Below, one piece after another: positions 1 through 64,000 of a DNA stretch of 64,000 bases. This DNA comes from an uncultured Pseudomonadales bacterium (GTDB lineage: Bacteria; Patescibacteriota; Microgenomatia; UBA1400; MFAQ01), in assembly GCA_964487665.1 (NCBI GenBank), contig CAZARR010000004.1:816-64815 (forward strand). Direction: 5' to 3'. How positions within the stretch are numbered: the stretch's first letter is position 1; each line of letters starts with the position of its first letter. Both the position numbers and the translations under genes were made by a program. A model generated the notes under the pieces. It ran no database searches and was not told where the DNA came from. It saw nothing but the letters and a program-made list of their open reading frames with translations.

Positions 1-504
1 GCATAAAAATACAGAGGGTTGGTTGATGGTGTTAAAGCAGAGCAAGGGCCACCCAGACCAATGAATAGGCCAGAGGTGTTTTAGCCAGAAAGTCCATCTG
101 AGTTTTGGGTCAGAGACAAGACAATTACCGACAACCCAAAGTTTATCGGGGTTTTTATGAAAATATTGAACTACCCTTTGAAATGCTCCGGGAAGGTAGT
201 AATCGTCGGAATTAATATATGCCACGATTTCTCCGGTGGCCTGGTTAAGTGCTTGATTTATTGCGTTGACTTGCCCCTTGTCTTTTTTGGATTGCCATTT
301 GATGACTTTGGGGTATTTTTTTGCGTACTTTTGTATTATTTCAACAGATCCGTCGGTTGATCCTCCGTCGAATATTAAATATTCTAGGTTTGGATAATCT
401 TGATTTAGTACCGATGTTATCGTCTCCTCGAGATAGGAAGCTTGGTTAAATGAGGGGGAAATGACGGTGATCTTCGGATAATTATTTACGTTTTTTGATT
501 TCAT
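1..504 (-). CDS. Glycosyltransferase family 2, 3'-truncated by the window edge (not in the ORF track)
   Basis: Manual reverse-strand translation from the ATG at 504..502 gives MKSKNVNNYPKITVISPSFNQASYLEETITSVLNQDYPNLEYLIFDGGSTDGSVEIIQKYAKKYP...VAYINSDDYYLPGAF, which has the classic GT2 N-terminal IPxxN / DGGSTD / SDD motifs. The frame stays open to position 1. The start overlaps the stop of the upstream DUF2304 gene. Confidence 0.7.
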   Translation of the reverse strand, partial: MKSKNVNNYPKITVISPSFNQASYLEETITSVLNQDYPNLEYLIFDGGSTDGSVEIIQKYAKKYPKVIKWQSKKDKGQVNAINQALNQATGEIVAYINSDDYYLPGAFQRVVQYFHKNPDKLWVVGNCLVSDPKLRWTFWLKHLWPIHWSGWPLLCFNTINQPSVFLC

Positions 505-832
505 CCTTGATGGCTCTTTCACTAACCATTTTTTGTATCCTTCGCTGTAGGTCCTTGACCCCAACATGATTTTGGAAACCGAGGTAAGTTAAGACCATAA
601 ACGCGCCAATGGTGAGAAGGTCAAATACCCTAATTACGTTTAGATCGCTAAGAAAGGGGTTGAGTAGGGTGGGAAAAATTGTGAAGAACAGAAACCCCGA
701 CCAGAGAACAAGCCAAATATAATATTCCTTTTGGTCAATATTCCCCCTTTTGTGATGAAGGAAAATAAGATAGAGCATGAATAGCCCGAAAAATAGCGCA
801 ATTAATTGCACCCCGAAAAAGGCTTGAATCAT
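482..832 (-). CDS. Small membrane protein, DUF2304-like (GT2-associated)
   Basis: 116 aa with 3-4 TM helices and a basic C-tail (KDEIKKRK). It is sandwiched between two GT2 genes on the same strand, the typical GT2-DUF2304 arrangement. Confidence 0.55.
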   Translation of the reverse strand: MIQAFFGVQLIALFFGLFMLYLIFLHHKRGNIDQKEYYIWLVLWSGFLFFTIFPTLLNPFLSDLNVIRVFDLLTIGAFMVLTYLGFQNHVGVKDLQRRIQKMVSERAIKDEIKKRK

Positions 833-872
833 ATTTTGATTTTATCCTATTCCCCTTAGGTAAGTAAGGTAT

Positions 873-1544
873 CTAGGATAACTTCCACCAAAACGAATTG
901 ACTAGAATTTTAAAGGCGTCAACGATAGTTACTCCTTTGTACTTATCCACATAAATGGTTTCGATGGGAACTTCGATAAACCTTAGAAGGTGGCGATGTT
1001 TCCCCAGTCGGGCAATCATTTCCGTCTCTACTCCGTACCCCGGAGGAGGAGACGGCTTCCACTTAATTATTTTGTATGTTTTTTTGTTAAAAGCTCTGAA
1101 ACCTGAAAGTAAATCACTGACATAGACGCCAAACAGTAACCCTATGTAGACAGAGGCGAACTTGTTACCCAAAAATCGGACAAGAGGGGTGTCAATAGAT
1201 TTTTTGCGTGACCCGAGAACAAAATCATATCCTTCCCTGAGTTTACGTAAAAACTGGGGAATTTCTGCAGGGTTGTGCTGTAGATCTGCATCCATTAGCA
1301 CGAAGGAGTCGGCTCCCTGTTTGATGGCGTATTGGATACCAGTGAGAAGTGCCGCGGATTTGCCCAGGTTGAGATGATGGCGTAAAAGATGTTGGTGCGA
1401 TTTCAGTTTTAGTTTGGTTGGTTTTTTTGACCCATCGTCAACGATAACGATGGGAATATTCGGTGCAACATGATTTATCCGAGAGAGCAACTTCATGAGG
1501 CGGTCGCCTTCGTTGTACGATGGGATTATTAGGTAGGTATTCAT
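873..1544 (-). CDS. Glycosyltransferase family 2, DPM1/polyprenyl-phosphate sugar synthase-like
   Basis: MNTYLIIPSYNEGDRL...IVIVDDGSKK...VLMDADLQHNP. This is the N-terminal GT-A fold with a DxD (DAD) motif; it is short (223 aa) and soluble. Confidence 0.8.
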   Translation of the reverse strand: MNTYLIIPSYNEGDRLMKLLSRINHVAPNIPIVIVDDGSKKPTKLKLKSHQHLLRHHLNLGKSAALLTGIQYAIKQGADSFVLMDADLQHNPAEIPQFLRKLREGYDFVLGSRKKSIDTPLVRFLGNKFASVYIGLLFGVYVSDLLSGFRAFNKKTYKIIKWKPSPPPGYGVETEMIARLGKHRHLLRFIEVPIETIYVDKYKGVTIVDAFKILVNSFWWKLS

Positions 1545-1565
1545 CTGTTGCAGTTTGGCTATTCT

Positions 1566-2702
1566 TCAACCTATAAAATATCCTCGGGAAAAGAGACTGA
1601 TTGAAATGATGCTAGTGAGAACCAGTATTAGGTACACAATTTTCCTTACCCAAAGAGCTTGAGTTGATAACCAGTGTGCGGCGACCATAAAAAGAGGGAA
1701 GATGACGATTAAATATCGAGGCATAGAGGAGAGGGTTCCTGTGAGCGTTGGGAGAATGAACGAACCGAGCGAATAGATAAAATAAGAGATGGGTAATCTT
1801 TTGTAAACAAGGTAAAGTAATGGCAGGCTAATTATGCCCGAGGAAAATTCGATCATGGCTGTAAAATAAGTGGGGGTGAGGGGATTGCTGAAAAACATCA
1901 TTTTGAGGTAACGGTAAAATACCTGGTGAAGAAGAATCAATTTGTCGACTGTTCGACTTGCTCCGAATGCCGGCTGGCTGTTTACAAAATAGAGAGGATC
2001 CCCGGTAACAAAATTTTGGTAGAAAATATAACTGATTAACCCCAGAGGTGGGATTACCAACCAGACGATATTGGGATCTAGTACAGTTTTTTTGAAATTC
2101 TTTTTATTTTCGATGAAAAGTTGTCCTGCAATTGAGAACCACAAGAATATTCCCGGGATCCGGCTAAATGATGCAATTCCGGCCATAATACAGGCCAATG
2201 GGTAATTTTTTTTAGCTATAAAATAAAAGGTAAGCAGTGAAACCAAAAGAAAGGTAGAGTCACTATAAACTGAGACTAAAAAAAAGGCTGTTGGGAAAAC
2301 AGCCATTAATTGAAGTGTGGTCTTGGCCACGCTAATTTTAAAAAACCTAGTTGTTAGTTTAAATAGTAACAGAATAGATAACAAGGTTGACAGATTTGAG
2401 ACAAATAACCCGCTACCTAAATAGCCAAAAATTGGTGCAAATAAACGAATTGAGGCCGGATACAGAGGAAAGAAGGCATATAACTGATTAGTGTAAATTG
2501 TGTTGTACCAGTGCTGGGCAAGAATTTGGTAGTGGATGCCGTCAAAATTGGCCCAAACGTTTACTAGATATTCGGCGGTTAGCCTTTCCGGTAACTTTGT
2601 ATATCCAGGATGGAGTGGTAAAAGAAAGAAGGCTGGAATGATAGAAATTAGTAGGGCCGCCCTCCAAATAATAAACAAACGAACCAGCTTAAGATTGCTC
2701 AT
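1566..2702 (-). CDS. PIG-V-like (GT76-like) polytopic mannosyltransferase
   Basis: 378 aa with about 10 TM helices. The motif FDGIHYQILAQHWY...YAFFPLYP matches the PIG-V signature WDxxHFxxIAxxGY...AFFPxxP. Confidence 0.55.
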   Translation of the reverse strand: MSNLKLVRLFIIWRAALLISIIPAFFLLPLHPGYTKLPERLTAEYLVNVWANFDGIHYQILAQHWYNTIYTNQLYAFFPLYPASIRLFAPIFGYLGSGLFVSNLSTLLSILLLFKLTTRFFKISVAKTTLQLMAVFPTAFFLVSVYSDSTFLLVSLLTFYFIAKKNYPLACIMAGIASFSRIPGIFLWFSIAGQLFIENKKNFKKTVLDPNIVWLVIPPLGLISYIFYQNFVTGDPLYFVNSQPAFGASRTVDKLILLHQVFYRYLKMMFFSNPLTPTYFTAMIEFSSGIISLPLLYLVYKRLPISYFIYSLGSFILPTLTGTLSSMPRYLIVIFPLFMVAAHWLSTQALWVRKIVYLILVLTSIISISLFSRGYFIG

Positions 2703-3769
2703 TATGCGACAAATTTTCCTGATAAAAATAATTTAAACAGATACACCTGAAGGATAACACACAATAATAAAAATATATAAAAAATATTCCGTCTTTTGGT
2801 GCCCGCGCAAATAAAATAGATAGGAAACAACACCATCATATACCGGGGAAACGATGACAGGGTGCCAGTTAAACTAGGGATAAGTGTGCCTAGCAAGACG
2901 TAGAGCGCCTGTGGAAATTGCTTTACTTTAAATAAAATATATGAAAAAAATATTCCTAAGGTAAAAGAAAAAACCTCGAGTAAAGCAATTTTGTACTGGT
3001 GAAGTGTCGGGGAGACAGTTAATAGTATCCTGATATAGCGATAAACTGTTTGAAGAGGAAGGGTGACGTTTGATTTATTCCATAGCGATAGCGAGTGCAC
3101 AAATGACAACGGGTCGTTAAAAGCGAAAAATAGATATAGCATATAAACGAATAATCCTAGTGGGATTAGGAATAGATATGCGTGTTTCTTTTCTAATCTC
3201 TTGTGCTTTAGGTATAAATCACTAATAAGTAACGGAAATAACAGAATTCCATAAAAGCGGGTCAGAGCAGCCAAGAATCCAAACGTGCCAGAAATAAAAA
3301 ATTTATCTTGTTTGTATGAATACCAACTAACTAACGATAAGAGCAGAAATAGACTCTCTGTATAGCTAGAAACGAAGAAGAAGGCTAGTGGGTAAGAAAT
3401 TAGCGCCAACGATGAGGAAAATGTTTTATCTAGACGGTTAAATATTATTAACGACAAAATAAGGCAACAAAGTGAAATTACAATCGATCCTAACAAAGGA
3501 TCGATAAAATTTGAAAAGATGCCTATCAACCGTGGGAACAGTGGGAAAAAGGCAGTTTGAAATTGCATTTTATACCCGGAACTAGCAATGTTTTGATAAT
3601 GGGCTCCGTCGAAATTACCAAGGTGCCAAAGAAATTGAGGTGAAGTTGTGTATAGTCCGGTGTCTTTTTCGAAAGAGTATGGAAAAAAATTATTATGTGG
3701 TAGAAGTAACACCAATGTCAGTAAGGTTAACCAGGCCACAAATAGTCCCCAAAAGTGTACAGCTTTCAT
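2702..3769 (-). CDS. PIG-V-like (GT76-like) polytopic mannosyltransferase, paralog
   Basis: 355 aa. FDGAHYQNIASSGYKMQFQTAFFPLFP is the same signature as the adjacent gene. It is a tandem paralog, and its stop overlaps the neighbouring start. Confidence 0.55.
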   Translation of the reverse strand: MKAVHFWGLFVAWLTLLTLVLLLPHNNFFPYSFEKDTGLYTTSPQFLWHLGNFDGAHYQNIASSGYKMQFQTAFFPLFPRLIGIFSNFIDPLLGSIVISLCCLILSLIIFNRLDKTFSSSLALISYPLAFFFVSSYTESLFLLLSLVSWYSYKQDKFFISGTFGFLAALTRFYGILLFPLLISDLYLKHKRLEKKHAYLFLIPLGLFVYMLYLFFAFNDPLSFVHSLSLWNKSNVTLPLQTVYRYIRILLTVSPTLHQYKIALLEVFSFTLGIFFSYILFKVKQFPQALYVLLGTLIPSLTGTLSSFPRYMMVLFPIYFICAGTKRRNIFYIFLLLCVILQVYLFKLFLSGKFVA

Positions 3770-4785
3770 TGTGAGTTTGAATTCACGTGATAATAGACAT
3801 CAGCGGTTCTTGTAGCGGTTTCTTTCCAGGAAAATCGCTTTGCTTGCTGATATCCGGATTGAATGTGCTTACCTTTGGCGTTTTCCGATAAACCAATTGC
3901 ACTTCTTATAGCGTTTATCATGCTCATAGTGTTTGTCGGGTCAAAATTTATTGCTTCGGGATAATACAACTCGGGCAAACTGGATGAATTTGAGCTGACT
4001 AGTAAGCAACCTGAGGCCATGGCTTCGAGAACGGGGATACCAAAACCTTCATACAGAGATGGCTGACAATAAACAGTTGCCAGTCGGTAGAAACCAGGTA
4101 GATCGTCGGTGGGGACAAAACCTGGATATAGTATGTGATCGTAATCTTTAAGCCTAGCTAAATCGGTCAATTCAGCATGTATCGGTCCGGGGGGAAGATT
4201 TTTTGCTACATCTCTACCCACTATCACCAGCTGAAGTTTTAGTTGTTTGGTTGCTTTTGCTAAGGCGGGGAGGTTTTTGTTGGGGTTAGGTCCCCCTGCT
4301 ACGGTTAAGACAAATTTATCAGGGAGGTGATATTTTGTTTTGATTGCTGCCATATTTTTGGGCGAAATTGGCTTGGAAAAGATTTGGTCGAAAGCGAGGT
4401 AAATGGGAAATATTTTCGATGGACTTATTTTGAAAAACTTTACGATATCCGCTTTTGAGTTTTTTGAGTCCGTAATAATTGCCTGGACATTATGAAGGGA
4501 GATCCTTTGGTGGAACAAACCAAGCCGTCCGCGAATTCCCTTAGGATACAGTTTGGACAAAACCAAAGGGGTTAGATCATGGATGGTGATGATTGTGGGA
4601 AGGGTTTTTACTAGAGGAAGCGTGCAATAGAAGGGGTCAAAGAAAAGATAGTGGATTAAATCTGGATCATCGTTGACAATTGCTACATTCGGTAGTTTGT
4701 GCAATTCATTGGCTAAATTGTCTGCATACAACCCGATTCCCCTACCGCCAGAATGGTCAGATGAGGCTAGTTTAACTTTTAGCAT
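3766..4785 (-). CDS. Glycosyltransferase family 4 (GT-B, 'group 1')
   Basis: The EGFGIPVLEAMASGCLLVSS motif (EX7E region) is typical of GT4, and the protein is 339 aa. Confidence 0.8.
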   Translation of the reverse strand: MLKVKLASSDHSGGRGIGLYADNLANELHKLPNVAIVNDDPDLIHYLFFDPFYCTLPLVKTLPTIITIHDLTPLVLSKLYPKGIRGRLGLFHQRISLHNVQAIITDSKNSKADIVKFFKISPSKIFPIYLAFDQIFSKPISPKNMAAIKTKYHLPDKFVLTVAGGPNPNKNLPALAKATKQLKLQLVIVGRDVAKNLPPGPIHAELTDLARLKDYDHILYPGFVPTDDLPGFYRLATVYCQPSLYEGFGIPVLEAMASGCLLVSSNSSSLPELYYPEAINFDPTNTMSMINAIRSAIGLSENAKGKHIQSGYQQAKRFSWKETATRTADVYYHVNSNSQ

Positions 4786-4812
4786 GGTGTGTATAGACTA
4801 TAGTATAACCAT

Positions 4813-6327
4813 ATGAAAGGGTTGTGGATGGCTAGAAGAAAAGAAATATTGGGTTGTCTATGTGTGTTTTTGGGAATATTCTGTTTCGCTTTAGGGAATT
4901 GGGTTTTTCGTACTTTTATGATCAACGTGGACGAAAAAGATCATCTAGTCGTTGGATATTTGATGTCAAAAGGGTGGGTACTCTATAAGGACATCTTCAC
5001 CCACCACTTTCCATTTCCATATTATTGGGTAAGGATTTTTGATTTTATGTGGGTAAACCTGATTCCTCACCGTGGAATTGCAATGTTTAGAACAACACTG
5101 AATATATATTACCTATTTTGCTCAGCATTGGTTTTGATAAACCTTAGGGCTTTTAGGGATCGGTTGTTTTTTGTTGTTTTTTTAAATAGCACGGTTTTAT
5201 TAATGCCCTTGTTTCATGGTAATTTGTTGTTAAGCGAAACGTTTGGTTTTTTCCCGGTAATTATGATTATCTGGCTGGTGTTTTCGAACCTAAGTAACGT
5301 TCTTCGCGAAAATTGGATTTTGGTATTAAGTTCGCTTGTGTTGTGTAGTATGGGATTTTGGTCGCAACCACTGGTGTTTCCTGTCTTTTTTTTGCCGTTG
5401 CTCTACTTGCGCAAAAAAAGGAGAGCCTATTTGGGGCTTGTAATAGCCATTCAAGTATTACTGCTTTTGTTTCTTTGGCAAAATGGTTCGTTAGCAGCCT
5501 TTACCCAAATGGGTATTTGGTTTAATTTTAATGTTTATTCACCTTATTACTATGACATTGAAGGTGTTAATCCGGGGTTATCGGGATTTATTACGAAAAT
5601 AATTGATAATCAATTCACAATGATGTTTAGACCTGACATTAAAAATGCCGTATTATCGCTCCAGTTTATTGGAAGCTGGGTTTTGTGTTTACTTGGAATC
5701 AACCTAATACTGAAAAAAAACTATAGATTGCTTGCTGGTCTATTGCTATGCATTTTTCTGGTTAGAGTGCGAGAGGCAAAAGTTAACCCTGGACATATGT
5801 TTAACTTTGGGGTGTGGCCTTATATGATGTTTATCAATCTTGTGCTTATTTGGTTGATACGATCTACCCGAGGTTTAGTGCGGGTCTTTGTAGTGGCTAG
5901 TTTTTCGTTATATTTTTTTTATGTCATATTTGGGTCTAGGACTATTGTTTTACAAAGCTTGATTCAAGGTTACAATTACCATATATTTTGGGGTGATCGA
6001 GAAGCGATCGGTAACGAGATGGCAAAACTCGCAGGGGATGATAAAAATGTGTTAGTTTATCCGCACGATGTTGATCTGTACTACTTTGCTAGAAAAGAAC
6101 CCCCCGATAGGTTCTTGTATTGGTTCCCCTGGGTGAACCAAATTAGTAGTTATAGAAAGGAACGAGAGAGGGCTATTGAGCAAAAAAGCGTTAGGGTTAT
6201 GTATTTAGGGGGTATGAGTTTTAAGGGAGAAAATAATTATTATCTAAATATGTGGCCAGATTTGAAAAAAGGATTTAAGGTTGCTACAACCGAGGGAAAG
6301 TTTAGCAATATTTGGGTCAGGCAGTAA
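4813..6327 (+). CDS. Polytopic membrane protein, unknown family
   Basis: 504 aa with more than 10 predicted TM helices and a soluble C-terminal ~120 aa. No motif recognised. Confidence 0.45.
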   Translation: MKGLWMARRKEILGCLCVFLGIFCFALGNWVFRTFMINVDEKDHLVVGYLMSKGWVLYKDIFTHHFPFPYYWVRIFDFMWVNLIPHRGIAMFRTTLNIYYLFCSALVLINLRAFRDRLFFVVFLNSTVLLMPLFHGNLLLSETFGFFPVIMIIWLVFSNLSNVLRENWILVLSSLVLCSMGFWSQPLVFPVFFLPLLYLRKKRRAYLGLVIAIQVLLLLFLWQNGSLAAFTQMGIWFNFNVYSPYYYDIEGVNPGLSGFITKIIDNQFTMMFRPDIKNAVLSLQFIGSWVLCLLGINLILKKNYRLLAGLLLCIFLVRVREAKVNPGHMFNFGVWPYMMFINLVLIWLIRSTRGLVRVFVVASFSLYFFYVIFGSRTIVLQSLIQGYNYHIFWGDREAIGNEMAKLAGDDKNVLVYPHDVDLYYFARKEPPDRFLYWFPWVNQISSYRKERERAIEQKSVRVMYLGGMSFKGENNYYLNMWPDLKKGFKVATTEGKFSNIWVRQ

Positions 6328-7981
6328 TCACTCGGGCGTTTTTTAACCAAAAAATATAAAGAAGTGATCCGGCAATTGATAGATAATTTGATATTTTTCT
6401 TGTGGGAGTGTCCGTGAGGGAGGCAGACAAATGATAATTCCCTGGTGGTAGAGAAAAAACTGGGAAGCCAGGGTTTGAAGGATCGTTAATCTGATATCCA
6501 ATGGCCTTTCCATTGATACTTATCACCCAGGTTGGAAAATAGAATTGATTTAGGCGCAACTGACTGTGATCATAAAGTAGCAATTGAGCCGATAGATGAG
6601 TTGAGTCGGTCACGAGGTGGGTGACTTCTCCTTTACCCAAAATAAGGCTGATTTTATCTGGGGGTGCCTCAACATCAGTAGCGACAGCCCATGTGGGGAG
6701 ATGTTCGTCCCAGGACGTGGTGGTTTGGTTTGATGAGACGATATCGGCTTGGGATATTTTGACAGTTTCGTTAATACGAAGGTGGTTACGGTTTGCATAC
6801 AAGGCGATGGTAAGAATCAGTAAACAGTAAACTATTTGACGTTTCTTTGTTAACAACGAGGCTGTATAGGCCGCGGCTAAGCAGGATAACAAAGTAGCAA
6901 GACCAAGAAATCGGTGGGGGTATTGGACCATTTGTATTAAAGGCACTGCTTCCCAAAGAAATTTGCTAATTTTGAGAGCCAAGAAGATTGAAAAGTAACT
7001 GAGAAGTAATAATAGGATCTCGAAACGAATATTTTTGGTATTTTTTCTGGCAACATTGACTGCAACAATTATCGAAAAAGAAAGGAGCCCAAACCAGTTG
7101 GCTATCCCCAGTTGGAACGACATTCCGTCTTCTTTGCCATCGGGGTTGGATAGACCGTAGCCCCAAGGCGAGTAAAGTATTTGTTTAAAAGAAGGGAATT
7201 GGTCTTGATAGTGAAACAGAAGGATTTTATCGTAGCGAGTAAATGGTTTTTCGATAATTGCCGGAAAAAGGAAGAAAGCGGCCAATATTATGCCTATTAC
7301 TACCGGGGTGATAAATCGGAGAATTATTTTTGTCGTTGTCAGGGTATTTTGCAAAAAGAACAACAATATAAGGCAGGGTGGCAGGAAAATTAGTGCGCTT
7401 ACGTTGTGCATTAGTAACAAAGCGGCAAGGAGTAAGGGAGAAAATAAACCTGATTTTTTGTTTTGCAGTAAACCGAAAAGTGACCACAATAACCAAGGTA
7501 AAAGTGCGAATGATATGCAGGCTCCCAACGATGCTGAGACATAAAGGTTGATAAATCTTACGGGGCTGTAGATATATATGATTGACCCAGCAACGGAAAC
7601 TAGGTGGAAACGTGATGGGAGCCAGGCTTTTAAGAACAAATACATTCCGACGGCCGAAAATGGCACTGATAAAAAAAGTAATATCTTGACGCTGTCAACA
7701 TAACCTATACCAAAAAAAACGAACAATTCCCCCAAGGCCGATGGTAAAGGATAGATATAATTAAACAATGGATAACCCCAACCATGGTAGAGCCAACTGG
7801 CCCATCGGGGAGGAATTTGCCCTTCGTGAATAAGCCTGTCAAAAACTGCCAATCGACGAACGTTATGCAGCAAGTCGTGACTAGTGAAAGCACCCGGGGT
7901 GAATAAGGTCCAAACAGCTGGAAGACAAAAGGCAATGATAGTAACAACTTGAGCGAAGGGACTATTTAGAATCTTCTTCAC
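6317..7981 (-). CDS. Polytopic membrane protein, family A (PTPS-related-like putative GT-C)
   Basis: The N-terminus TPGAFTSHDLLHNVRRLAVFDRLIHEGQIPPRWASWLYHGWGYPLFNYIYPLP shares the HD..H..R....G.hPxRW...GYxP.FNY..PLPY motif with the three tandem ORFs at 38-43 kb. Confidence 0.5.
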   Translation of the reverse strand: MKKILNSPFAQVVTIIAFCLPAVWTLFTPGAFTSHDLLHNVRRLAVFDRLIHEGQIPPRWASWLYHGWGYPLFNYIYPLPSALGELFVFFGIGYVDSVKILLFLSVPFSAVGMYLFLKAWLPSRFHLVSVAGSIIYIYSPVRFINLYVSASLGACISFALLPWLLWSLFGLLQNKKSGLFSPLLLAALLLMHNVSALIFLPPCLILLFFLQNTLTTTKIILRFITPVVIGIILAAFFLFPAIIEKPFTRYDKILLFHYQDQFPSFKQILYSPWGYGLSNPDGKEDGMSFQLGIANWFGLLSFSIIVAVNVARKNTKNIRFEILLLLLSYFSIFLALKISKFLWEAVPLIQMVQYPHRFLGLATLLSCLAAAYTASLLTKKRQIVYCLLILTIALYANRNHLRINETVKISQADIVSSNQTTTSWDEHLPTWAVATDVEAPPDKISLILGKGEVTHLVTDSTHLSAQLLLYDHSQLRLNQFYFPTWVISINGKAIGYQINDPSNPGFPVFSLPPGNYHLSASLTDTPTRKISNYLSIAGSLLYIFWLKNARVITA

Positions 7982-8840
7982 GATAAAGTTCCCAAAGTTT
8001 CATATAACCAAAAGCATGGTGGAATCCTGAATAAATTGAGAAAACAAAACCTGGGAATCCATCTAAAAATCCCCTATATCGTACGTAAAGACGAAAAAAG
8101 GTTAGTACAGGTTTGATAAAAAGATAATTTATTGTATTAAATACTGTTATTTTTACTTTCCGTTTGTAAAGTTCATCGGCGAGAAGACTGGAATATCTAT
8201 TTTCTCTGGTTAGATATCTAGAGAAATTTGGTGTTGCATAATGATCTAATTCTCCTTTTAACCAACCAATTTGTCCGACCACTTCCATTTGCTCATGAAC
8301 ATCTTTGGCCGGTAGAAATGCTTTTCCTTTTTGAAATAGGCGGATAACCGGATCGGGGTACTGACCAGTGTTCATTAGGTATCGATTTAGAAAAAAGTTT
8401 TTTCGGACAAGATAATATGCTGAAGCGGGAGCAGACAATTTATTCGGCTTGTGGAACAAAGGTAAAACTCGCCCAATCATTGCCTTTAATGGAGATTGCC
8501 ATGAGTCGTAACCAAAGTATGAACCGGTAAGTAGATTACAGATTTCTTCTTTTAATTGTGAAGTGACGACCTCGTCAGCGTCAAGCTGCAGGACCCATTT
8601 TGATTTGGCTTGATCGTTAGCCATTTTTTTGTTGATATGAAAGTTTGGCTTGTTGGTGGTTAATGTAATTTTTGCCCCATATTTACGAGCAACTTCAACT
8701 GTTTTGTCGGTAGACATACCATCGAAAATAACGATTTCACTAGCAATGTCTTTGATGGCCTCTAAACATTTGCCTAAGATAGCCTCTTCGTTAAAAGTAG
8801 ACAGGGTGACGGAAAGAGGTAATTTTTTATTCTTGATCAT
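7962..8840 (-). CDS. Glycosyltransferase family 2
   Basis: LSVTLSTFNEEAILGKCL...IVIFDGMSTDKT...LQLDADE gives GT2 motifs; 292 aa. Confidence 0.75.
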   Translation of the reverse strand: MIKNKKLPLSVTLSTFNEEAILGKCLEAIKDIASEIVIFDGMSTDKTVEVARKYGAKITLTTNKPNFHINKKMANDQAKSKWVLQLDADEVVTSQLKEEICNLLTGSYFGYDSWQSPLKAMIGRVLPLFHKPNKLSAPASAYYLVRKNFFLNRYLMNTGQYPDPVIRLFQKGKAFLPAKDVHEQMEVVGQIGWLKGELDHYATPNFSRYLTRENRYSSLLADELYKRKVKITVFNTINYLFIKPVLTFFRLYVRYRGFLDGFPGFVFSIYSGFHHAFGYMKLWELYREEDSK

Positions 8841-10479
8841 CGGTGGAAATTATTTTGAACATAGTTTGCCCACCTAGTGATTTTACTTCAGAAAGCACTT
8901 TGGTGCCGTATGTTTCTTCTGTGGTTGTAATTAAGAGGGTGTTCTTGCGCATCATGTCGGAAGTAATATTTATTTGCCTGAACTCAAATTTGCCAAAGCT
9001 TCTTACTGTGCTGAATCCAAACTTATCTCTGGGGGTAAGTTTAATTTCGGTTTGAATAACTTTAGGAGAATATTTTAAGAAAAAGGCAATAATTATATAA
9101 GGTTGATCGTACTTATCAGAAATAACAATATGATCGTATTTCCGGCTATTAGTTTTCAAGTAATCGGCAACTTGGTCAAAACCATATTCCCATGCGTTAG
9201 GAACTTCACGCGGATATCGGTAGAAATAGGAATATAAAAAATTCCCGGTTTGATATATCAGAATGATCGAAAAAAAGGTGATTGCAAACAGCCGAAGATT
9301 TGTTTTTAGAGGTTGAACCAGCTTACCAAATACGTCCACACCGCCCAAAGCAATAATCAAACTTAGCGGTATGATCATGTTCTGCGATCGAAGTGCATGG
9401 GGTGATTGAAACGTAAGCGAGGCCGCGATCGGGGCTATTAATAACCAGATTAAAATAAGCCAAGATGAGGGATTGTTTAAACGCACTAGACTAATAAGTC
9501 CGGTTAACAAAAGTGGCGCGAGAATTAAATAAAGTTGAGCTTGACCAGGAATGTGATTTCGTGAAATGTCATCTCCTTCAACAAATAGAAATCTGGGAGA
9601 ATAGTGAGAATAATAATTCTGGATAAATCTAGAGGGGTAAGTAATGTATTTACTATGGACCAATTTGGGTAATATTGGTTGGGAGTGAAGACGTCTTAAC
9701 TCGAGTGCTTCCCAAAGCGGCCCAGAATCAGCAAATATGGAAACACCGTTAAAGCGGGATCTACCCTCTATTGACGTCATTTGCTTGATAAGGGGAATGG
9801 TGACAAGAAGAAATATTAATCCCGCTAAGATAAAATTTCGTAGATCAGAACGGTGACGGACATTTGATAATATTTCCGATTTATAAAAAACTAAAAGGGA
9901 CAAACCCATTAGGGGGGCAATAACTCGAAGAGAGTGGTAAGAATATAAACCGGCAGAAAGTGCCAATGCAGATATTACAAAGAACTTGGAACGCTTTAGA
10001 CCATAGAGAAATGTCAGAATAGAAAGGGTGAGGAAAAAGGTCGAAATGTTTACCTCCCACGCACCCCTAGAAAAATGAATATGCCAGGGTGAGATTGCCA
10101 AAACAAGAGCACTAAATAAGCCGATTTTAGGTTTAAACTGAGGAAATAAATGATTAGCGAGTAGATATACCAACCATATGGTAGCAATACCAAGCAGTGC
10201 TGATGGTAGCCTGATGGCAAACACATTTAAGCCAAAAATTTTGATAAATGGAATCGATATATAAACATAAAGTGGTGGTTTGTAGTCGTTAAATGATTTG
10301 AAGGTTAGGGGCCAACTGGTTCCAAACTCATCCTTACTGGTTTGAAGAAGTGAATATGAGTTGTATCCCAAAGCGGCTTCGTCACTATTGAGACCGGAGG
10401 GGTAATTACCCAACTGGAATAAACGAATCGATGATGCGACAACTAGTATAAGAGCTAGTAAAATTTTTTTATAGCGCAT
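8827..10479 (-). CDS. GT39/PMT-ArnT-like GT-C glycosyltransferase (paralog 1)
   Basis: LFQLGNYPSGLNSDEAALGYNSYSLLQTSKDEFGTSWPL is the PMT_2/ArnT-type N-terminal loop with a DE motif. 550 aa with 12+ TM helices and a C-terminal periplasmic domain. Confidence 0.6.
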   Translation of the reverse strand: MRYKKILLALILVVASSIRLFQLGNYPSGLNSDEAALGYNSYSLLQTSKDEFGTSWPLTFKSFNDYKPPLYVYISIPFIKIFGLNVFAIRLPSALLGIATIWLVYLLANHLFPQFKPKIGLFSALVLAISPWHIHFSRGAWEVNISTFFLTLSILTFLYGLKRSKFFVISALALSAGLYSYHSLRVIAPLMGLSLLVFYKSEILSNVRHRSDLRNFILAGLIFLLVTIPLIKQMTSIEGRSRFNGVSIFADSGPLWEALELRRLHSQPILPKLVHSKYITYPSRFIQNYYSHYSPRFLFVEGDDISRNHIPGQAQLYLILAPLLLTGLISLVRLNNPSSWLILIWLLIAPIAASLTFQSPHALRSQNMIIPLSLIIALGGVDVFGKLVQPLKTNLRLFAITFFSIILIYQTGNFLYSYFYRYPREVPNAWEYGFDQVADYLKTNSRKYDHIVISDKYDQPYIIIAFFLKYSPKVIQTEIKLTPRDKFGFSTVRSFGKFEFRQINITSDMMRKNTLLITTTEETYGTKVLSEVKSLGGQTMFKIISTDDQE

Positions 10480-11440
10480 TACTAAGTTGATTAATAAAAC
10501 CTAGACCGAGGTATACAAACTTGGAGTCCAAAACTCTATATAGATGAACGAAGTAAAGATCTAAACTTAGGATGTTTAGAATAATTACGAGTGTACAAAT
10601 TACGATAAATAAGGCGAGTGACTTTTTGAAGATTGATACCGCACCGATACTAATTAGAATTGATATTGGCAATATCATTGAAAAAACCTGAGCGGCCGGA
10701 AACTGGCAGGGTATTAGTAGGGCAGAGATTGGAGCAAGAAAGAAAATTAACAAATAATTAAACAGGTTATTTCTTATCAGGTAGAACGAGCCAATAAGGC
10801 CGATAAACAATAATGACAGGTCTGAGTAATTTAACAAACCGACCTTCAATACCCTATCACTGGTAGCCAGAGTTCGGCCAGTAAAGGTAAGAAATTGAGG
10901 AGAGAAGAAAAAGAGATATCTATCCCCCAGTTGGGGTGATATACCAAAAATTATTAAGCAAAAGATAATTGACAAAGTTAACAAAAACATTCTCTTGTGA
11001 TCTAGTCTAATAAATAGCAGGCTGACGAAGAATAATATAAAAGGTGAAGAGGGTAGGTAAACCAGGGCTGAAATGATGACGAGAGGAATAGAAAGTAAAT
11101 AATTGCGAAAGCGGTCGTATAGATAAAAAGAGATTATCAATAGGGTCAGCTGTAAGCTGGGGGGGAAGGCGTCCTTTGAGAGGGCAACATGCCAGGGGTT
11201 AAAAGAAATGAACGAAGTAACGACGAGGGAAAACAGTTTTTGAGTTGACTTTGAATACCCAAGTTCCATTCTTTGGACAAGTTGATAAAAAACAAAAATA
11301 CCAATTGTGGCCACAAGGGCTGATGGAAAATAGACCTGCAACTGGCTGATGGTAAAAGACGGAATACCGGAGGAATAATTTATTGGCCAAATCCTAATGA
11401 TGAAGGCTAACAGAAGTAAGGGGAATAGAAGGATATGCAT
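10469..11440 (-). CDS. Polytopic membrane protein, possibly a Wzy-like polymerase or ligase
   Basis: 323 aa with about 9 TM helices and no soluble domain. Its context between GT-C genes supports the guess, but no motif was recognised. Confidence 0.35.
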   Translation of the reverse strand: MHILLFPLLLLAFIIRIWPINYSSGIPSFTISQLQVYFPSALVATIGIFVFYQLVQRMELGYSKSTQKLFSLVVTSFISFNPWHVALSKDAFPPSLQLTLLIISFYLYDRFRNYLLSIPLVIISALVYLPSSPFILFFVSLLFIRLDHKRMFLLTLSIIFCLIIFGISPQLGDRYLFFFSPQFLTFTGRTLATSDRVLKVGLLNYSDLSLLFIGLIGSFYLIRNNLFNYLLIFFLAPISALLIPCQFPAAQVFSMILPISILISIGAVSIFKKSLALFIVICTLVIILNILSLDLYFVHLYRVLDSKFVYLGLGFINQLSNAL

Positions 11441-11452
11441 AATTTATCGATT

Positions 11453-13126
11453 TTATATAAATTTGGCGATAATAAAGGCAGTTGAGCCATCTAAAAATTT
11501 GATTTCTTTAAGAATTTTTGTATTTATCGGTAAACGCCCCGCTTGAGCTACGAGTAAAGAGTTCATAACGGGGATAGTAGTGCCGCTTTCTAATTTTAGG
11601 TAATTTGTAGAATCGGTATATGGAATGGCATCGTTGTTAACAAAAAAAATATTATCAATCTTATCTGTCCAAAACCAATCAGATTGTTTGAATCTAATGC
11701 TGTTACCGCCGGGCTGAAGTAGGTGTGGGTTGATGTTGCCAAAAAAAGCATAGAACATATGTGGTTCCCCTTGCCATTTGGAGATATAAAAATTTGAATA
11801 TTCTTTTTGGTGTTGGGCTATGTAATCGAAAGCTTGTTTATACCCATATTGCCAAGATTGGGAAAAATTGTTCTTGTAATTGGTGAAATATTCTTTTTGG
11901 TAACTGACAAAATCGATGGAAACAACTATTAACAAAACTGTGATGGTCGTTGTTTTAATTAAGTCAGTTTTTAGGAAACGATTTAGTAGGGCAAGACCAT
12001 AGAGAGAAATAATTATTAGTGCGGGAATCATAGGCGAAGGTCGCAGAGCCTGTGGTGGGCTGTTGGTAACCGAGGCGGCAATGGGGCTTAAAAGTAACCA
12101 GGAAAGGACAAAATTATAATTTTTATGAGGTTTTGACAAAATCGCAAGCCAACTAAAAATTGCCAGCATTAGTATTGGTAAGGTGAATAAGTTTCGATCG
12201 GGGATGGCGAATTGTGTCTGGGGGGCATTGGTTTGGTAAAAAAAGCCAGGACTAAAATATGATAAATAATTCCTTCCTGAATGGACCAAGAAATAACTGG
12301 GTTTGTTGTAAACCAATCTTTTTATAAAAGGAGGTAAAGAGCTTTCCTCGCGCATCTCTCCTATCTCATATTCTATTGATGGTGGTATGATTTTGAGTTT
12401 GCCGTACCGTGCCGTCCCCTGCCCATTAAATATCTGGAGTCCTATAAGTAAAATACCAATCGAAGTAAGGAAAATTGCTAAGATATTGGATTTTGCAAAG
12501 TTTATTTTCGGTCGGTAAATTAGCCACCAACAAATTAGTAGTATCGGAATGAAGATTCTGTACGTATTGTAGGTATGCATGGACAAATTCAATAAAATCG
12601 CAGGAGCCAACCAAGACTTTGTGTGTAAACCGCGCAGTAGATAATATAAGCCAAATATCGTCAGCGTTAAGGCCAGATTTGCCTCAAGAGCAGGGCGAGA
12701 TATGAAAAAATGCCAAGGGTTGATTGTAAGAAGAATGGCGGCTGCGAGTCCATAATCAATTTTCCATTTGTGGAAAACGAGTTTCTCCTTACCAAAAAGT
12801 TTGTTGGTTAATAAGTAGATTCCAAGGACGGCAAGAGTTCCCGACAAGGCTGAGACAAAACGAGTTGAAAAGGTATTTAGGCCAAAAATAAAAATAGGAA
12901 GAATTGAGAAGTAAATATAAACCGGAAGTTTGTAGTCACCATAAGCACGGAATAACGTAGGTAAACTTGCGCCCCATTCATCTTTGCCGGTTTTTAATAC
13001 CGAGTAGGCGTTATAACCAAGGCTGACCTCATCCCAGTTCGGGGACGGGGGCATGGATGACAGGTTCCAAAATCGGAGACAACCTGCGATCACGGTAATT
13101 AACAAAATTGGAACTAATCGACGCAT
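11453..13126 (-). CDS. GT39/PMT-ArnT-like GT-C glycosyltransferase (paralog 2)
   Basis: SMPPSPNWDEVSLGYNAYSVLKTGKDEWGASLP has the same signature as 8827..10479; 557 aa. Confidence 0.6.
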   Translation of the reverse strand: MRRLVPILLITVIAGCLRFWNLSSMPPSPNWDEVSLGYNAYSVLKTGKDEWGASLPTLFRAYGDYKLPVYIYFSILPIFIFGLNTFSTRFVSALSGTLAVLGIYLLTNKLFGKEKLVFHKWKIDYGLAAAILLTINPWHFFISRPALEANLALTLTIFGLYYLLRGLHTKSWLAPAILLNLSMHTYNTYRIFIPILLICWWLIYRPKINFAKSNILAIFLTSIGILLIGLQIFNGQGTARYGKLKIIPPSIEYEIGEMREESSLPPFIKRLVYNKPSYFLVHSGRNYLSYFSPGFFYQTNAPQTQFAIPDRNLFTLPILMLAIFSWLAILSKPHKNYNFVLSWLLLSPIAASVTNSPPQALRPSPMIPALIIISLYGLALLNRFLKTDLIKTTTITVLLIVVSIDFVSYQKEYFTNYKNNFSQSWQYGYKQAFDYIAQHQKEYSNFYISKWQGEPHMFYAFFGNINPHLLQPGGNSIRFKQSDWFWTDKIDNIFFVNNDAIPYTDSTNYLKLESGTTIPVMNSLLVAQAGRLPINTKILKEIKFLDGSTAFIIAKFI

Positions 13127-13181
13127 TGTTTGGTTTAATTATATTCTAGTGGACACAGTAAATGGGTGTTACACTCAAAGA

Positions 13182-13724
13182 ATGGGTGGGCAGAGTTGGC
13201 GTAGAGTCATACTAAAGATTGCGTGTTTCTATGGCGTTTTTTTAGTGTTTGGGCTATTTTTATTTTTATCTTTGGGTTCATATTATCGTAATAATTTTCG
13301 CCAATCTGAACTAGACAGAATGATGAAAAGTACTTCAATATATCGAGATAAAACTGACAACCCGTGTCTTTATAGCATCTTTGGAGATCCAATCGACGCA
13401 GGTGAAAAATATGTAAAAGTAATTCTAAATTGTGCTGATGGAACCCGATCAACTAACACTATAGATCTACGCGCGATCGAGGGAGATACCTGGCTTGATC
13501 TTTTGATCGAATTAGGTCGAATTAATGGTTTTGACGTTATTATGAAAAACAACAGCCTAATTATTGGTAAATCGACGATTGGAGATGAATTGGTACGGTG
13601 GAATTGCTTTTTAGGTAGTAGAAAAATAGCTGATTTTTCTGAATCAGTGACACAAAGGAGTGAGATTAGTTGTCGCCCTGAGGTAATTAAACAAAACTTA
13701 CATTCATCTAATGGGAAAAGTTAA
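13182..13724 (+). CDS. Membrane-anchored hypothetical protein with a Cys-containing soluble domain
   Basis: The track ORF starts at 13053, but its first 43 codons overlap the convergent minus gene. An internal ATG at 13182 precedes a single TM helix (ILKIACFYGVFLVFGLFLFLSL) and a ~130 aa soluble domain with four Cys residues. No family recognised. Confidence 0.4.
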   Translation: MGGQSWRRVILKIACFYGVFLVFGLFLFLSLGSYYRNNFRQSELDRMMKSTSIYRDKTDNPCLYSIFGDPIDAGEKYVKVILNCADGTRSTNTIDLRAIEGDTWLDLLIELGRINGFDVIMKNNSLIIGKSTIGDELVRWNCFLGSRKIADFSESVTQRSEISCRPEVIKQNLHSSNGKS

Positions 13725-15123
13725 GTTGGTCATTTTTCTAGTTGCTACGATTGTTATCTTGGGCTTGGGATACAAATTGAGACTTAGGAATTACGATTTG
13801 GTTCCATTTCCTGGTGAATCTACTGACGAATATAGCAATACATGGGTTGGGTTGAGTTTGTTGAAATTAGGAGTCCCTGTGGGAATTTCGGATATTAGAG
13901 GGTACGACAAGACACAGCTTAGATACATTAACGTTGACAGAATTTATCAGAAAACGGTTAATTTTGGCCCACTACAAATAAATCGGCCGTGGTTCGACCA
14001 TCCTCCTGCCATGGGGCTTTTAATTGGTACCTATGCCCGGGCTAAAAATGTGGGTGTTTTTGAGGATGCAATTTTGGTAATTGGCCGTAAACCCATGGTG
14101 TTTTTGGGAACATTTACTATTTTGTGCGTAATGATCTTTGCTTTAGTGAATTTTGGACTTATCGTCTCACTTTTGTCTGGTATCATTTACGCTACTTCAG
14201 CGCTTATTGTGGTTGATAGCAGGATGATACAAGCTGAAAATGGTTATGTTAGCTTATTTTTGATTACGCTAACATTGATAAAAAAATATGAACACGGGGA
14301 TAAGGAGGTTTACCTTTGGATGGCTGGGTTGATGGCGGCGTTAGCAGTCTTATTTAAAATCCCTGCTTTGGTGGTTGTGGTAACTGGCGTTTGTTTGCTG
14401 TTGACCCAAACATCAAAAGGATTTGACCAAAAAATTAAAGAGGCAATAGCTTTTGGTTCGATAGCCATTACAGGTCTGTTTACTTTTTTTATCTACGGAA
14501 GCGTATACGACGGAAATTTGTTTAGAAAAATTTTACTGAGTAACGGTACTCGCTATTATGGGATTGGGTTCAATTCTTTTTTCGATTTGTTAGTTACGAC
14601 AAAGATTACGATTTCTAAGTATATTACTGACGGCTGGCCGTTGTTGGGGTGGCTGTCTGTCTGGGGTTTATGTTCAAAAGGCATTTTTAAAAAGACTAGA
14701 TATGTTGTAATCCCAATTGTGATTTACCTGGCTCTGTATTGTTTGTTGGGCAGCTTGTCATATGGTTGGTATCGAATACCATTTATGCCATTTTTATTCG
14801 TCGCTTGTGCCTACTTTTTGAATTCGGGAAGAAAAGTAATTGAAAAAGGTATTTTGTCGATATCTGGTATGTTCATTCCTATCGGGGTAAACTTGCAGAA
14901 AATCTATGAGGGGGTAACGAATGCGCCTACGTACGCATGGAGGTTCTTTATTCCGATGACAATATTTTTTTTGGTAGGGTTGGTAATATTTAAAGATAAC
15001 AAAAGGATTAATGTTCGTGCCATTATGACTGTGATACTCGTCGGTTATCTATTTTTCGCTCTTTATACAAATCTTTTATACAACAACATGATTACGGCCG
15101 AGTATTGGTATAAATCTAATTAA
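13711..15123 (+). CDS. GT-C fold membrane glycosyltransferase ('DHPP' type)
   Basis: 470 aa and polytopic. The motif NRPWFDHPPAMGLLIG resembles the PMT/ArnT second-loop D-x-PPL. Its start overlaps the upstream stop by 14 nt. Confidence 0.45.
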   Translation: MGKVKLVIFLVATIVILGLGYKLRLRNYDLVPFPGESTDEYSNTWVGLSLLKLGVPVGISDIRGYDKTQLRYINVDRIYQKTVNFGPLQINRPWFDHPPAMGLLIGTYARAKNVGVFEDAILVIGRKPMVFLGTFTILCVMIFALVNFGLIVSLLSGIIYATSALIVVDSRMIQAENGYVSLFLITLTLIKKYEHGDKEVYLWMAGLMAALAVLFKIPALVVVVTGVCLLLTQTSKGFDQKIKEAIAFGSIAITGLFTFFIYGSVYDGNLFRKILLSNGTRYYGIGFNSFFDLLVTTKITISKYITDGWPLLGWLSVWGLCSKGIFKKTRYVVIPIVIYLALYCLLGSLSYGWYRIPFMPFLFVACAYFLNSGRKVIEKGILSISGMFIPIGVNLQKIYEGVTNAPTYAWRFFIPMTIFFLVGLVIFKDNKRINVRAIMTVILVGYLFFALYTNLLYNNMITAEYWYKSN

Positions 15124-15143
15124 CACTATTTGTCAGTGAGAGG

Positions 15144-16805
15144 TTATTCTTTTTGCACAAGTGTGAAGAGGGGGTCTTTGTACATGTCTTTGACAACCGA
15201 GATTACCTTGAAACCATTAGGTGGCTCTTTTGACCAATCCCAGTTACCAGGGATTTCAATTTTTTGGGCGGCTAGATAAACATCACCTCGGCTGAGTAAT
15301 TTGGATAAATCATAGCCCGGATTTAGTTGTCCGAAGTAAATATTATCGCCAAATTTAAAGCCCGAAAAACCGGGGACAACATCGGTCGCTGTCGCGTCTC
15401 CTTTAAAATTTTGTTGAAAATATTTAGGTGGATATTTGGTAAAGAAAGCGAATTTGAGTAGAGACGGCTCGTAGGTATTGTTGATAAACAACCGGTTTTT
15501 ACTGTTTTGAACATCGGGAAACTGGCTGAATATTTGTTCGTAGCCGTATTGCCATATTCTGGCGGATTGGTATCGATAGTGAGACGAATAGTAATGCCAG
15601 TAATTAAGGGTGGATGTGGCCAAGATGAATAAGAAAATAATGACAAAACAAGCCCTAATAAATATCGATTTGATAAGCGAGACTAGGGTGGACAGGCCGA
15701 CACCGGAAAGTATCATCAGGGGGGGCAACATAAGGAATAAACGGGTGGCGTGTTCTCCCCCGCCTTGAGTCAAGGCTGAAGGAATTGGAGCCAGAAATAG
15801 CCAGGAGACGATTAGTTGGTGTTCTTTTTTAGTAAAATTTGTTATTGCAACAGCGAAGCCGACCAAAAGCAGAGGGGCTAATACCATAAATAACTCTCCC
15901 CCATTGGCGATAGAATGACGAAAATTGGGATCACCATTTAGGAAAAGAAAATTGGTCGAAAGGGCAGAGGCGTAGTTTTTGAAAAAAATATTCAGATATG
16001 TAACTGGCTTATTGTGAAACAAGGGTTCTAGCTTTGAATCAAGCACCCAAGGTTCGGTTCGAATTGTAATAATTTTGTCGACTGTGGTTGGATTATTGAA
16101 AATACTGATTCCACGGAATCTCCCCGCGGCCGGGCCCGATAAAACGAAATAAAGAATTGGTGTGAGGGAAATCAAGAGGATCGTTACTTTTATCCAGTTT
16201 TTTTGAAGATTTAGTTTTGGTCTAAAAATAGTAATTAGAGAAATTAACAGTAGTGGTGTAAAAATATTTGCTGTTGAATATGTATAAAAGGTCAGGATAA
16301 AAATAAAAACCGCTAAATAGTACTTGGAATATACAAAGAAAAGGGTCCCTAATAGAATGAGACTGGTTAATAATGAGACTTCGAATGCAGTTCGGCTGTA
16401 ATGTATGTGCCACGGTGAGGTGGCTAGCAATAGAGCAGCAATTAAACCTGTTTTTTTGTCCAAAAACAATTTGGTCGAGAGGATAAAAACTAAATAAACG
16501 CTTACGATGCCCAAAATTGCTGATGGCAACCTGACTGCAAATGAGGTTGGTCCTAAAATTCCAACAAATGGAGCGGTGACATACATTAATAAGGGAGCGC
16601 GCCACTCTGAAAGGCTCTGTATATAAAGGGGGGATAAATGACCCATATAGTCTCTGCCTGTATTGAATAACGACCAGGCATGATATCCAACGTCGATTTC
16701 ATCACCAAATAGAGAAATGGGTAGTCGAGCCAAGTCCCACATTCTGAGAAATGCCCCAAAAACCAGAATTAAGAATAAAGAAAACTTAATATTTAACTTA
16801 GACAT
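15144..16805 (-). CDS. GT39/PMT-ArnT-like GT-C glycosyltransferase (paralog 3)
   Basis: ISLFGDEIDVGYHAWSLFNTGRDYMGHLSPL has the same signature as 8827 and 11453; 553 aa. Confidence 0.6.
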   Translation of the reverse strand: MSKLNIKFSLFLILVFGAFLRMWDLARLPISLFGDEIDVGYHAWSLFNTGRDYMGHLSPLYIQSLSEWRAPLLMYVTAPFVGILGPTSFAVRLPSAILGIVSVYLVFILSTKLFLDKKTGLIAALLLATSPWHIHYSRTAFEVSLLTSLILLGTLFFVYSKYYLAVFIFILTFYTYSTANIFTPLLLISLITIFRPKLNLQKNWIKVTILLISLTPILYFVLSGPAAGRFRGISIFNNPTTVDKIITIRTEPWVLDSKLEPLFHNKPVTYLNIFFKNYASALSTNFLFLNGDPNFRHSIANGGELFMVLAPLLLVGFAVAITNFTKKEHQLIVSWLFLAPIPSALTQGGGEHATRLFLMLPPLMILSGVGLSTLVSLIKSIFIRACFVIIFLFILATSTLNYWHYYSSHYRYQSARIWQYGYEQIFSQFPDVQNSKNRLFINNTYEPSLLKFAFFTKYPPKYFQQNFKGDATATDVVPGFSGFKFGDNIYFGQLNPGYDLSKLLSRGDVYLAAQKIEIPGNWDWSKEPPNGFKVISVVKDMYKDPLFTLVQKE

Positions 16806-18798
16806 GTTTGAAGATAATAATTTCGTTATTCTTGAAAACCTCTTTTAGATAATTACCGTCGTTGATAATGGGATATTCTATTTCGTCTAGCCTGAAGTAT
16901 AGGTAATCTATCGAATTTTTGGAAAGGAAATCCTTCGAGAAGTTTACGTCTTTTTGTGCCATAAATTTGTTGGCTAATTCCAGATCATTCTTAATATCGT
17001 AGCCAGTAATCATAAGTTGTTCTTCCCCAGATAAAAATGTTTTACGATTCGAAATTGAATGAACGTACATTGTTGGATACCAGGCATTAATCGGTATCGG
17101 TTGGCTGTTGTAGCGATTGCGGGCGTATTTATCAAACGGTTTGGTAAAAATGACGCTATCTACGGGAGTATTATTTTTTAGCCAATATAAACCATCGAGT
17201 TCAGAATTTGAAATTTGTGCCAATGGCTTTCGACCGTGTCCATAGAAATCAAACAAATTACCAATTGAGGTGGGTAGAGAAAAGAATAAAATTAGGCCGA
17301 TTAATGCTAATTTAAGCATAGATGATTTTATCTTTTCTAATACATAGACAAAAACAATGGCAGAAAATATTCCGGAGAAATGAAGTCCTATTTGAATAAA
17401 CTGAATTAAATTGAAGGTGATACCTTTTTGGGTAAAAAACAAAACAATTAATATTGGTAAAACTGAGGAAGAAAAAATGAGCACTGAGAACGAGTCAATC
17501 TTAGTTAAAAACTGAATAATTACAGAAACCAATCCTATTACACGAAGACCGAAATTACCAAGTATAAAAATACAAATCGCATATGCTTCATGAAGAACTA
17601 GATGGACGTTGGCCCTGAAATTGTGAAGTGATTGATAGTGTTGCCGACGAAGTTCCCATTCAACATTGTCGAGTTTGGCAACCATCATAGTTCGGGGGAA
17701 CCATAGTGGCTCGAACCTTATGAACGACTGAGCAGAAGGACTAATGATTTTAAGTGACAGATAGTTCGAAATAGCTAGTGCTAATGCAGTAACAAGGGGA
17801 ATAAGTTTTTTGAATTTTATATAATAATATATTCCATAAAAAATAAAGCTGGAAGTAAAAATTACACCCGTTGAAACTTTGATGGTTGCTATAGCAAAAC
17901 CCATAATAACCAGAAGAAAAAAGAATATAATTTTGTTTTCTTTTTCCCAAAGTAAAATTAGGTAATACAAAGTAGTAATAAAAATAATGCCAATGGTGTG
18001 GGGCGGATTTCCTAAGATACTATTTCCCTGCGAAGCCCAAAATGTTGTTTCTCCACTAAAAAAAGGGCCTTGTTTAAGTATTGAATAAATAAAACCGAGA
18101 CTACCACAGCACTGAGTGATATAGACTGCCATTTTTGCACTATGGTCACCGAATTGGCGGTAGACAAAAGAATAGACAGATAAGCCTATTAAAATCGAAA
18201 ATAAAATCGGGTAGAAACGAAAATATAGATCAAGTGTAGAAAAAAAGGGGAATAAGCGATTAAATTCGCCCATAAGAATATCACCTAGGTAATGGTAGTT
18301 TTTTAATGGATGGCTAGCATAAAGGGGATTACTGGGAGGAAAATTACTCTTGATTTCTTCTATTAGGGAGACATGCCAGAGACCATCGTGCCCCTGAGAA
18401 CTCCAAAAATTAATTCCATTTGAATAATGAAATCCGCTTGGGAAATTTATAAAACCTTGTAATATTAGTCCGAACACAAGTAAGACGAGCAAGGCTCTGT
18501 TTTTAAGAAGAGATTCCAGAGGGCGAAAAATTTCAGAACGGTAAAGATAAGTTGAAATAGATGAAACTAAAATAAGCGTAAATAAACCAAGGAAGCGAAT
18601 TTGTAGTAAACCAAAGACGACTCCCTGAAGGGTAATTATGGCAAGACCGGTTACTAGTGATAGAAAAAGAATTTCGATATTTGATAGAGTGCTTCTATTG
18701 TGATTGATGACAAAAAAACCAGGTAGGTAAACAAAAAAGAAACAAGTTACCAAGAAAACTATTAATAAACCGACCGTTGTTAGTAAGCCAGTTATCAT
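16798..18798 (-). CDS. Polytopic membrane protein, 'GHD' family (putative GT-C)
   Basis: 666 aa. The motifs FWSSQGHDGLWHVSLIEEI...NPLYASHPL..YHYLGD...LDLYFRFYPI and a later LGNPPH also occur in the membrane half of 33399..36608. Confidence 0.5.
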   Translation of the reverse strand: MITGLLTTVGLLIVFLVTCFFFVYLPGFFVINHNRSTLSNIEILFLSLVTGLAIITLQGVVFGLLQIRFLGLFTLILVSSISTYLYRSEIFRPLESLLKNRALLVLLVFGLILQGFINFPSGFHYSNGINFWSSQGHDGLWHVSLIEEIKSNFPPSNPLYASHPLKNYHYLGDILMGEFNRLFPFFSTLDLYFRFYPILFSILIGLSVYSFVYRQFGDHSAKMAVYITQCCGSLGFIYSILKQGPFFSGETTFWASQGNSILGNPPHTIGIIFITTLYYLILLWEKENKIIFFFLLVIMGFAIATIKVSTGVIFTSSFIFYGIYYYIKFKKLIPLVTALALAISNYLSLKIISPSAQSFIRFEPLWFPRTMMVAKLDNVEWELRRQHYQSLHNFRANVHLVLHEAYAICIFILGNFGLRVIGLVSVIIQFLTKIDSFSVLIFSSSVLPILIVLFFTQKGITFNLIQFIQIGLHFSGIFSAIVFVYVLEKIKSSMLKLALIGLILFFSLPTSIGNLFDFYGHGRKPLAQISNSELDGLYWLKNNTPVDSVIFTKPFDKYARNRYNSQPIPINAWYPTMYVHSISNRKTFLSGEEQLMITGYDIKNDLELANKFMAQKDVNFSKDFLSKNSIDYLYFRLDEIEYPIINDGNYLKEVFKNNEIIIFKHV

Positions 18799-18802
18799 TT
18801 TG

Positions 18803-20257
18803 TTATTTAATTCTGCTGCCGATTATTAGATCAATTTGACCAAAGCTGATTCTTTTTTGTGGTTTGGCTCTGAAAGTCTCAATATTAATTAACTTTTTTT
18901 GATATTCGATAGGCACCCTAGACGTCTCAACAATAAGAAAATCGATGTCTTCATTACCGTCCGAGAGTTGATGAAATTCTCCACCTGGCATACCTGTTTG
19001 ATCGTTTCCATGCCAATCGGGGACGAATCCATATCGACTTTTACCATACCAGTCAAATAGATAGGCCCAGGTGGTGTTGGTAAAAAGTGGAGCGGTGACT
19101 GAGTTGTAGGATAATTTTCCATGGTGCGAATATACAGAATCAATAATACTTAGCTCGTCCCCAAGTATCATGCCTGTCTCGGATCCGGTAAAGGTGGAGT
19201 TGGATTCGACACCTCTGGCTACATAGGGAAGGTTTCTCACAAGTGAGAATATAATAACGACGATGCCCAACAGCGGTATAGTCTTTACTGTCGAGGCTAT
19301 AAGTATAAGTATCGGCAGTACGATACCGATAGTAAAAAAAATCGGTCCGGGAGATGCATAAATAAATAATGGCAAAGTCGTCAGCGAAAAAAACAACAAA
19401 AATGAACTCGTTTTTCGGTCTGTTCGTTTGTACAAGAAGAATACTATCGTCCCCAATAATATGAGGCTTAACCAACTAGGAAAGTGAAAAATATTCCTTT
19501 CAAGTAGCCCTACGTAACTACCAGCGATTCGATTGAGGATTTCAATAATGGCAACCGATTGGTGAGTCGAAAATTCGAGAAATCGACTAAAGCCTCTAAA
19601 ACTGAACTTTAATTCCGAGACAATGTAAGGGCTAATGACGATAAGGTAAGTTGCCGCAAAGCGAAAAATTGCTTTTAAACCAGTCTTTTTTAGAAATAGA
19701 TATATCAACGCCAAAGGGAAGAGCGAAAGTAAAAAGAATTCAGCCTGAGCGGCCAAACCCAAGCCGATTGCCGCCAAAAGTATAGATTTTGTTCTGGGCA
19801 TAAACCAGAGGCCCAACAAACCAACTGAAATGGTTGGTATAACCAAAGAGACATTGGAGATAAACCGTCCATAAAAGATCATTTCGGGGGAAACCGCGAA
19901 TAAGAGGACAAAAAACCAGGTAACTAATTTTGAGTTAAATAACTTGTTAACCAGAATCGAAAGAGGTACTAGGGAGATCAAATTGATAACCGTAAAACAA
20001 ATAACAGCAAAACGGGGATCGCGGCTAAAGAAATATATTATTGATAAAACGTAATAATAAAATGGCCCGTGGAATACTACCTGTAAGTCGGTGGGGGGGC
20101 CGATAATTTTCAGATTTCCATGAATTATTTCTTGGGCTGAAAAAGCGTCACGCGCCTGGTCATAACTAAAGGAGATATTATCGATTTTATTCAGGCGGAA
20201 AAATAAACCAAGAAATATTGGTATTAGCCAGAGAGCAACTAGATATCCTCGGCGCAT
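18803..20257 (-). CDS. Polytopic membrane protein, family B (ArnT-like DE/DQ-RD motif)
   Basis: The motif SFSYDQARDAFSAQEIIHGNLKIIGPPTDLQVVFHGPFYYYVL plus the C-terminal domain TTWAYLFDWYGKSRYGFVPDW are shared with three other ORFs; 484 aa. Confidence 0.5.
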   Translation of the reverse strand: MRRGYLVALWLIPIFLGLFFRLNKIDNISFSYDQARDAFSAQEIIHGNLKIIGPPTDLQVVFHGPFYYYVLSIIYFFSRDPRFAVICFTVINLISLVPLSILVNKLFNSKLVTWFFVLLFAVSPEMIFYGRFISNVSLVIPTISVGLLGLWFMPRTKSILLAAIGLGLAAQAEFFLLSLFPLALIYLFLKKTGLKAIFRFAATYLIVISPYIVSELKFSFRGFSRFLEFSTHQSVAIIEILNRIAGSYVGLLERNIFHFPSWLSLILLGTIVFFLYKRTDRKTSSFLLFFSLTTLPLFIYASPGPIFFTIGIVLPILILIASTVKTIPLLGIVVIIFSLVRNLPYVARGVESNSTFTGSETGMILGDELSIIDSVYSHHGKLSYNSVTAPLFTNTTWAYLFDWYGKSRYGFVPDWHGNDQTGMPGGEFHQLSDGNEDIDFLIVETSRVPIEYQKKLINIETFRAKPQKRISFGQIDLIIGSRIK

Positions 20258-20284
20258 ATTTAGATCGAATTGTAATGTGTTTTT

Positions 20285-21853
20285 TTGCTAATATATAGAG
20301 CAGTGGACAAACGAACCTGGCAATTGTTGAAAATTATATTTATTTTTGCGTTATTGGTTCGCTTTGCTTGGTTTAAAAATTCAACCTATTTTGGTTTTGA
20401 TGAAGCTAGGGATGCATACGTTTCTCAGGCTATTTATAGAAATTTAGATTTGAAGCTTATGGGGCCGCCAGCAAATGCGCCCGGATTAAACCATGGTGTT
20501 TTGCACTGGTATGTTTTGGGCATTGTTTATCTCGTTGGCGGAGGTAATCCTTATTTCGTATCTTTTGTTTTTAGACTGGTAAATGCATTGGGGGTATTTG
20601 TGGTGTTTTTTATAACAAATAAAATGTTTGGGAAAAGGGTTGGTTTGTTAGTGTCTTTATTGTTTGCCTTCTCATTTGAACAAACACAGTACGCTTTGTA
20701 TATGGGGAACCCAAGTTTAGCAATATTTTCATGGATGGCGATATTTTCCGGTTTTTCGATAATATTGAAAGAAAAACACAAATTCTGGGGTTTGCCCTTG
20801 GTTGCCTTGGGTGTCTCAACCGGAGTACAATTGGAATTGTTTTTGGTAACTTTGATAGGCCTAGCAATGGTTGGTGCGATTGTGCTACGAAGAAAGATGG
20901 GTAAGATATCCATTCAATCCTGGGTTTTGTCGATTTTTTTAGGCATGATAGTGGTGTCGCCTTATGTAATTTCGGAACTTAAGTATCGATTCAATGGATT
21001 TAAATCTGCCCTAAATTTGGTTACCCATGGTTATAACGTAATCGGAGATAGTGAAACAAAATGGTCTGTGTATTTAAAACGATTTATATTAATGTTTCAC
21101 GATAATGTTTTTCCAACCTCTAATATCTTATTGAAGGTTGTCGCCTTGCTGATAATTGGATTTTTGGTAGTCAAGGCTATAAACAATAGGGCATATCGTT
21201 TGGTGTTGCTGTGGATATTCGGTGGGTTGTTTTTGCTTTTGTTTGGAGCATATAACGCTTATTACGTAAACGTGGGAATTGGTACCGGAATTATTATTGG
21301 TGTAGCTTTATTCCTCAACTGGATTTTTGGCAAATCAAAGTTGGTTTTCATTCTCTGCTTGGGGTTAATTTTGGCGGGAAATATAAAGCAAATTGTTCAA
21401 AATAATCGAGTCGGATTAATTGGTGATATAAAAACCCAACAATTTATGCTTTTGTCAGATGAGTTGAGGGTGGTGGAGAAAATGTATACCATTGCCGATG
21501 GGAAAGCTTTTACAATAAGAGCTACCAGTATGCCATATTTAATACCGACCGTGTGGGCTTATCTGTTTGAACATTTCGGGCTAAGTAGGTATGGTTATCT
21601 CCCCTATTGGGAAACGGGTTCAATCCTTGGTTTCCCCGGTGAATTACCCCAACCAAAAAATGGATCCACATGCCTCAGATTTTTATTACAAGAACCTTCG
21701 GGCGGTATTCCAGACCATTTGTATCAACTAGATTTAAAGGAAGAGAATAAGTTTTCTACAATAGAAGCCCAAGAGAAAATTGGGCACTTTGTAATCCAGC
21801 AAAGGCAGTCGGTTGATGCTACTTGCCATAACCATAAGCCATCTGATCGGTAA
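20285..21853 (+). CDS. Polytopic membrane protein, family B paralog
   Basis: FGFDEARDAYVSQAIYRNLDLKLMGPPANAPGLNHGVLHWYVL and PTVWAYLFEHFGLSRYGYLPYWETG. The track start at 20285 is TTG, so the true start is uncertain. Confidence 0.5.
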   Translation: MLIYRAVDKRTWQLLKIIFIFALLVRFAWFKNSTYFGFDEARDAYVSQAIYRNLDLKLMGPPANAPGLNHGVLHWYVLGIVYLVGGGNPYFVSFVFRLVNALGVFVVFFITNKMFGKRVGLLVSLLFAFSFEQTQYALYMGNPSLAIFSWMAIFSGFSIILKEKHKFWGLPLVALGVSTGVQLELFLVTLIGLAMVGAIVLRRKMGKISIQSWVLSIFLGMIVVSPYVISELKYRFNGFKSALNLVTHGYNVIGDSETKWSVYLKRFILMFHDNVFPTSNILLKVVALLIIGFLVVKAINNRAYRLVLLWIFGGLFLLLFGAYNAYYVNVGIGTGIIIGVALFLNWIFGKSKLVFILCLGLILAGNIKQIVQNNRVGLIGDIKTQQFMLLSDELRVVEKMYTIADGKAFTIRATSMPYLIPTVWAYLFEHFGLSRYGYLPYWETGSILGFPGELPQPKNGSTCLRFLLQEPSGGIPDHLYQLDLKEENKFSTIEAQEKIGHFVIQQRQSVDATCHNHKPSDR

Positions 21854-23144
21854 TTGATTTCTTCTGACCCTTAGGGTGAACAATCGATGGAGAGGTAATG
21901 AGAAAAACTAGGCAACCCACAATACCGGCTCGGGCTAATGAGATAAGAGTAACAAAAATCGGGTGTAGTTTAATTGCACTAGAGATTGTTAGCGTCGAGT
22001 TAATAAATAACTGAGTATTGAGAGACTCATCAAAAGAAAAAAGGACAAGCAGCCAGCATATTGTGATTAAGCCAACAGACATATATTCTGAAGTTAGGAT
22101 TGCTCTGATTAGGAATAGTGGTATTACCCAGACCATCCATTGGGGATGGAAATGGGTGAAGGCCAAACTAGCAAGAAGAATGCTGATTGTTGCATCTAGG
22201 ACGGTAATTTTTCGGGACCAATATAACAGTAGGACAATGGTGTAAAGAATAAAAAATAACGGAATATCGTGACCAGAGGCTATAGAAATGCTCGCGTAGG
22301 TACTTTTGGACAACTGCTCAGCGAATAAGGCGTAGTGCCGGTAGGAGCCCGACTGTACGTACGGGGAAACACCGATTAAATATGTGATAAATCCTATCAC
22401 ACAGGTCGACACCAATAGACTTAACTTGTTTTTGTAATGGAAATGATATATTGCCACCACTGGCAATAGGATCAGACCTATTGGTTTGAATAATGCTGAT
22501 AGAGCGATAAGTGCTGCGGAAAGATAAACATGCTTTTTTTGAAGATAATAGTAAGAGGTCAGAAGCAATAGAGCGATTATTATATCAACCTGACCCATCA
22601 TGGAGCTAACAAAAATTGCCAGTGGATTGTATGCCCACAGAATTGTGGCAATGGTCTGGTGCCTGGCTGCGATGAAAAATTTAGGCAAGAGGTAAAGGAT
22701 GGCTACATCTGCCAAAATCATTGGGAGTTTGTAGATTAGTAAAATAAAACGAATTGAAATAGGCTGGTGAGAAATCCATTGCTTGTTAAGTAATAACTCG
22801 CCCGTTTGGTCAATTATTCCCTTGAATGGCAGATAGACTGTTGAGGGAATCAAATAAGCTAATGGCTGATAATTAAAAACCATATCATCTCGGTGGACAA
22901 CCAGCATACCAGTTGAGTTTTTTGAAGCAATGGAGTCGTAAAAACTTAACCATTTTCCTTCCCCTGTAATATATTTACCGGCTAAAGCAAAAGCCCCAAT
23001 ATCTGTGTGGTATGTATTAATTGCCAAAACTAATCTTAAGAAAATTGCTGTTATGAGTAGAACGATTCTTAGATATTTTATTTCCGTAATAATTTGGGTA
23101 ATATTTGAAAAGATTGTCTGTTTATTGAAGTTAATTTTTGCCAT
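21819..23144 (-). CDS. Polytopic membrane protein, unknown (DUF2029/GT87-like?)
   Basis: About 441 aa with 10+ TM helices. The track start at 23159 overlaps the upstream GT2 by 82 nt, so the second ATG at 23144 is used here. Confidence 0.4.
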   Translation of the reverse strand: MAKINFNKQTIFSNITQIITEIKYLRIVLLITAIFLRLVLAINTYHTDIGAFALAGKYITGEGKWLSFYDSIASKNSTGMLVVHRDDMVFNYQPLAYLIPSTVYLPFKGIIDQTGELLLNKQWISHQPISIRFILLIYKLPMILADVAILYLLPKFFIAARHQTIATILWAYNPLAIFVSSMMGQVDIIIALLLLTSYYYLQKKHVYLSAALIALSALFKPIGLILLPVVAIYHFHYKNKLSLLVSTCVIGFITYLIGVSPYVQSGSYRHYALFAEQLSKSTYASISIASGHDIPLFFILYTIVLLLYWSRKITVLDATISILLASLAFTHFHPQWMVWVIPLFLIRAILTSEYMSVGLITICWLLVLFSFDESLNTQLFINSTLTISSAIKLHPIFVTLISLARAGIVGCLVFLITSPSIVHPKGQKKSITDQMAYGYGK

Positions 23145-23911
23145 TTTTGCCCCAACCATAAGGTTAAATTTAACAAATATGAGTAAGTTTTACCATGGTA
23201 GATTTGGGCTGACCGCGCCAAGGGACTATCCAAATGGCAGGTGAATGAGCCACTGGCTCCGTGGGTATGTTTGATTTTTGCCAGATGATAATAGACGACA
23301 GGCAAATTATGTTTCTTTAGTCGGCGACAATATTCGATGTCCTCATAGTAGAGAAAGAATCGTTCGTCTAAAAAACCAACTTTGTCAATTACCGATCTAG
23401 GGATTAGTAGAGCGGCCATGACAGCGACATCTACATTCGTTATTTTTTTCCCAGGAAAATACTTACCAAAAGATTCCCTTTGGTCTAGAAAATACGCTTT
23501 AAATGCATTTGTTATGGTGGGGAATTTAAAAACTGACGCCTGAACAGACCCATCTTCATTAATTAGTTCGGGGGCGACAGCCCCAATTTTATTATCGCGG
23601 CTATACTCGATTAATTTGGTTAGGGCATTACCGATTATTTGAGTGTCGGGGTTAAGAAGAAGTATAAATTTCCCAGATGAATTTCGGATCCCAATATTTG
23701 TGGCTTTGGCATAGCCAATGTTCTGATCGTTTTCAATTAGTTTCGGCTTAGTTTTGTGATGCTTGGCTATCGATGGAGTTTTGTCGGGGTAATTGTTAAC
23801 GATAATTATTTCAATCTTTAAATGGTCTTTGTGTCGATCTATCGAGTCTAGGAGACGTTTAATCTTATCTTCGGATCGGTAGGTAACACAGATGATTGAG
23901 AGATCGATCAT
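23078..23911 (-). CDS. Glycosyltransferase family 2
   Basis: MIDLSIICVTYRSEDKIKRLLDSI...IIIVNNYPDK...LLLNPDTQI gives GT2 motifs; 277 aa. Confidence 0.75.
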   Translation of the reverse strand: MIDLSIICVTYRSEDKIKRLLDSIDRHKDHLKIEIIIVNNYPDKTPSIAKHHKTKPKLIENDQNIGYAKATNIGIRNSSGKFILLLNPDTQIIGNALTKLIEYSRDNKIGAVAPELINEDGSVQASVFKFPTITNAFKAYFLDQRESFGKYFPGKKITNVDVAVMAALLIPRSVIDKVGFLDERFFLYYEDIEYCRRLKKHNLPVVYYHLAKIKHTHGASGSFTCHLDSPLARSAQIYHGKTYSYLLNLTLWLGQKWQKLTSINRQSFQILPKLLRK

Positions 23912-24780
23912 AAGATCGGTTTATTCACTTTGGCAAAGACCTGGTCGTCGCTGATGACTTGGGGTGTCGTGAGAGAAATTTTCCGGATTTTTGGAATAGC
24001 TGCGAGCAATATTTTTATATATCCGGGGTGTTTTGCAAATCTAAGTATAGAGTAACAAAGAAAATTAAGCCGGTAACTCAACTGGGTGAAATTTTTCCAA
24101 TTGAAAACGAACTCGTTAACTTCCTTCAGTGTGGCGACAAAATTTGCATTGAGATTTTTGAAAGTCGACTCGTGTTGGTGGAGTACCTTTGGTTCAGGGG
24201 CCCAGATAATTTTGTATCCAGATTTCCAAGCTCGCCAGCCCAGGTCAATGTCTTCCCAATAACCCGGGGAATAGATCGGGTCGAAACCGCCTAGATGGTC
24301 CCAGATAGCCTTTTTGAAAATTGCACTTCCTCCTGAAGCCCACGCAGTATAAAACGACTGCGATTTGTCTAGAGCTCTTCGATATTGTAGTTTTCCGAAG
24401 TGAAAATCTACAAAAGGCCAGGAAGAATCCTTTTCGTTAAAGGACACGGCGAAAACCTTCGGATCTGAAAAATAACTGAGTGAATATTTGAGAAAATTTT
24501 CTTTGGGTGAAACATCATTATTAAGAAGGACGACGTATTTGGCCGTGGAACTTGAAACAGCTAAGTTTACAGACTTGACGAAACCTAAGTTGGTGGAGTT
24601 TATTATCAACCTAATCTTCGGATAGTGATGCTGAAGAAATTCAACAGTGTCGTCATTACCCCCATCGACAACAATTGTGGTGGAAAAACCTGATTCTGCG
24701 AGAAATAGTTCCGGTAGATGTTGTTCTAGTAGTTTTTTGCCATTGTAACTGGGAATGATTACTTCAACCTCAGAATCCAT
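23908..24780 (-). CDS. Glycosyltransferase family 2
   Basis: VEVIIPSYNGKKLLEQHL...TIVVDGGNDDTVEFL...VLLNNDV. Its stop overlaps the start of 23078..23911. Confidence 0.75.
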   Translation of the reverse strand: MDSEVEVIIPSYNGKKLLEQHLPELFLAESGFSTTIVVDGGNDDTVEFLQHHYPKIRLIINSTNLGFVKSVNLAVSSSTAKYVVLLNNDVSPKENFLKYSLSYFSDPKVFAVSFNEKDSSWPFVDFHFGKLQYRRALDKSQSFYTAWASGGSAIFKKAIWDHLGGFDPIYSPGYWEDIDLGWRAWKSGYKIIWAPEPKVLHQHESTFKNLNANFVATLKEVNEFVFNWKNFTQLSYRLNFLCYSILRFAKHPGYIKILLAAIPKIRKISLTTPQVISDDQVFAKVNKPIL

Positions 24781-24782
24781 TT

Positions 24783-27098
24783 GTGGTATACAGTATATCA
24801 GTGAAGAAATTGTTTAGGTTGTGGCCATTCTTTCTTCTGATTTTGTTGGCGATAGTCTATTACTGGAAGGTATTTTTTAAGGGATACGTGCCGTTTCCGG
24901 GTGATTTGCTAGTAGGTGCCTATTTACCCTGGCTCGAGAGTAAATGGGGGTATCCGACGGGGGTACCGGTACAAAGTGGCCCATCGATATCTGATGTTTA
25001 CTCTCAATTCTTTATTTGGAAAAGTTTGATTGCCCAAAGTATCTTAAATTGGCAATGGCCACTATGGAATCCATATTCATATTCGGGTTATCCGCTACTG
25101 GCAACTTTTCATAGTGCGGCTTTGTATCCCTTAAATTTGTTAATGGTATTTTTTGGTGATGTATCCGGTTGGACGGCGATGGTTATCGCACAAACGATCG
25201 GTAGTTCAATAACTTTTTATCTCTTGGCCAGGCAATTAAAGATTAGTAAATTATCATCAGTAATTTCCGCCACGGCGTATGCTTTTGGGGGTTTTTTGTG
25301 TTCTTGGTCCCAGTTTATGACCGCGGGCAATGCAATGATTTGGGCACCTCTTTTGTTGATGGTAATAAATCGTTTTAGTCTTGGTGGGAAATTTCAGACA
25401 CTCTATCCGATACCATTATTACTATTTTTATTAGTTACGTCTGGCCACTTTCAGCTTTTGGTCTATGTCTGTCTGATGATGATTACTTATTTTTTTTGGT
25501 GTTTTCGTTGTAATTTTTCGCCTTCGAAACTAATAATTTTTTTATCTTTTTGTGGATTGGGTACGGCATTGTGCGCTGTTCAGCTGATTCCCACTTTTGA
25601 GCTTTCTCATATGGTGGTGAGGTATCAGGAGGCAGCTGTTGGTAGTAGAGATTTTGGCTTGGCACCGTGGTGGAACTTGATTACCCTTTTGGCTCCGGAT
25701 TATTTTGGTAATCCGGCAACAGGTAATTTTTGGGGCTTTTTTATGTATCACGAAACAATTTTTTACATGGGCATATCTAGTGTCATTGCATTTGTCTGGG
25801 GAATAATGAACTTCAGACACCTGGGTGAGGGTAAGTATTTTTTGGTGGTATCGATCGTTGGATTATTGTTTGGTTTTAATACCGTTTTCGGACAAGCAGT
25901 CTATCGTTATCATCTACCGTGGATTTCTACAAGTGATGCCGGTAGGGTTGCGTTTCTGTTTCTGTTTGGAACAGCGATTGTACTGGGGTTCTTTGTTGAC
26001 TCAATCCCGAAAATCCGATTAAAACAAATCATTTCTATTTGTTTACTATTTATTGGTTTGACTATACTACTATGGCTGACTACGTATTTTTCCAATTATT
26101 TAATGGAAATGAATAAGGACTCCAATCTGGTCTTGGAAGTTCGAAGAAGAGTCGCACTAAGGAATTTAATTCTGCCAACAGTACTGTTAACCGTTAATTG
26201 CATTCTTTTGTTTTTGAGCAAATATCGCCCGAGGGCTGCTCTGTGGGGTATTTTGTTAGTTCTTAGTCTTGATCTGTTTAGGTTTGGGTGGAAGTACATT
26301 GCTATGGTTCCCCCACACATAGTATTTCCAGAAACACCAGTTTTAGAATTTTTGGAAAGGAAAGGGGAGGGGGAAGTTTTTCGGGTTGAAAGGGAAAGAG
26401 GAGAAATTTTACCTCCGAACACCTGGGCTTATTATCGCTTGATGAGTCCGTCGGGGTATGATCCAATGGCGTACATTAATTATGTGAATGAGTACCAGAA
26501 ACAGATAAATGGAAGTAACGATGGTAATGTTTCTCGATACTCTAACTTAGACCGCTACGACGCAAGTGCTTTGGGGATTTTTAATGTCAAGTATTTAATG
26601 GTTGTTAAACGAGATAAGATAGGTAGAATTTCTGGTGACAAGATTAATGACAAGATAAACTTATTGGAATGGAAAAAAGTATTTGAAACAGGTTCAACTG
26701 CGATACTAGAAAATCTGTTTTATCAACCAAGGGCAAGATTCATAACTTCTACCGGAGAATGGTACAAAACGTCAAATGCAAAGATAACCCTATATACACC
26801 CAATAACATTGAGCTTGAATACACAAGTAAGGGTGGAGAGTTGATGCTTTCTGACACTTGGTATCCCGGATGGAGGGCATATTCGGGGGGAAGAGAAATT
26901 CCGATAAACAGGTGCCAGGGAATATTTAGGTGCGTGAAGGTAGAACAGGGAAATGGTTTAATCCAATTTGTTTATAGACCGAGAAGTTTCATTGTTGGAG
27001 CACTAATTAGTTTGGCTAGCGGATTCGTATACTTAGGGGTTATTTTGTTTACTGGCATGGGATTCTTTTTTCCACCACGGTTTCCCAGGGTAAAGTGA
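24783..27098 (+). CDS. YfhO-like large membrane protein (GT-C superfamily)
   Basis: 771 aa. An N-terminal TM bundle with GDLLVGAYLPW...W.P.SYSGYPLLATFHSAALYPLNLL resembles the YfhO N-region, and there is a large C-terminal extracytoplasmic domain ending in one TM. The track start is GTG at 24783, and a GTG at 24801 (VKKLFRLW) is equally plausible. Confidence 0.5.
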   Translation: MVYSISVKKLFRLWPFFLLILLAIVYYWKVFFKGYVPFPGDLLVGAYLPWLESKWGYPTGVPVQSGPSISDVYSQFFIWKSLIAQSILNWQWPLWNPYSYSGYPLLATFHSAALYPLNLLMVFFGDVSGWTAMVIAQTIGSSITFYLLARQLKISKLSSVISATAYAFGGFLCSWSQFMTAGNAMIWAPLLLMVINRFSLGGKFQTLYPIPLLLFLLVTSGHFQLLVYVCLMMITYFFWCFRCNFSPSKLIIFLSFCGLGTALCAVQLIPTFELSHMVVRYQEAAVGSRDFGLAPWWNLITLLAPDYFGNPATGNFWGFFMYHETIFYMGISSVIAFVWGIMNFRHLGEGKYFLVVSIVGLLFGFNTVFGQAVYRYHLPWISTSDAGRVAFLFLFGTAIVLGFFVDSIPKIRLKQIISICLLFIGLTILLWLTTYFSNYLMEMNKDSNLVLEVRRRVALRNLILPTVLLTVNCILLFLSKYRPRAALWGILLVLSLDLFRFGWKYIAMVPPHIVFPETPVLEFLERKGEGEVFRVERERGEILPPNTWAYYRLMSPSGYDPMAYINYVNEYQKQINGSNDGNVSRYSNLDRYDASALGIFNVKYLMVVKRDKIGRISGDKINDKINLLEWKKVFETGSTAILENLFYQPRARFITSTGEWYKTSNAKITLYTPNNIELEYTSKGGELMLSDTWYPGWRAYSGGREIPINRCQGIFRCVKVEQGNGLIQFVYRPRSFIVGALISLASGFVYLGVILFTGMGFFFPPRFPRVK

Positions 27099-28587
27099 TC
27101 GATTCCGCCACACATAAACTGGAAAAATGAGCCAACCAATTTGCTCTTCTTTGCGGTTGCTCATCTCTCTCAATAATCAGAAAGGTTGCTGATTGTGGGG
27201 TGATGGGGCGTTTTTTTGTCCAAAACCGGTCGTGGTCCTTGATATATTCAGGCTGGTTGGGGAGGTAAGAAATATTCGCTGGTTGATATTGATATTCTTT
27301 TGTACCATACCACCAAAAGACATATTGATATGGGTAATCGTAAACAGAAGGGAGGTAGTTGTAAACCGAAAAAGCTTGGTTGTTTGCATGTTGATATACC
27401 CAATCAATGGCGGTGATCTCGTTTCGAAGGTTACTTGGGTCGTTTGATTTTAGCCGGACTATTTGTCTGTATCTATCTAACTGGAAAATAGCTGTAAAAA
27501 AGAGGGTTGTTACGATGATTAACACGCCTATGAATTTCCCGGCATGTTTACTAATAAGTAAGTCTGAAATGGCTAGGCTGGGAATATTTATCAGTGTTAT
27601 TCCGAGGCCAAGTAAATACCATCCTTTTACTGGCAACGGGAAAATAAGGTAGAAAACAAAAGCAAAAATAATCAATCCAAGATTCAAATAATAGTTTTTC
27701 TTTATTGGATCGATTAATCTATTGGATCTTAATAATAAATAGATAATTGAGAACACCATTAAGATAAGGGCAAACTGCCTGGGCGAGCTGTTGGCTTTGG
27801 TAGCTAAATCTACTATTTGATTCCATCTTTGTTCAAGACGGTGTGTGAATATCAACTTTTGACCGAGCATCCCCCCTCCGGAAATCTCACGTAGGAAAAG
27901 ATTGGTCATTATAAAGCCATGTCGAAACTCAAAAATGATTTGGGGAGATAAAGTAATTAAAAACCCAAAAATTAAAGCGAAAATAGTTTTTAATTTTCGC
28001 GATTGAAAAAGAATAACAAAACTCAAAAACGGGAAAAATAATACGCCAAAGGCAGCTTCAATTTGAAGACAAAGCCCACTAAGCACAGCAAGAGCGAACC
28101 ACTTGAATGTACTTGGTGACAGAAGCGTGTGTAGTAACAGGGTTAAGTATAAAAAAGTAAACATGGGCATGGCATTGGCATTCCAAAAATAGTGGTTCAC
28201 ATTGAAACCAAGAGGGGCAAGTAAATAAAATGTACTTGTGGCGTATGCGAATGTTGGATTTATTTTTTTAAATAGAATTACAAATATGATCGCAAATACT
28301 TGATACCAAAAAATCTGCCATAGCATTACCCATCCAGGATCTCCGCTTGATAGTAAAAATGGAGGTAGATTAAAGTAATACCAAAAAGGACCCAAGAAGA
28401 GACCGTTGATGCTGGTGGTTGGTCCAATTAATCTTGGAGCATGAGTGACATATATGTGTCGGATGTCAATTAGGTCTCTCCCCTGGTCCATGGTAAAGGG
28501 AAAATTGTAGTTGCGTACAGCCAAGAACCGAAATAAGGTCGATATTAGCAGAGCCAATAAAAACAATACCAGACCGGCCTTTTTCAT
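27049..28587 (-). CDS. Polytopic membrane protein, family B paralog
   Basis: FPFTMDQGRDLIDIRHIYVTHAPRLIGPTTSINGLFLGPFWYYF and the C-terminal LPSVYDYPYQYVFWWYGTKEYQYQP; 512 aa. Confidence 0.5.
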   Translation of the reverse strand: MKKAGLVLFLLALLISTLFRFLAVRNYNFPFTMDQGRDLIDIRHIYVTHAPRLIGPTTSINGLFLGPFWYYFNLPPFLLSSGDPGWVMLWQIFWYQVFAIIFVILFKKINPTFAYATSTFYLLAPLGFNVNHYFWNANAMPMFTFLYLTLLLHTLLSPSTFKWFALAVLSGLCLQIEAAFGVLFFPFLSFVILFQSRKLKTIFALIFGFLITLSPQIIFEFRHGFIMTNLFLREISGGGMLGQKLIFTHRLEQRWNQIVDLATKANSSPRQFALILMVFSIIYLLLRSNRLIDPIKKNYYLNLGLIIFAFVFYLIFPLPVKGWYLLGLGITLINIPSLAISDLLISKHAGKFIGVLIIVTTLFFTAIFQLDRYRQIVRLKSNDPSNLRNEITAIDWVYQHANNQAFSVYNYLPSVYDYPYQYVFWWYGTKEYQYQPANISYLPNQPEYIKDHDRFWTKKRPITPQSATFLIIERDEQPQRRANWLAHFSSLCVAESITLPWETVVEKRIPCQ

Positions 28588-29657
28588 ATAATTAACTTGA
28601 ATTTATCAGAAAAGTTTGAACGCGAATACTTAATCGAGTCAGCAATTGCTTGGGAAGATACCCTATCGACTATTTTGCTGTCTTCGATTGCCTTTGTTGT
28701 CCATAATACGATTTCACTGATATTGTGTGCAAGGAAACCATTTGAACCGTGATTGATAATTTCTTTTTGTCCTCCTTTGGCAACGACAATGGGGACACAT
28801 CCGGCTGACATAGCCTCGACCGTGGCCATACCAAAATGTTCTACTTTTTCGGGACTTGCCATTTCATCGATTCCATAGCCGGCTGAATGCCAGAAAAACC
28901 TAGCCTGAGAGTATAGTTTGGCTAGTCTATCTATTGATGGATTGGTAAGAATCTCAACAGGGTATCCGAACGACAGTTTCTTTAAAGGTTCAATTTGTCT
29001 TAAATCTTCACCAATACCCCCCGCTAATATAAGCTTGTATTGGGGGTATTTTTTATAAACCACCTTGAATGCTTTGATTAGAATGTCCTGTCTTTTGTTA
29101 TGCGCTTGCTTTGGTGAGTTGAAGCGTGCAACAGATAGTATTGAATCGTTTTTGGTCGAGGAACTAAATCGATCGATATCTATCGGTGGATAAACAACTG
29201 TACCTTTATTGAAATTTAATTGTGACTCAATAACATTTTGGGTGAATTTTGAGTTATATACAATTTTGTTAATTAAAGTTAGTTTAAGTTGATTCATGAC
29301 TCTGTTCCCTCCCAGATGCTGAAAGGGAACCTGAAAGTGTAATAGATTTTTTTGGGCAAATAGGAAAGGAATGCTTCCATCACTAACAAAAAAAATTAGG
29401 TGGTAGTTGCTCGTATATATATACTTTTTAATAAGTGAGACACGTTTGGTTAATAATGAGTAGGCCAATGGGTTAATCGATATAGACAAGAGGTCTAGCC
29501 CAAATCTTTGTTGGGCTTGTCTAAAGATGTCTTCGTTGTCCCAGGCTATTTCTGTATGATAACCCATACTTTTGAGAGTAGTGGCTACAGTTAGGGAATA
29601 CCTTTCTCCCCCGCCCATGGTATCGAGGTATGGATCAAAGATTAGGGCCTTTTTCAT
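28584..29657 (-). CDS. Glycosyltransferase family 4 (GT-B)
   Basis: The N-terminus DPYLDTMGGGERYSL and the motif HFGMATVEAMSAGCVPIVVAKGGQKEII are GT4 hallmarks. Confidence 0.75.
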   Translation of the reverse strand: MKKALIFDPYLDTMGGGERYSLTVATTLKSMGYHTEIAWDNEDIFRQAQQRFGLDLLSISINPLAYSLLTKRVSLIKKYIYTSNYHLIFFVSDGSIPFLFAQKNLLHFQVPFQHLGGNRVMNQLKLTLINKIVYNSKFTQNVIESQLNFNKGTVVYPPIDIDRFSSSTKNDSILSVARFNSPKQAHNKRQDILIKAFKVVYKKYPQYKLILAGGIGEDLRQIEPLKKLSFGYPVEILTNPSIDRLAKLYSQARFFWHSAGYGIDEMASPEKVEHFGMATVEAMSAGCVPIVVAKGGQKEIINHGSNGFLAHNISEIVLWTTKAIEDSKIVDRVSSQAIADSIKYSRSNFSDKFKLII

Positions 29658-30462
29658 ATGTTAATTTTTTTAGTAGTTCCCGATCGATCGATCGATAGGT
29701 CTGTCCTAAGGAGGGTTTACGTTGCATTTCCCAAAGCCGCTCGTACGAAATAAACCTTGAGAACATTTGATAAATAACCTCAATGATACCTTCGGTTCCA
29801 TCACGCCATAGACCCTGGATGACAAACCTATCCCAAAACTCTGTTGCCAAAATACGAAAAAATCGCCACCCTTTCATCTGCGGATGACCAATACTGTAAA
29901 GCATTTGTGCCTCGAGCTTGGACCACTTGAGGGTGCTTGTTAACTTTTCGTCAATATTTTTGTGGGACAAGTGAAGTATTTTGTTTGTCAGCTTGCCTAT
30001 TGAGCCATCGATTTGAGGTTGTTCATGGAGCTTTCCGTGCCATTTTTTAAGTGAGTCTTTTTTCATCAGGCGAAGAACAAAGGGGTGTGGCCAATAATCC
30101 AAATGTTTTCCTAAAAAAATTTCATATCTGGGAATTGCATAGGCTGTGTGCTGGTTCATCGAAATGACTCTGTTAACTTCTTGGGCTAGCTCGGGAGGAA
30201 TGCGTTCGTCTGAGTCTAGGTACAGTAACCACTCACCAGAGGCATTGGCCGCCCCATCGTTTCGCCACTTGGAAAAATTGTAGCCAGGACTTTCGACAAT
30301 TTTTGTGGCGTATTTTTTGGCTATCTTGAGTGTGTTGTCGGTTGAACCTGTGTCTGTATCTACATAAATAATTTCATCAGCAAACAAAGAACTTTTGAAT
30401 GCAGGTTCGACTTCGGCTGCTACATTATTTCCTAAAATTATTATTGAAATTGTGTTTTTCAT
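29635..30462 (-). CDS. Glycosyltransferase family 2
   Basis: ISIIILGNNVAAEVE...IIYVDTDTGSTDNTLKIAKKY...LYLDSDE; 275 aa. Confidence 0.7.
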   Translation of the reverse strand: MKNTISIIILGNNVAAEVEPAFKSSLFADEIIYVDTDTGSTDNTLKIAKKYATKIVESPGYNFSKWRNDGAANASGEWLLYLDSDERIPPELAQEVNRVISMNQHTAYAIPRYEIFLGKHLDYWPHPFVLRLMKKDSLKKWHGKLHEQPQIDGSIGKLTNKILHLSHKNIDEKLTSTLKWSKLEAQMLYSIGHPQMKGWRFFRILATEFWDRFVIQGLWRDGTEGIIEVIYQMFSRFISYERLWEMQRKPSLGQTYRSIDRELLKKLTYEKGPNL

Positions 30463-31584
30463 TTAGTTTTTTGCAACTTTTAATTCCAGACTCATATTGT
30501 TCCGGGAAAGATTATTTTCCAGAAACAGAATTATTAATGGCGTTAGTAAAAAAGGGATTGTAAATATGTCTGGGAAAAGGGCGTGGTTCCAGCTTCCAGA
30601 TGATAAATAACCACCATAGCGAATAAGTAACGTGAAACCCAAAAGAAATAATATAACCCAGCTAGACCGTCTTGAAGTAACCAATGGTAGACCCATGTAG
30701 AGCCAAGTGAAATACCATGTGTGAACTTTGCTAATATTTGCTACGAGGTAAATGAGCATTGCGTAAGTTATGATTGATATTAGGTGTTTATTCTTTCTGA
30801 ATAGAAAGATGGGAAAATAAATTAGGCTGATGAACTTTGTGGTCCAGGATAATAAGAAAAATTTGAGTCCTCGCGTGATGTTGATCGGAAAGTAATATAT
30901 TGCAAGGAAAAAAAGAGCAATCATAATTAGGTCGTTGTGCGCATTGATTACAAGTTCAAATAAGAGAAGTGGATTGAAAAACCAGATAGGATAAATATAT
31001 TTAGTGGCGATTAGTTTTGAAAGAATCCAACCCGCGACCAGAAAAAGCCCTCCGCTCATAAGTTTATATAGGTAGAAGTTAGTAATAAATTTACCGGACG
31101 ACAGTAAAGAAGATATTATTGAAAAGAGAAGGGACGGAAATCCGTATGAATAAGTCGAATCAACCCAGTGGGTAAACCTTAGCCAAGAATCTGGACTAAG
31201 GGAAATTGGTGTTGTCGAGTAAGGATTGGAGTGGTAATACCAAACAATTTTTGCTCCGAACAGATAGCTGAAGATATCGTGTGAAGACATAGGGTAGGCA
31301 AAACAAAGTATCAATGTGATGACGAAAGAATAAAGTGGCAATTTAGTATCATTTAAGATTTTTTGGCTAAATAACATAAGTATTTGGACTGACGTTTGAG
31401 CGGCAATGATGAAGACGTAAAGATATAGGCTTGCAGTGGAAAAGGCGAGATTATTTCTTAATAGGGAAATAAAATTGACAACTGATGAGTTGTTGACTAG
31501 GGTGAGATTGCTATCGGTAAAGGAATAAGAAAAGATGACTAAAAAGAGCGAAATAACGATGAATATTATTGGAGCAAATTTCAT
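30463..31584 (-). CDS. Polytopic membrane protein, possibly a Wzy-like polymerase
   Basis: 373 aa with about 10 TM helices and no soluble domain. Its stop is adjacent to the next start. The function is a guess based on context with the Wzx-like gene. Confidence 0.35.
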   Translation of the reverse strand: MKFAPIIFIVISLFLVIFSYSFTDSNLTLVNNSSVVNFISLLRNNLAFSTASLYLYVFIIAAQTSVQILMLFSQKILNDTKLPLYSFVITLILCFAYPMSSHDIFSYLFGAKIVWYYHSNPYSTTPISLSPDSWLRFTHWVDSTYSYGFPSLLFSIISSLLSSGKFITNFYLYKLMSGGLFLVAGWILSKLIATKYIYPIWFFNPLLLFELVINAHNDLIMIALFFLAIYYFPINITRGLKFFLLSWTTKFISLIYFPIFLFRKNKHLISIITYAMLIYLVANISKVHTWYFTWLYMGLPLVTSRRSSWVILFLLGFTLLIRYGGYLSSGSWNHALFPDIFTIPFLLTPLIILFLENNLSRNNMSLELKVAKN

Positions 31585-32498
31585 TTAGCGATAAACGATC
31601 CCTTGCCTAAGTTACCAAGGAAAAAGTCTTTGATGGCAGTTTTCTGGGCCTGGTTGCCAGTTATCAGTTTCTTTAGCGCTTCTCGCAAGAGAGCAACCTT
31701 TGTTCTTATGCTAGCGTGCTTGGAACCGAATAATAATCTATTTCTGGTAATAAAGTAATCGTTTAATGGTGAGCCTATTCCAGAGCTCTGGGCGACTTTG
31801 TGCCAGATTTTAATCGAGGGATCAAAGATCAACTTCATCCCAGAGGATCGAATGCGGGTACAAAGATCGACATCCTCGAGATACATAAAAAATTTCTCGT
31901 CAAAAAGACCTATCTTTTGAAAGACGGTGGTTTTGGATATAAAGAGAGCGCCTGAAATGAAGTCAGTTTCGGCCTCAACCAATTTACCGTTGTCGACTTG
32001 ATCAACGTATCGGTGCGCGCCAAGTACGTTGGCCGCATCGAAAGTTCCCCCAGCGTACCAAATCACCCTGCCTAAATCGTGTTTGCGATATTTCTTTTTA
32101 AATTCGTAACCCTTGGCGAAGTATATGAGTCCTCCCAAGACGCCAACATCGGGGTTCAAAATCTTAGATCGAGCTATCTGTTCGAAAAAATCGCTACCAA
32201 CTAGGCAATCGTTGTTGATGAGAATAATAATATTTGAGCCATATTCTATTGCCCTTTTTATTGCGATATTATTCCCAGCGGCAAATCCGGTATTTGTTTT
32301 GCTCTTGATAAGAGTAATTCTCTTATCATTTATTAACTTATTTACCGAATCATCAGTGCTGGCGTTATCCAAAACATAGATACTATTTTCCCATTTTGGT
32401 GGTAGGGGGGAACTTGATAAACTGTCGATTAGTTCTAGAGTATCAGTAGCTCCATTGTAGTTGATAGTGATGGTGGCAACTTTGACACTCATTGGCAC
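31581..32498 (-). CDS. Glycosyltransferase family 2 (rhamnosyltransferase-like)
   Basis: ATITINYNGATDTLELIDSL...YVLDNASTDDS...ILINNDC...YLEDVDLCTR is the WbbL-like GT2 pattern. Confidence 0.75.
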   Translation of the reverse strand: MPMSVKVATITINYNGATDTLELIDSLSSSPLPPKWENSIYVLDNASTDDSVNKLINDKRITLIKSKTNTGFAAGNNIAIKRAIEYGSNIIILINNDCLVGSDFFEQIARSKILNPDVGVLGGLIYFAKGYEFKKKYRKHDLGRVIWYAGGTFDAANVLGAHRYVDQVDNGKLVEAETDFISGALFISKTTVFQKIGLFDEKFFMYLEDVDLCTRIRSSGMKLIFDPSIKIWHKVAQSSGIGSPLNDYFITRNRLLFGSKHASIRTKVALLREALKKLITGNQAQKTAIKDFFLGNLGKGSFIAK

Positions 32499-33409
32499 TT
32501 GATCTTTCGTGTCAACTTTAGTAATGCCCGAACAATTTTTTTTGGGTTTTGTTGTATGAGCATGGTGTAGTACCAGTAATTAAATTCATTAATTTTTCTT
32601 TTTAGTGGTTTTTTTATCAACCGTTGCACCTCGATTTCTTTGTGTGCGGGGAACGATTGTTTTTGCCATACCTTTAGATAGACCAAAAAGACTGAAAATG
32701 CCTGTAGAGTGGCAAGAACCAAACCATGCAGGCCATCCTTGTAACCCTCGCCAGCAAAATAACGGCTAAGAAATTCGCTCACTGGTCTTGTGAAAGCATC
32801 GATGGGATCAAACTGATACTTTTGTTCAATTAGTTCGAGTGCCTGGACCTCACTATAGCGAAGTGAACGAGATATGTATTGCTCAACTGAAGTGTAGTGG
32901 TTATGCTTGATAGCGAATTTTTCCTCTTCGGGTAAGTTTAAACCCCTTCCTTGGGTGATAGGTATCGAGTGAATGGTATTTTGCCATTCAACAAAGTTTT
33001 TTTTAAAAAATCTGATATTGTAGTCGGGCCACCAACGCGAGTGTTTGATCCAATTACCAAAAATAATGTTTTGCCGAGGAAGACGAACAAAATCGGCTTG
33101 ATCCTCATTAACAATTTGGCGTAATTTTGCAGCCAGATTTTTTGGAATGGTTTCATCTGGATCGACTACAAGAATCCATTCGTACTTGGCTTTTTTGATG
33201 GCAAAGTTTCGTGCTGGTTCGACGAAATTTAGTGGTTCATGCAAGTAGACCGAATCAGTATAGCGATAAGCGATATCACGGCTTTTATCTGTCGAGTGCA
33301 TATCTACAACAACAATTTCGTCTACAAAAGAAATACTCTGTAGGCACGATTCTAATAATTCGGCCTCATTTAGGGTGTTAACCACCGCTGAGATTTTCTT
33401 ATTGTTCAT
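32489..33409 (-). CDS. Glycosyltransferase family 2
   Basis: ISAVVNTLNEAELLESCLQSI...IVVVDMHSTDKS...LVVDPDE; 306 aa. Confidence 0.75.
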   Translation of the reverse strand: MNNKKISAVVNTLNEAELLESCLQSISFVDEIVVVDMHSTDKSRDIAYRYTDSVYLHEPLNFVEPARNFAIKKAKYEWILVVDPDETIPKNLAAKLRQIVNEDQADFVRLPRQNIIFGNWIKHSRWWPDYNIRFFKKNFVEWQNTIHSIPITQGRGLNLPEEEKFAIKHNHYTSVEQYISRSLRYSEVQALELIEQKYQFDPIDAFTRPVSEFLSRYFAGEGYKDGLHGLVLATLQAFSVFLVYLKVWQKQSFPAHKEIEVQRLIKKPLKRKINEFNYWYYTMLIQQNPKKIVRALLKLTRKIKCQ

Positions 33410-36400
33410 GACAGTTAAATTTATAGATGTTTATACCTTGGTAGTCAAAGATATTGTCGAGGCAAATGTCACGGTAATTGACAGATAATTTGAGATGGTG
33501 AGGTAAATATACATAGCTTATGTTGTTGGTTGCGAGAAATTGGAGCATCCAAGTAGTATCCAAGGTGTTAAAAAAGCGTTGAATTTGCTTTAATCGAAGT
33601 GAATAATCGTAACCTGTTATGTCTAAATTAATAGTGTCTGCTAAATACTCTGGTTGCCCCGAAAATGCTGAGATGTATCCGGTTGATGAATATGCGTATA
33701 GTGGTTTTGGTGACGGGGGATCGGAAATAATTGAGCGGAGGAAACTATGGGGTGGTGATATGACAATCCCCCTTGGCTGGTTCTGAAGCATCTGCAGAGC
33801 TCTAAGTTCGCTATAGCTTATTCGTGAGGCGGATAGGTTGGTGAGATAGTCCTTGAGCGTACCGATTGTCGTAGGTGAGATAAGGGTGACCACAATTAGC
33901 ACAACGACGAACCGACGAAGACGACTGGGGTGTTGGAGCCACGAGGCGATGCTAGCTACGGCGAAAAGGCTAAGAAAAAATTGTGCATAGTAAAAGAACT
34001 GAATAGTGTTCCATGGGTTGGATTTTTGTACAAGTATGAGGGGGGTAATAATACCCGCTAAAACAATAATCGAGGTTAGGTTTTTGGTTGGATAGTTCTC
34101 TTTGCTAAGTGAAAACTGGATAAAACCAACTATTCTTGCACCCAGATTACCCAAGACAAATACTGTCAGCGCAAAGATGTTTATTATGGTTAGTTTTATC
34201 AGATCGCCATTAATTTCGTATGCTTGCCAAGCAGTGACTAGTTTTTGCCAGTTCAGATGGTCTTGAGCCGCAAACATACTTTTGTAAAACCAAAAAGGGT
34301 GGAAAATAAATGGTGAACTTGCTTGAGTAAGTAATGGAAACACTAGTAACAAACCAACAATGAAGACACCAATAAAAAGTTTGTAATTTTTTTGTAATAG
34401 TAGGGCAAGTGCTAATAGTAAAAAACTATAAAACTTAATTTGGGCAAGCAAACCCCCGAGCAGAATTAATACGAGAGTTCGTCTGGAGGTGAGTGGTTGC
34501 ACTTTGCTTCGCTCTAGTAAGATAAGAAATATCAAGATAAAGACAATGGATAATGCAAAAGGGGGGTTTAGCAGAATGGATATTGATTGATTAGACCAAA
34601 AAACTGATTCTCCTGAAAACACCGAACGTCCTGATATTAAAGCTGGGATAAAGCCCAGTGATCCTGTTAAGAAACAGCCAATAATGCTTAGAGTAATGGC
34701 TTGGTCGGAATAATTCCACAAGCGGAGGAGCTTGATTAAAAGAATAATTATCAGGGTAGTTGTGGTTATCGGGATTATTCGAAAGTATAAATCCAAGGGT
34801 TGGATGTGGGAAAAGCGGCTAATAATAGCAAGAAGGTAATCGAATCCCAAGTGATAACTTTGCAATAGGTGACCTGAAATCATCGGGTTAAGAAAGTTGG
34901 TTAGGGATTGCCGAAATGAGGAAATTAGCGAAAGGTGAAAGATGGCATCGTGCCCATTGGGACCCCAGAAACCCATTCCAAACACATACAGCTGGCCACT
35001 CCTAAACATTGTAAGTAGAACCAAAAACTCAGTAACAATACCTGTGGCGAATACTAACATTGAGGAAAAAGGGTTTTTTCGAAACTGATATGCGATAGAT
35101 AGGATAGCAAGTGCGATTAGGATGGTTACAACAATGGTGTTTTTATTGGTGTTGGCGTATGGAAGTTGGGGTCGAATTTGCCAAACAGTACCATGTTTTG
35201 TTTTGACTGTTTTAACATCTGGTAATTTGACCTGGGGCACTTGAAGATTAAGAAGTTCTATTTCTTGCGGTTTTAGAATAATTTGTTTTTGTTGATCAGC
35301 TAAAGTCACTACCCAACTATTTTCTAAGGTTTTGAATTCTGTGATACCAAATCCAAGTGATATGACGGAACTGGGATATTTGACAGAGTCAATGGCTGCA
35401 TAGTTTTCGGCTAGAAGTTGTTGCGAATAATTCGGAGATAAATAATTATCCTCGGCCTCCTTTTGATTAAAGATCCGTAAATCAATAATTTGGGTATCGT
35501 TTGGTGTCGATCGTAGACCGATTCGATAAAATGAATTTTGATACCAAATTAACTCGCCATTTTGGTTACCTGTGACATCGGGGGAGCGATACATAAACGA
35601 CGGTGAAGATTCTGGGTAAAAGGAACGGAACCAATGACCGAAATTTGAAAGTGATATTGGGGTGAGCTCGTACTCTTTGCTTTTTTCACTGATAAGTTGG
35701 TAGGTGTTTATGATTTCTTGGTGGTAGTGGTTTGGAGATAAGCTATTATCTAAACCAACGATAATTTGGGAAAACTCATTATATGAATGGTCGCTGTATA
35801 TTTTTAACAGTCTATCTAAATATCTAGTATCGAGACCAGAACTAAGATAATCGTTTGCCTGAAGAGAGTAGCCATTGTCTTGGTAATTTGTATAGAAGTT
35901 AAATGGATCGCGCACAGCCCATTTGACAATCGGAAGTGGCAACCTGTTTTTACTTGAGGATGCCGGTATCAGAGTGTTTGTTTGGGATGGGTAATAGGGA
36001 CTGGCCAAGTAGGAACCCCAAAGACGGTAGTCACTGCCTAAAAATTGTTCGTCATGGACAGCGGCAGCAGTCACGGCGTAGTTATCGGTAAGGTATTTAA
36101 GGGAAAAACTATCAATGTACCAAGCGCCAACTGTTTGCGGGAAAAAACCAAAACGTTGGTAAAATTGATTCATATATGAATCAATTAGTTTTATTCGGTC
36201 GGCCTGATCATAATCGGCAAGCGATATTGACCTTGGTTGCTTGAGAAATTCTCCCGGGGGAAATTTTACAGTCGCAAGGGACGAAAGATTTGGGGTAATC
36301 TCGAGATAGGCCCCCACTGACTGGGACGAGTCTGAGGAAATTATTTTTTTGAAAAAGCTTGAAATTGCTTGATCGGAAATGGCGTCATAACGGAGTAGCC

Positions 36401-36608
36401 ATGTGATTGGAAGGGCTGACGGCGTTGATTCCTGATATTGTAACCTGGGCAGGTCAAGGGGGGTGTGTGTTTTTTCTTGACCCCAGCCTTCCCAGCCACT
36501 AACAGGGTTAACAATAGAAACAAAAGTTTGTCTTTCGAAAGATCTGACCGGAAAAAATACACCTGATAGTAAAAACATGACGATGAAGAGTGGCACAATC
36601 TTATGCAC
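33399..36608 (-). CDS. Large fusion protein: N-terminal extracytoplasmic domain (~500 aa) plus C-terminal 'GHD' family polytopic membrane domain
   Basis: 1069 aa. It has an N-terminal signal/TM segment. Its C-half motifs FWGPNGHDAIFHLSLISSF...NPMISGHLL.SYHLGFD...LDLYFRIIPI and LLNPPF are homologous to 16798..18798. Confidence 0.5.
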   Translation of the reverse strand: MHKIVPLFIVMFLLSGVFFPVRSFERQTFVSIVNPVSGWEGWGQEKTHTPLDLPRLQYQESTPSALPITWLLRYDAISDQAISSFFKKIISSDSSQSVGAYLEITPNLSSLATVKFPPGEFLKQPRSISLADYDQADRIKLIDSYMNQFYQRFGFFPQTVGAWYIDSFSLKYLTDNYAVTAAAVHDEQFLGSDYRLWGSYLASPYYPSQTNTLIPASSSKNRLPLPIVKWAVRDPFNFYTNYQDNGYSLQANDYLSSGLDTRYLDRLLKIYSDHSYNEFSQIIVGLDNSLSPNHYHQEIINTYQLISEKSKEYELTPISLSNFGHWFRSFYPESSPSFMYRSPDVTGNQNGELIWYQNSFYRIGLRSTPNDTQIIDLRIFNQKEAEDNYLSPNYSQQLLAENYAAIDSVKYPSSVISLGFGITEFKTLENSWVVTLADQQKQIILKPQEIELLNLQVPQVKLPDVKTVKTKHGTVWQIRPQLPYANTNKNTIVVTILIALAILSIAYQFRKNPFSSMLVFATGIVTEFLVLLTMFRSGQLYVFGMGFWGPNGHDAIFHLSLISSFRQSLTNFLNPMISGHLLQSYHLGFDYLLAIISRFSHIQPLDLYFRIIPITTTTLIIILLIKLLRLWNYSDQAITLSIIGCFLTGSLGFIPALISGRSVFSGESVFWSNQSISILLNPPFALSIVFILIFLILLERSKVQPLTSRRTLVLILLGGLLAQIKFYSFLLLALALLLQKNYKLFIGVFIVGLLLVFPLLTQASSPFIFHPFWFYKSMFAAQDHLNWQKLVTAWQAYEINGDLIKLTIINIFALTVFVLGNLGARIVGFIQFSLSKENYPTKNLTSIIVLAGIITPLILVQKSNPWNTIQFFYYAQFFLSLFAVASIASWLQHPSRLRRFVVVLIVVTLISPTTIGTLKDYLTNLSASRISYSELRALQMLQNQPRGIVISPPHSFLRSIISDPPSPKPLYAYSSTGYISAFSGQPEYLADTINLDITGYDYSLRLKQIQRFFNTLDTTWMLQFLATNNISYVYLPHHLKLSVNYRDICLDNIFDYQGINIYKFNCHEQ

Positions 36609-38061
36609 GATCGGGAAGAAAATGGTTAATTGTGGTTAAAAAAATTGCTTTTCCCTCAAGTAGGTAGACCATAAAGAGGTAGGTTAGTACTCCGCCAGTC
36701 GAAATACACATGAACAGAGGGAGGGTTGTGGCATAGGGTCTAAGAATCAAAAGATATAGTCCTAGGGCGGTTGAAGCGATTGTCGGAGTACCCAGTGATC
36801 GATAGACACCAAACCCGATCATTCTTTTGATGACCATAATAACCGCAAGGGATGATAAGGCGATAAGTCCGACTGAGTAACTTACTCCCAGATAACCCCA
36901 TTTAATGGCAAAAATTGGCATCAATACCCAGGTCAAGACTGTCCACATAACCATAAGTTTGAACGTCGTTTTTATTTTCCCTATGGCGTTAAGGGCATTG
37001 GTCATCATAGTTGAAATGCTAGCCCAAGCCGCATTAAAGAGATAAAGGTAGAGAGGTGTGACGGCAGGGAGCCATTTGGTATAGTTTGGGATGAGATAAA
37101 TTAGTGGAATGATTAGAAAAGCCATGGCAGTAAAAATAGGAAACAATAGTAGAGTGAGATATTTAATACTAATTTCTATCGCTTTGGTAAGACGCGTGCG
37201 ATCGTGCTGCAATCTGGCGAACGTTGGAAAGGCGACTTTGGTTAGGTTGTCCATAAACATCCTCATGGGAAGCTCAGCGTTTCTTTTTGCCCAGCCGATG
37301 TAGCCAAGGCCATTTTGACCGATTAATTTACCAAGGACGATGGTCATACCGTCGTCCTTAATTACTGCCAAAAAGGTATTGATCTGATAAGGTATGCCGA
37401 ACTTAAGTAGGTGTGAAAGTGATTGTTTGCTAATTCCTAGAGATGGTTTCCATGGAGAAACAACATACATGGCAACGAGGCCGACAAATCCTCGGACAAG
37501 AACTGCAATTGTAAATGTCGTTATTCCCCAATGGTTCCAGGCCAAGTAAACAGCCACCAGGTTAAAGGAGAGTGTCTCTAGAACAACCGGTATGATTAAC
37601 TTATCGAACTGGATGTTACGCTCTAAAATAACTGATGGAATGGTTTTGAATGAACTAAGCAGCAGAGACACACCCATCGCCCAGAGAAGGTAAACGCCAG
37701 CGGGGTCTATTCCAAAAAACAGTTTGATGGTAGGTGTGAATATAAAGAGTAGTAGTATCAAAATAGCCACAAGAATCTGCTGAACTGTAAACGTGGTACG
37801 TAGATCATCGGATGTTAACGACTCCTTTTTTTGAATCAGTGCACCAGCCAGACCAATGTCGGAAAAGTAAGCTAAAAAGTTTACTACTGAGCCGACAAGG
37901 TAATACACCCCATAAGTACTAGGGTTAAGAAAAACTGATAGAACGAACTGGGAAACAAGGGCGATGATCTGAACGATAAACGAGCGTGAGACTAAGGCCA
38001 CAAACCCAACTATTGCGCGTCTTTTAATCTCGGTTATATCAATTTGCGAGGCTTGTGGCAC
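36601..38061 (-). CDS. Wzx-like oligosaccharide flippase (MOP/polysaccharide biosynthesis protein family)
   Basis: 486 aa with about 14 TM helices. The N-terminus KRRAIVGFVALVSRSFIVQIIALVSQFVLSVFLNPSTYGVYYLVGSVVNFLAYFSDIGLAGALIQ is typical of the Polysacc_synt family. Confidence 0.65.
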   Translation of the reverse strand: MPQASQIDITEIKRRAIVGFVALVSRSFIVQIIALVSQFVLSVFLNPSTYGVYYLVGSVVNFLAYFSDIGLAGALIQKKESLTSDDLRTTFTVQQILVAILILLLFIFTPTIKLFFGIDPAGVYLLWAMGVSLLLSSFKTIPSVILERNIQFDKLIIPVVLETLSFNLVAVYLAWNHWGITTFTIAVLVRGFVGLVAMYVVSPWKPSLGISKQSLSHLLKFGIPYQINTFLAVIKDDGMTIVLGKLIGQNGLGYIGWAKRNAELPMRMFMDNLTKVAFPTFARLQHDRTRLTKAIEISIKYLTLLLFPIFTAMAFLIIPLIYLIPNYTKWLPAVTPLYLYLFNAAWASISTMMTNALNAIGKIKTTFKLMVMWTVLTWVLMPIFAIKWGYLGVSYSVGLIALSSLAVIMVIKRMIGFGVYRSLGTPTIASTALGLYLLILRPYATTLPLFMCISTGGVLTYLFMVYLLEGKAIFLTTINHFLPDRA

Positions 38062-39761
38062 AGTGAAATTGTAGCATTAGATTTGGTATGGGCCACAAAG
38101 CTGATCGCGGTAATAACGATAGATATCAAACTAATTATGTTGGCATATCGACGCAAAGGTGTGTCTGCATATATAGCCCTAATTTGATGGGTACCTTGGG
38201 GAATTGTGAAACTTATAGCGCCAATCTGACTAAGAAAGACTGGAGTATTTTGACCGTCGACTAAAATTTTCCACCCGGGATAATAGAAACTGTTGAATGT
38301 GGCGGTTGTGTTCGACGGTGTAGTTGTCAATACAAGATAGTCCAGCGGATTTTCTCTGATCTGGGTAACCAGTGCTCCGGGCAAGGGAACCTCAATTTTA
38401 GATGTCGGCATACTATCCGGTCTGATCGCATTTAAAGGGAGTGGATAATAGTTTTCTGTGTAATCAAGATATTCGGACGATACATTTTCATTTGAGTGGA
38501 TAATTTGATTGGGTAAATAACGACGGAGATAATAATCATCATTACGATTAACCCGCTCACCAACCTGAAAATAGTGAATGTTTACTGCAATAATTGATAA
38601 AGCAATTAGTAGGGCCAGGATTGGTCTTTTTACAAACATAGGAGTGGAAGAGACTAGTAGAAAAATCAGAGTTGTCAGAAAAGTAGTCGACATAAGCAAT
38701 CTCCAAGGAAACTGGATCGAATCAGTAAAGGGAAAGATTTGCCAAAGAAAAGCAGATCTGGTGTTCATAAGAAAAATAGTTGCAAAAAAGAACAAAAGAG
38801 CAAAAAGTAAAAAAAGATAAAAATTGTTTTGCCTTACTTTCCATGTTTTCGAGCGAAATATTGTAAAAATCCCTACAGCCACAAAAAGTAAATTGAAAGC
38901 GCCAATTTGAAATGACATTTGATCATCCGGTCCCCAATGAGACGATCCGTACCCCCACGCTGAGTAAATTAATTGTTTGACAAAAGGGAACTGATCGTAG
39001 AAATTAAACGGGGCTACTTTTTGTATGAAATGTTGTTCAAGAATAACTGGGAGTAAGTAGAAGGCGGAGAGTCCCGCAGATAAGATGGGTACGGCCAATA
39101 GTTTCTTTATTGCTCTGGTATTTTTCTCCATAGCTGCCGTTAGAAAGACAATGCCAAATATTACTGGGGCTACAAAAACCGTGGCAGGTTGGTGGGTAAT
39201 TATTAGTAGGGCACAAAAAATCGATGATAAAAAGACATCTCGATTCATATTATGTCTTAATATTCGAAAAAGGTAGTGAAATAACCAGGGGAAAAGTGCG
39301 ATGGCAGCAGATTCACCGATAGTTCCCCGGACATAAATATCGACGGCCCGATAGGGCGTGTAGGTATAAAGTACAGAGGCGGCTAGGGCATAAACTGGAG
39401 TGGCCATCGTTAACCCAAGAATATACATACCTAGTGCTCCAACGACTACTGAAATCAGCAGGATAATTTTGTAGGTGTCTACCAAGGTGAAACCGAGATG
39501 TTTGATGAGGTAGCCAAGATAGTACGGGAGCTGATAGTTAAATTCTGGATAGGGCGAGCCATATGTAAAATGCATATCGGGTGCCCACCGTGGTGGAAAT
39601 TGGCCTAAATCCATTACTTTGATAAATTGATGGAGGTTGGCGATTTGGGTCTCGTCATGAAAAGTAAAAAACCCTGGGTGGACGAGAGGAACAATCGAAG
39701 GGATTGTCAGCAAAAGAGTGGCTAACAAACAGATAAGTTTATTTTTGCGGGTTTCTTTCAT
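38034..39761 (-). CDS. Polytopic membrane protein, family A (PTPS-related-like), tandem copy 3
   Basis: HPGFFTFHDETQIANLHQFIKVMDLGQFPPRWAPDMHFTYGSPYPEFNYQLPYYLGY; 575 aa with a C-terminal extracytoplasmic domain. Confidence 0.5.
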   Translation of the reverse strand: MKETRKNKLICLLATLLLTIPSIVPLVHPGFFTFHDETQIANLHQFIKVMDLGQFPPRWAPDMHFTYGSPYPEFNYQLPYYLGYLIKHLGFTLVDTYKIILLISVVVGALGMYILGLTMATPVYALAASVLYTYTPYRAVDIYVRGTIGESAAIALFPWLFHYLFRILRHNMNRDVFLSSIFCALLIITHQPATVFVAPVIFGIVFLTAAMEKNTRAIKKLLAVPILSAGLSAFYLLPVILEQHFIQKVAPFNFYDQFPFVKQLIYSAWGYGSSHWGPDDQMSFQIGAFNLLFVAVGIFTIFRSKTWKVRQNNFYLFLLFALLFFFATIFLMNTRSAFLWQIFPFTDSIQFPWRLLMSTTFLTTLIFLLVSSTPMFVKRPILALLIALSIIAVNIHYFQVGERVNRNDDYYLRRYLPNQIIHSNENVSSEYLDYTENYYPLPLNAIRPDSMPTSKIEVPLPGALVTQIRENPLDYLVLTTTPSNTTATFNSFYYPGWKILVDGQNTPVFLSQIGAISFTIPQGTHQIRAIYADTPLRRYANIISLISIVITAISFVAHTKSNATISLCHKPRKLI

Positions 39762-41412
39762 TTGATATCACCACCCAGCTAATCAATGTGGCAGCACTAA
39801 TAAATGTGAGAAGGTTGGCTAATTGTCTAATTGGGGTATTTTCAAACCAGGCTTGAACTAGCTGTGGTCCTTTCCCAAGTTTAATAGTAATCAATCCGAG
39901 ATCATTATCAGTAGATATATCAACAGGCTTGGATTGTCCATTGATGTATACATGCCATCCGGGAAAATACATCACCGGGAATTCAACGGTGGCATCAATT
40001 GAGTAAACTTCTATTTCGCTAGCAAAATAATTCGATCTTTTGACAAATTTTTGCACATGTCCACCCCCCGTTTTCGTGGTGGGATTATCAGGGGCGAATT
40101 TTATGGGGGGGTTTTTGACGGTACGGGGAAGATAATCCAGTAAACCGCCTGCACTTTGGGTGACGAAAGAATCACCGGTAAGAATGTCCCGATCGGTTGT
40201 GGTAGGTAAATAGTCTCGAAAGCGGAAATGGTTGAAGCTTGGAAAGATTAATAGTGCGATAACCATCGAAAGAATAATCTTCTTTTGTTTAAAGTTGATC
40301 GAATCAAATGATAAACCTATTAAAAATGAGGTTCCGATGGCGACGAGGGCAAGAAACCTCCATGGAAATTGTGCATACGATAATAGTGGTAAGTTTTTCC
40401 ACAATGGCCACGATCGTCCATGGGTCATAAATAAACTTGCGAAAGTTAGGAATAAAAAGAAGATACTGATGGCGAATTTTTCTTTTTCATACTTTTTTAT
40501 CTGCCAGATAATTAAAATGGGTGAAAACACCAAAGTTATTAATGGGATAAGTCCAATAAAAAATGATAGCCCATCGATTGGACCGGACCGAGATGGACCA
40601 TACCCCCAGTAAAAGTCGAACAAAAGTTGTTTGATAGTTGCGAAGTGAATGAATACATTGAAGTAACCCTTGGTAAGGCGTTCGGACTGTATGAGGCTTG
40701 TCTCAAAAAATGCCGGGATAACAAAGAACGACGATAAACCAAAAGCAAGAACAAAAGCCGCCAAAAGGTATTTTAGAAGATTGGTATTTTTCTTGTGGTG
40801 GATAAATTGAATGATAGTGAAAATAATAATAAAAGGCGCGCATAATAGCGAAGTGATGTTGTGCGTAGCGAGAAATATCGCTAATGAAATAGCGCTACCC
40901 GCTGTATGGGTAACGGTGGCTTGTTTCACCAGTTTGGTTATTGAATAAAGAACAAGGGGGAATAAAGCCATTCCCCATAATTCGGCCAGAGCCCCGCGAA
41001 CAAAGACGTTGAGGATGTGATATGGCGCAACGATGTACGCCAAAGCAGCGATAAGGCTAGCCATCCTGCCTAGGTAATTTTTAAATAGTAGGTAAGCAAA
41101 ATACCCCGAGAAAAATATTGGAAGAAAGAACAATATCTTGACCGCATCCACGTACGATACCCCGAGCACGGTGAACACAGCCCCTAGATAGTATGGGAAA
41201 GCCGAGTAAAAGTTGAACATTGGCTGTCCATAACCCAATCCCATATCGGGTGACCAACGACAGGGAATTTGGCCATCTGCAAGACACTTGTTCATCTGGA
41301 AGAGACGCATTACGTGTAAGTCATCCTGAACCCAAAAGTATCCAGGCCTAAACAGCTGCCAACCGACAAGAAACGAAAAAACTAAGAGAATGACGAGGTC
41401 AACTTTCCGCAT
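39739..41412 (-). CDS. Polytopic membrane protein, family A, tandem copy 2
   Basis: RPGYFWVQDDLHVMRLFQMNKCLADGQIPCRWSPDMGLGYGQPMFNFYSAFPYYLGA. It overlaps the next gene by 23 nt. Confidence 0.5.
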   Translation of the reverse strand: MRKVDLVILLVFSFLVGWQLFRPGYFWVQDDLHVMRLFQMNKCLADGQIPCRWSPDMGLGYGQPMFNFYSAFPYYLGAVFTVLGVSYVDAVKILFFLPIFFSGYFAYLLFKNYLGRMASLIAALAYIVAPYHILNVFVRGALAELWGMALFPLVLYSITKLVKQATVTHTAGSAISLAIFLATHNITSLLCAPFIIIFTIIQFIHHKKNTNLLKYLLAAFVLAFGLSSFFVIPAFFETSLIQSERLTKGYFNVFIHFATIKQLLFDFYWGYGPSRSGPIDGLSFFIGLIPLITLVFSPILIIWQIKKYEKEKFAISIFFLFLTFASLFMTHGRSWPLWKNLPLLSYAQFPWRFLALVAIGTSFLIGLSFDSINFKQKKIILSMVIALLIFPSFNHFRFRDYLPTTTDRDILTGDSFVTQSAGGLLDYLPRTVKNPPIKFAPDNPTTKTGGGHVQKFVKRSNYFASEIEVYSIDATVEFPVMYFPGWHVYINGQSKPVDISTDNDLGLITIKLGKGPQLVQAWFENTPIRQLANLLTFISAATLISWVVISNERNPQK

Positions 41413-43075
41413 GCTTTGGTTTGTATAGAAACACTAATACTACTGCTGTTAGCCCCATAAAGGTTAGAAAGTTGCCAAATGTTCTGATGGGGGTGTTTTG
41501 AAGTCTTAGAACAACTTCGTTGGTACCTGCTGGCAAGATAAAGGTGGTTAAACCTAACTCGTTGTTGTGGTTGTGAATTGTCTTTTTACCGTTGGTCCAC
41601 ACCGTCCACCCAGGAAAGTCAAACTGGGGAACTCTAATTGTGGAGGGTTTTTGTGAAATAGCGCTAAAGGAAATTAAATTTGATTTTTTTGTATAGCGAA
41701 GAATCTGAGTGTCACCAGAAATAACTTCCGGAGAAATTGGAGCGACAAAAACAGGTGGGAATTTGGCGTAAATTGGCAAGTAATCGAAAATGCTGATAGT
41801 CATTTGTTTGTCCCACTGCTGACCTGATAGCTTTTCTTGCTGGGTGGTCTCGATCCAATAGTCTGGTCTGAAAAACGCAGCATTAGTGAGAAAGACAATT
41901 GAAATAACTGTCAGTAATAGATATTTACCAACGTTTTTTTGTAATGTAACAAACGGAAAGCCACAGGCAAGGGAGAAAAAGAAAGTTGATAGGGTTAAAA
42001 AACGCCAGGGGAACTGGAGATACTTTAAAACGCCAACACGTTGCCAGATAAAAGACGATTTTGAGTGGGTCATATACAGCGAAATGAGCCCGATTAATAC
42101 AAGGGTAAATCCTAAAATTACGGTCGGTCGCTCGTTTCGTGACCGGAGACGGGAGAGGGCGATAGTAACAGTTACTACCAATAGTAAGAGTGTAACCGGA
42201 CTGGTAAAGAAAGAGAGCTCATCGGTTGGACCGAGTACCGATGATCCCCGCCCCCAAAAACTAGTAAAGAATAACTGATTGATATTAATAAAATGAGCTA
42301 AATAATTGAAGTACCCGCTGATCATGCTTTCGGTGTGGGCGTATTGTTGTTCGAAAACCACGGGTAAAAAGAAGAAGCCGGCAATGGCAACGGACCAAAG
42401 CGTTCCTGATAAATGTAGTAAGATTTTCTTCTTGATTAAGGGTCTGTCCTTAGACAAGATGATGTTTACAAAGACAAAAATGGATGCCAGAGGTAAAAAA
42501 ATTAAACTGGTGATGTTATGAGAACATAATAAACAAGCTAAACTGATAGCAAAGAAGGCGACGTCTTTGGTTTTTTGTTTGGAAATAATTCTTTGTGAAA
42601 AATAGAGAATCAGCGGCATAAACATAAACGCCCAAGTTTCACCCATTGCCCCACGGGAATAGACATCTGATGCCCTATAGGGAGCATATATATACATAGC
42701 TGCAGATAGCAGACCTCCCATTTTGCCCCACATTTTCCGGGCTAAAAAGTACATAAATAGGCCACTTAGCAGCAATGGGGTAACAAACCCAAGTTTTACT
42801 GAATCAAGAAAGTTTAGTCCTAATAGGTGACTGACCTCCATGTAATAATATGGCAGGGGGCCATAGTAGTTGAACTGTGGATAACCGTATCCATAGCCCA
42901 TATCGGGGACCCATCGGCAGGGTATTTGAAGATCACTAAAACACTTGTCCATTTGATAAACCCGCATCACTTGCATGTTGTCATGCATCGGAAAGAAACC
43001 CGGTCTAAGAAGTGACGAAAAAGTGGGAATGGAAAGAAAGATGACGAGAAAGTAAGGCAAATAACGAGTAAACAT
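41399..43075 (-). CDS. Polytopic membrane protein, family A, tandem copy 1
   Basis: RPGFFPMHDNMQVMRVYQMDKCFSDLQIPCRWVPDMGYGYGYPQFNYYGPLPYYYME. The start is moved to the internal ATG at 43075 because the track start at 43144 overlaps the upstream gene by 68 nt. Confidence 0.5.
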   Translation of the reverse strand: MFTRYLPYFLVIFLSIPTFSSLLRPGFFPMHDNMQVMRVYQMDKCFSDLQIPCRWVPDMGYGYGYPQFNYYGPLPYYYMEVSHLLGLNFLDSVKLGFVTPLLLSGLFMYFLARKMWGKMGGLLSAAMYIYAPYRASDVYSRGAMGETWAFMFMPLILYFSQRIISKQKTKDVAFFAISLACLLCSHNITSLIFLPLASIFVFVNIILSKDRPLIKKKILLHLSGTLWSVAIAGFFFLPVVFEQQYAHTESMISGYFNYLAHFININQLFFTSFWGRGSSVLGPTDELSFFTSPVTLLLLVVTVTIALSRLRSRNERPTVILGFTLVLIGLISLYMTHSKSSFIWQRVGVLKYLQFPWRFLTLSTFFFSLACGFPFVTLQKNVGKYLLLTVISIVFLTNAAFFRPDYWIETTQQEKLSGQQWDKQMTISIFDYLPIYAKFPPVFVAPISPEVISGDTQILRYTKKSNLISFSAISQKPSTIRVPQFDFPGWTVWTNGKKTIHNHNNELGLTTFILPAGTNEVVLRLQNTPIRTFGNFLTFMGLTAVVLVFLYKPKHAES

Positions 43076-43076
43076 T

Positions 43077-44570
43077 TTACAGAAGAGTGTAGAGTTGAAG
43101 AGCCTCTCTTGTCCCGTCCGGTCTGGCAGCCTTGGGGTATTCATTGATTAGACGTAATTTGTGTAAAGATGAATCGTCGAGAAGGTTGCGTGATTTATTT
43201 AGCAACAAATATATGTCATTTTCGCTCGAAGTATTGAGAAGTGCGGTCGGGATTGACCGAACAGGCTGGCCGATACCGATAATAATAATATTGCGGATTC
43301 CTTCGGTATATATTTGCAACCCATCGGGTAGAGTCCCAAAATATCCTTCTGTACCAATAACGATTCTTTTCCCTTTGGCTGATTCATTTATTAAGTACTT
43401 TGCCACTTGTTTTTGGCCAGTGCCAGCCGTCCATTCTTCAAAATAACCACTACGCATATCCCGACTCATGGGACTTTTTTCGGGAATATATATATAACCC
43501 AAACTTAATAATAAGGGCCAGGTAAAGATTAGAGTGATAAGAATAACATTAAATCGTTTGGGAATATTCGATGCGCTAAGTGCTGCGGTAACAAATAGTG
43601 CTGGGGTAATAAACAAGATATACCTAGAGGTGTAAACCTTGGCTATTGAGGCCTGAATAACTAATGGCAAAAAAGCGATTGCCATCAATGCAAGGGTGGT
43701 TTTGGCTTTGTACAACCATGGTGAAATCAGTACAAATATTAATATCGGAGGAGTAAGCAATAACCACAGCCAGTTGATGCTGGTAAGAAGATTGCCCCTA
43801 AAGGGGTTCAGAGGGTGATGAAGTACTTCGCTAAAACTAAAAAGATAGTCCTGGTTTCGAGAATTGATCATATGAAACGCAGGTCCCAGACGTAGAATGT
43901 TGAACATCGCCTGGGATATTACAAAAGCAACCAGCCAGCCGCCAATAATCTTGAGATAGTCGTATTTTTGGTAAGATCTGTGTTCGAGATGGTAATAAAG
44001 GGCCAAAATTGGTTGCCAAAGATAGAAGAATATTGCTGGGGATTTGGTAAGCAAACCACCTCCAATGGCAAAGCCTAACAGCATGGCCATATCTAAGCGT
44101 TTGGTGCGGACAAAAAGCAATCCTAGAACCAAAGACCACACCCCAAACATGCACAAGAGGCTATCTACTAAGGCCATACGGTCAAAAAAGACGGTAAAGG
44201 GGGATACGGCATAAAGACTGGCGGCCAGTAGTGATGTAACAAGCTTTTTTGAAAGTAAGAATGTTAACAGGCTAGTTCCCACTAGCGTCCCTAACCCCGA
44301 TATCGTGGACAGTGACCTACCAGCGATTAGCGGATCAGAAAAGATTTTGAACATTGGTATAGTCAACCACATAAATAGTGGCTGTTTGCCATCGGTCTGA
44401 GGAAGAAACCGCAATGTGGCCTCGTTCTTCATAACCTGTGACCAGCGGACATATATGGCTTCGTCGACAAAAACTGGAATCTTGTCTATGTTAACCAATC
44501 TCAAATAGCAGAAAACGAGAAAGGTGGTGACAAATAGTGCAAGGGTCCAATATTTAGACAAGCTTTTCAT
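43077..44570 (-). CDS. ArnT/PMT-like GT-C glycosyltransferase
   Basis: LVNIDKIPVFVDEAIYVRWSQVM is an ArnT-type DEaxY motif. It is polytopic with a C-terminal periplasmic domain. The start is taken at MKSLSKYW (44570), and the track start at 44624 is the alternative. Confidence 0.55.
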   Translation of the reverse strand: MKSLSKYWTLALFVTTFLVFCYLRLVNIDKIPVFVDEAIYVRWSQVMKNEATLRFLPQTDGKQPLFMWLTIPMFKIFSDPLIAGRSLSTISGLGTLVGTSLLTFLLSKKLVTSLLAASLYAVSPFTVFFDRMALVDSLLCMFGVWSLVLGLLFVRTKRLDMAMLLGFAIGGGLLTKSPAIFFYLWQPILALYYHLEHRSYQKYDYLKIIGGWLVAFVISQAMFNILRLGPAFHMINSRNQDYLFSFSEVLHHPLNPFRGNLLTSINWLWLLLTPPILIFVLISPWLYKAKTTLALMAIAFLPLVIQASIAKVYTSRYILFITPALFVTAALSASNIPKRFNVILITLIFTWPLLLSLGYIYIPEKSPMSRDMRSGYFEEWTAGTGQKQVAKYLINESAKGKRIVIGTEGYFGTLPDGLQIYTEGIRNIIIIGIGQPVRSIPTALLNTSSENDIYLLLNKSRNLLDDSSLHKLRLINEYPKAARPDGTREALQLYTLL

Positions 44571-45315
44571 ACTTGCCTTGTATATCCAAAAGCTTAACTC
44601 TCGATATTTGTTTGAGCATATCAAGAGATTCCTTGATAAATTTACGGGATTTGCTTGAAGAAGTGTCCTCGTTTCGCCATTCTACGGGCACTTCTTTTAT
44701 TTTTCCTCCCATTTTTTCGATCATAAACAAAAGCTCTACATCAAATGCGCTCACAACCCAGCCCGTCACTTTTTTGTTCGATGAAAAATTACCAAGTTTT
44801 GGGAATATTTTTTTTAGAATATCTGATTGATATAATTTGAAGCCGCACTGAGTGTCAACAATATCTCCTAACAATAGGGAGCGCCTAAAAAGAATGAAAA
44901 TATTTGAAGCGATTCGTCGAAATATTGTTGATGCCTCTCGCTGACGTCCCCGAGAGCCGATAATTGCAGCATACCCTTGGTCAATATATGACATAAGTTT
45001 ATCAATTTCAGAAAATGGGGTCGATTGGTCCATGTCGGTGGTAAGAATATACTTGCCTGTGGCGGCAGAGATACCAACCTTTAACCCTCCGGCTTTGCCG
45101 ATATGTTCGTTTTCGAGAACAATTAACCGGGGTTCATTTTTAGCGTATTCCCTAATAAATTCTCTACTGCCATCGGTGGAGTTGTCCTCGCAAATAATAA
45201 CTTCGTAAGAATATTTCTTTTGCCTCAAGTAGTCAAAAACTTGGTCTAAAACTCCTCTTTTTAGGTTTTCTAGTTCGTTGTAATTGGGTATGACAACTGA
45301 CAACAGCGGCTGCAT
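44554..45315 (-). CDS. Glycosyltransferase family 2, DPM1/polyprenyl-phosphate glycosyltransferase-like
   Basis: LSVVIPNYNELENL...VIICEDNSTDGSREFI...ILTTDMDQSTP; 253 aa and soluble. It lies directly upstream of the ArnT-like gene, an ArnC/ArnT-like pairing. Confidence 0.8.
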   Translation of the reverse strand: MQPLLSVVIPNYNELENLKRGVLDQVFDYLRQKKYSYEVIICEDNSTDGSREFIREYAKNEPRLIVLENEHIGKAGGLKVGISAATGKYILTTDMDQSTPFSEIDKLMSYIDQGYAAIIGSRGRQREASTIFRRIASNIFILFRRSLLLGDIVDTQCGFKLYQSDILKKIFPKLGNFSSNKKVTGWVVSAFDVELLFMIEKMGGKIKEVPVEWRNEDTSSSKSRKFIKESLDMLKQISRVKLLDIQGKYEKLV

Positions 45316-45323
45316 AAGGAGAA

Positions 45324-46313
45324 TTATAACTTGTTTTGCCTTTTGAGTTGCTCGATGCAGGCAACAAACCTGTCTTCCAAATGGTGCATACTTCCCCGAA
45401 ATAAGAAAGAGGCTGAGGCGGCGTGGCCACCTCCACCAAAAATATGGGCCACCTGAGATACGTCAACAGACGGATCCCGGCTCCTAAGAGATACCTTGAT
45501 GTACTCGGGGTCTTTTTCGACCATAATTGCCCCAAACTTGGTGTTTTGAATTTTTCCGGCAAATTTGTTAGCTATTATTCCAGTACCCGGAGACAGGCCA
45601 ATCTTAAGGTAATCTGGGTAGGTAAATTTCATCCAAGCATAATCACCAGAAGGTGACAATTTGAGCGATTGGAGACAAACACCCCAGGCTAAATAATCTT
45701 TTTGAGTAAAGTTTTTTTCTAATTGAGTCTGGCAGAAATTATAATTTGCGCCAGATTTAATCAGTTTGGCCGAAATTTGAAGGGTTGTGGCTGTAGTGTT
45801 TGTGTTGGCAAATGTACTGGTGTCAGAAATTATTCCTGAGAGCAAACAAGTGGCGATGTCTGAGGATAGATGAATATCAAGATTGGGGAGTAGGCGTGCG
45901 ATCATTTCGCAGGTGGAGGAATAATTTGGATCGACCCAACTGAAGTTTGATCTAATCTTGCTGTCGGGATGATGATCAATGTTAATAAGATGATTTTTAT
46001 CCAATTTCGGTGTGGTGCTACGAGAAACTAAATTCCAATTGGCAGTGTCCAAACTGAGGTAGCATCGATACGGATACGAGAGGGCTGTTTGAAGAGAAAT
46101 GGTTTCGATTGAATCTGCCCAAGGTATAAAAGTCATGCCATGAGGAATTGTGTCCTCACAAAATACTTGGACGGTTTTGCCAATCGATTCAAGGGCAATT
46201 TTTAATGCCAAGGCAGAGCCGATCGAGTCCGGATCGGGACCGAGGTGTACGTGGCAAAGAAAGGAATCTGTGGTATGAATTAATTTAATAATTGAATTTG
46301 GAGGAGTTGTCAT
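45324..46313 (-). CDS. DHH-family phosphoesterase (NrnA-like nanoRNase/pAp phosphatase)
   Basis: CHVHLGPDPDSIGSALAL (DHH motif I), LINIDHHPD (the DHH motif) and the GGGHAASASF DHHA1 glycine motif. The start is at the internal ATG 46313, giving an ATGA overlap with the upstream stop; the track's N-terminal extension is discarded. Confidence 0.7.
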   Translation of the reverse strand: MTTPPNSIIKLIHTTDSFLCHVHLGPDPDSIGSALALKIALESIGKTVQVFCEDTIPHGMTFIPWADSIETISLQTALSYPYRCYLSLDTANWNLVSRSTTPKLDKNHLINIDHHPDSKIRSNFSWVDPNYSSTCEMIARLLPNLDIHLSSDIATCLLSGIISDTSTFANTNTTATTLQISAKLIKSGANYNFCQTQLEKNFTQKDYLAWGVCLQSLKLSPSGDYAWMKFTYPDYLKIGLSPGTGIIANKFAGKIQNTKFGAIMVEKDPEYIKVSLRSRDPSVDVSQVAHIFGGGGHAASASFLFRGSMHHLEDRFVACIEQLKRQNKL

Positions 46314-47788
46314 TGTGAATGTATAAGTCGGTAGATGGAAATGTAATCGATTTGCCATTTCTCTACTACCTTCGCCGGTCCAAAAACTGCAATTTGCCAT
46401 TGGGAATTTCCCTCTGGTTGGCAGGTGTCACCGTCTTCGCACACAACAAATAGTTGGTCCGTAATACCATTCTCACCTCTGATTAATTTGGCTTTTTCAT
46501 TCTCGAAAAAATAACGGTACGACTCGTCGTAATTCTGTTTGGCTATTAGGCCGAAGTTAAAAGGGCGATCGTTTGATTTGTCTCTGATAAGTTCGGTAAC
46601 GGCCCTGGTCCGCCAAAGCAACCGGTTTGGCGACTGAAATAATGGGTTGTTAGCAATGTTGATAATAGTCAAGCTAAATAACCCCAGACCGCCAATAAGT
46701 TTTAGAAATAGCCTGGATTTTCTAATAAAAAAGCTTACGGATATTCCAATTAGTAGGAAATATGCAGGGTAGCTCATTCCAAAGTAATGCGAGTAGATCG
46801 GTTGATGATAGAACGCCAAACCAAAAATAGGAGCTAAACTCCAGATGTATAGAATCGAATATTGTAACTGATGTCTATGGCGAAAAACGTGCGCAATGGT
46901 GATAAGAAACAGAATTACAAGAATTGCTGGGTAAATTGTTAGTGGCCTGTAAAAAAGATAAACTGTAAGTTTTTCTAACATCTGCGCTAGATGTTGAGGT
47001 GAGGGTATTGCAAAGTTGGATTGATCTTTGACAGAAAAAAATGTGCTAAGACTATGCAGGTTGAGGAAGTTATGTTTGATATCATAAAGTAACAGAGGTA
47101 TTTGAAATACAAAAAAGACTAGTAAAGCGCTGATGGTGTGATCAAAAAGTTTGTTTTTGGAATTTTTAGACAGTATTAGTTCTCGTACCCAGATAAATAA
47201 GAACAGTGGTAGTAAAAATACGGCCAAGTAATGTAACTGAATAGCTAAGCCAAAAAGTGCAGCCGATATCAGCAAGTATACTTTTCTGGAGGATTTTGCG
47301 TATTTGTAAATAAACCAGGTCACCAGTAACGAGGCTAGAGGTAACGGGTTAGGATTCCAAGAAAAGGTAGACGTTTTTATCGTCAGTGGTGAGGTGGCGT
47401 AAAGAAATGCACCAATAAGTGCCGCCATTTGGCCAAACCATACTCTTCCTATTAGCCAAATTAGGAATACAGTAGCAACTGAAAGCAAAGCAACGATAAT
47501 AGCTGGGCCAGAAGGATCTGATGAAATAAATAGTGATGGAGCGATAAGGTAGTAATAGAATGGTCCAAGATAAGCATTGCCCACACTTGTTTGCGGTCCA
47601 ATGAATACTAGGTTTCCTTTTAATAGGTCGCGAACAACCCTCATATCCCTGCCTTGATCGCCTAAAAAGATTAGGTAGTCGTTGATGCGATACAAACGCA
47701 AGAAGGCGGAAATAATTACCACAAAAGCTATCAGAAAAAGTTCCCGTTTATTTGATCTGACCCAGGCGGTTATTTTAGCTTGCGCCAT
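46310..47788 (-). CDS. Polytopic membrane protein, family B paralog
   Basis: IFLGDQGRDMRVVRDLLKGNLVFIGPQTSVGNAYLGPFYYYLI; 492 aa. It is immediately downstream of a DPM1-like GT2. Confidence 0.5.
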   Translation of the reverse strand: MAQAKITAWVRSNKRELFLIAFVVIISAFLRLYRINDYLIFLGDQGRDMRVVRDLLKGNLVFIGPQTSVGNAYLGPFYYYLIAPSLFISSDPSGPAIIVALLSVATVFLIWLIGRVWFGQMAALIGAFLYATSPLTIKTSTFSWNPNPLPLASLLVTWFIYKYAKSSRKVYLLISAALFGLAIQLHYLAVFLLPLFLFIWVRELILSKNSKNKLFDHTISALLVFFVFQIPLLLYDIKHNFLNLHSLSTFFSVKDQSNFAIPSPQHLAQMLEKLTVYLFYRPLTIYPAILVILFLITIAHVFRHRHQLQYSILYIWSLAPIFGLAFYHQPIYSHYFGMSYPAYFLLIGISVSFFIRKSRLFLKLIGGLGLFSLTIINIANNPLFQSPNRLLWRTRAVTELIRDKSNDRPFNFGLIAKQNYDESYRYFFENEKAKLIRGENGITDQLFVVCEDGDTCQPEGNSQWQIAVFGPAKVVEKWQIDYISIYRLIHSQ

Positions 47789-48486
47789 AGGCGGAACAAG
47801 TCAACAAAGCTCTTGACAATTACGTTGAGTTTGGCTCCGGTAGCCTCACCATTTTTACGTGGATAGTGGTTGACGCCAATTTCGACAATCTTGAATCCCA
47901 AATTTTGGGCTTTGATAAGAAATTCACTACTAATGAAGGCGCCTCTTTCGCTTTCGAGCTTGGGAATAGAATCGACGATTCGTTTGGAAATTAATTTAAA
48001 TCCACAGTCTATATCACGAACTTTTAGACCAAAAAGAATGTAAACAATGCTTTGCCACAATTTTGAATTTAGCTTCCGGGCAAAGGATACTTTACGGTCG
48101 AGATAGTAGCCGATGACTGCGTCTGCGCGGGTCTTTTTTTGGATGGTGATAAATTTATTAATTTCAGAAAAATCAAATTGCCCGTCTGCGTCAATAAAAG
48201 CGATCCACGGGTGTTTAGAGGCATATAGGCCTGCTTTGAAAGCTCCGCCGTACCCGCGGTTGGGACGATGGTGAATCACTTTGATGTGGGGGTCTTTGGC
48301 GGCTAATGAATCGGCAAGCCGGCCAGTGTCATCCGTTGAGCCATCGTCAATGATTATTATTTCGTAGTCTCTGGCTACTTTACGTAGATTGGAGGCAACG
48401 TTTTGGGCGGTCTTTTGTATGTTTAAAGCCTCGTTGTAGCAAGGCAGGAACACAGACAGACTATCGAGATTATTTGGCTGGGGCAT
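47770..48486 (-). CDS. Glycosyltransferase family 2, DPM1/polyprenyl-phosphate sugar synthase-like
   Basis: LSVFLPCYNEALNIQKT...IIIIDDGSTDDTGRLA...AFIDADGQFDF; 238 aa. Confidence 0.8.
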   Translation of the reverse strand: MPQPNNLDSLSVFLPCYNEALNIQKTAQNVASNLRKVARDYEIIIIDDGSTDDTGRLADSLAAKDPHIKVIHHRPNRGYGGAFKAGLYASKHPWIAFIDADGQFDFSEINKFITIQKKTRADAVIGYYLDRKVSFARKLNSKLWQSIVYILFGLKVRDIDCGFKLISKRIVDSIPKLESERGAFISSEFLIKAQNLGFKIVEIGVNHYPRKNGEATGAKLNVIVKSFVDLFRLWRKLK

Positions 48487-48501
48487 ATATGAGGTATTAT
48501 A
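48487..48501 (-). promoter_or_regulatory. Putative -10 box (TATAAT) placed 9 nt before the ATG of the GT2 gene 47770..48486, giving a near-leaderless transcript
   Basis: The minus-strand sequence reads cactagcacTATAATacctcatatATG. The same 15-nt spacer carries a GAGG Shine-Dalgarno site for the divergent plus-strand GTG gene at 48502. Confidence 0.3.
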
Positions 48502-49650
48502 GTGCTAGTGACAAAAAGTTGGAAACATGGGTTGGCAGTTATTGGAGTAACGTTGCTAGTAATACTAACGGTCCAACTCCCATTTCATCTGAAAGTGAAG
48601 AACTTGTTAGGAATGGATTTTTCTCGGGGAAGTGAGGTCTTGTGGATGAACTATGACGGACCAAATTACCTGGTGGTGGAAAAGACTTGGTATAACCCGA
48701 AAGAAATCGCGCGGAACTTTTCTAACCCGATCCCAATCGAATACTATCCTGCACATTGGCCTTTATATCCGCTAATTATCCGGTTGTTCGATTCGTATTT
48801 ATTGGGCCCAACAGCGATGCTTGTAGCAACAATTATTGGCTCGTTGGTATTATCATTAGCGATATTTTTTTATTCGAGGGAAGTCGGAATTGATCAAAAT
48901 TCTGCGTTGATACTGGTCTCTGTGGGGCTTTTTCTACCCGCTAGGATGGTAATCTTACGATCCATTGGCTCTCCCGAACCATGGTTTGCTGCTTTTTGTT
49001 TGTTGTGCCTTTACTTTTATCGGAGGCAAATGTACTGGCCGGCTGGATTAATGGCTGCACTGGCCCAAGCAACTAAGGCCCCCGGGGTATTGTTACTGTT
49101 GGCTGTGGTGGTGTATGAGGGGGCAGGATATCTTTGTGGTAAAAGAGAAAGCATTGGGAAAATTCTGGGGAGGATATTGCCCTTCGGTTTGGTTGGGGTG
49201 GTTATCGGAATTGTGTTTGGGATTTATTATATTCGCACAGGAGACTTGATGGCATACTTTCACAGCGGTGATAATTTTCATTTGTTTTTGCCCCCCTTTC
49301 AGATATTTACTAAAGTAAGTGCTTGGGTAGGCGATTTTTGGCTTGAGGAGGTGATTTGGATGTGGGGTATATATTTGGTGGGAGTATTGGGGTTGTTTAA
49401 ACAAAAACTTAACCTGGAAGGAATTTTTGCCTTAACCTTTGTCGTGGTCACTTTTTTTGTAGCTCATCGTGACATATCTCGGTATATCATTCCAGTTTCT
49501 CCACTTATCCTGATCGGGTACCAAAAGGCAGTACTTAAAAAGGAAGTACTGGCAATTTTGCTATTGATGATCGTTCCTATAGTACTGTATAGCTGGAATT
49601 TTGTACTTCATAACAACGCCCCGGTAGCTGACTGGACACCCTATCTTTAA
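48502..49650 (+). CDS. Polytopic membrane protein, PIG-V/GT76-like (third copy) or DUF2029-like
   Basis: 382 aa. WMNYDGPNYLVVEKTWY...YYPAHWPLYPLI resembles the xDGxxY...GY...FPLxP signature of 1566..3769. It has a GTG start preceded by a GAGG Shine-Dalgarno site. Confidence 0.4.
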   Translation: MLVTKSWKHGLAVIGVTLLVILTVQLPFHLKVKNLLGMDFSRGSEVLWMNYDGPNYLVVEKTWYNPKEIARNFSNPIPIEYYPAHWPLYPLIIRLFDSYLLGPTAMLVATIIGSLVLSLAIFFYSREVGIDQNSALILVSVGLFLPARMVILRSIGSPEPWFAAFCLLCLYFYRRQMYWPAGLMAALAQATKAPGVLLLLAVVVYEGAGYLCGKRESIGKILGRILPFGLVGVVIGIVFGIYYIRTGDLMAYFHSGDNFHLFLPPFQIFTKVSAWVGDFWLEEVIWMWGIYLVGVLGLFKQKLNLEGIFALTFVVVTFFVAHRDISRYIIPVSPLILIGYQKAVLKKEVLAILLLMIVPIVLYSWNFVLHNNAPVADWTPYL

Positions 49651-49653
49651 TAT

Positions 49654-50832
49654 TTACTTCTTCTTCCAGATAAACTTGTTGTACATTAGCCAGTTGTAGG
49701 GGAGCACCAGAAATAGAATTATGAAGGGTAATAAAAGTTGTCGGTAGTTCGCGCCTAACATAAGTACTCCGATTGATCCCGTAACTGTCTGTATTAGCAA
49801 AGCGCCCGAAGAGCTCAGGTTGAATTGAAGAAACTTTTTTAATAGGTTTGCGAGCCCTGAAATCTGGTCGGATTTGAACGTCCAAAGATTGTTAAGGGTG
49901 AAGTTACTAATAATCGCGGCTTCTGTGGATACTGCCCAAGCTACCCATTCCGGTTGACCAATACGAGAGAGCAATCCCAAAATGCTAGCGTTTACTACAT
50001 AGCCGACAAAACCAACGGTACCAAACTTGATGAACTTCTGAGTAGTTTCGTCGTGCCAACGAAGTAATACTGCCACACGAAATATATCTTTCGCAGTTTG
50101 GGGCTCAATTTTCGATTCACCAGCATTTCTGACTTGAAACCTGAGGGGAACCTCTTTGAATTTGGCTCCTAACTTAAGAGTTTCGAAGAGAAGCTGAAGT
50201 TTGTAACCGAAACTTTTAGTATAAAGATGTGATCCGTTTAGATTAAGACGATCGAGAAAACCTTGCACTCTGGTAACCTTGAAGCCTGTCGTCGGGTCTG
50301 TAACGTCAAAGAAATGTTTAAATGGAAAAAACAAAATAAATCTGGCCACTAAACCACCAAACTCACTAAAGAAAAGACGTTTAAATCCCCACCCGCTTGG
50401 ATTACTACCACCTTTGATTTTACGTGAGCCTATGACATAGTCGAACCCGTCTTCAAGCGCCTTGAGAGCTAGAGTGATTGTCTCCGGAGGGTGTTGAAAA
50501 TCACCATCCATTTCAAAAACATAGTCAGCACCAAGTCTGTCAATTGCAAATCTAAACCCATCAAGATATGCACTGCCTATTCCGGTTTTGTTTGGACGTT
50601 GTAGAAGGTATAAATTGGAATACTTTTTGGAAATTTTCTCGACAATGGCAGATGTACCATCCGGTGAGTTGTCGTCAACCACTAAGATGTTGATTCTCCA
50701 ATCTTGAGATAGCCCTCCTTCTTTTGACTTAATATCAGGAATTGTCTTTTCGCAAAGATACTTGAGCATTTGGCCAATAGTCCCTGCTTCGTTGTAAGTG
50801 GGAATAACGATCGTCGCAGTGCTTTGCTTCAT
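49654..50832 (-). CDS. GT2 polyprenyl-phosphate glycosyltransferase fused to a C-terminal GtrA-like membrane domain
   Basis: TIVIPTYNEAGTIGQ...ILVVDDNSPDGT...FEMDGDFQHPP, followed by the C-terminal KFIKFGTVGFVGYVVNASILGLL...AIISNFTLNNLWTFK, which is GtrA-family. The start is taken at MKQSTATIVIPTYNE (50832) and the track start is 50874. Confidence 0.75.
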   Translation of the reverse strand: MKQSTATIVIPTYNEAGTIGQMLKYLCEKTIPDIKSKEGGLSQDWRINILVVDDNSPDGTSAIVEKISKKYSNLYLLQRPNKTGIGSAYLDGFRFAIDRLGADYVFEMDGDFQHPPETITLALKALEDGFDYVIGSRKIKGGSNPSGWGFKRLFFSEFGGLVARFILFFPFKHFFDVTDPTTGFKVTRVQGFLDRLNLNGSHLYTKSFGYKLQLLFETLKLGAKFKEVPLRFQVRNAGESKIEPQTAKDIFRVAVLLRWHDETTQKFIKFGTVGFVGYVVNASILGLLSRIGQPEWVAWAVSTEAAIISNFTLNNLWTFKSDQISGLANLLKKFLQFNLSSSGALLIQTVTGSIGVLMLGANYRQLLLPFIILFLVLPYNWLMYNKFIWKKK

Positions 50833-50908
50833 GAGATGAAGTATAGCAAAAGATTGTTCGAAATATTGATACATTAATCTCAGTATTCTGTTATAAAATC
50901 ACTGCATA

Positions 50909-51577
50909 ATGAAGATTGATGTTTTAACCGCGTTCCCAAAAATGTTTCAGGGACCATTTGATGAAAGTATTATTGCCAGAGCAGTTAAACAAGAATATCT
51001 AGATTTAAACATCTATGATTTACGAGATTGGAGTTCTGACAACCATCGAAGTGTTGATGATTCGCCTTTTGGTGGTGGGGCGGGTATGGTGATGCGGGTG
51101 GATGTAATCGATCGGGCAGTAGAAGACCTAAAAAGTAAACACCGCCAAAAGGCCAGGGTAATTCTTTTGGATACTAAAGGTGAGATTTATCGTCAAAATA
51201 CCGCGAAGACATATGCCACAGCTGAGTACTTGATATTAATTGCTGGTCATTATGAGGGAGTGGATCAGCGGGTACATGAATATATTGCTGATGAGGTAGT
51301 TTCGATCGGTGAGTTTGTATTGACGGGGGGTGAGCTTCCTGCGATGGTTCTGATTGATAGTATAGTCAGACTAATTCCGGGGGTTCTAGGAAATAGCGAG
51401 TCGTTGACCGAAGAGTCGTATAACCAGGAAGGAATGGTAGAATATCCGCAATTCACACGTCCTGCAGAATACAAGGGTTGGAAAGTACCTGAAGTGTTAC
51501 TATCTGGTAACCATAAAGATATTAATAGGTGGAAAAAAGAATCTGGGTTATTCCTTGGGAATTCCAACGGGCATTAA
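50909..51577 (+). CDS. trmD: tRNA (guanine37-N1)-methyltransferase
   Basis: MKIDVLTAFPKMFQGPFDESIIARA...VDDSPFGGGAGMVMRVDVI...ILIAGHYEGVDQRV are canonical TrmD motifs; 222 aa. Confidence 0.85.
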   Translation: MKIDVLTAFPKMFQGPFDESIIARAVKQEYLDLNIYDLRDWSSDNHRSVDDSPFGGGAGMVMRVDVIDRAVEDLKSKHRQKARVILLDTKGEIYRQNTAKTYATAEYLILIAGHYEGVDQRVHEYIADEVVSIGEFVLTGGELPAMVLIDSIVRLIPGVLGNSESLTEESYNQEGMVEYPQFTRPAEYKGWKVPEVLLSGNHKDINRWKKESGLFLGNSNGH

Positions 51578-52306
51578 ATACACAGGCTCTTCCGACTGGG
51601 GTAACGATAGCAAGTCGTGAATTTTGGCGACATCAAAACTTGAGATGGCGACCGTACCAAGCCCTATTGACTCTGATTGGAGATAGATATTTTGCGCAAT
51701 GTGGCCAACTTCTAGATAAATATTTTTATCAAGTTCCGAAATTGGAAAAGAATCTTTGAGCTTATCTTTCTGGGCAGTAATAAGAAGCACAACTGGAGTC
51801 GATCGAAGAGAATTTTGATTGACGATCTCAAAAAGTTTGGTTTGAAAGTTGCCAGGTTGTAAAAGTTGGATCCGGTGTATGGGTTCGCGATCGCCGGCTA
51901 AATACCGATAAAGTCCCGGGTTGAGAGTCTCGACATTAAACACAAGTGCGTATAGAGTATTGGGGTAAATTGATTTTGCCGACGGGGCGGTGCGGCCTCC
52001 CCAGTTTGTCGTTACCCCCTGTCCGGCCCAAAGAAGTTGAGAAAGTTTTGATAATTGAAGAGTATCATTTTGGAACAATCTACGGCTTCGTCTCTGGTAT
52101 AGGGCTTTTTCTATGCTGTAGGATGAGTTTATCGCAGGTTTGGGAAGCGATATTGGTTCAATAACCTGTACTGTGTTTGTGTCGACTGGTTGGCTGCCTT
52201 TGGATGGAGATGGTTTGGGCTGTATTAGTAATCCCAGACCTAGGATAAAAAAAAAGGAAATAACTACATAAATGGGTGTAGTGATAGCTTTGGAAAACCC
52301 TGGCAT
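51548..52306 (-). CDS. Nitroreductase-family / SagB-type dehydrogenase domain protein, membrane-anchored
   Basis: An N-terminal TM helix, then SIEKALYQRRSRRLFQNDTLQLSKLSQLLWAGQGVT...GRTAPSAKSIYP, the nitroreductase/SagB fold signature. The start is taken at MPGFSK (52306). Confidence 0.5.
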   Translation of the reverse strand: MPGFSKAITTPIYVVISFFFILGLGLLIQPKPSPSKGSQPVDTNTVQVIEPISLPKPAINSSYSIEKALYQRRSRRLFQNDTLQLSKLSQLLWAGQGVTTNWGGRTAPSAKSIYPNTLYALVFNVETLNPGLYRYLAGDREPIHRIQLLQPGNFQTKLFEIVNQNSLRSTPVVLLITAQKDKLKDSFPISELDKNIYLEVGHIAQNIYLQSESIGLGTVAISSFDVAKIHDLLSLPQSEEPVYLMPVGIPKE

Positions 52307-52314
52307 ACCAGAGG

Positions 52315-53034
52315 CTAAATATAGGTTCGGATCTGGGCTTTTGAACGTTGATCTTTGAACCATTCGGTGAATTTGTCTTGCAGTTGTTGCTCTTTGAGAT
52401 TTGTCTTTATTTCTTCTTTGACATCCTCATATTTCTTATCTTTGAAGTACGAGGAGTAGTCTGTAAAGTACTTCTTAACTTCATCTTCCTTTGGCTCGAC
52501 ATTGGTAAAGAGTTTGACTTTTAGCTTGGCTTCGGTAACCATGGCCTTGAGCCGACTTAAAAAGTCTTTGTCTGTAAGTCCACTTTGGGAAAGGGCATTT
52601 TTTAGAGCCTCTTCACCACCCAAACGATCTACAATCTTTTTTCTTTCCTCATCTAGGTCGCTTTGCGCAATAGTGACATTGTTCTTTTTGGCTAAATCTG
52701 CAAGTAAGGCTGTGTCTACCATTTCCTGAAGGGTTGCCTGACCATAACGCTCTACCAACTTTTTGTTGAGTTCGAATCTGGTAATAGGCGTAGTGTTGAT
52801 TGAGCCAGCGATGATGTAACCCCGATATTTTTTGGCCAAATAATATGCACCGATACCTAAAAGGATAACTAGACCAACCGTAAAAGCTAAACGTAGGCCG
52901 GAGGTTTGTGGTTTCGAACGAGTTGGGGTTGGGTCAACGGCTGTGCTTTTTTCAAGAGATTCTAGAGAAGTTCGACCTGGTTTACGCTGGTTCGATCGTG
53001 GTTTGGTAATTGTAGCTTTGATTTTTGTTGCCAT
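52315..53034 (-). CDS. Membrane-anchored SurA-N-domain-like periplasmic chaperone (no PPIase domain)
   Basis: A low-complexity N-terminus, one TM helix, then the helical domain LNKKLVERYGQATLQEMVDTALLADLAKKNNVTIAQSDLDEERKKIV..., typical of the SurA_N/PpiD-like family. Confidence 0.45.
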   Translation of the reverse strand: MATKIKATITKPRSNQRKPGRTSLESLEKSTAVDPTPTRSKPQTSGLRLAFTVGLVILLGIGAYYLAKKYRGYIIAGSINTTPITRFELNKKLVERYGQATLQEMVDTALLADLAKKNNVTIAQSDLDEERKKIVDRLGGEEALKNALSQSGLTDKDFLSRLKAMVTEAKLKVKLFTNVEPKEDEVKKYFTDYSSYFKDKKYEDVKEEIKTNLKEQQLQDKFTEWFKDQRSKAQIRTYI

Positions 53035-53053
53035 TAGCAGATTGTAGCATGAA

Positions 53054-54634
53054 TTATTGCAGTGATTTGATTAGGTAGGTTTTTTGTGGTTGGTAGCCAA
53101 GTTTGAAATAGTATTCCCTCGTACCAATGGCAGAAATAACAGCAATTTTATTGAAACCATTTTTCTTAGCAATTGTTTCTGCCACCGAGATTAATCTTTT
53201 GCCCAGACCTTGATGTTGGGCAAATCGTATATTTTTCTTGGAGATTGCAACGACCCGACCAAAAGTGTGAACTTCGCGAATTATGGCTGAGCTGTCTAAC
53301 TCTTTAAATATCAGGTTCTTCTTCGTTTCGGGTAAACGCATGCGGAGTAAGGAATAAAGTTGATCTTTATTTTCGAAACTGAGGAAATACTCGACCCCTC
53401 CGAGTGTGAGGATTTTGCGTGTGTGTAAGTCTGGAATTACTGAATAAAGCCTATCTCCAACTTCACGGCAGCGGATACAGGCACACTTTTGACCGTTTTT
53501 GGCTAACTCCATTTGGATTTGTTGCCGCATGTTCGAGATCTGAGTGCCCGCTACTAGCCACTTTTTGGAAATATCACGAACCAAGCGGTCGATACGAACC
53601 CAAGGGGGTGTAATTTTTTTTATTTTAGTTAGGACACGCTTAAGATCCTTGTCGGAGTATGGTTTAAATGAACCAGAATGAAATTCTTTTTCGAGGGCGG
53701 TTCCTGGTAGTATGGCGCAGGGGTAGATTTTTATGCTATCAGGTTTAAAACGTGGATCGGAATAAATTAAACGGGCCATGCTAACATCTTTTTGGGGGTT
53801 AGAACCTGGTAGGTTAGGCATAAAATGATAACAAACTTTGAAACCTGAGTCGCGTAGCCTTTGTGTGGCAGAGGCAATGGCTGAAAGATTATGCCCCCTT
53901 TTGATGCGTTGTAAGATTTTCTCGTCTGGGGCCTGGACGCCCAACTGAACTTTAGTGACCCCTAGGCGGCGAAGCAACCGGATCTCCTGATCACTAAGCC
54001 AGTCTGGACGGGTTTCAATACTAATACCAACTATCCTGATTGATGCATTTTGATTTAGCTTTTGCGCTTGGACTAGGTTTTTTGAAGAACATTGATTACA
54101 CGCGTCTACCATATCTTTAAAAAACTTAATCCTATATGCCTTTGGGTAAGCAGAGAATGTCCCACCAATAACAATCAATTCCACTTTTTGAAGTGAGTGA
54201 CCGGTTTGGCGAAGCTGTTCAAAACGCGAGTGTATTTGGGCTTTGGGGTCAAATTCTAATGATTTAGCCCTTTGCGCCGCAGGTTCGTCGGATAGATAGC
54301 TTTTGGGCATGCCTGATTCTAAAGGACAAAAGGTACACTGACCCGGACAGGCAAAAGGTTTTGTCATGACAGCAAGCGGAGTAACCCCAGACTGAGATCG
54401 AATTCGACGTGTTCTAAGAGAACTAAGCAGAAGGTCATTTGGGGGTATTCTATTTGTAGACGAAAGGTTTAGGTAGGCTTGTCTAATGTGAGAATTTTTG
54501 GGAACAAATTTTAGTTTGGTAGACCAAAGTAACCTATATTGGTCAATATTATTATGGTTAAGACGTGTAAAATCCTTTGAGATGAGATCCTGCAGCGCGA
54601 CAAGATCAGATGGTGTCCGGGTTGTGTATGACAA
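53054..54634 (-). CDS. elp3: Elp3-family protein: radical-SAM domain plus C-terminal GNAT acetyltransferase (putative tRNA U34 carboxymethylation enzyme)
   Basis: 526 aa. A CX3CX2C cluster (FACPGQCTFCP), the radical-SAM core (LIVIGGTFSA...ISIETRPD), and a C-terminal GNAT motif (RFAQHQGLGKRLISVAETIAKKNG). Both the architecture and length match Elp3. Confidence 0.75.
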   Translation of the reverse strand: MSYTTRTPSDLVALQDLISKDFTRLNHNNIDQYRLLWSTKLKFVPKNSHIRQAYLNLSSTNRIPPNDLLLSSLRTRRIRSQSGVTPLAVMTKPFACPGQCTFCPLESGMPKSYLSDEPAAQRAKSLEFDPKAQIHSRFEQLRQTGHSLQKVELIVIGGTFSAYPKAYRIKFFKDMVDACNQCSSKNLVQAQKLNQNASIRIVGISIETRPDWLSDQEIRLLRRLGVTKVQLGVQAPDEKILQRIKRGHNLSAIASATQRLRDSGFKVCYHFMPNLPGSNPQKDVSMARLIYSDPRFKPDSIKIYPCAILPGTALEKEFHSGSFKPYSDKDLKRVLTKIKKITPPWVRIDRLVRDISKKWLVAGTQISNMRQQIQMELAKNGQKCACIRCREVGDRLYSVIPDLHTRKILTLGGVEYFLSFENKDQLYSLLRMRLPETKKNLIFKELDSSAIIREVHTFGRVVAISKKNIRFAQHQGLGKRLISVAETIAKKNGFNKIAVISAIGTREYYFKLGYQPQKTYLIKSLQ

Positions 54635-55235
54635 GATAGGGACATATTTTAGCCGAACAAGAAATTTTGTGTGGCCAGAGTTGAGACCTTGGCTTGACTG
54701 CTTGAAGGATGGGGACTCGGTTCTTGACGTGGGGTGTGGAAACGGAAGGTTGTTAATGGGGATTAATAAAAGTGTTAGTTATGTTGGAATAGATTTTTCA
54801 AAGAGTTTACTTAACGAAGCCCATAAATTACACCCCAGCCACCGATTCGTTTACGGGGACATAAACGAGGAAGGGACGTGGAAAGCTTTGGGTAAATACA
54901 AGGCGACTTTTTGTGTGGCTGTTTTGCATCATGTATTCAACTTTACCGATCAGAAAGAAGTTGTAAGAAAGATGGTTAGCCACACTGACAAGGGTGGGTT
55001 TGTATATATAAGTGTCTGGAATTTGTGGAGTAAAAGACACTGGATAAACCATTTGAGGAGTATTTTTCTGAAATTTAGTCATTGGCGATTGGTTAATGTT
55101 CCTTTTAGAACTATAGATCGATTGTATTTTGCTTTTGACGAGGGGTATCTAAGACGGTTAACAGCGGATATTGGTGCGAAAAAAACAACAACTTTTTCTA
55201 GTGGTGGTAATTTGTGTGTGGTGCTAGATGTTTAG
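54582..55235 (+). CDS. Trm9/ALKBH8-type class I SAM methyltransferase (putative tRNA cm5U34 methyl-esterase)
   Basis: VVYDKIGTYFSRTRNFVWPELRPWL / VLDVGCGNGRLLMGINKSVSYVGIDFS / FCVAVLHHV / GGFVYISVWNLW / RLYFAFDEGYL / GGNLCVVLD align motif-by-motif with yeast Trm9 (VYNEIAPHFSQTRYKPWPIV / IDVGCGNGKYLGVN / ISIAVVHHW / GGQALIYCWALEQ / RYYHLYREGEL / RDNWWVVAQK). The first ATG is at 54582; the track ORF starts upstream at 54498. Confidence 0.65.
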   Translation: MRSCSATRSDGVRVVYDKIGTYFSRTRNFVWPELRPWLDCLKDGDSVLDVGCGNGRLLMGINKSVSYVGIDFSKSLLNEAHKLHPSHRFVYGDINEEGTWKALGKYKATFCVAVLHHVFNFTDQKEVVRKMVSHTDKGGFVYISVWNLWSKRHWINHLRSIFLKFSHWRLVNVPFRTIDRLYFAFDEGYLRRLTADIGAKKTTTFSSGGNLCVVLDV

Positions 55236-55492
55236 GTTAGGGACATTACGATAAATCCCTTGACTTGGACTTCGGATTGGGGCCAATAGGTGAGGTCCTT
55301 GGTCTTCAGGACAAAGCCGATCGTTTTAGAGACTTCTCTACCAGTGTATTTTTGTTTCTGGGGATCGTATTCTTGAAGAATCAAGGTGTCGCCTTCCTGA
55401 CAATCAAAATCAGCCAGACGTAGATCAAATTTCTTTTCACCTGATAGGATTTTCTGAAACATATTGGGCCAGGTTTTTTTCTTGAAGATCAT
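55232..55492 (-). CDS. ASCH/PUA-like small protein (DUF3850-like)
   Basis: 86 aa. FQKILSGEKKFDLRLADFDCQEGDTLILQEYDPQKQKYTGREVSKTIGFV is the DUF3850/ASCH beta-barrel pattern. Confidence 0.5.
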   Translation of the reverse strand: MIFKKKTWPNMFQKILSGEKKFDLRLADFDCQEGDTLILQEYDPQKQKYTGREVSKTIGFVLKTKDLTYWPQSEVQVKGFIVMSLT

Positions 55493-55534
55493 TTTAGCTT
55501 TTCATTAGGTGTAAGTACTGTGGTGTTAGTATTC

Positions 55535-56503
55535 TTATTTTCTAATTAATTCCTCGAGCCAGGGAGTGTTTCCGTGTTTTCTTTTCCACCATGTATCTTC
55601 CCAAACATAATGCACTGCGAGTTGTTTATATATTCCGTATTTGTTGAAATGAGATAAAAGTTGGTCGACCGGGAGCGGATCGTGAGGATCACGGTCGAAA
55701 AAAATCTTTGAATAAATTTTCTGCTCCCAAGGAGAAATGTGATTAAAAAAGTCCCAATGATGAAAAACATCAAAAAGTATATACCAGACAGTTGCCGGCC
55801 CAACGCCGAAGAGATGAAGAAGCTGTTTTTGTTGCTCAGCTAGACTCAAGGTCCTGAGATTGATCTCGTCAATTAGACCGGCACGAAATTGATCGTCAAT
55901 TTTTTTAATTGATTTGGCTCGATATCCAACTTTTAACAAGCGGAGATCATTTTCGGAAACTGAATTAAGTTTACCCGGGCACCAGAAACACCATAGTACT
56001 TTACCATCGAACTCAAGCTTGTCTCCGAACTGTTCGATAAGAGTACGAAACATTTCAGCAGACCGCTTAACTGTGGCATTTTGGAGAGTAATGCCTATGA
56101 TCAAATAATCGTAAAGTGAGCTGGGGTGGCCAGGGCGCATACCACGCCATTTTGAAATTATTGGCTTTAGTACCGGATCATTTGCGAACAACTGATAAAA
56201 AGGATTCAGATCTAACTCTAAGTTGTATCTATATTTAATTTCGTCAATTAAAGTTTTGAGTGCTTTGATGGTAAGTTCTTTTGACGCATAAATCGAAATG
56301 GCAATTTTAGGATTATCAACAGTCCAAAGATTTTTAAATTTAATTCCTAGCGGTACTTTCCCCCAGCGCCACGTTTGCCAACGAACACCTGGTTCCCAAA
56401 GACTATCCCCGGTGGTGAAATGGTCAGGTTTGTGAAAAGTAGCATCAAAATTAAACGGGGATACTGGGGACAACGTGATGGTGTGAATGTGTTTAAGTTG
56501 CAT
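55535..56503 (-). CDS. HhH-GPD superfamily DNA glycosylase (AlkA/Ogg-like)
   Basis: 322 aa. A helix-hairpin-helix LLHLFGVGPATVWYILFDVF follows an AlkA-like N-terminal domain. Confidence 0.55.
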   Translation of the reverse strand: MQLKHIHTITLSPVSPFNFDATFHKPDHFTTGDSLWEPGVRWQTWRWGKVPLGIKFKNLWTVDNPKIAISIYASKELTIKALKTLIDEIKYRYNLELDLNPFYQLFANDPVLKPIISKWRGMRPGHPSSLYDYLIIGITLQNATVKRSAEMFRTLIEQFGDKLEFDGKVLWCFWCPGKLNSVSENDLRLLKVGYRAKSIKKIDDQFRAGLIDEINLRTLSLAEQQKQLLHLFGVGPATVWYILFDVFHHWDFFNHISPWEQKIYSKIFFDRDPHDPLPVDQLLSHFNKYGIYKQLAVHYVWEDTWWKRKHGNTPWLEELIRK

Positions 56504-56520
56504 AAATAGATTGAAAGTGT

Positions 56521-57693
56521 TTAAAAGTATTTTTTGTTTTGTAATTCTCTAGGTAGGAGGGATGTAGTGGTATACATCTCGTAACCTTTACCATACCCTA
56601 GGCTTTTCATTAACCTAGTGGGGGCGTTACGCAAATTCATGGGGATTGGTAAGTTACCCAATAGTTTTACATCGTTTTGGGCAGAACGAAAAGCATCGTA
56701 GGCAGATCGGTCTTTTTTTGACTGGGAAAGGTAAATTGTTCCGTAGGCTAAGTTGATGGAACACTCAGGATATCCAATGACCTCGCAGGCGCGAAACACC
56801 TCATTGGCAACGACTAATGCGGTTGGTTGGACGACACCTATATCTTCACTAGCGAAAATGATCATACGGCGGGCGATAAATAGAGGGTCCTCGCCCGATT
56901 CGATCATTCGGGCCAAGTAATAAATAGCTGCGTTTGGGTCACTGGCTCTCATCGATTTTATAAAAGCAGAAATGGTGTTGTAATGTTCTTCGCCCTGTTT
57001 GTCGAAACGTAGGTGTTTTGACTGGAGAGTATTTTTAAGCGACTCAATAGTAATTTCAGAATAAAGCGAACTGGTATTTTCGAGCATTGTTATAGCCTGG
57101 CGGGCATCGCCGTTGGCCATGGAGATCAACCAGTCTCTGGCTTTTTTATCAATTGAAAACTTGGTAGTACGATTCTGATTCAGTTCTTTGATTGCTCGAG
57201 AGATGACTTGTGACATTTCATCAGACTTTAATTCGTGCAATACGAAAACTCGACAACGAGACAGGAGAGGTGAGATTACCTCGAAACTGGGGTTTTCTGT
57301 GGTAGCACCGATTAATATAATCGTGCCACGCTCGACGTAGGGCAAAAGATAATCTTGCTGCGCTTTGTTGAAACGATGAATTTCGTCTAGAAACAAAACT
57401 ATCGGATTGTTCATCTTTGATGATAGGTCAATAATATTTTTGATGTCTGCCTTACCGGCAGAAACGGCCGAAAGTTCGGCGAATTTAGCGCCTATTTCGG
57501 ATGCATAAATTCGACCAAGAGTGGTTTTCCCTACCCCTGGTGGACCCCAAAAAATCATAGAAATAAGCTGTTTGCGTTCAATTGCCAAGGTCAGAGGCTT
57601 GCCCACACCAACTAGATGATTTTGACCGATAAAGTCGTGGATCGAAGTGGGTCTAATTTTTGCCGCTAATGGCTCGTATGATTTAATAGACAT
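56521..57693 (-). CDS. rarA: Replication-associated recombination protein A (AAA+ ATPase)
   Basis: PLAAKIRPTSIHDFIGQNHLVGVGKPL...WGPPGVGKTTL...LFLDEIHRFNKAQQDYLLPYVERGTIILIGATTENPSFEV...NGDARQA aligns along the full length with MgsA/RarA. Confidence 0.85.
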   Translation of the reverse strand: MSIKSYEPLAAKIRPTSIHDFIGQNHLVGVGKPLTLAIERKQLISMIFWGPPGVGKTTLGRIYASEIGAKFAELSAVSAGKADIKNIIDLSSKMNNPIVLFLDEIHRFNKAQQDYLLPYVERGTIILIGATTENPSFEVISPLLSRCRVFVLHELKSDEMSQVISRAIKELNQNRTTKFSIDKKARDWLISMANGDARQAITMLENTSSLYSEITIESLKNTLQSKHLRFDKQGEEHYNTISAFIKSMRASDPNAAIYYLARMIESGEDPLFIARRMIIFASEDIGVVQPTALVVANEVFRACEVIGYPECSINLAYGTIYLSQSKKDRSAYDAFRSAQNDVKLLGNLPIPMNLRNAPTRLMKSLGYGKGYEMYTTTSLLPRELQNKKYF

Positions 57694-57743
57694 GTTCGGG
57701 TTTTTTCCGGCAGCTTGAGTCTAAACGAGAGAGTGTAAAAAGT

Positions 57744-58214
57744 CTAGTTTGTCTTTGGGTCGATGGTGATGTCGTAGTCGAGCTGGGGGGAAATGGGGTC
57801 TGGTAGACTGGGGTTAAAATCTTGGATTGTCTGACGAAGTGGCTCGTAAGCCGAGTAGAATTTGATAATTGGGGTGGGGGTGATTGTGGGTATCTTGGGG
57901 GTGGTGTAACCATTATCTTTGACTCGTTGGTTTAGGGATGTTCCAAGTGATACACCAATGTACAACACAACTAGGATAGTTAGTATGGGAATAACAATCT
58001 TTAAGATCGGGAACCGACTAAAGACGCTAACCTTGCCCCATTGGGTAGAAAGCTTTGAGAAAAGAACTTGTTTGGCAAGAATAAGTTGGGCCAGTATCTG
58101 ATTGAGTCCAGTTTTATCTAACGACATAATTTTTGTCCAGATCAATAATGCGATCAACGAGATGACTTTGAATTGACTGAATTGGCGGTAGTTTGGCTCC
58201 AAATTTGGAGACAA
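57744..58214 (-). CDS. Hypothetical small membrane protein
   Basis: 156 aa with 2 TM helices and a Pro/Thr-rich tail. It overlaps the upstream gene by ~100 nt, so the true start is probably the internal ATG near 58127. Confidence 0.3.
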   Translation of the reverse strand: MSPNLEPNYRQFSQFKVISLIALLIWTKIMSLDKTGLNQILAQLILAKQVLFSKLSTQWGKVSVFSRFPILKIVIPILTILVVLYIGVSLGTSLNQRVKDNGYTTPKIPTITPTPIIKFYSAYEPLRQTIQDFNPSLPDPISPQLDYDITIDPKTN

Positions 58215-58920
58215 TACTTGGGCTCACGATAGTGTCCGGTTGGGTCGTTTGAAGATCGGTTAAAAGTTTCTCAATCGCTAGGTTGTTTTGGCCGAGGAGG
58301 CGGTCTGATTCTGATAGACCACTTGCAACTAAGGGTAGGTCTTTGCTCGGAGCTAGGCTTGTACGGAGCTGCTCTAAAGATTGTCCCAGATCTAAAGAGA
58401 TTCTCATCAGTTGAGTCACTTTGTTGATTATTTGGGCGCGATTCAGAGTGGAGAGTCTGGCGGATTGACTGGCGTTATATTCCTGGTTATATATGACTAG
58501 ATCGTTTTTTGTTTGGATTGAATTGGCTCTTTGAGCATAAGTCTCATAGTCTTTTATAAGCAAATTTAATTCGTTGATGCTATTAATAGTTTGAATGTGG
58601 TTAACCCGCGAGCGGCCTATTGATTCGAGGAGGATACGACAAAAACTAGACATAGTAAGTTCGCGGGCAATCAACGTATTCCTACCAGCAATCACGCTTT
58701 TTTGTTCATTTTCGAGAGTATTGTTTTTGCGATAGTCACCTCGAAATAGAATAAACTCGGAATAACTACGGCGGTATTGTTCGAGTTGAAATTGAAAATC
58801 TGATTGTGGACTGTTGTCTGGCTGGGGCAAGGAAGTACCTTGGGCATAGACCTGGCTGGGCACGCCTAGGAAAAATATAAATAGGGAAATTAATTTGAGG
58901 AGTCTGAACATTTTAAACAT
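58114..58920 (-). CDS. Secreted hypothetical protein
   Basis: It has a signal peptide MFKMFRLLKLISLFIFFLGVPSQVYAQG and a Q/N/S-rich, coiled-coil-like body; 268 aa. Confidence 0.4.
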   Translation of the reverse strand: MFKMFRLLKLISLFIFFLGVPSQVYAQGTSLPQPDNSPQSDFQFQLEQYRRSYSEFILFRGDYRKNNTLENEQKSVIAGRNTLIARELTMSSFCRILLESIGRSRVNHIQTINSINELNLLIKDYETYAQRANSIQTKNDLVIYNQEYNASQSARLSTLNRAQIINKVTQLMRISLDLGQSLEQLRTSLAPSKDLPLVASGLSESDRLLGQNNLAIEKLLTDLQTTQPDTIVSPSIVSKFGAKLPPIQSIQSHLVDRIIDLDKNYVVR

Positions 58921-59176
58921 AGAAAATTAAGGCTAGGCAACAGACCAATCCGACTAAAGCGACAGAGAAATATTCTGCAATTATTTCTGGGTAAAAAGTT
59001 TTTTCGGTAAGGTGATGAAACATACCCCAAAGGACGTAAGATAAAGAAAAGACACTGACAATACTCACCAGGGCAGGTCGGTTGCCGGTAAAATAGACGA
59101 CGCCGAGAAGACATATCGACGACATGGCGACCAGGACGATTTGATGACTGAGGTGGGTTAAGGGTATTTTTTTCAT
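58913..59176 (-). CDS. Hypothetical small membrane protein (2 TM)
   Basis: The start is taken at MKKIPLTHL (59176), directly after the upstream stop at 59173. The track gives a longer 126 aa version overlapping the CAP-domain gene. Confidence 0.3.
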   Translation of the reverse strand: MKKIPLTHLSHQIVLVAMSSICLLGVVYFTGNRPALVSIVSVFSLSYVLWGMFHHLTEKTFYPEIIAEYFSVALVGLVCCLALIFYV

Positions 59177-60039
59177 AGAACCAAGCCAGGCTTGGCAAAA
59201 ATGATAATAGCAATAATCGTAATTAAAAAGGTTACGTGAGCCCAATTCTTTCCCGATATCCTGATTATGTTGGCTCGAAAAACTATAAACCAATCGAGCA
59301 ATAAGGTGAAGACCAACACTGCTGTGATTGAGATCGAAATTGTCTGAGAGACCTGATGTGGCGAAATTCTAGATTGAATTGGTGTGGGAGTTGGCGAAGG
59401 GTATTGTGTCTGGTCTGTTGCGTAAGCCTGAGCGACTAAGGCCGGTTCGCGAGTTTGGGTGGTGGGGTTAGAAGAGCGACTAGATCCGAACATTTGAACT
59501 ACCAAAGTGGTTGATACGCCATTTAACTCACCGTTTACCACGGCGACACCAATATCGTGATAATTTTGACTAAGGAGATTTTTGCGGTGGCTATCAGAAT
59601 TCATCCAGGCCGTAACAACATCGGGGGCATTGTTGAAGTCACGGGCCAAATTTTCACCCGCCTGGAGATAGTTGTACCCGGTGTTAGTAATAAAATACCA
59701 TGGTTGTGTACCATCGGGGGCATTGTGGGCCCAGTAGCCTCTGGCAAACATATCTCTGGCTTTTTCTTGCGCAGCTCGTGCGAGTTGAGAGTTTTGTCTG
59801 AGCTCTGAAAGTCCGTGATTGTGGCGTTGTATGTTGGAAAGCTGGATAATATCGGTTGAACTGATTGAGGTGGCATATCCAAGAATGTTTGGCCGGGTTT
59901 TTTGGACTAACAAAAGTCCGCCCTGGGAAGAAATGATGAGTAGACAAAAAACAAGCAGTGATCTGAAGTGAAGTATCTTTGCTTTGTGATTATTGTGAGG
60001 ATGTGGAATAAATAAACCACAAAATAAATTGAATCGCAT
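59173..60039 (-). CDS. CAP/SCP/PR-1 domain protein, membrane-anchored at both ends
   Basis: HNHGLSELRQNSQLARAAQEKARDMFARGYWAHNAPDGTQPWYFITNTGYNYLQAGENLARDF...AWMNSDSHRKNLLSQNYHDIGVAV are the CAP motifs (HN, GEN, the HxxN region). It has an N-terminal TM/signal, a Pro/Thr/Gln-rich linker and a C-terminal TM helix. The start is taken at MRFNLF (60039). Confidence 0.65.
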   Translation of the reverse strand: MRFNLFCGLFIPHPHNNHKAKILHFRSLLVFCLLIISSQGGLLLVQKTRPNILGYATSISSTDIIQLSNIQRHNHGLSELRQNSQLARAAQEKARDMFARGYWAHNAPDGTQPWYFITNTGYNYLQAGENLARDFNNAPDVVTAWMNSDSHRKNLLSQNYHDIGVAVVNGELNGVSTTLVVQMFGSSRSSNPTTQTREPALVAQAYATDQTQYPSPTPTPIQSRISPHQVSQTISISITAVLVFTLLLDWFIVFRANIIRISGKNWAHVTFLITIIAIIIFAKPGLVL

Positions 60040-60046
60040 CAATTCA

Positions 60047-60247
60047 TTATCGCAAATTTTTGTCTTTGGGCAACTGATCAAATGTCAGCTGTATGGGTCC
60101 GGGGAAAATTATTGTGGCTTTGGCCTTGTCAACTTGGTAGTGGACATTAACCTCTGAACCAGAATGAATGCCAAATATTCTGGCCATTTTTGCGGGAATT
60201 GTGATCGCCAAGGAGTTGCCAACACGAACTATTTTTTGTGGATGCAT
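60047..60247 (-). CDS. AbrB/MazE (SpoVT-AbrB) domain small DNA-binding protein
   Basis: 66 aa. IVRVGNSLAITIPAKMARIFGIHSGSEVNV is a swapped-hairpin beta-barrel signature. Its start overlaps the stop of the upstream regulator gene. Confidence 0.5.
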   Translation of the reverse strand: MHPQKIVRVGNSLAITIPAKMARIFGIHSGSEVNVHYQVDKAKATIIFPGPIQLTFDQLPKDKNLR

Positions 60248-60828
60248 TAATGGTGGAGTTTGATTTCGTCCCCAACTAAGACAACGAGGGGTTGGTTGAG
60301 AACTTGTTGGATAAAGGGGTCTCGCCGTTCTTTTCGATAGTTAAATTCGTCCTCAGTCATGGCAGAGTAATTAACTGAACTACCTGTTTCTTGTTCGTAG
60401 GTGGAAATGAGGTTAGCCAGTTGGGGCATAATAATGTCCCCTATTATCATCAAGTCGACATCTTCTGCCTCGCGAGGGTTACCTCGTAGGAGCTCTTGCG
60501 AGACAAAGGCGTATTTTATAAACCCAAGCTTGCCTTCGTATTTGACAATAGTCTTACCGAGACCAGTGCTTTTGGCAACCATACTAAGAAGTTCTGGGAA
60601 AAATGGGTAGCCTTGGTTGAGATAATAGTAAGATCGATTCCCCCTTTTTTCCTGTTTAACAACACCAACCGATTGGAGGTGTATTAATTCACGCCGAACT
60701 GCGTTTATTTCTTCGTCTAGCATCCGGGTCAGTTCGCGAACGTAATACATCTCCTTGGGTTTTTCAAAAAAAACAGATAGAAGTTTTGATCTGACCCTCG
60801 AAGTGATAAAATCCCCCAGCTTCGCCAT
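60247..60828 (-). CDS. Winged-helix transcriptional regulator with a C-terminal minimal nucleotidyltransferase-like domain
   Basis: The N-terminus KLLSVFFEKPKEMYYVRELTRMLDEEINAVRRELIHLQSVGVVKQEKRGNRSYYYL is wHTH. The C-terminal KYAFVSQELLRGNPREAEDVDLMIIGD resembles the MNT motif hFGSxARGxxxxxSDIDL. Confidence 0.45.
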   Translation of the reverse strand: MAKLGDFITSRVRSKLLSVFFEKPKEMYYVRELTRMLDEEINAVRRELIHLQSVGVVKQEKRGNRSYYYLNQGYPFFPELLSMVAKSTGLGKTIVKYEGKLGFIKYAFVSQELLRGNPREAEDVDLMIIGDIIMPQLANLISTYEQETGSSVNYSAMTEDEFNYRKERRDPFIQQVLNQPLVVLVGDEIKLHH

Positions 60829-60861
60829 GGGTGCTATTGTAACGCTAAGTTAATTAAATGT

Positions 60862-62094
60862 TTAGCTAAAGGTCACTTTTGAGGTTTTGGGTAAGATTTC
60901 TACCCAAACCTTCCCTGGTTGCATAACCATTTCCTTACCCTTTGCATCAAAATAGATTGTTCTTGATTTTTGATCAAGTTTTTTCCATTTTATTTCCAGA
61001 ACGCTTCCCTTGGTAAAATAGAGAGCTTTGCCCTCGCCAATTACGGAATAGAACATGTGTTTGTGTTCGTCCAGGGGTCCTTCCTCAGTGACAAACTGAG
61101 TGATAACGTTTTTAGCAGAGATAGTTTGTTTTGTCTCGAAGTCAACATGTGGAGAACCCCCCATGTTACGAAGATAGGTACCGGTTTTTTGGTCGTAATT
61201 CCAAATCACATCAAAATCTTTGTATCCCTCCCAAAATGAAAGGTTAACGGTGTTAGCCGGCTTGGAATTGGGGTCTGGCTGAGTTTGAGTATCAAACTTC
61301 CAGGATTTGAAACCTGAGATCCAAGAGGTGCCATTGGTCATGGTAGCGGCAAAGCCTCGTTTTTCGGCTTCTTTCCATAGCTTCTCGAGGTTGCCCACCA
61401 TTGTGTGTTCGGTAGCTGGATTTTGGTCAGGTCCGAGACGGTTGTAATCTCGCGTAAGCGAGGGCGCGCTGCCATCGGCTGTCGTGTCGAAATCATTACC
61501 CCCACGTTTTCGCCAGCCCAGCTTTCCTAGCTCCTCGATGGCTAAGGCCTTTTTGTTGGTAGTGCAAACACCAGAACCGTCTGGGGCGCTACAGTTTGCT
61601 CCGCCTACGTGAACATAGAATGGTTGGTTGTATTCGGCTGCTATATTTACAAAATAAATACGGGCACTACGTACTGGAGCAACCTTACCCAATGATAAAG
61701 AAGCATCGCAATAATAAACACCCATGAAGCGGGTAATCCCCCCTTCTGCAATAGCTTCGTAGACAATGTCGGCATAGGAAAGACCGGACTGTGGACGAGC
61801 ATCGGGGTGATTTTCAATCATCGTAAGGATGGGACGACGCTTTTCCCAGGCTAGCAAATGGGTTTTTGTGTAGAGCTCACCATTAATCGGGCAGGGTTCC
61901 GTCTTTGGTTCGTTTGGGTTGATATTGGAAAAACCGTTGGTTGTTTTTGGTGAACCGTCCGATGAGGTTGGTGAGATTAGCTCAGATGGTTGAGCTTTTG
62001 AAATTGAAGTGAAGAAGAAAAAAGATACACCCGCACTAATGAGATAAAACGCTATAAGGGTGGTGAGAGATTTAAGTTTTTTTCTTGAGTTCAT
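60862..62094 (-). CDS. DUF3048 domain protein (YerB-like secreted/lipoprotein)
   Basis: RPILTMIENHPDARPQSGLSYADIVYEAIAEGGITRFMGVYY is the DUF3048 N-domain signature. An N-terminal TM/signal follows the start, taken at MNSRKK (62094). Confidence 0.55.
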   Translation of the reverse strand: MNSRKKLKSLTTLIAFYLISAGVSFFFFTSISKAQPSELISPTSSDGSPKTTNGFSNINPNEPKTEPCPINGELYTKTHLLAWEKRRPILTMIENHPDARPQSGLSYADIVYEAIAEGGITRFMGVYYCDASLSLGKVAPVRSARIYFVNIAAEYNQPFYVHVGGANCSAPDGSGVCTTNKKALAIEELGKLGWRKRGGNDFDTTADGSAPSLTRDYNRLGPDQNPATEHTMVGNLEKLWKEAEKRGFAATMTNGTSWISGFKSWKFDTQTQPDPNSKPANTVNLSFWEGYKDFDVIWNYDQKTGTYLRNMGGSPHVDFETKQTISAKNVITQFVTEEGPLDEHKHMFYSVIGEGKALYFTKGSVLEIKWKKLDQKSRTIYFDAKGKEMVMQPGKVWVEILPKTSKVTFS

Positions 62095-62551
62095 TATGAT
62101 TTTGTTGCGCTTGTCTGACCACTTCAGCTTCCTCTTTGGAAAGTGCCTGACCTGAAGATTTGCCGCAGTCGATTTTCTTGGCGTAAATTCTAGTCGACTC
62201 ACGACTATGTAAAGAGCTTATCACAACTCCACTATTGTTTGCATCTAACAACGCCAAAACAAAACTTTGGTCACCTCCGGTGTCGGTGAAAGGATTGAAT
62301 CTGGTAAACCCAACTTTTTGTAAATATTTCTTGGAGTTTTCATTTTCGATAATAAGTTGTTTTTTTATTTTTACGACCTGATCAGAATTATCCTGCCCTA
62401 ATGATATAAGATGATTGAGACTAGAGATTAGGTCTTTTTTGTTTACTCCTGAGGTTAAGTTGCGATAGTGGAGGTATAGCAACAACAAGGCGGTGCTGAC
62501 GATACCTAACCAGGAACCAATAATTATCAAGGCAAGTGACTGAATGTTCAC
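62072..62551 (-). CDS. DUF4446-like membrane protein
   Basis: 159 aa. One N-terminal TM helix, then VGFTRFNPFTDTGGDQSFVLALLDANNSGVVISSLHSRE. It has a GTG start. Confidence 0.45.
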   Translation of the reverse strand: MNIQSLALIIIGSWLGIVSTALLLLYLHYRNLTSGVNKKDLISSLNHLISLGQDNSDQVVKIKKQLIIENENSKKYLQKVGFTRFNPFTDTGGDQSFVLALLDANNSGVVISSLHSRESTRIYAKKIDCGKSSGQALSKEEAEVVRQAQQNHNELKKKT

Positions 62552-62582
62552 AGTTTTGATTTTAGCAAATTTTCAACCAGAC

Positions 62583-62611
62583 TTGACAAGTGACTCAAGG
62601 CTAACTATGCT
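62583..62611 (+). promoter_or_regulatory. Sigma-70-type promoter for the DUF5679 mini-gene
   Basis: TTGACA (62583-62588), a 17-nt spacer, then TATGCT (62606-62611). An AAGGAGGTG Shine-Dalgarno site lies at 62667-62675, about 8 nt before the ATG at 62684. Confidence 0.4.
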
Positions 62612-62683
62612 TGCGGTAGGTTCAGAGCCTGGCAATAGCTATTAATATCAATGGCTCTTGAAAATTAAGGAGGTGAATATAGA

Positions 62684-62824
62684 ATGCAAATGTACTGTGT
62701 AAAATGTCGAGCGAAAAAAGACGTAACGAATTTTGAAACTGTTACCATGAAGAATGGAAAGAAAGCTGCTAAAGCGGTTTGTCCTTCCTGTGGCACCAAG
62801 ATGTTTAAAATTGGGGTTAAGTAA
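62684..62824 (+). CDS. DUF5679-like zinc-ribbon small protein (46 aa), not in the ORF track
   Basis: MQMYCVKCRAKKDVTNFETVTMKNGKKAAKAVCPSCGTKMFKIGVK has paired CxxC motifs (CVKC...CPSC). It has a strong Shine-Dalgarno site upstream and a terminator downstream. Confidence 0.55.
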   Translation: MQMYCVKCRAKKDVTNFETVTMKNGKKAAKAVCPSCGTKMFKIGVK

Positions 62825-62833
62825 CAGTAAGTA

Positions 62834-62877
62834 AGCCCGGGCTTGTTTTATTTAACTTAAAACAGCCCGGGTTTTTA
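62834..62877. terminator. Rho-independent terminator hairpin, likely bidirectional
   Basis: AGCCCGGGC (62834-62842), a loop, then GCCCGGG (62865-62871) followed by TTTTT. It sits between the convergent DUF5679 gene and the 62875..63567 gene. Confidence 0.5.
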
Positions 62878-63567
62878 CTTGTCCCGAAGATTGTTTTTGT
62901 ACCAGTTTTCGAGAATGTTTTTGACTAGGTCTTTTGAGCCTAGCCCCACGCTAAGGCCAAAAGCAATAGCAAGCGTGGCGACAAAACCGATGAATAGTAT
63001 ATTAATAAAATTTTCTGCTATGCCCAATTGGGACATCGCAGCCAAAGCAGCAAAAGTTACCACGGTATAACTACCCGCTTTGGCCATAGTACGGCTAAGT
63101 GTTAGATCGATTTTCTGGAGGGAGACCTTGATTACTTTCTCGACAAAACCTCCAACAATAACCCCAATGGTGAGGATCAGAATTGCCGCTAGAATTTTGG
63201 GGATGGAACTTAGCAGGCTGATTAAGATAATATTAAGAGTGCGAATTTCAAGTAGATTAAGTGCTGTAATGGTAAAAAGAATTAGGATGGAATATCGGAC
63301 AATTTCTCCTATGAGGCTATCAATGGTATGAGAGATATTAGAATTTTGTAAAAATTCGCGAAAAGTCGCCGAAAAGCCTAATTTGGATAATTTGAGTGGG
63401 GTAAGAATCTTGAGTGTCAGACTCTTCATCCACCGGGAGAGGTAAACACCCATATAAAATACTACTAGGGCACTTGCTAGCGTTGGTAAATATGAAAGCA
63501 TGCTCGCGGACAAAGTGCTAAGAGCTGTGCCAAGCGCACTGACAAATACAGACATAATAGGGTTCAT
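62875..63567 (-). CDS. Polytopic membrane protein with repeated TM helices (conserved-TM-helix type; possibly small-channel related)
   Basis: 230 aa with 5-6 TM helices and internally repetitive hydrophobic segments. No catalytic motif was found. Confidence 0.35.
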   Translation of the reverse strand: MNPIMSVFVSALGTALSTLSASMLSYLPTLASALVVFYMGVYLSRWMKSLTLKILTPLKLSKLGFSATFREFLQNSNISHTIDSLIGEIVRYSILILFTITALNLLEIRTLNIILISLLSSIPKILAAILILTIGVIVGGFVEKVIKVSLQKIDLTLSRTMAKAGSYTVVTFAALAAMSQLGIAENFINILFIGFVATLAIAFGLSVGLGSKDLVKNILENWYKNNLRDK

Positions 63568-63599
63568 AAGACAAAGCTAGCACGTAGATGGTAAAATGT

Positions 63600-63935
63600 C
63601 TAGGTTGCTCTAGGTTCGAGAAGACGCCTTGGCTTCGTGCTAGGGAGGAAAGTCCGGACAGCAAAAAGAAAGAGTGACCCGGGAAACGGGGTTTCTCTCG
63701 GAGTGATTCGAGGGACACGATAGGGCCACAGAGACGAATAAGGTGAAACGGTATTGATTGCAATGTCAATACGCCTTAACTAGGTAACTAGATAAGGTCG
63801 GTAACCCGCCTCGCTGCAACCTCTGACCTGAGTAGTTTGGGTTTCTTTTCCCAGCCTCTTGATTGGGGCCTACTCTAAAATTGAGGGCACAGATAGATGT
63901 CTTCTTTGAAACAGAATCCGGCTTACGAGACCTGG
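63600..63935 (+). ncRNA. rnpB: RNase P RNA (bacterial, type A-like)
   Basis: The universal motifs are present: GGAAAGTCCGGAC (P4 5' strand), AAGGTGAAACGGT (P10-P11 junction) and ACAGAATCCGGCTTAC (P4 3' strand). The 5' CTAGGTTCGAG and 3' GAGACCTGG can form P1. The ends are approximate and the 3' end may extend. Confidence 0.75.
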
Positions 63936-64000
63936 GGCAACAATCAACTAGACAATTTCTGGCTGTTTTTTGTCGAAGTTGTAGTGGAGGTGAGTATAGA

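What the first reader, a model, noticed from the sequence alone, without database searches (positions are those of the whole stretch)
1..50874. 50-kb glycosylation super-island: 11 GT2, 2 GT4, one Wzx and about 23 large polytopic membrane proteins, of which ~19 form GT-C-like paralog families
Almost every gene over 50 kb is a glycosyltransferase or a large polytopic membrane protein. Most are co-oriented on the minus strand with overlapping stops and starts, which looks like long polycistrons. Soluble DPM1-like GT2 enzymes at 873, 44554, 47770 and 49654, with a further GT2 at 7962 (unsubtyped), sit immediately upstream of GT-C-fold membrane enzymes. Those partners are PMT/ArnT-like, PIG-V-like, family A and family B proteins. 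This is the two-step logic of protein O-mannosylation or ArnC/ArnT: a polyprenyl-phosphate sugar synthase feeding a periplasm-facing transferase. Many parallel copies imply many distinct acceptors or linkages. Candidates are heavy glycosylation of surface proteins, pili or an S-layer, or a lipoglycan, in a small-genome organism. That is an unusual investment.
Basis: partly seen in the sequence, partly recalled or inferred. Interest (0 to 1): 0.7.

Follow-up and report, generated by a model that had tools for sequence, protein, structure and literature searches.

The report
Giant conserved surface-sugar gene cluster
A tiny-genome CPR bacterium (Microgenomates) devotes over 50 kb, about 5% of a roughly 1-Mb genome if it is the size of its relatives, to one gene cluster with 23 membrane sugar-transferases of the GT-C type and their lipid-sugar donor enzymes; its core is conserved across the class, so these cells probably build an elaborate, still unknown surface glycan.

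Summary
Window 1-50874 holds 40 genes and is 98.7% coding. They are 11 GT2 (one cut by the window edge), 2 GT4, one Wzx, 23 polytopic membrane proteins, one DUF2304, one DHH phosphoesterase and one orphan. All 23 membrane proteins, not about 19, link to the GT-C superfamily, by Pfam, paralogy, profile comparison or predicted fold.

Four GT2 enzymes resemble polyprenyl-phosphate sugar synthases. Gene 49654 matches archaeal Dol-P-Man synthase over its full length, including its membrane domain, so it is not soluble. GT2 7962 is not of this type.

This is not a horizontally acquired island. The gene order is conserved across Microgenomates (80 loci), with position-specific orthologues. In a 97-98% identical strain the cluster continues more than 10 kb left of the window, through an ABC exporter and methyltransferases.

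Best model: few lipid-sugar donors feed many GT-C transferases, which assemble or decorate an envelope glycan outside the membrane. The acceptor is unknown. The mechanism is a known kind; the scale and organisation appear undescribed.

The parts
1..504 (-). GT2 glycosyltransferase, N-terminal 168 aa only (cut by the window edge); 262 aa in the sister strain
   Evidence: PF00535 8.3e-33; full-length gene in L083 at 10329-11117
482..832 (-). DUF2304 small membrane protein, probable partner of GT2 873 (analogous to Rv3632 and GacJ)
   Evidence: PF10066 7.3e-16
873..1544 (-). Soluble GT2, PpgS/DPM1-like candidate polyprenyl-P-sugar synthase
   Evidence: PF00535 5.9e-22; best NCBIfam hit is PpgS, 4.9e-25, full length but below the curated cutoff
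1566..2702 (-). GT-C-like, family A3 (GPI-mannosyltransferase-I-like)
   Evidence: Paralogue of 2702 (3e-32). The family profile hits PDB GPI-MT-I at 1.5e-4. hhalign 94.7% to the 43077 family. Motif NFDGxHY after TM1
2702..3769 (-). GT-C-like, family A3
3766..4785 (-). GT4 (GT-B) cytoplasmic glycosyltransferase
   Evidence: PF00534 4.6e-21
4813..6327 (+). GT-C-fold enzyme of a family with no Pfam model
   Evidence: AF2 model pLDDT 92. The Foldseek PDB top 13 hits are all GT-C (DPY19 3.8e-4, PglB, AglB, AftA, STT3, ArnT). hhalign 93.5% to PMT_2-like families. Conserved D40-E41 after TM1
6317..7981 (-). GT-C, PTPS_related/YfhO-like family
   Evidence: PF10131 4.5e-8; paralogue of 38034 (5.5e-62)
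7962..8840 (-). GT2, not DPM1-like (paralogue of 29635 and 32489)
   Evidence: PF00535 4.5e-14; PDB top hits are GmaR and SunS
8827..10479 (-). GT-C, PMT_2/ArnT-like (subfamily a)
   Evidence: PF13231 1.7e-11
10469..11440 (-). Short (323 aa) GT-C-like membrane protein
   Evidence: hhalign 97.6% to PMT_2 subfamily a; weak BLASTP links
11453..13126 (-). GT-C, PMT_2-like (subfamily a)
   Evidence: BLASTP 2e-64 to 8827; PMT_2 25.2 bits, just under the cutoff
13053..13724 (+). Orphan ORF, one TM segment, function unknown (not a glycosylation gene by any test)
   Evidence: No Pfam hit; no homologue in 80 loci; called as a 180-aa gene in the sister strain
13711..15123 (+). GT-C, PMT_2-like
   Evidence: PF13231 1.2e-6, 29.3 bits
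15144..16805 (-). GT-C, PMT_2/PMT-like (subfamily a)
   Evidence: PF13231 1e-7; PF02366 4.9e-5
16798..18798 (-). GT-C-like, DUF6541-like family (short form)
   Evidence: Paralogue of 33399 (4.7e-37); hhalign 95% to PMT_2 subfamily a
18803..20257 (-). GT-C, PMT_2-like (subfamily b)
   Evidence: BLASTP 1e-35 to 20285 and 4e-14 to 46310
20285..21853 (+). GT-C, PMT_2-like (subfamily b)
   Evidence: PF13231 9.5e-6, 26.4 bits
21819..23159 (-). GT-C-like, related to 30463 (ALG3/PimE-type)
   Evidence: hhalign 96.6% to the 30463 family and 92.5% to PMT_2 subfamily a
23078..23911 (-). GT2 cytoplasmic glycosyltransferase
   Evidence: PF00535 7.5e-20
23908..24780 (-). GT2 cytoplasmic glycosyltransferase
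   Evidence: PF13641 7.2e-18
24783..27098 (+). GT-C, YfhO family
   Evidence: PF09586 3e-12; hhalign 99% to the PTPS_related family
27049..28587 (-). GT-C, PMT_2-like (subfamily b)
   Evidence: BLASTP 2.4e-13 to 46310
28584..29657 (-). GT4 cytoplasmic glycosyltransferase
   Evidence: PF00534 1.3e-21
29635..30462 (-). GT2 cytoplasmic glycosyltransferase
   Evidence: PF00535 2e-13
30463..31584 (-). GT-C fold (ALG3/ALG6/GPI-MT-I/PimE type); strain-variable cassette
31581..32498 (-). GT2 cytoplasmic glycosyltransferase
   Evidence: PF00535 7.4e-11
32489..33409 (-). GT2 cytoplasmic glycosyltransferase
   Evidence: PF00535 8.4e-17
33399..36608 (-). 1069-aa protein: an N-terminal DUF3863-like domain predicted to be extracytoplasmic, plus a DUF6541-like GT-C membrane domain. 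It follows Wzx directly (or after one PMT_2a gene) in most loci
   Evidence: PDB 3lm3 1.4e-4 for residues 154-387; hhalign 95% to PMT_2 subfamily a; Wzx followed by this family in 47 of 57 loci
36601..38061 (-). Wzx-type (MOP) flippase
   Evidence: PF13440 2.2e-51
38034..39761 (-). GT-C, PTPS_related family, tandem position 3
   Evidence: PF10131 4.2e-12; positional orthologue in 11 of 11 loci
39739..41412 (-). GT-C, PTPS_related family, tandem position 2
   Evidence: PF10131 1.1e-14; 10 of 11 loci
41399..43144 (-). GT-C, PTPS_related family, tandem position 1
   Evidence: PF10131 1.1e-9; 11 of 11 loci
43077..44624 (-). GT-C, PMT/PMT_2-like (subfamily c)
   Evidence: PF02366 3.7e-9; PF13231 5.9e-9
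44554..45315 (-). Soluble GT2, ArnC/DPM1-like, directly upstream of GT-C 43077
   Evidence: PF00535 7.6e-28; NCBIfam ArnC 7e-18; adjacency conserved in 51 of 63 loci
45324..46400 (-). DHH/DHHA1 phosphoesterase embedded in the operon; role unknown
   Evidence: PF01368 2.6e-13; homologues in 11 of 80 loci, at least some in the same relative position
46310..47788 (-). GT-C, PMT_2-like (subfamily b)
   Evidence: PF13231 1.9e-14
47770..48486 (-). Soluble GT2, ArnC/DPMS/GtrB-like, directly upstream of GT-C 46310
   Evidence: PF00535 6e-32; PDB ArnC 9hwj 3e-15, DPMS 5mlz 4e-11, GtrB 5ekp 4e-9
48502..49650 (+). GT-C-like, family A3, conserved on the opposite strand
49654..50874 (-). Membrane-bound GT2 with a GtrA/DPMS transmembrane domain; archaeal-type Dol-P-Man-synthase-like
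   Evidence: PF00535 8.7e-25 plus PF04138 2e-16; PDB 5mlz 8.1e-41 over residues 20-388

Best explanation
This is the main envelope-glycan assembly locus of a Microgenomates (CPR) bacterium. It is vertically inherited, not an acquired island.

Proposed mechanism:
1. Four GT2 enzymes on the cytoplasmic face load single sugars from nucleotide sugars onto polyprenyl phosphate. These are 49654, a DPMS-type enzyme with its own membrane domain; 47770 and 44554, soluble ArnC/DPM1-type enzymes; and 873, PpgS-like with a DUF2304 helper.
2. In parallel, cytoplasmic GT2 and GT4 enzymes (32489, 31581, 29635, 28584 and others) build a lipid-linked oligosaccharide or polymer. In the sister strain the neighbouring ABC-exporter module lies just left of the window.
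3. Lipid-linked intermediates are flipped by Wzx (36601), by the GtrA-like domain of 49654, or by both.
4. Outside the membrane, 23 GT-C enzymes use the few lipid-sugar donors to extend, branch and decorate the acceptor. Each supplies its own linkage or acceptor specificity. This is the logic of mycobacterial LM/LAM/arabinogalactan synthesis, of streptococcal Gac-type wall polysaccharides, and of ER-lumenal N-glycan and GPI assembly.

Shown here: gene content, family and fold membership, conserved adjacency, and ancient subfunctionalised paralogues.
Inferred: donors, sugars, flipping route, acceptor, and that the enzymes act on one product.
For: GT-C membership of all 23 polytopic proteins rests on four tiers of evidence:
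- 11 pass Pfam gathering scores for PMT_2, PMT, PTPS_related or YfhO.
- 3 are clear BLASTP paralogues of those.
- 7 are linked by profile-profile comparison at 92-99%. The Wzx negative control scores at most 0.8%. One of these families also hits solved GPI-MT-I at 1.5e-4.
- 2 orphans have confident models whose best structural matches are GT-C enzymes.

Further support:
- An acidic motif (DE, HD, DQxRD or FDGxHY) follows the first membrane helix in at least 18 of the 23, where GT-C catalytic residues sit; the rest either lack an obvious one in the first 80 residues or have their membrane domain further in.
- 49654 aligns with P. furiosus Dol-P-Man synthase at 8e-41, including the membrane domain. 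47770 aligns over its whole catalytic domain with ArnC, DPMS and GtrB. The best NCBIfam hit of 873 is PpgS, and a DUF2304 gene follows it, as in the Rv3631/Rv3632 pair (PMC3485146).
- Synteny in 80 Microgenomates loci: GT2 precedes the 43077-type GT-C in 51 of 63; at least three tandem PTPS_related genes in 59; Wzx is preceded by PTPS_related in 53 of 57 and followed by the DUF6541-like gene in 47 of 57. The GT2 size class is conserved by position.
- The three tandem PTPS_related genes are positional orthologues in 11/11, 10/11 and 11/11 loci, so they are old and non-redundant.
- The sister strain shows the locus continuing into GT2s, methyltransferases and a Wzm/Wzt-like ABC exporter.
- Precedent for a soluble GT2 with a small membrane helper, a Wzx flippase and a PMT_2 GT-C: GacI/J/K/L (PMC8035078).
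Against: - There is no biochemical or expression evidence of any kind. The organism is uncultured.
- No initiating phosphoglycosyltransferase, Wzy/PCP pair or LCP ligase was found in the window, so the acceptor pathway is incomplete as seen.
- Only one GtrA-like domain and one Wzx are present for four putative lipid-sugar donors.
- All NCBIfam matches of the GT2 enzymes fall far below the equivalog cutoffs, so the sugars cannot be named.
- Seven GT-C assignments rest on profile-profile probabilities of 92-98% between hydrophobic proteins.
- Nothing shows that the enzymes work on a single product rather than on several unrelated acceptors.
Confidence: 0.7

Rival explanations
1. The locus is mainly a protein O-glycosylation machine. 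PMT-like GT-C enzymes transfer sugars from polyprenyl-P-sugars onto Ser/Thr of many secreted proteins, pili or an S-layer, and further GT-Cs elongate the glycans.
For: Eleven proteins fall in the PMT_2/PMT-like network with a DE-type loop motif. The best NCBIfam hit of 49654 is PgfS, the streptococcal protein-glycosylation GT2 (PMC12041528). Membrane-anchored proteins just right of the locus carry short Ser/Thr/Pro-rich linkers.
Against: No MIR domains are present. PMT_2 is the family of polymer- and lipid-modifying enzymes such as ArnT, GtlB and GacL (PMC8035078). From general knowledge, known bacterial O-mannosylation needs one Pmt, not two dozen GT-Cs. A Wzx, a cytoplasmic GT block and an adjacent ABC exporter point to a polysaccharide. 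The Ser/Thr linkers are generic.
Confidence: 0.2
2. The locus is a set of independent three-component decoration systems. Each adds one side-chain sugar to a teichoic-acid-like or wall polymer, and the set diversifies for evasion of phages or hosts.
For: YfhO and PMT_2 enzymes do exactly this in Firmicutes (PMC8035078). One GT-C gene (30463) is a clean strain-level indel. The neighbourhood of the 4813 homologue differs in a relative.
Against: Only four candidate donor synthases serve 23 GT-Cs. The core order and even paralogue positions are conserved across Microgenomates lineages (orders, by my placement of the named groups), which is the opposite of a fast-diversifying decoration repertoire. 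No teichoic acid synthesis genes are in the window.
Confidence: 0.2
3. It is a horizontally acquired, strain-specific genomic island, as the title 'super-island' implies.
For: G+C is slightly lower than in the right flank, 0.35-0.43 against 0.40-0.44. There is one cassette-like gene indel.
Against: Synteny with 80 loci of Collier-, Shapiro-, Woese- and Daviesbacteria at 34-46% protein identity. trmD flanks the same end in two relatives. There is no tRNA and no integrase or transposase among the Pfam hits.
Confidence: 0.04
4. The large membrane proteins are transporters or unrelated membrane proteins, and the cluster is an ordinary polysaccharide locus.
For: Nine of the 23 had no Pfam hit at E <= 0.01, and three more matched only below the curated cutoff.
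Against: Structural searches rank only GT-C enzymes at high probability, while transporters score below 0.15. The profile-level links are specific: the Wzx control scores at most 0.8%.
Confidence: 0.02

Closest known systems
Multi-component transmembrane glycosylation systems of Gram-positive bacteria (CsbB/GtcA/YfhO; GacI/GacJ/GacK/GacL; Csd pairs), reviewed in PMC8035078
   Same: A GT2 makes a C55-P-sugar. A GtrA- or Wzx-type protein flips it. A YfhO or PMT_2 GT-C transfers it outside the membrane. The variant with a soluble GT2 and a small membrane helper matches 873 plus DUF2304. GT2 and GT-C genes are adjacent.
   Different: Known organisms have one to three such pairs, scattered in the genome. 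Here 23 GT-Cs and four synthases sit in one operon-like array that is conserved across Microgenomates lineages. The acceptor polymer is unknown.
Mycobacterial and corynebacterial LM/LAM and arabinogalactan assembly (Ppm1; PimE, MptA/B/C, EmbA-C, AftA-D; PpgS/Rv3632/Rv3779), PMC3485146
   Different: From general knowledge, the mycobacterial genes are dispersed over a genome of more than 4 Mb. No Emb/Aft-type arabinosyltransferase family match passes threshold, and no DPA pathway genes were seen. The lineage is unrelated and its genome is probably about 1 Mb (complete relatives are 0.6-1.1 Mb).
Eukaryotic and archaeal lipid-linked oligosaccharide and GPI pathways (DPM1/DPMS; ALG3/6/9/12; PIG-M)
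   Same: 49654 matches archaeal DPMS over its full length (8e-41). Two families have ALG3/ALG6/GPI-MT-I-type folds or profile hits. The logic is cytoplasmic GTs, then a flippase, then GT-C steps on the far side.
   Different: No STT3/AglB/PglB family member was detected by sequence. No evidence for en bloc transfer to protein.
ArnC/ArnT lipid A modification
   Same: 47770 and 44554 match ArnC as their best or second-best NCBIfam hit and, for 47770, as its best PDB hit. The PMT_2 family includes ArnT.
   Different: From general knowledge, CPR bacteria lack an outer membrane and lipid A. No Ara4N synthesis genes are present, and scores are far below the ArnC equivalog cutoff (65-74 bits against 529).

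Membership tests
GT-C glycosyltransferase superfamily | Polytopic membrane protein with at least 8 transmembrane helices | tested here: met
   A crude hydropathy scan gives 6-11 peaks in all 23. The two models are helical bundles with 17 (4813) and 20 (30463) helices of four or more residues; 4813 also has a small C-terminal domain with short strands.
GT-C glycosyltransferase superfamily | Significant match to a family model accepted as GT-C (PMT, PMT_2, YfhO, PTPS_related and others) | tested here: met
   11 proteins score above the Pfam gathering cutoff and 3 more are BLASTP paralogues of them. YfhO and PMT_2 are listed as GT-C types in PMC8035078. That PTPS_related belongs to Pfam's GT-C clan is from memory; here it is linked to YfhO at 99% by hhalign.
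GT-C glycosyltransferase superfamily | Remote homology of the remaining proteins to GT-C families | tested here: met
   hhalign probabilities: 10469 97.6%, DUF6541-like 95%, A3 family 94.7%, 21819 92.5% and 96.6%, 4813 93.5%. The Wzx control scores at most 0.8%. The A3 profile hits PDB GPI-MT-I at 1.5e-4.
GT-C glycosyltransferase superfamily | GT-C fold | tested here: met
GT-C glycosyltransferase superfamily | Acidic catalytic residue in the first extracytoplasmic loop | tested here: inconclusive
   Conserved DE, HD, DQxRD or FDGxHY motifs follow TM1 in most proteins. Topology and catalytic role were not verified.
GT-C glycosyltransferase superfamily | Uses a polyprenyl-phosphate-linked sugar donor | not testable with these tools
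   Needs biochemistry.
Polyprenyl-phosphate sugar synthases (DPM1/DPMS, GtrB, ArnC, PpgS; GT2) | GT-A catalytic domain similar along its whole length to solved or curated members | tested here: met
   49654: 5mlz 8e-41 over residues 20-388. 47770: ArnC 3e-15 over residues 8-221, DPMS 4e-11, GtrB 4e-9. 873: PpgS 4.9e-25 over residues 3-218. 44554: ArnC 7e-18, but only residues 5-169. All are below the NCBIfam equivalog cutoffs.
Polyprenyl-phosphate sugar synthases (DPM1/DPMS, GtrB, ArnC, PpgS; GT2) | Membrane attachment by own TM helices or by a small partner protein | tested here: inconclusive
   49654 has a GtrA/DPMS TM domain (2e-16). 873 is followed by a DUF2304 gene. 47770 and 44554 have no TM segment and no identified partner.
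   Nearest solved proteins are GmaR and SunS, N-terminal region only. No DPMS, ArnC or GtrB hit. It is a paralogue of the cytoplasmic GT2s 29635 and 32489.
Protein O-mannosyltransferase PMT (GT39) | PMT domain plus lumenal MIR domains | tested here: not met
   Weak PMT hits occur in 8827, 15144 and 43077, but no MIR domain in any protein. They fit PMT_2 (ArnT/GtlB type) better.
PIG-V / GPI mannosyltransferase II (GT76) | Match to the PF04188 Mannosyl_trans2 model | tested here: not met
   The best hit is E = 3.6 for 2702; 1566 and 48502 have none. The family profile hits GPI mannosyltransferase I instead.
Wzx (MOP) flippase | Polysacc_synt / Polysacc_synt_3 domain in a protein of about 12 TM helices | tested here: met
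   PF13440 2.2e-51, PF01943 2.3e-19.
Complete Wzx/Wzy-dependent polysaccharide locus | Initiating phosphoglycosyltransferase, Wzy polymerase and chain-length regulator present | tested here: not met
   No PF02397, PF00953, Wzy_C or Wzz hit in any window ORF of 150 aa or more.
Horizontally acquired genomic island | Integrase or tRNA boundary, deviant composition, patchy distribution | tested here: not met
   No tRNA, no integrase, uniform G+C, conserved synteny in 80 loci.

The most novel reading that the evidence does not exclude
Microgenomates build a lineage-specific, highly branched lipoglycan or wall heteropolysaccharide, or a lipid-linked glycan that is later transferred to proteins. It is assembled almost entirely on the outer face of the membrane by an ordered line of more than 20 GT-C enzymes drawing on about four polyprenyl-P-sugar donors. 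This would be a third, independent example of the strategy known from mycobacterial LAM/arabinogalactan and the ER lumen, encoded as a single cluster of at least 60 kb in a genome of about 1 Mb. It is plausibly the molecule that mediates attachment to hosts.
Probability: 0.35. Interest if true: 0.75.

Novelty: new variant of a known kind. Interest (0 to 1): 0.6.

Why it matters
CPR bacteria make up a large share of bacterial diversity, and almost nothing is known about their envelopes. They are thought to live attached to other cells.

- A conserved locus that takes about 5% or more of a genome of about 1 Mb, and holds roughly as many GT-C enzymes as a yeast cell, implies that an elaborate surface glycan is central to Microgenomates biology. 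The yeast comparison is from my own knowledge and was not computed here.
- The locus gives a defined gene set, including a GT-C family of about 1,700 clusters with no Pfam model, for heterologous biochemistry.
- It gives a marker cluster for comparative genomics.
- It offers an explanation for the 'hypothetical membrane protein' families reported as enriched in Microgenomates (PMC6744442). That identity was not tested here.

Tried and rejected
- PDB sequence searches with thin in-window paralogue profiles (A1-A4) found nothing useful. Deeper profiles built from the related loci were needed. The DUF6541-like membrane domain still found no solved relative.
- Exact look-ups of window proteins failed. 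The source contig is not indexed. I went round this through 90%-identity cluster members from a JGI sister contig.
- Pfam at E <= 5 did not classify 4813, 30463, 10469, 1566, 13053 or the N-terminal domain of 33399.
- PF26314, which is precomputed on all 30463 homologues, is not in the local Pfam copy, so I could not name it.
- Seven literature searches found no description of this cluster.
- The 558-aa polytopic protein left of the window (L083 12056-13732) has an FDE motif but no Pfam or in-house family hit. It stays unclassified.
- Rejected readings: the transporter reading, the island reading, and the DPM1-like status of GT2 7962.

Full report
**1. What is in the sequence**

Mechanical ORF listing gives a nearly gap-free gene array. 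Positions 1-50874 are 98.7% coding, and 95.6% of the bases lie in glycosylation-related genes.

Pfam scans of every ORF of 150 aa or more, plus two further scans, give these counts:
- Ten complete GT2 genes: 873, 7962, 23078, 23908, 29635, 31581, 32489, 44554, 47770 and 49654.
- An eleventh GT2 at 1-504(-), cut by the window edge (PF00535, 8e-33).
- Two GT4 genes: 3766 and 28584.
- One Wzx: 36601 (Polysacc_synt_3, 2e-51).
- A DUF2304 small membrane protein: 482-832 (7e-16).
- A DHH/DHHA1 phosphoesterase: 45324.
- One orphan ORF: 13053.
- 23 polytopic membrane proteins.

Thirty-four of the 40 genes are on the minus strand. Genes 27049-48486 form 17 co-directional genes with overlaps or gaps of at most 8 bp. 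The right boundary is real: trmD at 50909, followed by housekeeping genes. The left boundary is only the window edge.

**2. Are the membrane proteins GT-C enzymes?**

The evidence comes in four tiers.
- Pfam, 11 proteins. These pass gathering thresholds for PMT_2/PMT (8827, 13711, 15144, 20285, 43077, 46310), PTPS_related (6317, 38034, 39739, 41399) or YfhO (24783).
- BLASTP paralogy, 3 proteins. 11453, 18803 and 27049 are clear paralogues of those above.
- Profile-profile comparison, 7 proteins. I built deep family alignments from 80 related loci and compared the profiles.
  - PTPS_related to YfhO: 99%.
  - PTPS_related to PMT_2a: 98%.
  - PMT_2 subfamilies a, b and c to each other: 98.7-99.7%.
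  - 10469: 97.6%.
  - DUF6541-like pair 16798/33399: 95%.
  - 1566/2702/48502 family: 94.7%.
  - 21819: 92.5%.
  - A Wzx profile used as a hydrophobic negative control scores at most 0.8% against every family.
  - The deep profile of the 1566 family also hits solved GPI mannosyltransferase I (PDB 23gx_B, 1.5e-4).
- Predicted structure, 2 proteins. The two orphans were modelled from alignments of their homologues.
  - 4813: pLDDT 92. Its 13 best Foldseek PDB matches are all GT-C enzymes (DPY19, PglB, AglB, AftA, STT3, ArnT). Transporters appear only below probability 0.15.
  - With deeper alignments, 30463 links to 21819 (96.6%) and 4813 links to PMT_2a/b (93.5%).

In at least 18 of the 23 proteins an acidic motif follows the first helix, where GT-C catalytic residues lie. 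The forms seen are DE, HD, DQxRD and FDGxHY. The others either show no obvious motif in the first 80 residues or, as in 33399, have their membrane domain much further in.

So all 23 are GT-C-like. About 18 are of the ArnT/PMT/YfhO type and 5 of the ALG3/PimE/GPI-MT-I type. That split follows the published GT-C A/B classification as I remember it.

**3. The GT2 enzymes**

- 49654 carries a GtrA/DPMS transmembrane domain. It aligns with Pyrococcus furiosus Dol-P-Man synthase over residues 20-388 at 8e-41. It is a membrane-bound DPMS-type enzyme, not a soluble one.
- 47770 aligns over its whole catalytic domain with ArnC (3e-15), DPMS (4e-11) and GtrB (4e-9).
- The best NCBIfam hit of 44554 is ArnC.
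- The best NCBIfam hit of 873 is the mycobacterial polyprenyl-P-GalNAc synthase PpgS, full length, at 4.9e-25. A DUF2304 gene follows it. The same kind of pairing, a GT2 synthase with a small integral membrane protein, is described for Rv3631/Rv3632 (PMC3485146) and for GacI/GacJ (PMC8035078). That those partner proteins are themselves DUF2304 members is from memory.
- All of these scores are far below the equivalog cutoffs, so the sugars cannot be named.
- GT2 7962 and its paralogues 29635 and 32489 resemble GmaR and SunS only in the N-terminal region. 23078, 23908 and 31581 resemble rhamnosyl- or EpsD-type transferases. These six are ordinary cytoplasmic glycosyltransferases.

**4. Organism and conservation**

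A degenerate-pattern scan of one genome per GTDB species, using the PTPS_related alignment, found 311 relatives. The best 80 loci are 34-46% identical. Every informatively named one belongs to the Microgenomates group: Collier-, Shapiro-, Woese-, Daviesbacteria and 'Microgenomatus'. Complete genomes among them are 0.6-1.1 Mb.

I classified their ORFs with HMMs built from the window's families. Reading the window's minus strand from 50874 down to about 27000, the gene order is:
- DPMS-type GT2
- A3-family GT-C (opposite strand)
- GT2
- PMT_2b
- GT2
- PMT_2c
- PTPS_related, three copies
- Wzx
- DUF6541-like
- GT2, GT2, GT2, GT4

The same order, with some elements missing or duplicated in individual loci, appears in the related loci.

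Counts across the 80 loci:
- GT2 directly precedes PMT_2c in 51 of 63 loci.
- At least three tandem PTPS_related genes occur in 59 loci.
- PTPS_related precedes Wzx in 53 of 57 loci.
- Wzx is followed by the DUF6541-like gene in 47 of 57 loci.

The GT2 next to the A3 family is typically about 394 aa (DPMS with TM domain). The one before PMT_2c is about 250 aa, and the one before PMT_2b about 235 aa.

The three tandem PTPS_related genes are positional orthologues in 11/11, 10/11 and 11/11 loci. The triplication is therefore ancient, and each copy is kept for its own role.

Composition is uniform. There are no tRNA genes and no integrase-type Pfam hits. This is a core locus, not an acquired island.

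The left half of the window is less strictly conserved:
- Blocks such as GT2-GT2, a 21819-type gene, a DUF6541-like gene and PMT_2a genes recur in the same locus, in varying order, in several Woesebacteria-type loci.
- The neighbourhood of a 54%-identical 4813 homologue is different, though still glycosylation genes.

**5. A sister strain and the true extent**

A JGI metagenome contig (Ga0172278_1680, 174,693 bp) is 96-99% identical to the window.
- It lacks gene 30463 exactly. In the window that gene is flanked by a 10-bp repeat, CTAAATGAAA, which is the stop/start overlap of its neighbours.
- Left of the window start it continues with the full 262-aa GT2, an FkbM-type methyltransferase, a 558-aa unclassified polytopic protein with an FDE motif, a GT2, an ABC-2 permease and ATPase (Wzm/Wzt-like), a TylF-type methyltransferase, a 656-aa GT2 with a weak, below-threshold methyltransferase match at its C-terminus, and another GT2.
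- The glycan locus is therefore at least 60 kb long.

**6. Mechanism**

Shown here: family and fold membership, conserved GT2/GT-C adjacency, and ancient non-redundant paralogues.

Inferred:
- The four DPMS/ArnC/PpgS-like GT2 enzymes make polyprenyl-P-monosaccharides.
- Wzx, the GtrA-like domain of 49654, or both flip lipid-linked intermediates. A Wzx doing this job has precedent in GacK (PMC8035078).
- The cytoplasmic GT2/GT4 blocks and the ABC exporter supply a lipid-linked oligosaccharide or polymer as acceptor.
- The 23 GT-Cs extend, branch and decorate it outside the membrane.

Four donor synthases against 23 transferases argues for shared donors and many linkage- or acceptor-specific steps. 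The mycobacterial LM/LAM/arabinogalactan pathway works this way (PMC3485146), and so does ER-lumenal glycan assembly. That reading fits better than many parallel two-step pairs.

Open gaps:
- No priming phosphoglycosyltransferase, Wzy/PCP pair or LCP ligase is in the window.
- The soluble GT2s 47770 and 44554 have no identified membrane partner.
- The acceptor could be a wall polysaccharide, a lipoglycan or proteins.
- Protein O-glycosylation remains a live rival (confidence 0.2). PMT_2-type enzymes, the absence of MIR domains, and the Wzx and ABC modules favour a glycopolymer.

**7. Novelty**

The mechanism type is known. I found three things undescribed in the searchable literature:
- The scale: 23 GT-Cs in the window, possibly 24 counting the unclassified 558-aa protein just left of it in the sister strain, and at least 60 kb in what is probably a genome of about 1 Mb, judging from complete relatives.
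- The single-locus organisation and its conservation across Microgenomates.
- The GT-C-fold family of 4813. It has about 1,700 clusters at 50% identity and no Pfam model, even on ten distant members tested.

Méheust et al. noted that 14 of the 35 families enriched in Microgenomates are predicted membrane proteins. They described the lineage-enriched families as primarily hypothetical proteins, and the paper's main text nowhere uses the words glycosyl or mannosyl (PMC6744442). These GT-C families may be among them, but I did not test that.

**Verdict**

This is a new variant of a known kind, with interest 0.6.

Noticed in passing
window 30463-31584 (-), junctions near 30462 and 31584; L081 16473-16483: A whole GT-C gene is present in the window but exactly absent from a 98%-identical strain. 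It is flanked by the 10-bp direct repeat CTAAATGAAA, which is the stop/start overlap of the neighbouring genes. The gene can therefore drop in or out without breaking translational coupling. Its G+C is 0.357 against about 0.40 in the flanks.
   Followed up: partly
window 63608-63941 (+): Bacterial RNase P RNA, class A (113 bits, E = 7e-34), complete.
   Followed up: no
window 45324-46400 (-): A DHH/DHHA1 phosphoesterase (NrnA-like) sits inside the glycosylation operon, and homologues occur in 11 of the 80 related loci, at least some in the same relative position. No link to glycan synthesis is obvious.
   Followed up: partly
window 35139-36608 (-), N-terminal ~490 aa of gene 33399-36608: The conserved 1069-aa protein next to Wzx has a large N-terminal domain, predicted to be extracytoplasmic, that matches DUF3863 (PDB 3lm3, uncharacterised, 1.4e-4). 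Its function is unknown. Daviesbacteria homologues are longer still, at about 1150 aa.
   Followed up: partly
window 4813-6327 (+): This GT-C-fold family has 1,704 representative clusters (E <= 1e-3) among 1.84 billion proteins. It has no Pfam model, and ten distant members also have none. Some relatives carry an extra N-terminal region of about 165 aa.
   Followed up: partly
L083 10329-20351 (sister strain, left of the window start): The cluster continues into an FkbM-type and a TylF-type methyltransferase, a Wzm/Wzt-like ABC exporter, a 656-aa GT2 with a weak, below-threshold methyltransferase match at its C-terminus, and an unclassified 558-aa polytopic protein with an FDEMAYHY motif. This suggests a methylated, ABC-exported glycan module.
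   Followed up: partly
window 13053-13724 (+): An orphan ORF with one TM segment overlaps the divergent gene 11453-13126 by 74 nt. It has no Pfam hit and no homologue in the 80 loci. The sister strain's annotation calls it as a 180-aa gene.
   Followed up: no
window 57744-58214, 59173-60081, 60862-62202 (-): Membrane-anchored proteins right of the locus have short Ser/Thr/Pro-rich linkers next to their TM segments, for example TDQTQYPSPTPTPIQS. They include a CAP-domain protein and a DUF3048 protein. They are possible O-glycosylation targets, but this is only a hint.
   Followed up: no
L081 6663-6998 (orthologue of window 39739-41412): In the sister strain the middle PTPS_related gene is called as 441 aa instead of 557, with 335 uncalled bases upstream. 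This is a possible frameshift or assembly error.
   Followed up: no
window 4785-4813, 20257-20285, 24780-24783, 48486-48502, 50874-50909: Divergent gene pairs are separated by only 2-34 bp, so their promoters must lie inside neighbouring coding sequence.
   Followed up: no
loci L001, L003-L006 and others: Many 'binchicken' MAGs that carry this Microgenomates-type cluster are titled 'uncultured Gammaproteobacteria' or 'Pseudomonadales', and one is titled 'Clostridia'. These record titles look like placeholder or wrong taxonomy.
   Followed up: no

What the first reader, a model, noticed from the sequence alone, without database searches (positions are those of the whole stretch)
33399..36608. 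1069-aa fusion of an unknown ~500 aa extracytoplasmic domain to a 'GHD' family membrane module shared with 16798..18798
The membrane halves of both proteins carry W-x-x-NGHD-x-x-FHLSLI, NP-x-x-SGH/HPL, YH-x-G-x-D, LDLYFR-x-x-PI and LNPP/GNPP motifs. This defines a second uncharacterised family here, probably a GT-C enzyme. In the 1069-aa protein that module is preceded by a large Ser/Tyr-rich, signal-anchored domain (DYDQADRIKLIDSYMNQFYQRFGFFPQTVGAWYIDSF...) that could bind or process a glycan, as a carbohydrate-binding or deacetylase-like module would. A fusion of a glycan-modifying domain with its membrane transferase is unusual.
Basis: seen in the sequence. Interest (0 to 1): 0.55.

Follow-up and report, generated by a model that had tools for sequence, protein, structure and literature searches.

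The report
Flippase-coupled GT-C transferase with enzyme-like domain
This is a real, conserved membrane protein of uncultivated Microgenomates (CPR) bacteria that joins an outward-facing, enzyme-like sugar-handling barrel to a lipid-donor (GT-C) glycosyltransferase and is always encoded right after a glycan flippase, so it most likely builds or finishes a cell-surface glycan, although its chemistry is untested.

Summary
ORF 33399..36608(-) is an intact 1069-aa protein, and its C-terminal half is a paralog of 16798..18798(-) (29% identity over 531 aa, E=6e-46).

The fusion is not an artefact: about 85 full-length homologs exist in Collier-, Woese- and Daviesbacteria.

- **Membrane half:** the AlphaFold model (pLDDT 91) has a GT-C fold. 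Best matches are STT3/AglB/PglB, DPY19 and AftA/AftD. No Pfam, NCBIfam or PDB sequence match reaches threshold. The family has about 1,838 clusters at 50% identity.
- **N-terminal half:** the model (pLDDT 92) is a DUF3863-like (β/α)7 barrel plus β-sandwich of the glycoside-hydrolase/deacetylase superfamily (PDB 3lm3, Foldseek E=5e-17). It has no conserved histidine, so it is not a CE4 metal-dependent deacetylase. Its conserved set is Asp, Glu, Arg and aromatic residues.
- **Recurrence:** the same domain also occurs fused behind PMT_2-type GT-Cs, and in proteins that lack the GT-C core.
- **Context:** in all 8 loci examined a Wzx flippase gene precedes the fusion, often with the same 8-nt overlap and once fused in frame. 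A GT2×3–GT4 block usually follows.

Best reading: an extracytoplasmic transferase for a flipped lipid-linked glycan, with a built-in glycan-processing or glycan-binding domain. It is a new variant of a known kind.

The parts
33399..36608 (-). Whole 1069-aa fusion ORF (GTG start, stop codon at 33399..33401)
   Evidence: Full-length homologs.
36546..36602 (-). N-terminal signal-anchor helix (aa 3-21)
   Evidence: Hydropathy scan. Helix 4-18 in the AF2 model.
35604..36533 (-). DUF3863-like (β/α)7 barrel (aa ~26-335). Family-conserved residues at the strand C-termini are R37, D75, E103, R138, W163, D166, Q188, D192, R233, D253 and E287. In this copy they read S37, S192 (with D193) and D287.
   Evidence: AF2 model pLDDT 92.4. 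Foldseek 3lm3 E=5e-17. Profile against 3lm3 E=3e-6. Conservation tables.
35169..35603 (-). β-sandwich subdomain that follows the barrel (aa ~336-480)
   Evidence: Strand-only secondary structure in the AF2 model. The 3lm3 alignment spans 434 columns, the full length of that chain.
35076..35138 (-). Connecting TM helix (aa ~491-511). It returns the chain to the cytoplasmic side before GT-C TM1.
   Evidence: helix 2-16 of the module model.
33846..35066 (-). GT-C transmembrane core (aa ~515-921, 11 TM helices)
   Evidence: AF2 pLDDT 90.8. Foldseek hits to STT3, AglB, PglB, DPY19, AftA and AftD, probability 1.0, TM-score about 0.5.
34800..35003 (-). First extracytoplasmic loop (EL1, aa ~536-603) with two juxtamembrane helices. 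It carries the GHD motif (H553, D554, H558) and Y585, H586, D590. D554 is the candidate catalytic Asp.
   Evidence: Invariant columns in A2 and A3. Helices 59-72 and 93-105 in the model. The catalytic role is an inference by analogy with GT-C enzymes.
33402..33845 (-). C-terminal soluble α/β domain of the module (aa ~922-1069), predicted to be extracytoplasmic
   Evidence: In other family members this domain is homologous to the tail of the ~675-aa N-domain proteins that lack a GT-C core. This copy itself did not reach E≤0.01 in that test.
36601..38061 (-). Wzx-type flippase (Polysacc_synt_3). Its stop overlaps the fusion's start by 8 nt.
   Evidence: Pfam E=2e-51. The same arrangement is seen in L001, L002, L003, L038 and L039, nearly the same in L037, and fused in frame in L036.
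32489..33409 (-). GT2 glycosyltransferase (306 aa). Its start overlaps the end of the fusion ORF by 11 nt.
   Evidence: Pfam. A GT2 of 291-312 aa follows the fusion in L001, L003, L037 and L038.
27049..32498 (-). Rest of the co-directional block: GT2 (31581..32498), 9-TM protein with no family (30463..31584), GT2 (29635..30462), GT4 (28584..29657), 512-aa membrane protein with no family (27049..28587)
   Evidence: A GT2-GT2-GT4 order is conserved in L001, L003, L037 and L038.
16798..18798 (-). Stand-alone paralog of the GHD GT-C module (666 aa, with three extra N-terminal TM helices)
   Evidence: In L036 and L039 a stand-alone module is encoded immediately after the fusion.

Best explanation
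The gene encodes a two-part enzyme that acts on the outer face of the membrane, in a Wzx-dependent surface-glycan pathway of a Microgenomates (CPR) bacterium.

**Shown**
- An N-terminal anchor helix is followed by a DUF3863-like (β/α)7 barrel plus β-sandwich, then one connecting TM helix, then a GT-C-fold module of 11 TM helices with a C-terminal soluble domain.
- An even number of TM helices separates the barrel from the GHD loop, so both lie on the same side of the membrane.
- The gene overlaps a Wzx flippase gene and is followed by GT2 and GT4 genes.

**Inferred**
- Cytoplasmic GT2 and GT4 enzymes build an oligosaccharide on a polyprenyl carrier.
- Wzx flips that oligosaccharide to the outer face.
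- The GT-C module then transfers the flipped glycan to an acceptor: a growing polymer, a wall component or a protein. D554 in the first external loop would act as catalytic base. H553, H558, H586, D590, E667 and K725 would hold the lipid-phosphate leaving group, possibly through a metal ion. This is the role that Wzy, WaaL or an oligosaccharyltransferase plays in other pathways.
- The N-terminal barrel holds or processes the same glycan. Its conserved carboxylates, arginines and aromatic residues at the barrel top (D75, E103, R138, D166, Q188 and others) suit glycoside cleavage, transglycosylation or tight glycan binding. They do not suit metal-dependent deacetylation.
For: **Architecture and conservation.**: about 85 full-length homologs.

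**Structure models.** pLDDT 92.4 for the N-domain and 90.8 for the module.

**GT-C fold.**
- Foldseek finds 22 GT-C chains with probability ≥0.99 and TM-scores around 0.5, including STT3, AglB, PglB, DPY19, AftA, AftD, AftB and PimE.
- Most of the invariant polar residues fall in loops predicted to be extracytoplasmic: D554, Y585, H586, E667, W671, N681, K725, W773, Q861, N867 and Q870.

**N-domain.**
- It matches 3lm3, annotated 'putative glycoside hydrolase/deacetylase', at E=5e-17. Weaker matches follow to HP0310, ArnD, other CE4 proteins and GH57.
- At sequence level the profile hits 3lm3 at E=3e-6, and 8 of 14 members hit DUF3863.
- All ten core positions are intact in 87 of 104 homologs.

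**Functional linkage to GT-C enzymes.** The same domain is fused C-terminally to PMT_2 GT-Cs (P0097, P0098, P0100; P0102 and P0103 have the same multi-TM layout).

**Linkage to the flippase.**
- Wzx is directly upstream in the window and in L001, L002, L003, L038 and L039.
- In L037 one 90-aa ORF lies between them.
- In P0249/L036 it is fused in frame.

**Oligosaccharide assembly.** A conserved GT2×3 plus GT4 block lies downstream.

**No other terminal enzyme.** No Pfam Wzy_C, O-antigen ligase or STT3 hit was found among the window ORFs scanned.
Against: - No biochemical data exist for any member of either domain family.
- The donor type, polyprenyl-PP-oligosaccharide or polyprenyl-P-monosaccharide, cannot be read from the sequence.
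- No priming phosphoglycosyltransferase was found in the window.
- A 9-TM protein with no family (30463..31584) could be a Wzy-like polymerase, which would take away the polymerase role.
- MATE/MOP flippases are also proposed to flip monophosphate-linked single sugars for GT-Cs (PMC11127046).
- The catalytic assignment of D554 rests on its position in the topology, not on a structural superposition.
- In the window's own protein three near-invariant barrel residues are changed (R37S, D192S, E287D), so this copy's N-domain may have altered or reduced activity.
- The in-frame Wzx fusion is a single cluster from an automated assembly.
Confidence: 0.45

Rival explanations
1. The protein is part of a three-component side-chain glycosylation system. 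The adjacent 306-aa GT2 charges polyprenyl phosphate with a single sugar. The MOP-family flippase exports that sugar-lipid. The GT-C module adds the one sugar to an already made surface polymer. The N-terminal barrel serves mainly as an acceptor-binding module, in the way a CBM does, and is not a catalyst.
For: - A GT2 of 291-312 aa directly follows the fusion in 5 of 8 loci.
- A MATE flippase plus a GT-C carrying an acceptor-binding CBM is a described arrangement (GT136 system, PMC11127046).
- From general knowledge, most characterised bacterial GT-Cs use monophosphate-linked single-sugar donors.
- Erosion of several barrel residues in part of the fusion clade, including the window copy, fits a binding role better than a catalytic one.
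Against: - The 306-aa GT2 has one hydrophobic segment (227-245). From general knowledge, GtrB/DPM1-type synthases have two C-terminal TM helices.
- The flippase matches Polysacc_synt_3 and Polysacc_synt, which from general knowledge are typical of repeat-unit Wzx flippases.
- D75, E103, R138 and D166 are conserved in 102-104 of 104 homologs, which is stricter than expected for a lectin-like site.
- In Daviesbacteria-type loci the GT2 is not adjacent.
Confidence: 0.3
2. The protein is an oligosaccharyltransferase-like enzyme that moves the flipped oligosaccharide onto proteins such as S-layer proteins, pilins or other surface proteins. The N-domain would trim the glycan or bind the glycoprotein.
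For: - The top structural matches are STT3, AglB and PglB (E from 5e-8 to 7e-5).
- The Wzx plus cytoplasmic GT block resembles protein-glycosylation loci. This comparison rests on general knowledge.
Against: - There is no WWDYG-type motif and no DxD/ExD motif in the module.
- There is no Pfam STT3 hit and no PDB sequence hit.
- TM-scores to the OSTs (about 0.5) are no better than to AftA (0.54), which acts on polysaccharide.
- No acceptor protein is evident in the locus.
Confidence: 0.12
3. The N-terminal domain is a CE4-type metal-dependent de-N-acetylase or deformylase, comparable to PgdA or ArnD, that modifies the sugar before or after transfer.
For: Foldseek ranks HP0310 PgdA (E=1.4e-7), ArnD (E=3.5e-6) and several CE4-like proteins directly after 3lm3. 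From general knowledge, ArnD acts on a lipid-linked sugar that a GT-C (ArnT) later transfers.
Against: - No histidine is conserved anywhere in the domain across 43 sequences. The best His column has 23 of 43. The Asp-His-His metal triad and the catalytic His that define CE4 (general knowledge) are therefore absent.
- No member hits Pfam Polysacc_deac_1, even at E≤10.
Confidence: 0.05
4. The long ORF is an artefact, produced by a missed stop, a frameshift or a chimeric assembly that joined two genes.
For: None was found. The only irregularities are that the start codon is GTG and that NCBI calls the protein 10 aa shorter.
Against: - About 85 independent homologs from many assemblies share the same end-to-end architecture.
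- 34 of 144 further family representatives are also N-domain plus module fusions.
- Both halves show similar conservation: 44% and 49% identity to P0002.
Confidence: 0.01

Closest known systems
GT-C(A)-fold glycosyltransferases with solved structures: STT3/AglB/PglB oligosaccharyltransferases, DPY19, and mycobacterial AftA/AftD
   Same: - Multi-TM core.
- A first external loop with two juxtamembrane helices and an invariant Asp just after TM1.
- A C-terminal soluble extracytoplasmic domain.
- Foldseek probability 1.0 and TM-scores of 0.44-0.54.
   Different: - There is no detectable sequence similarity.
- WWDYG and DxD motifs are absent.
- The module has its own signature: GHD...H, YH...D, LDLYFR, GESxFW, NPP.
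- It has 11 core TM helices in the model. From general knowledge, PglB and STT3 have 13.
- Donor and acceptor are unknown.
PDB 3lm3 / Pfam DUF3863 (BDI_3119 of Parabacteroides distasonis, 'putative glycoside hydrolase/deacetylase')
   Same: - The same barrel plus β-sandwich fold across the whole 434-residue chain (E=5e-17, TM-score 0.69 normalised to the target).
- Sequence-level profile hit at E=3e-6.
- Shared Q188, D192, G198 and the PYYPS segment.
   Different: - Only 15% identity.
- W163 and D166 are not conserved in 3lm3.
- The window protein does not reach any Pfam threshold.
- DUF3863 has no known function, and literature searches returned nothing useful.
- 3lm3 is a single 449-residue chain that aligns with the N-domain only. 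Here the domain is membrane-anchored and fused to a transferase.
Three-component extracytoplasmic glycosylation systems, especially the GT136 system of Citrobacter youngae (PMC11127046)
   Same: A flippase of the MATE/MOP type, a GT-C enzyme and a lipid-donor synthase are encoded together. The GT-C carries an additional extracytoplasmic domain that engages the acceptor glycan.
   Different: - There the accessory domain is a CBM. Here it is an enzyme-like (β/α)7 barrel with near-invariant carboxylates.
- Here the flippase matches Wzx-type Polysacc_synt_3.
- Here the locus also carries GT2×3 plus GT4, which suggests an oligosaccharide donor.
CE4 / NodB-type polysaccharide deacetylases and ArnD
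   Same: Related distorted (β/α) barrel fold. ArnD is a precedent for a barrel of this superfamily that works on a lipid-linked sugar in a GT-C (ArnT) pathway; this is from general knowledge.
   Different: - No conserved His, so no metal triad.
- No Pfam Polysacc_deac_1 signal.
- From general knowledge, ArnD acts on the cytoplasmic face, whereas this domain is extracytoplasmic.
GH57 (and GH38) glycoside hydrolases and transglycosylases
   Same: - Same superfamily fold (1k1x, 3p0b, 1ufa, 2b5d at E from 3e-5 to 2e-3).
- A W-x-x-acid motif after strand 4 (W163...D166) and an acid before a (W/F)G motif (D192...W197-G198). From my memory of the family, these resemble GH57 regions 3 and 4.
   Different: - The spacings differ.
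- There is no Pfam GH57 hit.
- TM-scores are only about 0.33.
- The motif resemblance comes from memory and was not tested by superposition.

Membership tests
GT-C fold glycosyltransferases | Polytopic membrane core (7-13 TM helices) with a GT-C fold | tested here: met
   AF2 model with pLDDT 90.8 and 11 core TM helices. Foldseek probability ≥0.99 to 22 solved GT-C chains.
GT-C fold glycosyltransferases | Conserved acidic catalytic residue in the first extracytoplasmic loop after TM1 | tested here: met
   D554 (GHD motif) is invariant in A2 and A3 and sits at the start of the first juxtamembrane helix after TM1. Its catalytic role was not tested.
GT-C fold glycosyltransferases | Uses a polyprenyl-phosphate-linked or polyprenyl-diphosphate-linked sugar donor | not testable with these tools
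   The only support is indirect: the gene overlaps a Wzx flippase gene.
STT3/PglB/AglB oligosaccharyltransferases | WWDYG motif in the C-terminal domain and DxD/ExD motifs; Pfam STT3 | tested here: not met
   No WWD, W.D.G, D.D, E.D or D.E pattern in aa 491-1069. No STT3 Pfam hit.
Pfam DUF6541 | Score above the gathering threshold over most of the 646-position model | tested here: not met
   The paralog scores 25.5 bits against a cut-off of 29, over model positions 2-135 only. The fusion protein gives no hit. Four of 18 members give weak hits.
Pfam DUF3863 / 3lm3-like barrel | Sequence match to PF12979 | tested here: inconclusive
   The window protein gives no hit even at E≤10. Eight of 14 N-domain relatives hit weakly, best E=1.8e-4. 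The family profile hits the 3lm3 sequence at E=3e-6.
Pfam DUF3863 / 3lm3-like barrel | Same fold over the whole domain | tested here: met
   Foldseek E=5e-17, 434 aligned columns, TM-scores 0.61 and 0.69.
CE4 (NodB) polysaccharide deacetylases | Asp-His-His metal triad plus catalytic Asp and His motifs | tested here: not met
   No conserved His column in 43 sequences. No Polysacc_deac_1 hit.
GH57 glycoside hydrolases | Five conserved regions with a Glu nucleophile and an Asp acid/base; Pfam Glyco_hydro_57 | tested here: inconclusive
Wzx/Wzy-dependent glycan pathway | Wzx flippase encoded in the locus | tested here: met
   Polysacc_synt_3 at E=2e-51, overlapping the fusion gene by 8 nt. The arrangement is conserved in 8 of 8 loci examined.
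Wzx/Wzy-dependent glycan pathway | Recognisable Wzy polymerase and priming phosphoglycosyltransferase in the locus | tested here: not met
   No Wzy_C, Bac_transf or Glycos_transf_4 (MraY/WecA-type) hit in any scanned window ORF. From general knowledge, Wzy proteins are often undetectable by sequence. The 9-TM ORF 30463..31584 remains a candidate.
Three-component (GtrA/GtrB/GtrC-like) glycosylation | Polyprenyl-P-sugar synthase GT2 with C-terminal TM helices next to the flippase and the GT-C | tested here: inconclusive
   An adjacent GT2 is present but has a single hydrophobic segment. It is adjacent in 5 of 8 loci.

The most novel reading that the evidence does not exclude
The GHD module is a previously unrecognised class of GT-C enzyme that takes over the Wzy, WaaL or LCP step in Microgenomates. 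It would receive Wzx-flipped lipid-linked repeat units directly from the flippase, with which it is translationally coupled and occasionally fused, and polymerise or ligate them. The fused DUF3863-like barrel would be a new catalytic family, a transglycosylase or hydrolase, that remodels or attaches the product. Together they would form a one-polypeptide 'flip, transfer, process' machine for the CPR cell envelope, and would give DUF3863 its first functional assignment.
Probability: 0.2. Interest if true: 0.75.

Novelty: new variant of a known kind. Interest (0 to 1): 0.5.

Why it matters
CPR/Patescibacteria genomes are crowded with GT-C genes whose products and roles are unknown. From general knowledge, their cell envelopes are thought to mediate attachment to host cells, yet no envelope glycan pathway in them has been worked out.

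**What the locus offers.** It is a concrete, conserved unit: Wzx, then the barrel-GT-C fusion, then GT2×3 and GT4. That unit could be moved into a tractable host.

**What would follow if the reading is right**
- A sizeable orphan GT-C family, about 1,838 clusters at 50% identity, would get a role.
- DUF3863, which has had a solved structure since 2010 and still has no function, would get a pathway context.
- GT-C enzymes would be shown to recruit enzyme-like accessory domains, not only lectin-type ones.

**Strength of the link.** The domain has been fused to two unrelated GT-C families, and in the opposite order. Independent fusions of this kind (a Rosetta-stone argument) are unusually strong evidence for a functional link.

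Tried and rejected
- **Direct family scans.** Pfam, NCBIfam and PDB-sequence searches of the window protein returned nothing. The module-only profile also has no PDB sequence hit.
- **Literature.** Searches for DUF3863, DUF6541, 3LM3 and 'GT-C' with 'Patescibacteria' gave nothing relevant.
- **Shared Wzy-like component.** I tested whether the 9-TM ORF 30463..31584 resembles the unannotated proteins in the clusters that hold N-domain-only proteins. No similarity was found.
- **Tail profile.** The HMM built from the tails of the ~675-aa proteins matched many module proteins but not the window's two copies at E≤0.01. That link is therefore shown for the family, not for this protein.
- **Source record.** The look-up of the window's source record through P0105 failed. 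The lineage is inferred only from the taxonomy of homologs.
- **Taxonomic breadth.** The genome scan used peptide patterns taken from the stand-alone family and returned only Microgenomates/Patescibacteria-type MAGs. Some of these carry doubtful bulk labels (Gammaproteobacteria, Bathyarchaeia, Clostridia). There is no evidence for the family in Firmicutes, but this was not an exhaustive test.
- **Rejected readings.** The CE4 deacetylase, STT3-family membership and assembly-artefact readings were all rejected.

Full report
**1. Observation**

- The window holds one uninterrupted 1069-aa ORF at 33399..36608 on the minus strand, with a GTG start. It holds a 666-aa ORF at 16798..18798 on the minus strand.
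- BLASTP aligns residues 535-1034 of the long protein with 119-634 of the short one at 29% identity, E=6e-46.
- In an 18-sequence alignment of the membrane module, D554, Y585, H586, D606, R610, E667, W671, N681 and K725 are invariant (fusion-protein numbering). H553 and H558 are nearly invariant there and invariant in the 27-sequence alignment A2.
- The N-terminal half has a single hydrophobic anchor (aa 3-21). A soluble region of about 470 aa follows, with 11.3% Ser and 6.8% Tyr.

**2. The fusion is real**

- A search of the 5.8-billion-protein collection returned 104 relatives. About 85 of them are 1000-1160 aa long and match both halves in the same order.
- They come from Collierbacteria, Woesebacteria, Daviesbacteria and unclassified Microgenomates or Patescibacteria MAGs.
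- In the exhaustive representative search with a module-only profile, 34 of the 144 new top representatives are also N-domain plus module fusions. The other 110 are module-only.
- Both halves are similarly conserved: 44% and 49% identity to P0002.
- A missed stop or frameshift is therefore excluded.
- NCBI's call of the identical protein starts 10 aa later (P0001, 1059 aa). The GTG at 36608 gives an 8-nt overlap (GTGCATAA) with the flippase stop, the same overlap length as in three homologous loci.

**3. The membrane module**

- Neither window protein reaches threshold in Pfam or NCBIfam. The paralog has a sub-threshold, N-terminal-only DUF6541 match, and 4 of 18 family members do likewise.
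- A family profile finds no PDB sequence.
- The AlphaFold model of residues 496-1069 is confident (pLDDT 90.8, pTM 0.91).
- Foldseek matches it to solved GT-C enzymes with probability 1.0:
  - human and yeast STT3
  - archaeal AglB
  - PglB
  - the C-mannosyltransferase DPY19
  - AftA (TM-score 0.54)
  - AftD, AftB and PimE
- The model shows, in order:
  - one connecting helix and then TM1;
  - a loop with a β-hairpin and two short helices, the first starting at H553-D554 and the second at Y585-H586;
  - ten more TM helices;
  - an α/β domain of about 150 residues.
- Counting helices places most of the invariant polar residues in extracytoplasmic loops. An invariant Asp just after TM1 is where GT-C enzymes carry their extracytoplasmic catalytic domain (PMC11127046; that the catalytic residue is an Asp or Glu is from general knowledge).
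- The module is not an STT3-family member. It has no WWDYG or DxD-type motifs.
- The family is sizeable: 1,838 representatives at 50% identity with E≤1e-3, and 916 with E≤1e-30. It comes as a core of about 565 aa, a form of about 650-670 aa with three extra N-terminal helices, and the fusions.
- All named genome hits are Microgenomates or Patescibacteria.

**4. The N-terminal domain**

- The model of residues 1-500 is confident (pLDDT 92.4, pTM 0.90). It shows a β/α barrel (about aa 26-335) followed by an all-β subdomain.
- The best structural match is 3lm3, the JCSG structure on which Pfam DUF3863 is based. It is annotated 'putative glycoside hydrolase/deacetylase' and matches at E=5e-17 over 434 aligned columns, the length of the 3lm3 chain.
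- Next come HP0310 PgdA, ArnD, other CE4-like proteins, PuuE allantoinase and GH57 enzymes.
- At sequence level the family profile finds 3lm3 at E=3e-6, and 8 of 14 N-domain relatives weakly hit DUF3863. The window protein does not.
- The domain is therefore a remote, CPR-specific branch of the DUF3863 and GH/CE barrel superfamily.
- No histidine is conserved, so the CE4 metal triad and catalytic His are missing.
- The conserved residues lie in or just after the barrel strands, toward their C-terminal ends:
  - P35 and R37 (strand 1)
  - W70 and D75 (strand 2)
  - G99 and E103 (strand 3)
  - R138
  - W163 and D166 (strand 4)
  - Q188 and D192 (strand 5)
  - W230 and R233 (strand 6)
  - Q250 and D253
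  - E287 (strand 7)
- Ten core positions are all intact in 87 of 104 homologs. D75, E103, R138 and D166 are intact in 102-104 of 104.
- This pattern suits a carbohydrate-active catalytic or tight-binding site. The chemistry is unknown.
- The window's own copy is unusual. It has S37 (the only Ser among the 43 sequences of A1), G191-S192 in place of T-D (with D193 following), and D287 in place of E. A minority of the same fusion clade (for example P0047, P0049, P0059) shows similar erosion.

**5. Same side of the membrane**

- Two TM helices separate the N-domain from the GHD loop in the window-type proteins. In the ~1150-aa Daviesbacteria-type protein checked (P0067), four hydrophobic segments fall between the N-domain and the module core.
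- The number is even in both cases, so the N-domain and the GT-C active-site loop lie on the same face. By homology with GT-C enzymes that is the extracytoplasmic face.
- Relatives of the domain that carry only a signal anchor (P0099, P0101), or that carry Ig and PKD domains (P0104), agree with an external location.

**6. Recurrent association with GT-C enzymes and with the flippase**

- The N-domain also occurs at the C-terminus of multi-TM proteins. Three of them (P0097, P0098, P0100) hit PMT_2, and P0102 and P0103 have the same layout. That is a different GT-C family and the opposite domain order.
- It also occurs in proteins of about 675 aa made of anchor, N-domain, two TM helices and a tail. 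The tail is homologous to the last TM helix plus soluble C-terminal domain of GHD-module proteins, at E from 1e-10 to 1e-14. These look like the fusion without its GT-C core.
- All of these sit in glycan clusters with Wzx, GT2 and GT4 genes.
- For the fusion itself, a Polysacc_synt_3 (Wzx) gene is immediately upstream in the window and in L001 (Woesebacteria), L002 and L039 (Daviesbacteria type), L003 (Collierbacteria) and L038. One 90-aa ORF intervenes in L037.
- In P0249/L036 the flippase, the N-domain and the module are one 1639-aa ORF, and the other two frames are closed at the junction. This is a single cluster from an automated assembly, so it may be an indel artefact.
- A block of GT2, GT2, GT2 and GT4 follows in the window, L001, L003, L037 and L038.
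- In L036 and L039 a stand-alone GHD module follows the fusion directly (E=9e-287 and 3e-198).
- The fusion and the stand-alone paralog share a contig in at least five assemblies (contig lengths).

**7. Mechanism**

- Shown: the architecture, the fold assignments, the conserved residues, the same-side topology and the gene coupling.
- Inferred: the cytoplasmic GT2 and GT4 enzymes assemble an oligosaccharide on a polyprenyl carrier, and Wzx flips it.
- Inferred: the GHD GT-C module transfers the flipped glycan to an acceptor, with D554 as catalytic base and the His, Asp, Glu and Lys cluster handling the lipid-phosphate leaving group.
- Inferred: the N-terminal barrel binds or processes the same glycan.
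- No Wzy_C, ligase, STT3 or priming transferase hit was found in the window. The GT-C module is therefore the best candidate for the terminal extracytoplasmic step.
- The main rival is a three-component side-chain glycosylation system, with the adjacent GT2 making a polyprenyl-P-sugar and the barrel acting like the acceptor-binding CBM of the GT136 enzyme (PMC11127046).
- Sequence alone cannot separate the two.

**8. Comparison and novelty**

- GT-C enzymes with extra extracytoplasmic domains are known. CBMs occur in EmbA-C, AftD and GT136 (PMC11127046). From general knowledge, MIR domains occur in PMTs and TPR repeats in TMTCs.
- An enzyme-like GH/CE-superfamily barrel fused to a GT-C was not found in my literature searches.
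- Both component families lack any annotation beyond 'hypothetical protein'.
- I rate this as a new variant of a known kind: a GT-C with an accessory domain in a flippase-coupled pathway. It is not categorically new.

**9. Limits**

- No structural superposition or full-length model could be made.
- The donor, the acceptor and the N-domain chemistry are all inferred.
- The window's organism is identified only through the taxonomy of its homologs.

Noticed in passing
L036 1868-6787 (protein P0249): A single 1639-aa ORF joins a Wzx flippase, the DUF3863-like domain and the GHD GT-C module, and a stand-alone GHD module (668 aa) follows directly. It is one cluster from an automated Logan assembly, so a 1-nt indel at the usual 8-nt overlap cannot be excluded.
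   Followed up: partly
Proteins P0086-P0096 and P0099 (for example L004 7001-9025): These proteins of about 620-680 aa mostly consist of an anchor, the N-domain, two TM helices and a C-terminal soluble domain homologous to the C-terminal domain of GHD-module proteins (P0099 shows only the N-terminal hydrophobic segment). They look like the fusion with its GT-C core missing. They lie in clusters with GT2 and GT4 genes; L004 also has a Wzx gene.
   Followed up: partly
window 18803..20257 (-) and 27049..28587 (-): Two membrane proteins with no family (484 and 512 aa) are paralogs of each other (24% identity, E=1e-10). Both have a DQ(A/G)RD motif just after TM1. One lies immediately upstream of the stand-alone GHD gene and the other ends the fusion's operon. 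This is probably another orphan GT-C-like family.
   Followed up: partly
window 30463..31584 (-): A 373-aa protein with 9 predicted TM helices and no Pfam hit sits between the GT2 genes of the operon. It is a candidate Wzy-like polymerase or another membrane transferase. It shows no similarity to the unannotated proteins of clusters L004 and L005.
   Followed up: partly
window 6317..47788: GT-C-type genes are exceptionally dense here. There are seven PMT_2 genes (8827-10479, 11453-13126, 13711-15123, 15144-16805, 20285-21853, 43077-44624, 46310-47788), four PTPS_related genes (6317-7981, 38034-39761, 39739-41412, 41399-43144), one YfhO gene (24783-27098) and the two GHD modules. Small GT2 genes are interspersed.
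   Followed up: partly
window 49654..50874 (-): A 406-aa fusion of a GT2 domain with a GtrA/DPMS transmembrane domain. It is probably a polyprenyl-phosphate sugar synthase joined to a flippase-like unit that could feed some of the GT-Cs.
   Followed up: no
window 36579..36608 (start of the fusion ORF): The public NCBI gene call for the identical protein (P0001) is 1059 aa and starts at Met11, which would truncate the signal anchor. The GTG at 36608 fits the conserved overlap with the flippase stop and the N-termini of homologs.
   Followed up: yes
Loci L007-L033 and proteins P0116, P0155: Several contigs that carry typical Microgenomates GHD-module genes are labelled 'uncultured Gammaproteobacteria', 'Bathyarchaeia archaeon', 'Clostridia bacterium' or 'Spirochaetia bacterium' in bulk MAG submissions. 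These are probably mislabelled and should not be read as a wider taxonomic range.
   Followed up: no
window 45324..46400 (-); L003 12883-13935: A DHH/DHHA1 phosphoesterase gene lies inside the glycan island in the window and near the fusion in the Collierbacteria locus. Its role is unknown.
   Followed up: no

What the first reader, a model, noticed from the sequence alone, without database searches (positions are those of the whole stretch)
38034..43144. Three tandem, translationally overlapping paralogs of an uncharacterised ~570 aa membrane family (plus a fourth copy at 6317..7981)
The four proteins share a sharply conserved N-terminal motif: P-G-F/Y-F-x-x-H/Q-D, then H/Q-x-x-R, then G-Q/D-hP-x-RW-x-PD-M-x-x-GYG-x-P-x-FNYY-x-PLPYY. 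An N-terminal acidic HD/DD that faces the periplasm is what a GT-C catalytic loop looks like, and a ~150 aa C-terminal periplasmic domain is also present. The tandem copies overlap by 23 and 14 nt, so they are co-translated. The domains have diverged, which argues for distinct specificities rather than simple duplication. The family is only tentatively equated with the Pfam 'PTPS-related' membrane proteins.
Basis: seen in the sequence. Interest (0 to 1): 0.6.

Follow-up and report, generated by a model that had tools for sequence, protein, structure and literature searches.

The report
Tandem GT-C membrane glycosyltransferase paralogs
The four ~560-residue membrane proteins are real paralogs of an already catalogued but biochemically untested family of membrane glycosyltransferases (Pfam PF10131, GT-C clan), and they sit in a large surface-sugar gene cluster that is conserved across Microgenomates (candidate phyla radiation) bacteria, so this is a solid but fairly ordinary annotation.

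Summary
Three head-to-tail minus-strand genes, A 38034..39761, B 39739..41412 and C 41399..43144, overlap by 23 and 14 nt. A fourth copy, D, lies at 6317..7981. They are 25-36% identical. All four pass the Pfam PF10131 (PTPS_related) threshold, and that family is already in the GT-C clan.

An AlphaFold2 model of B (pLDDT 94) matches only GT-C enzymes in the PDB: AglB, PglB, STT3, AftD, AftA, Emb, Pmt4 and ArnT. The N-terminal motif is conserved in 144 relatives (Asp30 in 142 of 144; Arg52, His184 and Arg352 in all). By topology it lies outside the membrane.

The array occupies a fixed slot in a Microgenomates operon: GT2, PMT_2, 1-4 PF10131 genes, Wzx, a 1069-aa deacetylase-like/GT-C fusion, three GT2, GT4. 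Position in the array tracks clade, so the triplication is old.

In other genomes, GT2 domains are fused to PF10131 proteins. One of these domains is 39% identical to the ArnC/GtrB/DPMS-like GT2 at 44554..45315.

The most likely function is transfer of sugar from a polyprenyl-phosphate-sugar donor to an acceptor outside the membrane. Donor and acceptor are unknown.

Corrections: C probably starts at 43075, and gene overlaps run through the whole 16-gene operon.

The parts
41399..43144 (-). Paralog C, the first gene of the array. It is a PF10131 GT-C protein. The longest ORF is 581 aa, but the probable true start is ATG at 43075 (558 aa). It belongs to the 'position-1' clade, which is the copy present in genomes that have only one.
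   Evidence: ORF. Pfam PF10131 37.8 bits. Start codon. Clade.
39739..41412 (-). Paralog B, the second gene of the array (557 aa). This is the protein that was modelled. Its start overlaps the end of C by 14 nt.
   Evidence: (54.3 bits). AF2 model pLDDT 94.2. Foldseek GT-C hits.
38034..39761 (-). Paralog A, the third gene of the array (575 aa). Its start overlaps the end of B by 23 nt. It belongs to the 'position-3' clade, which lacks the Cys pair in loop 1 (Cys51 replaced by Pro) and has Asn in place of His331.
   Evidence: (45.8 bits).
6317..7981 (-). Paralog D, the solitary fourth copy (554 aa, GTG start). It lies directly downstream of a GT2 gene (7962..8840) and a PMT_2 GT-C gene (8827..10479). 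Its own orthologs, at 38-41% identity, occur in Daviesbacteria and relatives.
   Evidence: (32.5 bits).
41155..41349 (-). First extracytoplasmic loop (EL1) of B, residues 22-86, which carries the conserved motif PGYF-x-x-[HQ]-D30-D ... GQIP-C-R52-W-x-P-D56 ... G62-x-P. The Asp30 codon is 41323..41325. Asp30 is the putative catalytic acid.
   Evidence: Conservation in 144 sequences: D30 142/144, P50 and R52 144/144, D56 139/144, G62 143/144. Outside location. EL1 is the most conserved region among the four paralogs, at 41% identity.
40552..40704 (-). Second conserved extracytoplasmic loop of B, residues 237-287, containing Glu237, His256, Trp269-Gly270, Gly272 and Ser274.
   Evidence: (40% identity among the paralogs).
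40357..40368 (-). The F-P-W-R352 segment of the conserved Q-F-P-W-R motif (Gln348 immediately precedes it), at the outer end of a transmembrane helix. Arg352 is invariant and is a candidate binder of the donor phosphate; that role is inferred.
   Evidence: Q348, P350 and R352 are 100% conserved in 144 sequences. Topology.
39754..40227 (-). C-terminal extracytoplasmic domain of B (residues 396-526, beta-sandwich at 445-523) plus the terminal transmembrane anchor (527-553). This is one of the least conserved parts (C-domain 24% identity among the paralogs, similar to TM8-11 at 22%) and the presumed acceptor-binding part.
   Evidence: Secondary structure. Regional identity. Weak YfhO C-terminal match in A (E 0.0045).
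44554..45315 (-). GT2 glycosyltransferase (253 aa), two genes upstream of the array. It is the candidate synthase of the polyprenyl-phosphate-sugar donor.
   Evidence: Pfam GT2. Closest solved relatives are ArnC, GtrB (sll0501) and DPMS. It is 39% identical over its full length to the GT2 domain of the GT2+PF10131 fusion protein P0254 (E 2e-59).
43077..44624 (-). PMT_2-type GT-C protein immediately upstream of C. Its likely start is 44570 (497 aa). It is the upstream neighbour of the array in 26 of 42 complete loci.
36601..38061 (-). Wzx-type flippase (Polysacc_synt_3), immediately downstream of A and overlapping it by 28 nt. It is the downstream neighbour of the array in 28 of 42 loci.
33399..36608 (-). 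1069-aa protein that always follows Wzx. Its N-terminal extracytoplasmic part is a DUF3863 glycoside-hydrolase/deacetylase-like domain, and its C-terminal part is a GT-C membrane module.
   Evidence: AF2 pLDDT 87.2. Foldseek: 3lm3 at E 1.3e-11, then STT3, DPY19, PglB, AftA. Synteny.

Best explanation
A, B, C and D are catalytically competent GT-C-fold membrane glycosyltransferases of the PF10131 ('PTPS_related') family. Within GT-C their closest relatives are the YfhO-type enzymes.

Proposed mechanism:
1. A cytoplasmic GT2 enzyme loads a sugar onto polyprenyl phosphate. The candidate is the ArnC/GtrB/DPMS-like gene at 44554..45315.
2. The lipid-linked sugar is flipped to the outer face of the membrane.
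3. Each PF10131 protein transfers that sugar to an acceptor outside the membrane. It uses the invariant Asp30 in loop 1 together with conserved residues that face outwards (Arg52, Asp56, Arg139, Glu144, His184, Glu237, Arg352).

The acceptor is most likely the glycan that is built by the downstream GT2/GT4 genes and exported by the adjacent Wzx. The three tandem copies are an old triplication. They share the catalytic loops and differ mainly in the TM8-11 region and the C-terminal beta-sandwich domain, so they probably make different linkages or act on different acceptor positions in sequence.

What is shown: paralogy, family membership, fold, motif conservation, topology, synteny and the fusions. 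What is inferred: the donor type, the acceptor and the order of action.
For: - Family: all four copies are above the Pfam gathering score.
- Fold: AF2 model with pLDDT 94.2 and pTM 0.93. Its top 34 Foldseek PDB hits are all GT-C enzymes: AglB 2.3e-5, PglB, STT3, AftD (TMq 0.45-0.47, rmsd 5.4-5.9 A), AftA, Emb, Pmt4, ArnT, ALG3, DPY19.
- Profile links: to the PMT_2 family at 89.7% probability, E 1.9e-6. To the window's YfhO-like protein at 82.7% probability, E 9.4e-6, with the N-terminal motif aligned.
- Conserved positions: every loop position that is at least 90% conserved falls on the outside. Inside loops are short and rich in Lys/Arg (24% against 8.5%).
- Motif conservation in 144 relatives.
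- Donor link: the upstream GT2 resembles ArnC, GtrB and DPMS. Five independent 821-832-aa cluster representatives are GT2+PF10131 fusions. One of their GT2 domains is 39% identical to the window GT2 at 44554.
- Synteny: the order GT2 / PMT_2 / PF10131 x1-4 / Wzx / 1069-aa protein / GT2 x3 / GT4 is conserved at only 35-60% protein identity across Collier-, Woese-, Davies-, Shapiro-, Ames- and Blackburnbacteria.
- Age of the duplication: array position equals clade.
- Precedent: three-component GT2 / flippase / GT-C systems are reviewed in PMC8035078.
Against: - No member of PF10131 has been tested biochemically in the literature I could search.
- The best Foldseek E-values are to oligosaccharyltransferases, which use pyrophosphate-linked oligosaccharide donors, not monophosphate-linked single sugars.
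- TM-scores are modest (0.38-0.47).
- The number of PF10131 copies per locus does not correlate with the number of synthase-like GT2 genes (rho 0.15, p 0.33). The paralogs therefore do not each bring their own donor synthase.
- There is no stand-alone GtrA-type flippase in the operon. The only GtrA domain is fused to the GT2 at 49654..50874.
- Four of the five fusion GT2 domains resemble the window GT2 at 31581 more than the one at 44554, and only at 26-30% identity.
Confidence: 0.65

Rival explanations
1. The PF10131 proteins are oligosaccharyltransferases or ligases. They would take the complete polyprenyl-pyrophosphate-linked oligosaccharide flipped by the adjacent Wzx and transfer it as a block to a surface protein or cell-wall acceptor. 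The paralogs would serve different acceptors.
For: - The best Foldseek hits are AglB, PglB and STT3.
- The array lies directly upstream of Wzx in 28 of 42 loci.
- Copy number does not depend on the number of monosaccharide-donor synthases.
- One relative carries C-terminal TPR repeats, as protein-modifying GT-Cs do (P0353).
Against: - None of the four has a WWD motif, and there is no Pfam STT3 hit at E <= 0.01.
- The C-terminal domain is a small beta-sandwich with a terminal TM helix, as in YfhO, not the STT3-type domain.
- The nearest sequence families are YfhO and PMT_2, whose characterised members use monophosphate-linked sugars.
- Direct fusions to GT2 domains, one of them ArnC/GtrB/DPMS-like, point to a single-sugar donor.
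- The 1069-aa GT-C protein that always follows Wzx is the better candidate for block transfer.
Confidence: 0.15
2. The proteins are backbone-building transferases that act repeatedly, like the mycobacterial Emb and Aft arabinosyltransferases. They would assemble a polymer outside the membrane from one polyprenyl-phosphate sugar, with each paralog making a different linkage. On this reading they do not decorate a pre-made Wzx-exported glycan.
For: - AftD gives the best superposition (TMq 0.45-0.47, rmsd 5.4-5.9 A), and AftA and Emb are also hits.
- Six GT-C genes sit in one operon, and at least 15 GT-C-like genes lie in the window.
- The paralogs appear to share rather than multiply donor synthases.
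Against: - The operon also encodes a full cytoplasmic assembly set (three GT2, one GT4, Wzx). That set argues for a lipid-linked repeat unit as the main product.
- Nothing in the sequence separates repeated from single transfer.
Confidence: 0.15
3. One or more copies are inactive relics or non-enzymatic membrane scaffolds left over from duplication. A related idea is that the family is linked to pterin metabolism, as its name suggests.
For: - Tandem duplicates often decay.
- The family name mentions 6-pyruvoyl-tetrahydropterin synthase.
Against: - All four copies keep every family-invariant residue: D30, R52, P130, P152, H184, E237, Q348, R352.
- Each array position is kept as its own clade across distant genomes.
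- The Pfam match covers only the membrane region, and no soluble PTPS domain is found.
- The neighbourhood is purely glycan-related.
Confidence: 0.03

Closest known systems
[quoted passage not shown]
   Same: All four proteins match above the gathering threshold. [quoted passage not shown] The family is listed among the GT-C clan members (PMC7801869).
   Different: Nothing differs at family level. The Pfam model covers only about positions 1-320 of its 621, so the second half of these proteins and the C-terminal domain are not described by it. The family's function is listed as unknown.
YfhO-type GT-C glycosyltransferases (PF09586), such as CsbB/GtcA/YfhO, which add GlcNAc to teichoic acids in Bacillus, Staphylococcus and Listeria
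   Same: - The N-terminal motif aligns with a YfhO-like protein in the same window: GY-x-PF-x-x-D-L-L against PGYF-x-x-HDDL, and Q-W-P-L-W-N-P..GYP against GQIPCRW-x-PD..GYG-x-P.
- Both have a C-terminal beta-sandwich followed by a terminal TM helix.
- Both are genetically paired with a GT2 polyprenyl-phosphate-sugar synthase.
   Different: - The YfhO Pfam score is below threshold (15.8 against 28.5 bits, C-terminus only).
- These proteins are about 560 aa, whereas the YfhO model is 835 positions long.
- They occur in tandem arrays inside a Wzx-type operon.
- Their acceptor is unknown, and teichoic acids are not established in this lineage.
PMT_2 / GT39-like and ArnT-like GT-C enzymes
   Same: They share the TM2-TM6 core (hhalign 89.7%, E 1.9e-6). 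Pmt4 and ArnT are Foldseek hits. Paralog C gives a weak PMT_2 Pfam hit.
   Different: - The Pfam score is below threshold (21.5 against 26.1 bits).
- Loop 1 carries [HQ]-D-D with RW-x-PD, not the D-E motif seen in the window's own PMT_2 proteins (direct reading of the and translations).
- The C-terminal domain is different.
Mycobacterial arabinofuranosyltransferases AftD, AftA and Emb
   Same: AftD gives the best structural superposition. Several GT-C paralogs act on one extracytoplasmic glycan using lipid-monophosphate sugar donors (established knowledge of that pathway).
   Different: There is no detectable sequence-level membership; the only sign is a weak GT-C_AftD Pfam hit in B (18.3 against 26 bits). 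The large carbohydrate-binding C-terminal domains and the acyl-carrier-protein partner are absent.
Oligosaccharyltransferases PglB, AglB and STT3
   Same: They give the lowest Foldseek E-values. An acidic residue in the first external loop is shared.
   Different: There is no WWDYG-type motif, no STT3 Pfam hit and a different C-terminal domain.

Membership tests
Pfam PF10131 PTPS_related | Whole-protein HMM score at or above the curated gathering score (26.4 bits) | tested here: met
   A 45.8, B 54.3, C 37.8 and D 32.5 bits.
GT-C superfamily | GT-C fold: a polytopic membrane module that superposes on solved GT-C enzymes | tested here: met
GT-C superfamily | Conserved acidic (DxD or modified) motif in the first extracytoplasmic loop | tested here: met
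   Asp30 is present in 142 of 144 relatives and Asp31 in 121 of 144. The loop is placed outside by the positive-inside rule, by the Cys43/Cys51 pair and by the N-terminal cytoplasmic GT2 fusions.
GT-C superfamily | Uses a lipid-phosphate-linked sugar donor | not testable with these tools
   Only indirect support: an ArnC/GtrB/DPMS-like GT2 in the operon and GT2 fusions.
Three-component extracytoplasmic glycosylation system (GT2 synthase + small flippase + GT-C) | A polyprenyl-phosphate-sugar synthase of the GT2 type genetically linked to the GT-C gene | tested here: met
   The GT2 at 44554..45315 lies two genes upstream. It is conserved in that place across loci, and its type is fused to PF10131 in P0254.
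Three-component extracytoplasmic glycosylation system (GT2 synthase + small flippase + GT-C) | A dedicated GtrA-family (or equivalent) flippase | tested here: inconclusive
   The operon has no stand-alone GtrA gene. A GtrA_DPMS_TM domain is fused to the GT2 at 49654..50874. A 116-aa ORF with three predicted TM segments at 482..832 was not characterised.
YfhO family (PF09586) | HMM score at or above the gathering score (28.5 bits) | tested here: not met
   Only A gives a hit: 15.8 bits, on the C-terminal 50 residues. Profile comparison nevertheless shows a relationship.
PMT_2 / GT39-like (PF13231) | HMM score at or above the gathering score (26.1 bits) | tested here: not met
   C scores 21.5 bits and the others give no hit.
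Oligosaccharyltransferase STT3/PglB/AglB | WWDYG-type motif in the C-terminal domain, and an STT3 HMM match | tested here: not met
   No WWD in any of the four. No STT3 Pfam hit at E <= 0.01.

The most novel reading that the evidence does not exclude
The conserved Microgenomates operon encodes an assembly line for a lineage-specific cell-envelope glycopolymer that works largely outside the membrane. It has six GT-C enzymes: two PMT_2, one to four PF10131 and a deacetylase-like/GT-C fusion. On this reading the PF10131 trio acts as consecutive, linkage-specific transferases, loosely comparable to mycobacterial arabinan synthesis. Expansion of the PF10131 slot from one to four genes would then diversify the surface glycan between lineages.
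Probability: 0.3. Interest if true: 0.55.

Novelty: new member of a known kind. Interest (0 to 1): 0.3.

Why it matters
PF10131 is a large family: 20,406 clusters at 50% identity match at E <= 1e-3. I found no experimentally assigned function for it. Microgenomates are uncultivated, and the chemistry of their envelope is essentially unknown.

This work gives a concrete hypothesis that can be tested: a GT2-made polyprenyl-phosphate sugar is transferred by an Asp30-dependent GT-C enzyme. It also provides a conserved operon map, natural GT2 fusions that identify the likely donor synthase, and positional orthologs for choosing constructs.

It does not reveal a new kind of system. The fold, the clan assignment and the three-component logic are all established.

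Tried and rejected
- **PDB sequence search:** a profile search of PDB sequences with the family alignment found nothing significant. The best hit was a mannose-6-phosphate receptor at E 0.09 over 39 residues, which I dismissed as chance.
- **NCBIfam:** no family name for any of the seven proteins submitted (the four paralogs, the 1069-aa protein, the YfhO-like protein and the DUF6541-like protein at 16798..18798).
- **1069-aa protein against PF10131 or PMT_2:** hhalign was not significant (7.5% and 0.2%). Its GT-C nature came only from the structure model.
- **Source record:** it could not be named. Exact look-ups failed, and the best match among GTDB species representatives was only 45-46% identical.
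- **Disrupted B in the sister strain:** rejected. The 441-aa JGI call is a gene-calling artefact, because the ORF is intact at 557 aa.
- **Donor synthases:** I tested whether extra PF10131 copies come with extra donor-synthase genes. They do not (rho 0.15, p 0.33). The apparent drop in PMT_2 count with PF10131 count is an artefact of the fixed locus size.
- **Promoters and terminators:** scans over 28000..47999 were at chance level (45 against 49.2 +/- 6.9; 20 against 16.5 +/- 3.9).
- **Literature:** searches found no functional study of PF10131. Two Clostridium acetobutylicum papers only list such genes in expression tables. I recalled that archaeal AglS might be a relative, but could not check it, so I do not use it.
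Full report
**1. Observation**

The three minus-strand ORFs are present at 38034..39761 (A, 575 aa), 39739..41412 (B, 557 aa) and 41399..43144 (C, 581 aa as the longest ORF). The fourth is at 6317..7981 (D, 554 aa, GTG start). Reading the junctions shows that the ATG of B lies inside the last codons of C (14-nt overlap) and that the ATG of A lies inside the end of B (23-nt overlap).

The four proteins align over their full length, with 54 invariant columns. Pairwise BLASTP scores are 182-335 bits. B and C are 36% identical and the other pairs 26-31%. A family HMM finds exactly these four genes in the window (488-701 bits); the next ORF scores 9 bits. The paralogy is therefore real.

One coordinate needs correcting. 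An in-frame ATG at 43075 lies 1 nt after the TAA stop (43079..43077) of the upstream gene. Hardly any relatives have residues aligned to the 23 residues before it. A 98.5%-identical strain from a JGI metagenome is called at 558 aa. C therefore probably spans 41399..43075.

**2. Family and fold**

All four pass the Pfam gathering score for PF10131 'PTPS_related' (32.5-54.3 bits against 26.4). They give only sub-threshold hits to PMT_2, GT-C_AftD and the C-terminus of YfhO. NCBIfam gives no name.

PF10131 is already listed as one of the 19 members of the Pfam GT-C clan CL0111, with function unknown (PMC7801869).

An AlphaFold2 model of B, built on 64 sequences, has mean pLDDT 94.2 and pTM 0.93. 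A Foldseek search of the PDB returns only GT-C enzymes in the first 34 places:
- AglB (E 2.3e-5), PglB and yeast and human STT3;
- AftD (TMq 0.45-0.47, rmsd 5.4-5.9 A), AftA and EmbA/B/C;
- Pmt4, ArnT, ALG3 and DPY19.

Profile comparisons link the TM2-TM6 core to the window's PMT_2 family (89.7%, E 1.9e-6). They also link the N-terminal half, including the motif, to the window's YfhO-like protein at 24783..27098 (82.7%, E 9.4e-6). The GT-C reading of the first stage is confirmed, but it is not a new insight about the family.

**3. Anatomy**

The helices of the model give twelve membrane spans. Between them lie a 65-residue first external loop, a 51-residue external loop after TM7 and a 131-residue external C-terminal domain (beta-sandwich at 445-523). 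A final anchoring helix follows.

With the N-terminus inside, the cytoplasmic loops are 1-6 residues long and 24% Lys/Arg, against 8.5% for the external segments. Every loop position conserved in at least 90% of relatives is external.

In 144 relatives from 84 loci plus the window:
- Asp30 is present in 142.
- Pro50, Arg52, Pro130, Pro152, His184, Gln348, Pro350 and Arg352 are present in all.
- Arg139 and Glu144 are present in 99%, Glu237 in 97% and Asp56 in 139 of 144.
- A Cys43/Cys51 pair in loop 1 is present in 111 of 144 and is absent as a unit in the A clade. This fits an extracytoplasmic disulfide.

Among the four paralogs, the two catalytic loops are the most conserved regions (41% and 40% identity). 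TM8-11 (22%) and the C-terminal domain (24%) are the least conserved.

**4. Distribution**

The family is large. 20,406 50%-identity clusters match at E <= 1e-3 and 7,682 at E <= 1e-30.

The close relatives of B and D come from Microgenomates-type genomes: Collier-, Woese-, Davies-, Shapiro-, Ames-, Blackburn-, Curtiss- and Gottesmanbacteria. One more distant hit is from Anaerolineae. No GTDB species representative exceeds 46% identity to B, so the source lineage is not closely represented there.

**5. Context**

The window up to about 51 kb is one glycan region. It holds at least nine PMT_2 proteins, a YfhO-like protein, about ten GT2 genes, two GT4 genes and a Wzx gene.

The sixteen consecutive minus-strand genes from 48486 down to 27049 overlap or are at most 8 nt apart. 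Promoter-like and terminator-like sites are at chance frequency. The overlaps between the paralogs are therefore a property of the whole operon.

Comparison with 83 loci shows the same gene order at only 35-60% protein identity:
- GT2-GtrA fusion
- GT2
- PMT_2
- (DHH protein)
- GT2 (the 44554 type)
- PMT_2 (the 43077 type)
- PF10131 genes
- Wzx
- the 1069-aa protein
- three GT2
- GT4

The PF10131 slot holds one gene in 36 loci, two in 14, three in 24 and four in 9. The genes are always head to tail.

Clustering by identity sorts the sequences by array position:
- A position-1 clade of 58 sequences, containing window C and most of the single-copy genes.
- A position-2 clade of 37, containing B.
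- A position-3 clade of 27, containing A.
- A position-4 clade of 7.
- D stands apart and has its own orthologs.

The triplication is therefore old and each copy has been retained. This supports non-redundant roles. The clustering is UPGMA on identities, not a proper tree.

**6. Donor link**

The GT2 at 44554..45315 is closest among solved structures to ArnC, GtrB (sll0501) and dolichol-phosphate-mannose synthase. All three load a sugar onto a polyprenyl phosphate.

Five of the 150 best family representatives are 821-832-aa proteins with an N-terminal GT2 domain fused to a PF10131 body. In P0254, that GT2 domain is 39% identical over its full length to the window GT2 at 44554 (E 2e-59). The fusion also fixes the N-terminus of the GT-C body in the cytoplasm.

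Other fusions join PF10131 to PMT_2, to a second PF10131 or to TPR repeats.

**7. Mechanism and rivals**

The best-supported reading is the three-component logic known from GtrB/GtrA/Gtr-type and CsbB/GtcA/YfhO systems (PMC8035078). A GT2 makes a polyprenyl-phosphate sugar, the sugar is flipped, and the GT-C enzyme transfers it to an external acceptor. Here the acceptor is most plausibly the Wzx-exported glycan.

I put this at 0.65. The fold and family parts are near certain. The donor and acceptor parts are inferred.

The main rivals are:
- **Block transfer of the flipped oligosaccharide (0.15).** It is favoured by the oligosaccharyltransferase hits and the Wzx adjacency. It is disfavoured by the missing WWD motif, the YfhO-like C-terminus and the GT2 fusions.
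- **Aft/Emb-like backbone synthesis (0.15).**
- **Inactive copies or a pterin-related role (0.03).** This is effectively excluded by the conserved residues and the context.

PF10131 copy number does not track the number of synthase-like GT2 genes. This suggests that the paralogs share a donor and differ in acceptor or linkage.

**8. Verdict**

The finding is correct and well observed. It describes members of a catalogued GT-C family in a typical, if unusually GT-C-rich, candidate-phyla-radiation glycan operon.

What this second look adds is the conserved operon map, the positional orthology, the GT2 fusions and the corrected start of C. I rate the novelty as 'new member of a known kind' and the interest as 0.3.

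Noticed in passing
window 33399..36608 (-): The window copy of this 1069-aa protein has no Pfam hit. Modelled at pLDDT 87, its N-terminal extracytoplasmic part is a DUF3863 glycoside-hydrolase/deacetylase-like domain (3lm3, E 1.3e-11) fused to a GT-C membrane module (STT3, DPY19, PglB, AftA hits). It always follows Wzx in the conserved Microgenomates cluster and has an invariant G-x-x-G-H-D-x-x-x-H segment. It is a candidate block transferase or ligase of unusual architecture.
   Followed up: partly
proteins P0247, P0250, P0254, P0262, P0303 (one search list): These are natural fusions of a cytoplasmic GT2 domain to a PF10131 GT-C body (821-832 aa). Other fusions are PF10131+PMT_2 (P0273, P0360), PF10131+PF10131 (P0231, 1093 aa) and PF10131+TPR (P0353). 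There are also very long entries with 4-6 family matches (P0236 3329 aa, P0251 1670 aa, P0373 1337 aa). Those may be real multi-domain proteins or gene-calling read-throughs.
   Followed up: partly
window 48486..27049 (-): Sixteen consecutive genes on one strand overlap or have gaps of at most 8 nt. They form one very long putative operon of about 21 kb that encodes six GT-C proteins.
   Followed up: partly
window 45324..46400 (-): A DHH/DHHA1 phosphoesterase gene sits inside the glycan operon and recurs at the same place in many related loci. Its role in a glycosylation cluster is unexplained.
   Followed up: no
window 30463..31584 (-) and 27049..28587 (-): Two polytopic membrane proteins (373 aa and 512 aa, about 8 predicted TM segments each) lie among the cytoplasmic glycosyltransferase genes and have no Pfam hit. 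The 373-aa one matched an ORF in only one of the compared loci. They are possible Wzy-like polymerases.
   Followed up: no
window 24783..27098 (+): A 771-aa YfhO-like protein. Its Pfam match covers only the C-terminal 80 residues, but profile comparison shows that it shares the N-terminal motif with the PF10131 paralogs.
   Followed up: partly
window 63608..63941 (+): Bacterial RNase P RNA, class A (113 bits, E 7e-34). No tRNA genes were found in the window.
   Followed up: no
loci L008-L011, L013, L017, L018 and others: Many public MAG records that carry this Microgenomates-type cluster are titled 'uncultured Gammaproteobacteria' or 'Pseudomonadales'. Some have chromosomes of about 0.5-0.6 Mb. 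These titles look like taxonomic mislabels.
   Followed up: no
L084 9653..11326 (JGI 3300013121 Ga0172278_1680): A 98.5%-identical strain has the same gene order. Its ortholog of B is annotated as only 441 aa, but the full 557-aa ORF is intact, so the short call is an artefact.
   Followed up: yes
window 482..832 (-): A 116-aa ORF with three predicted TM segments lies next to the GT2 gene at 873..1544. It could be a small flippase-like partner.
   Followed up: no
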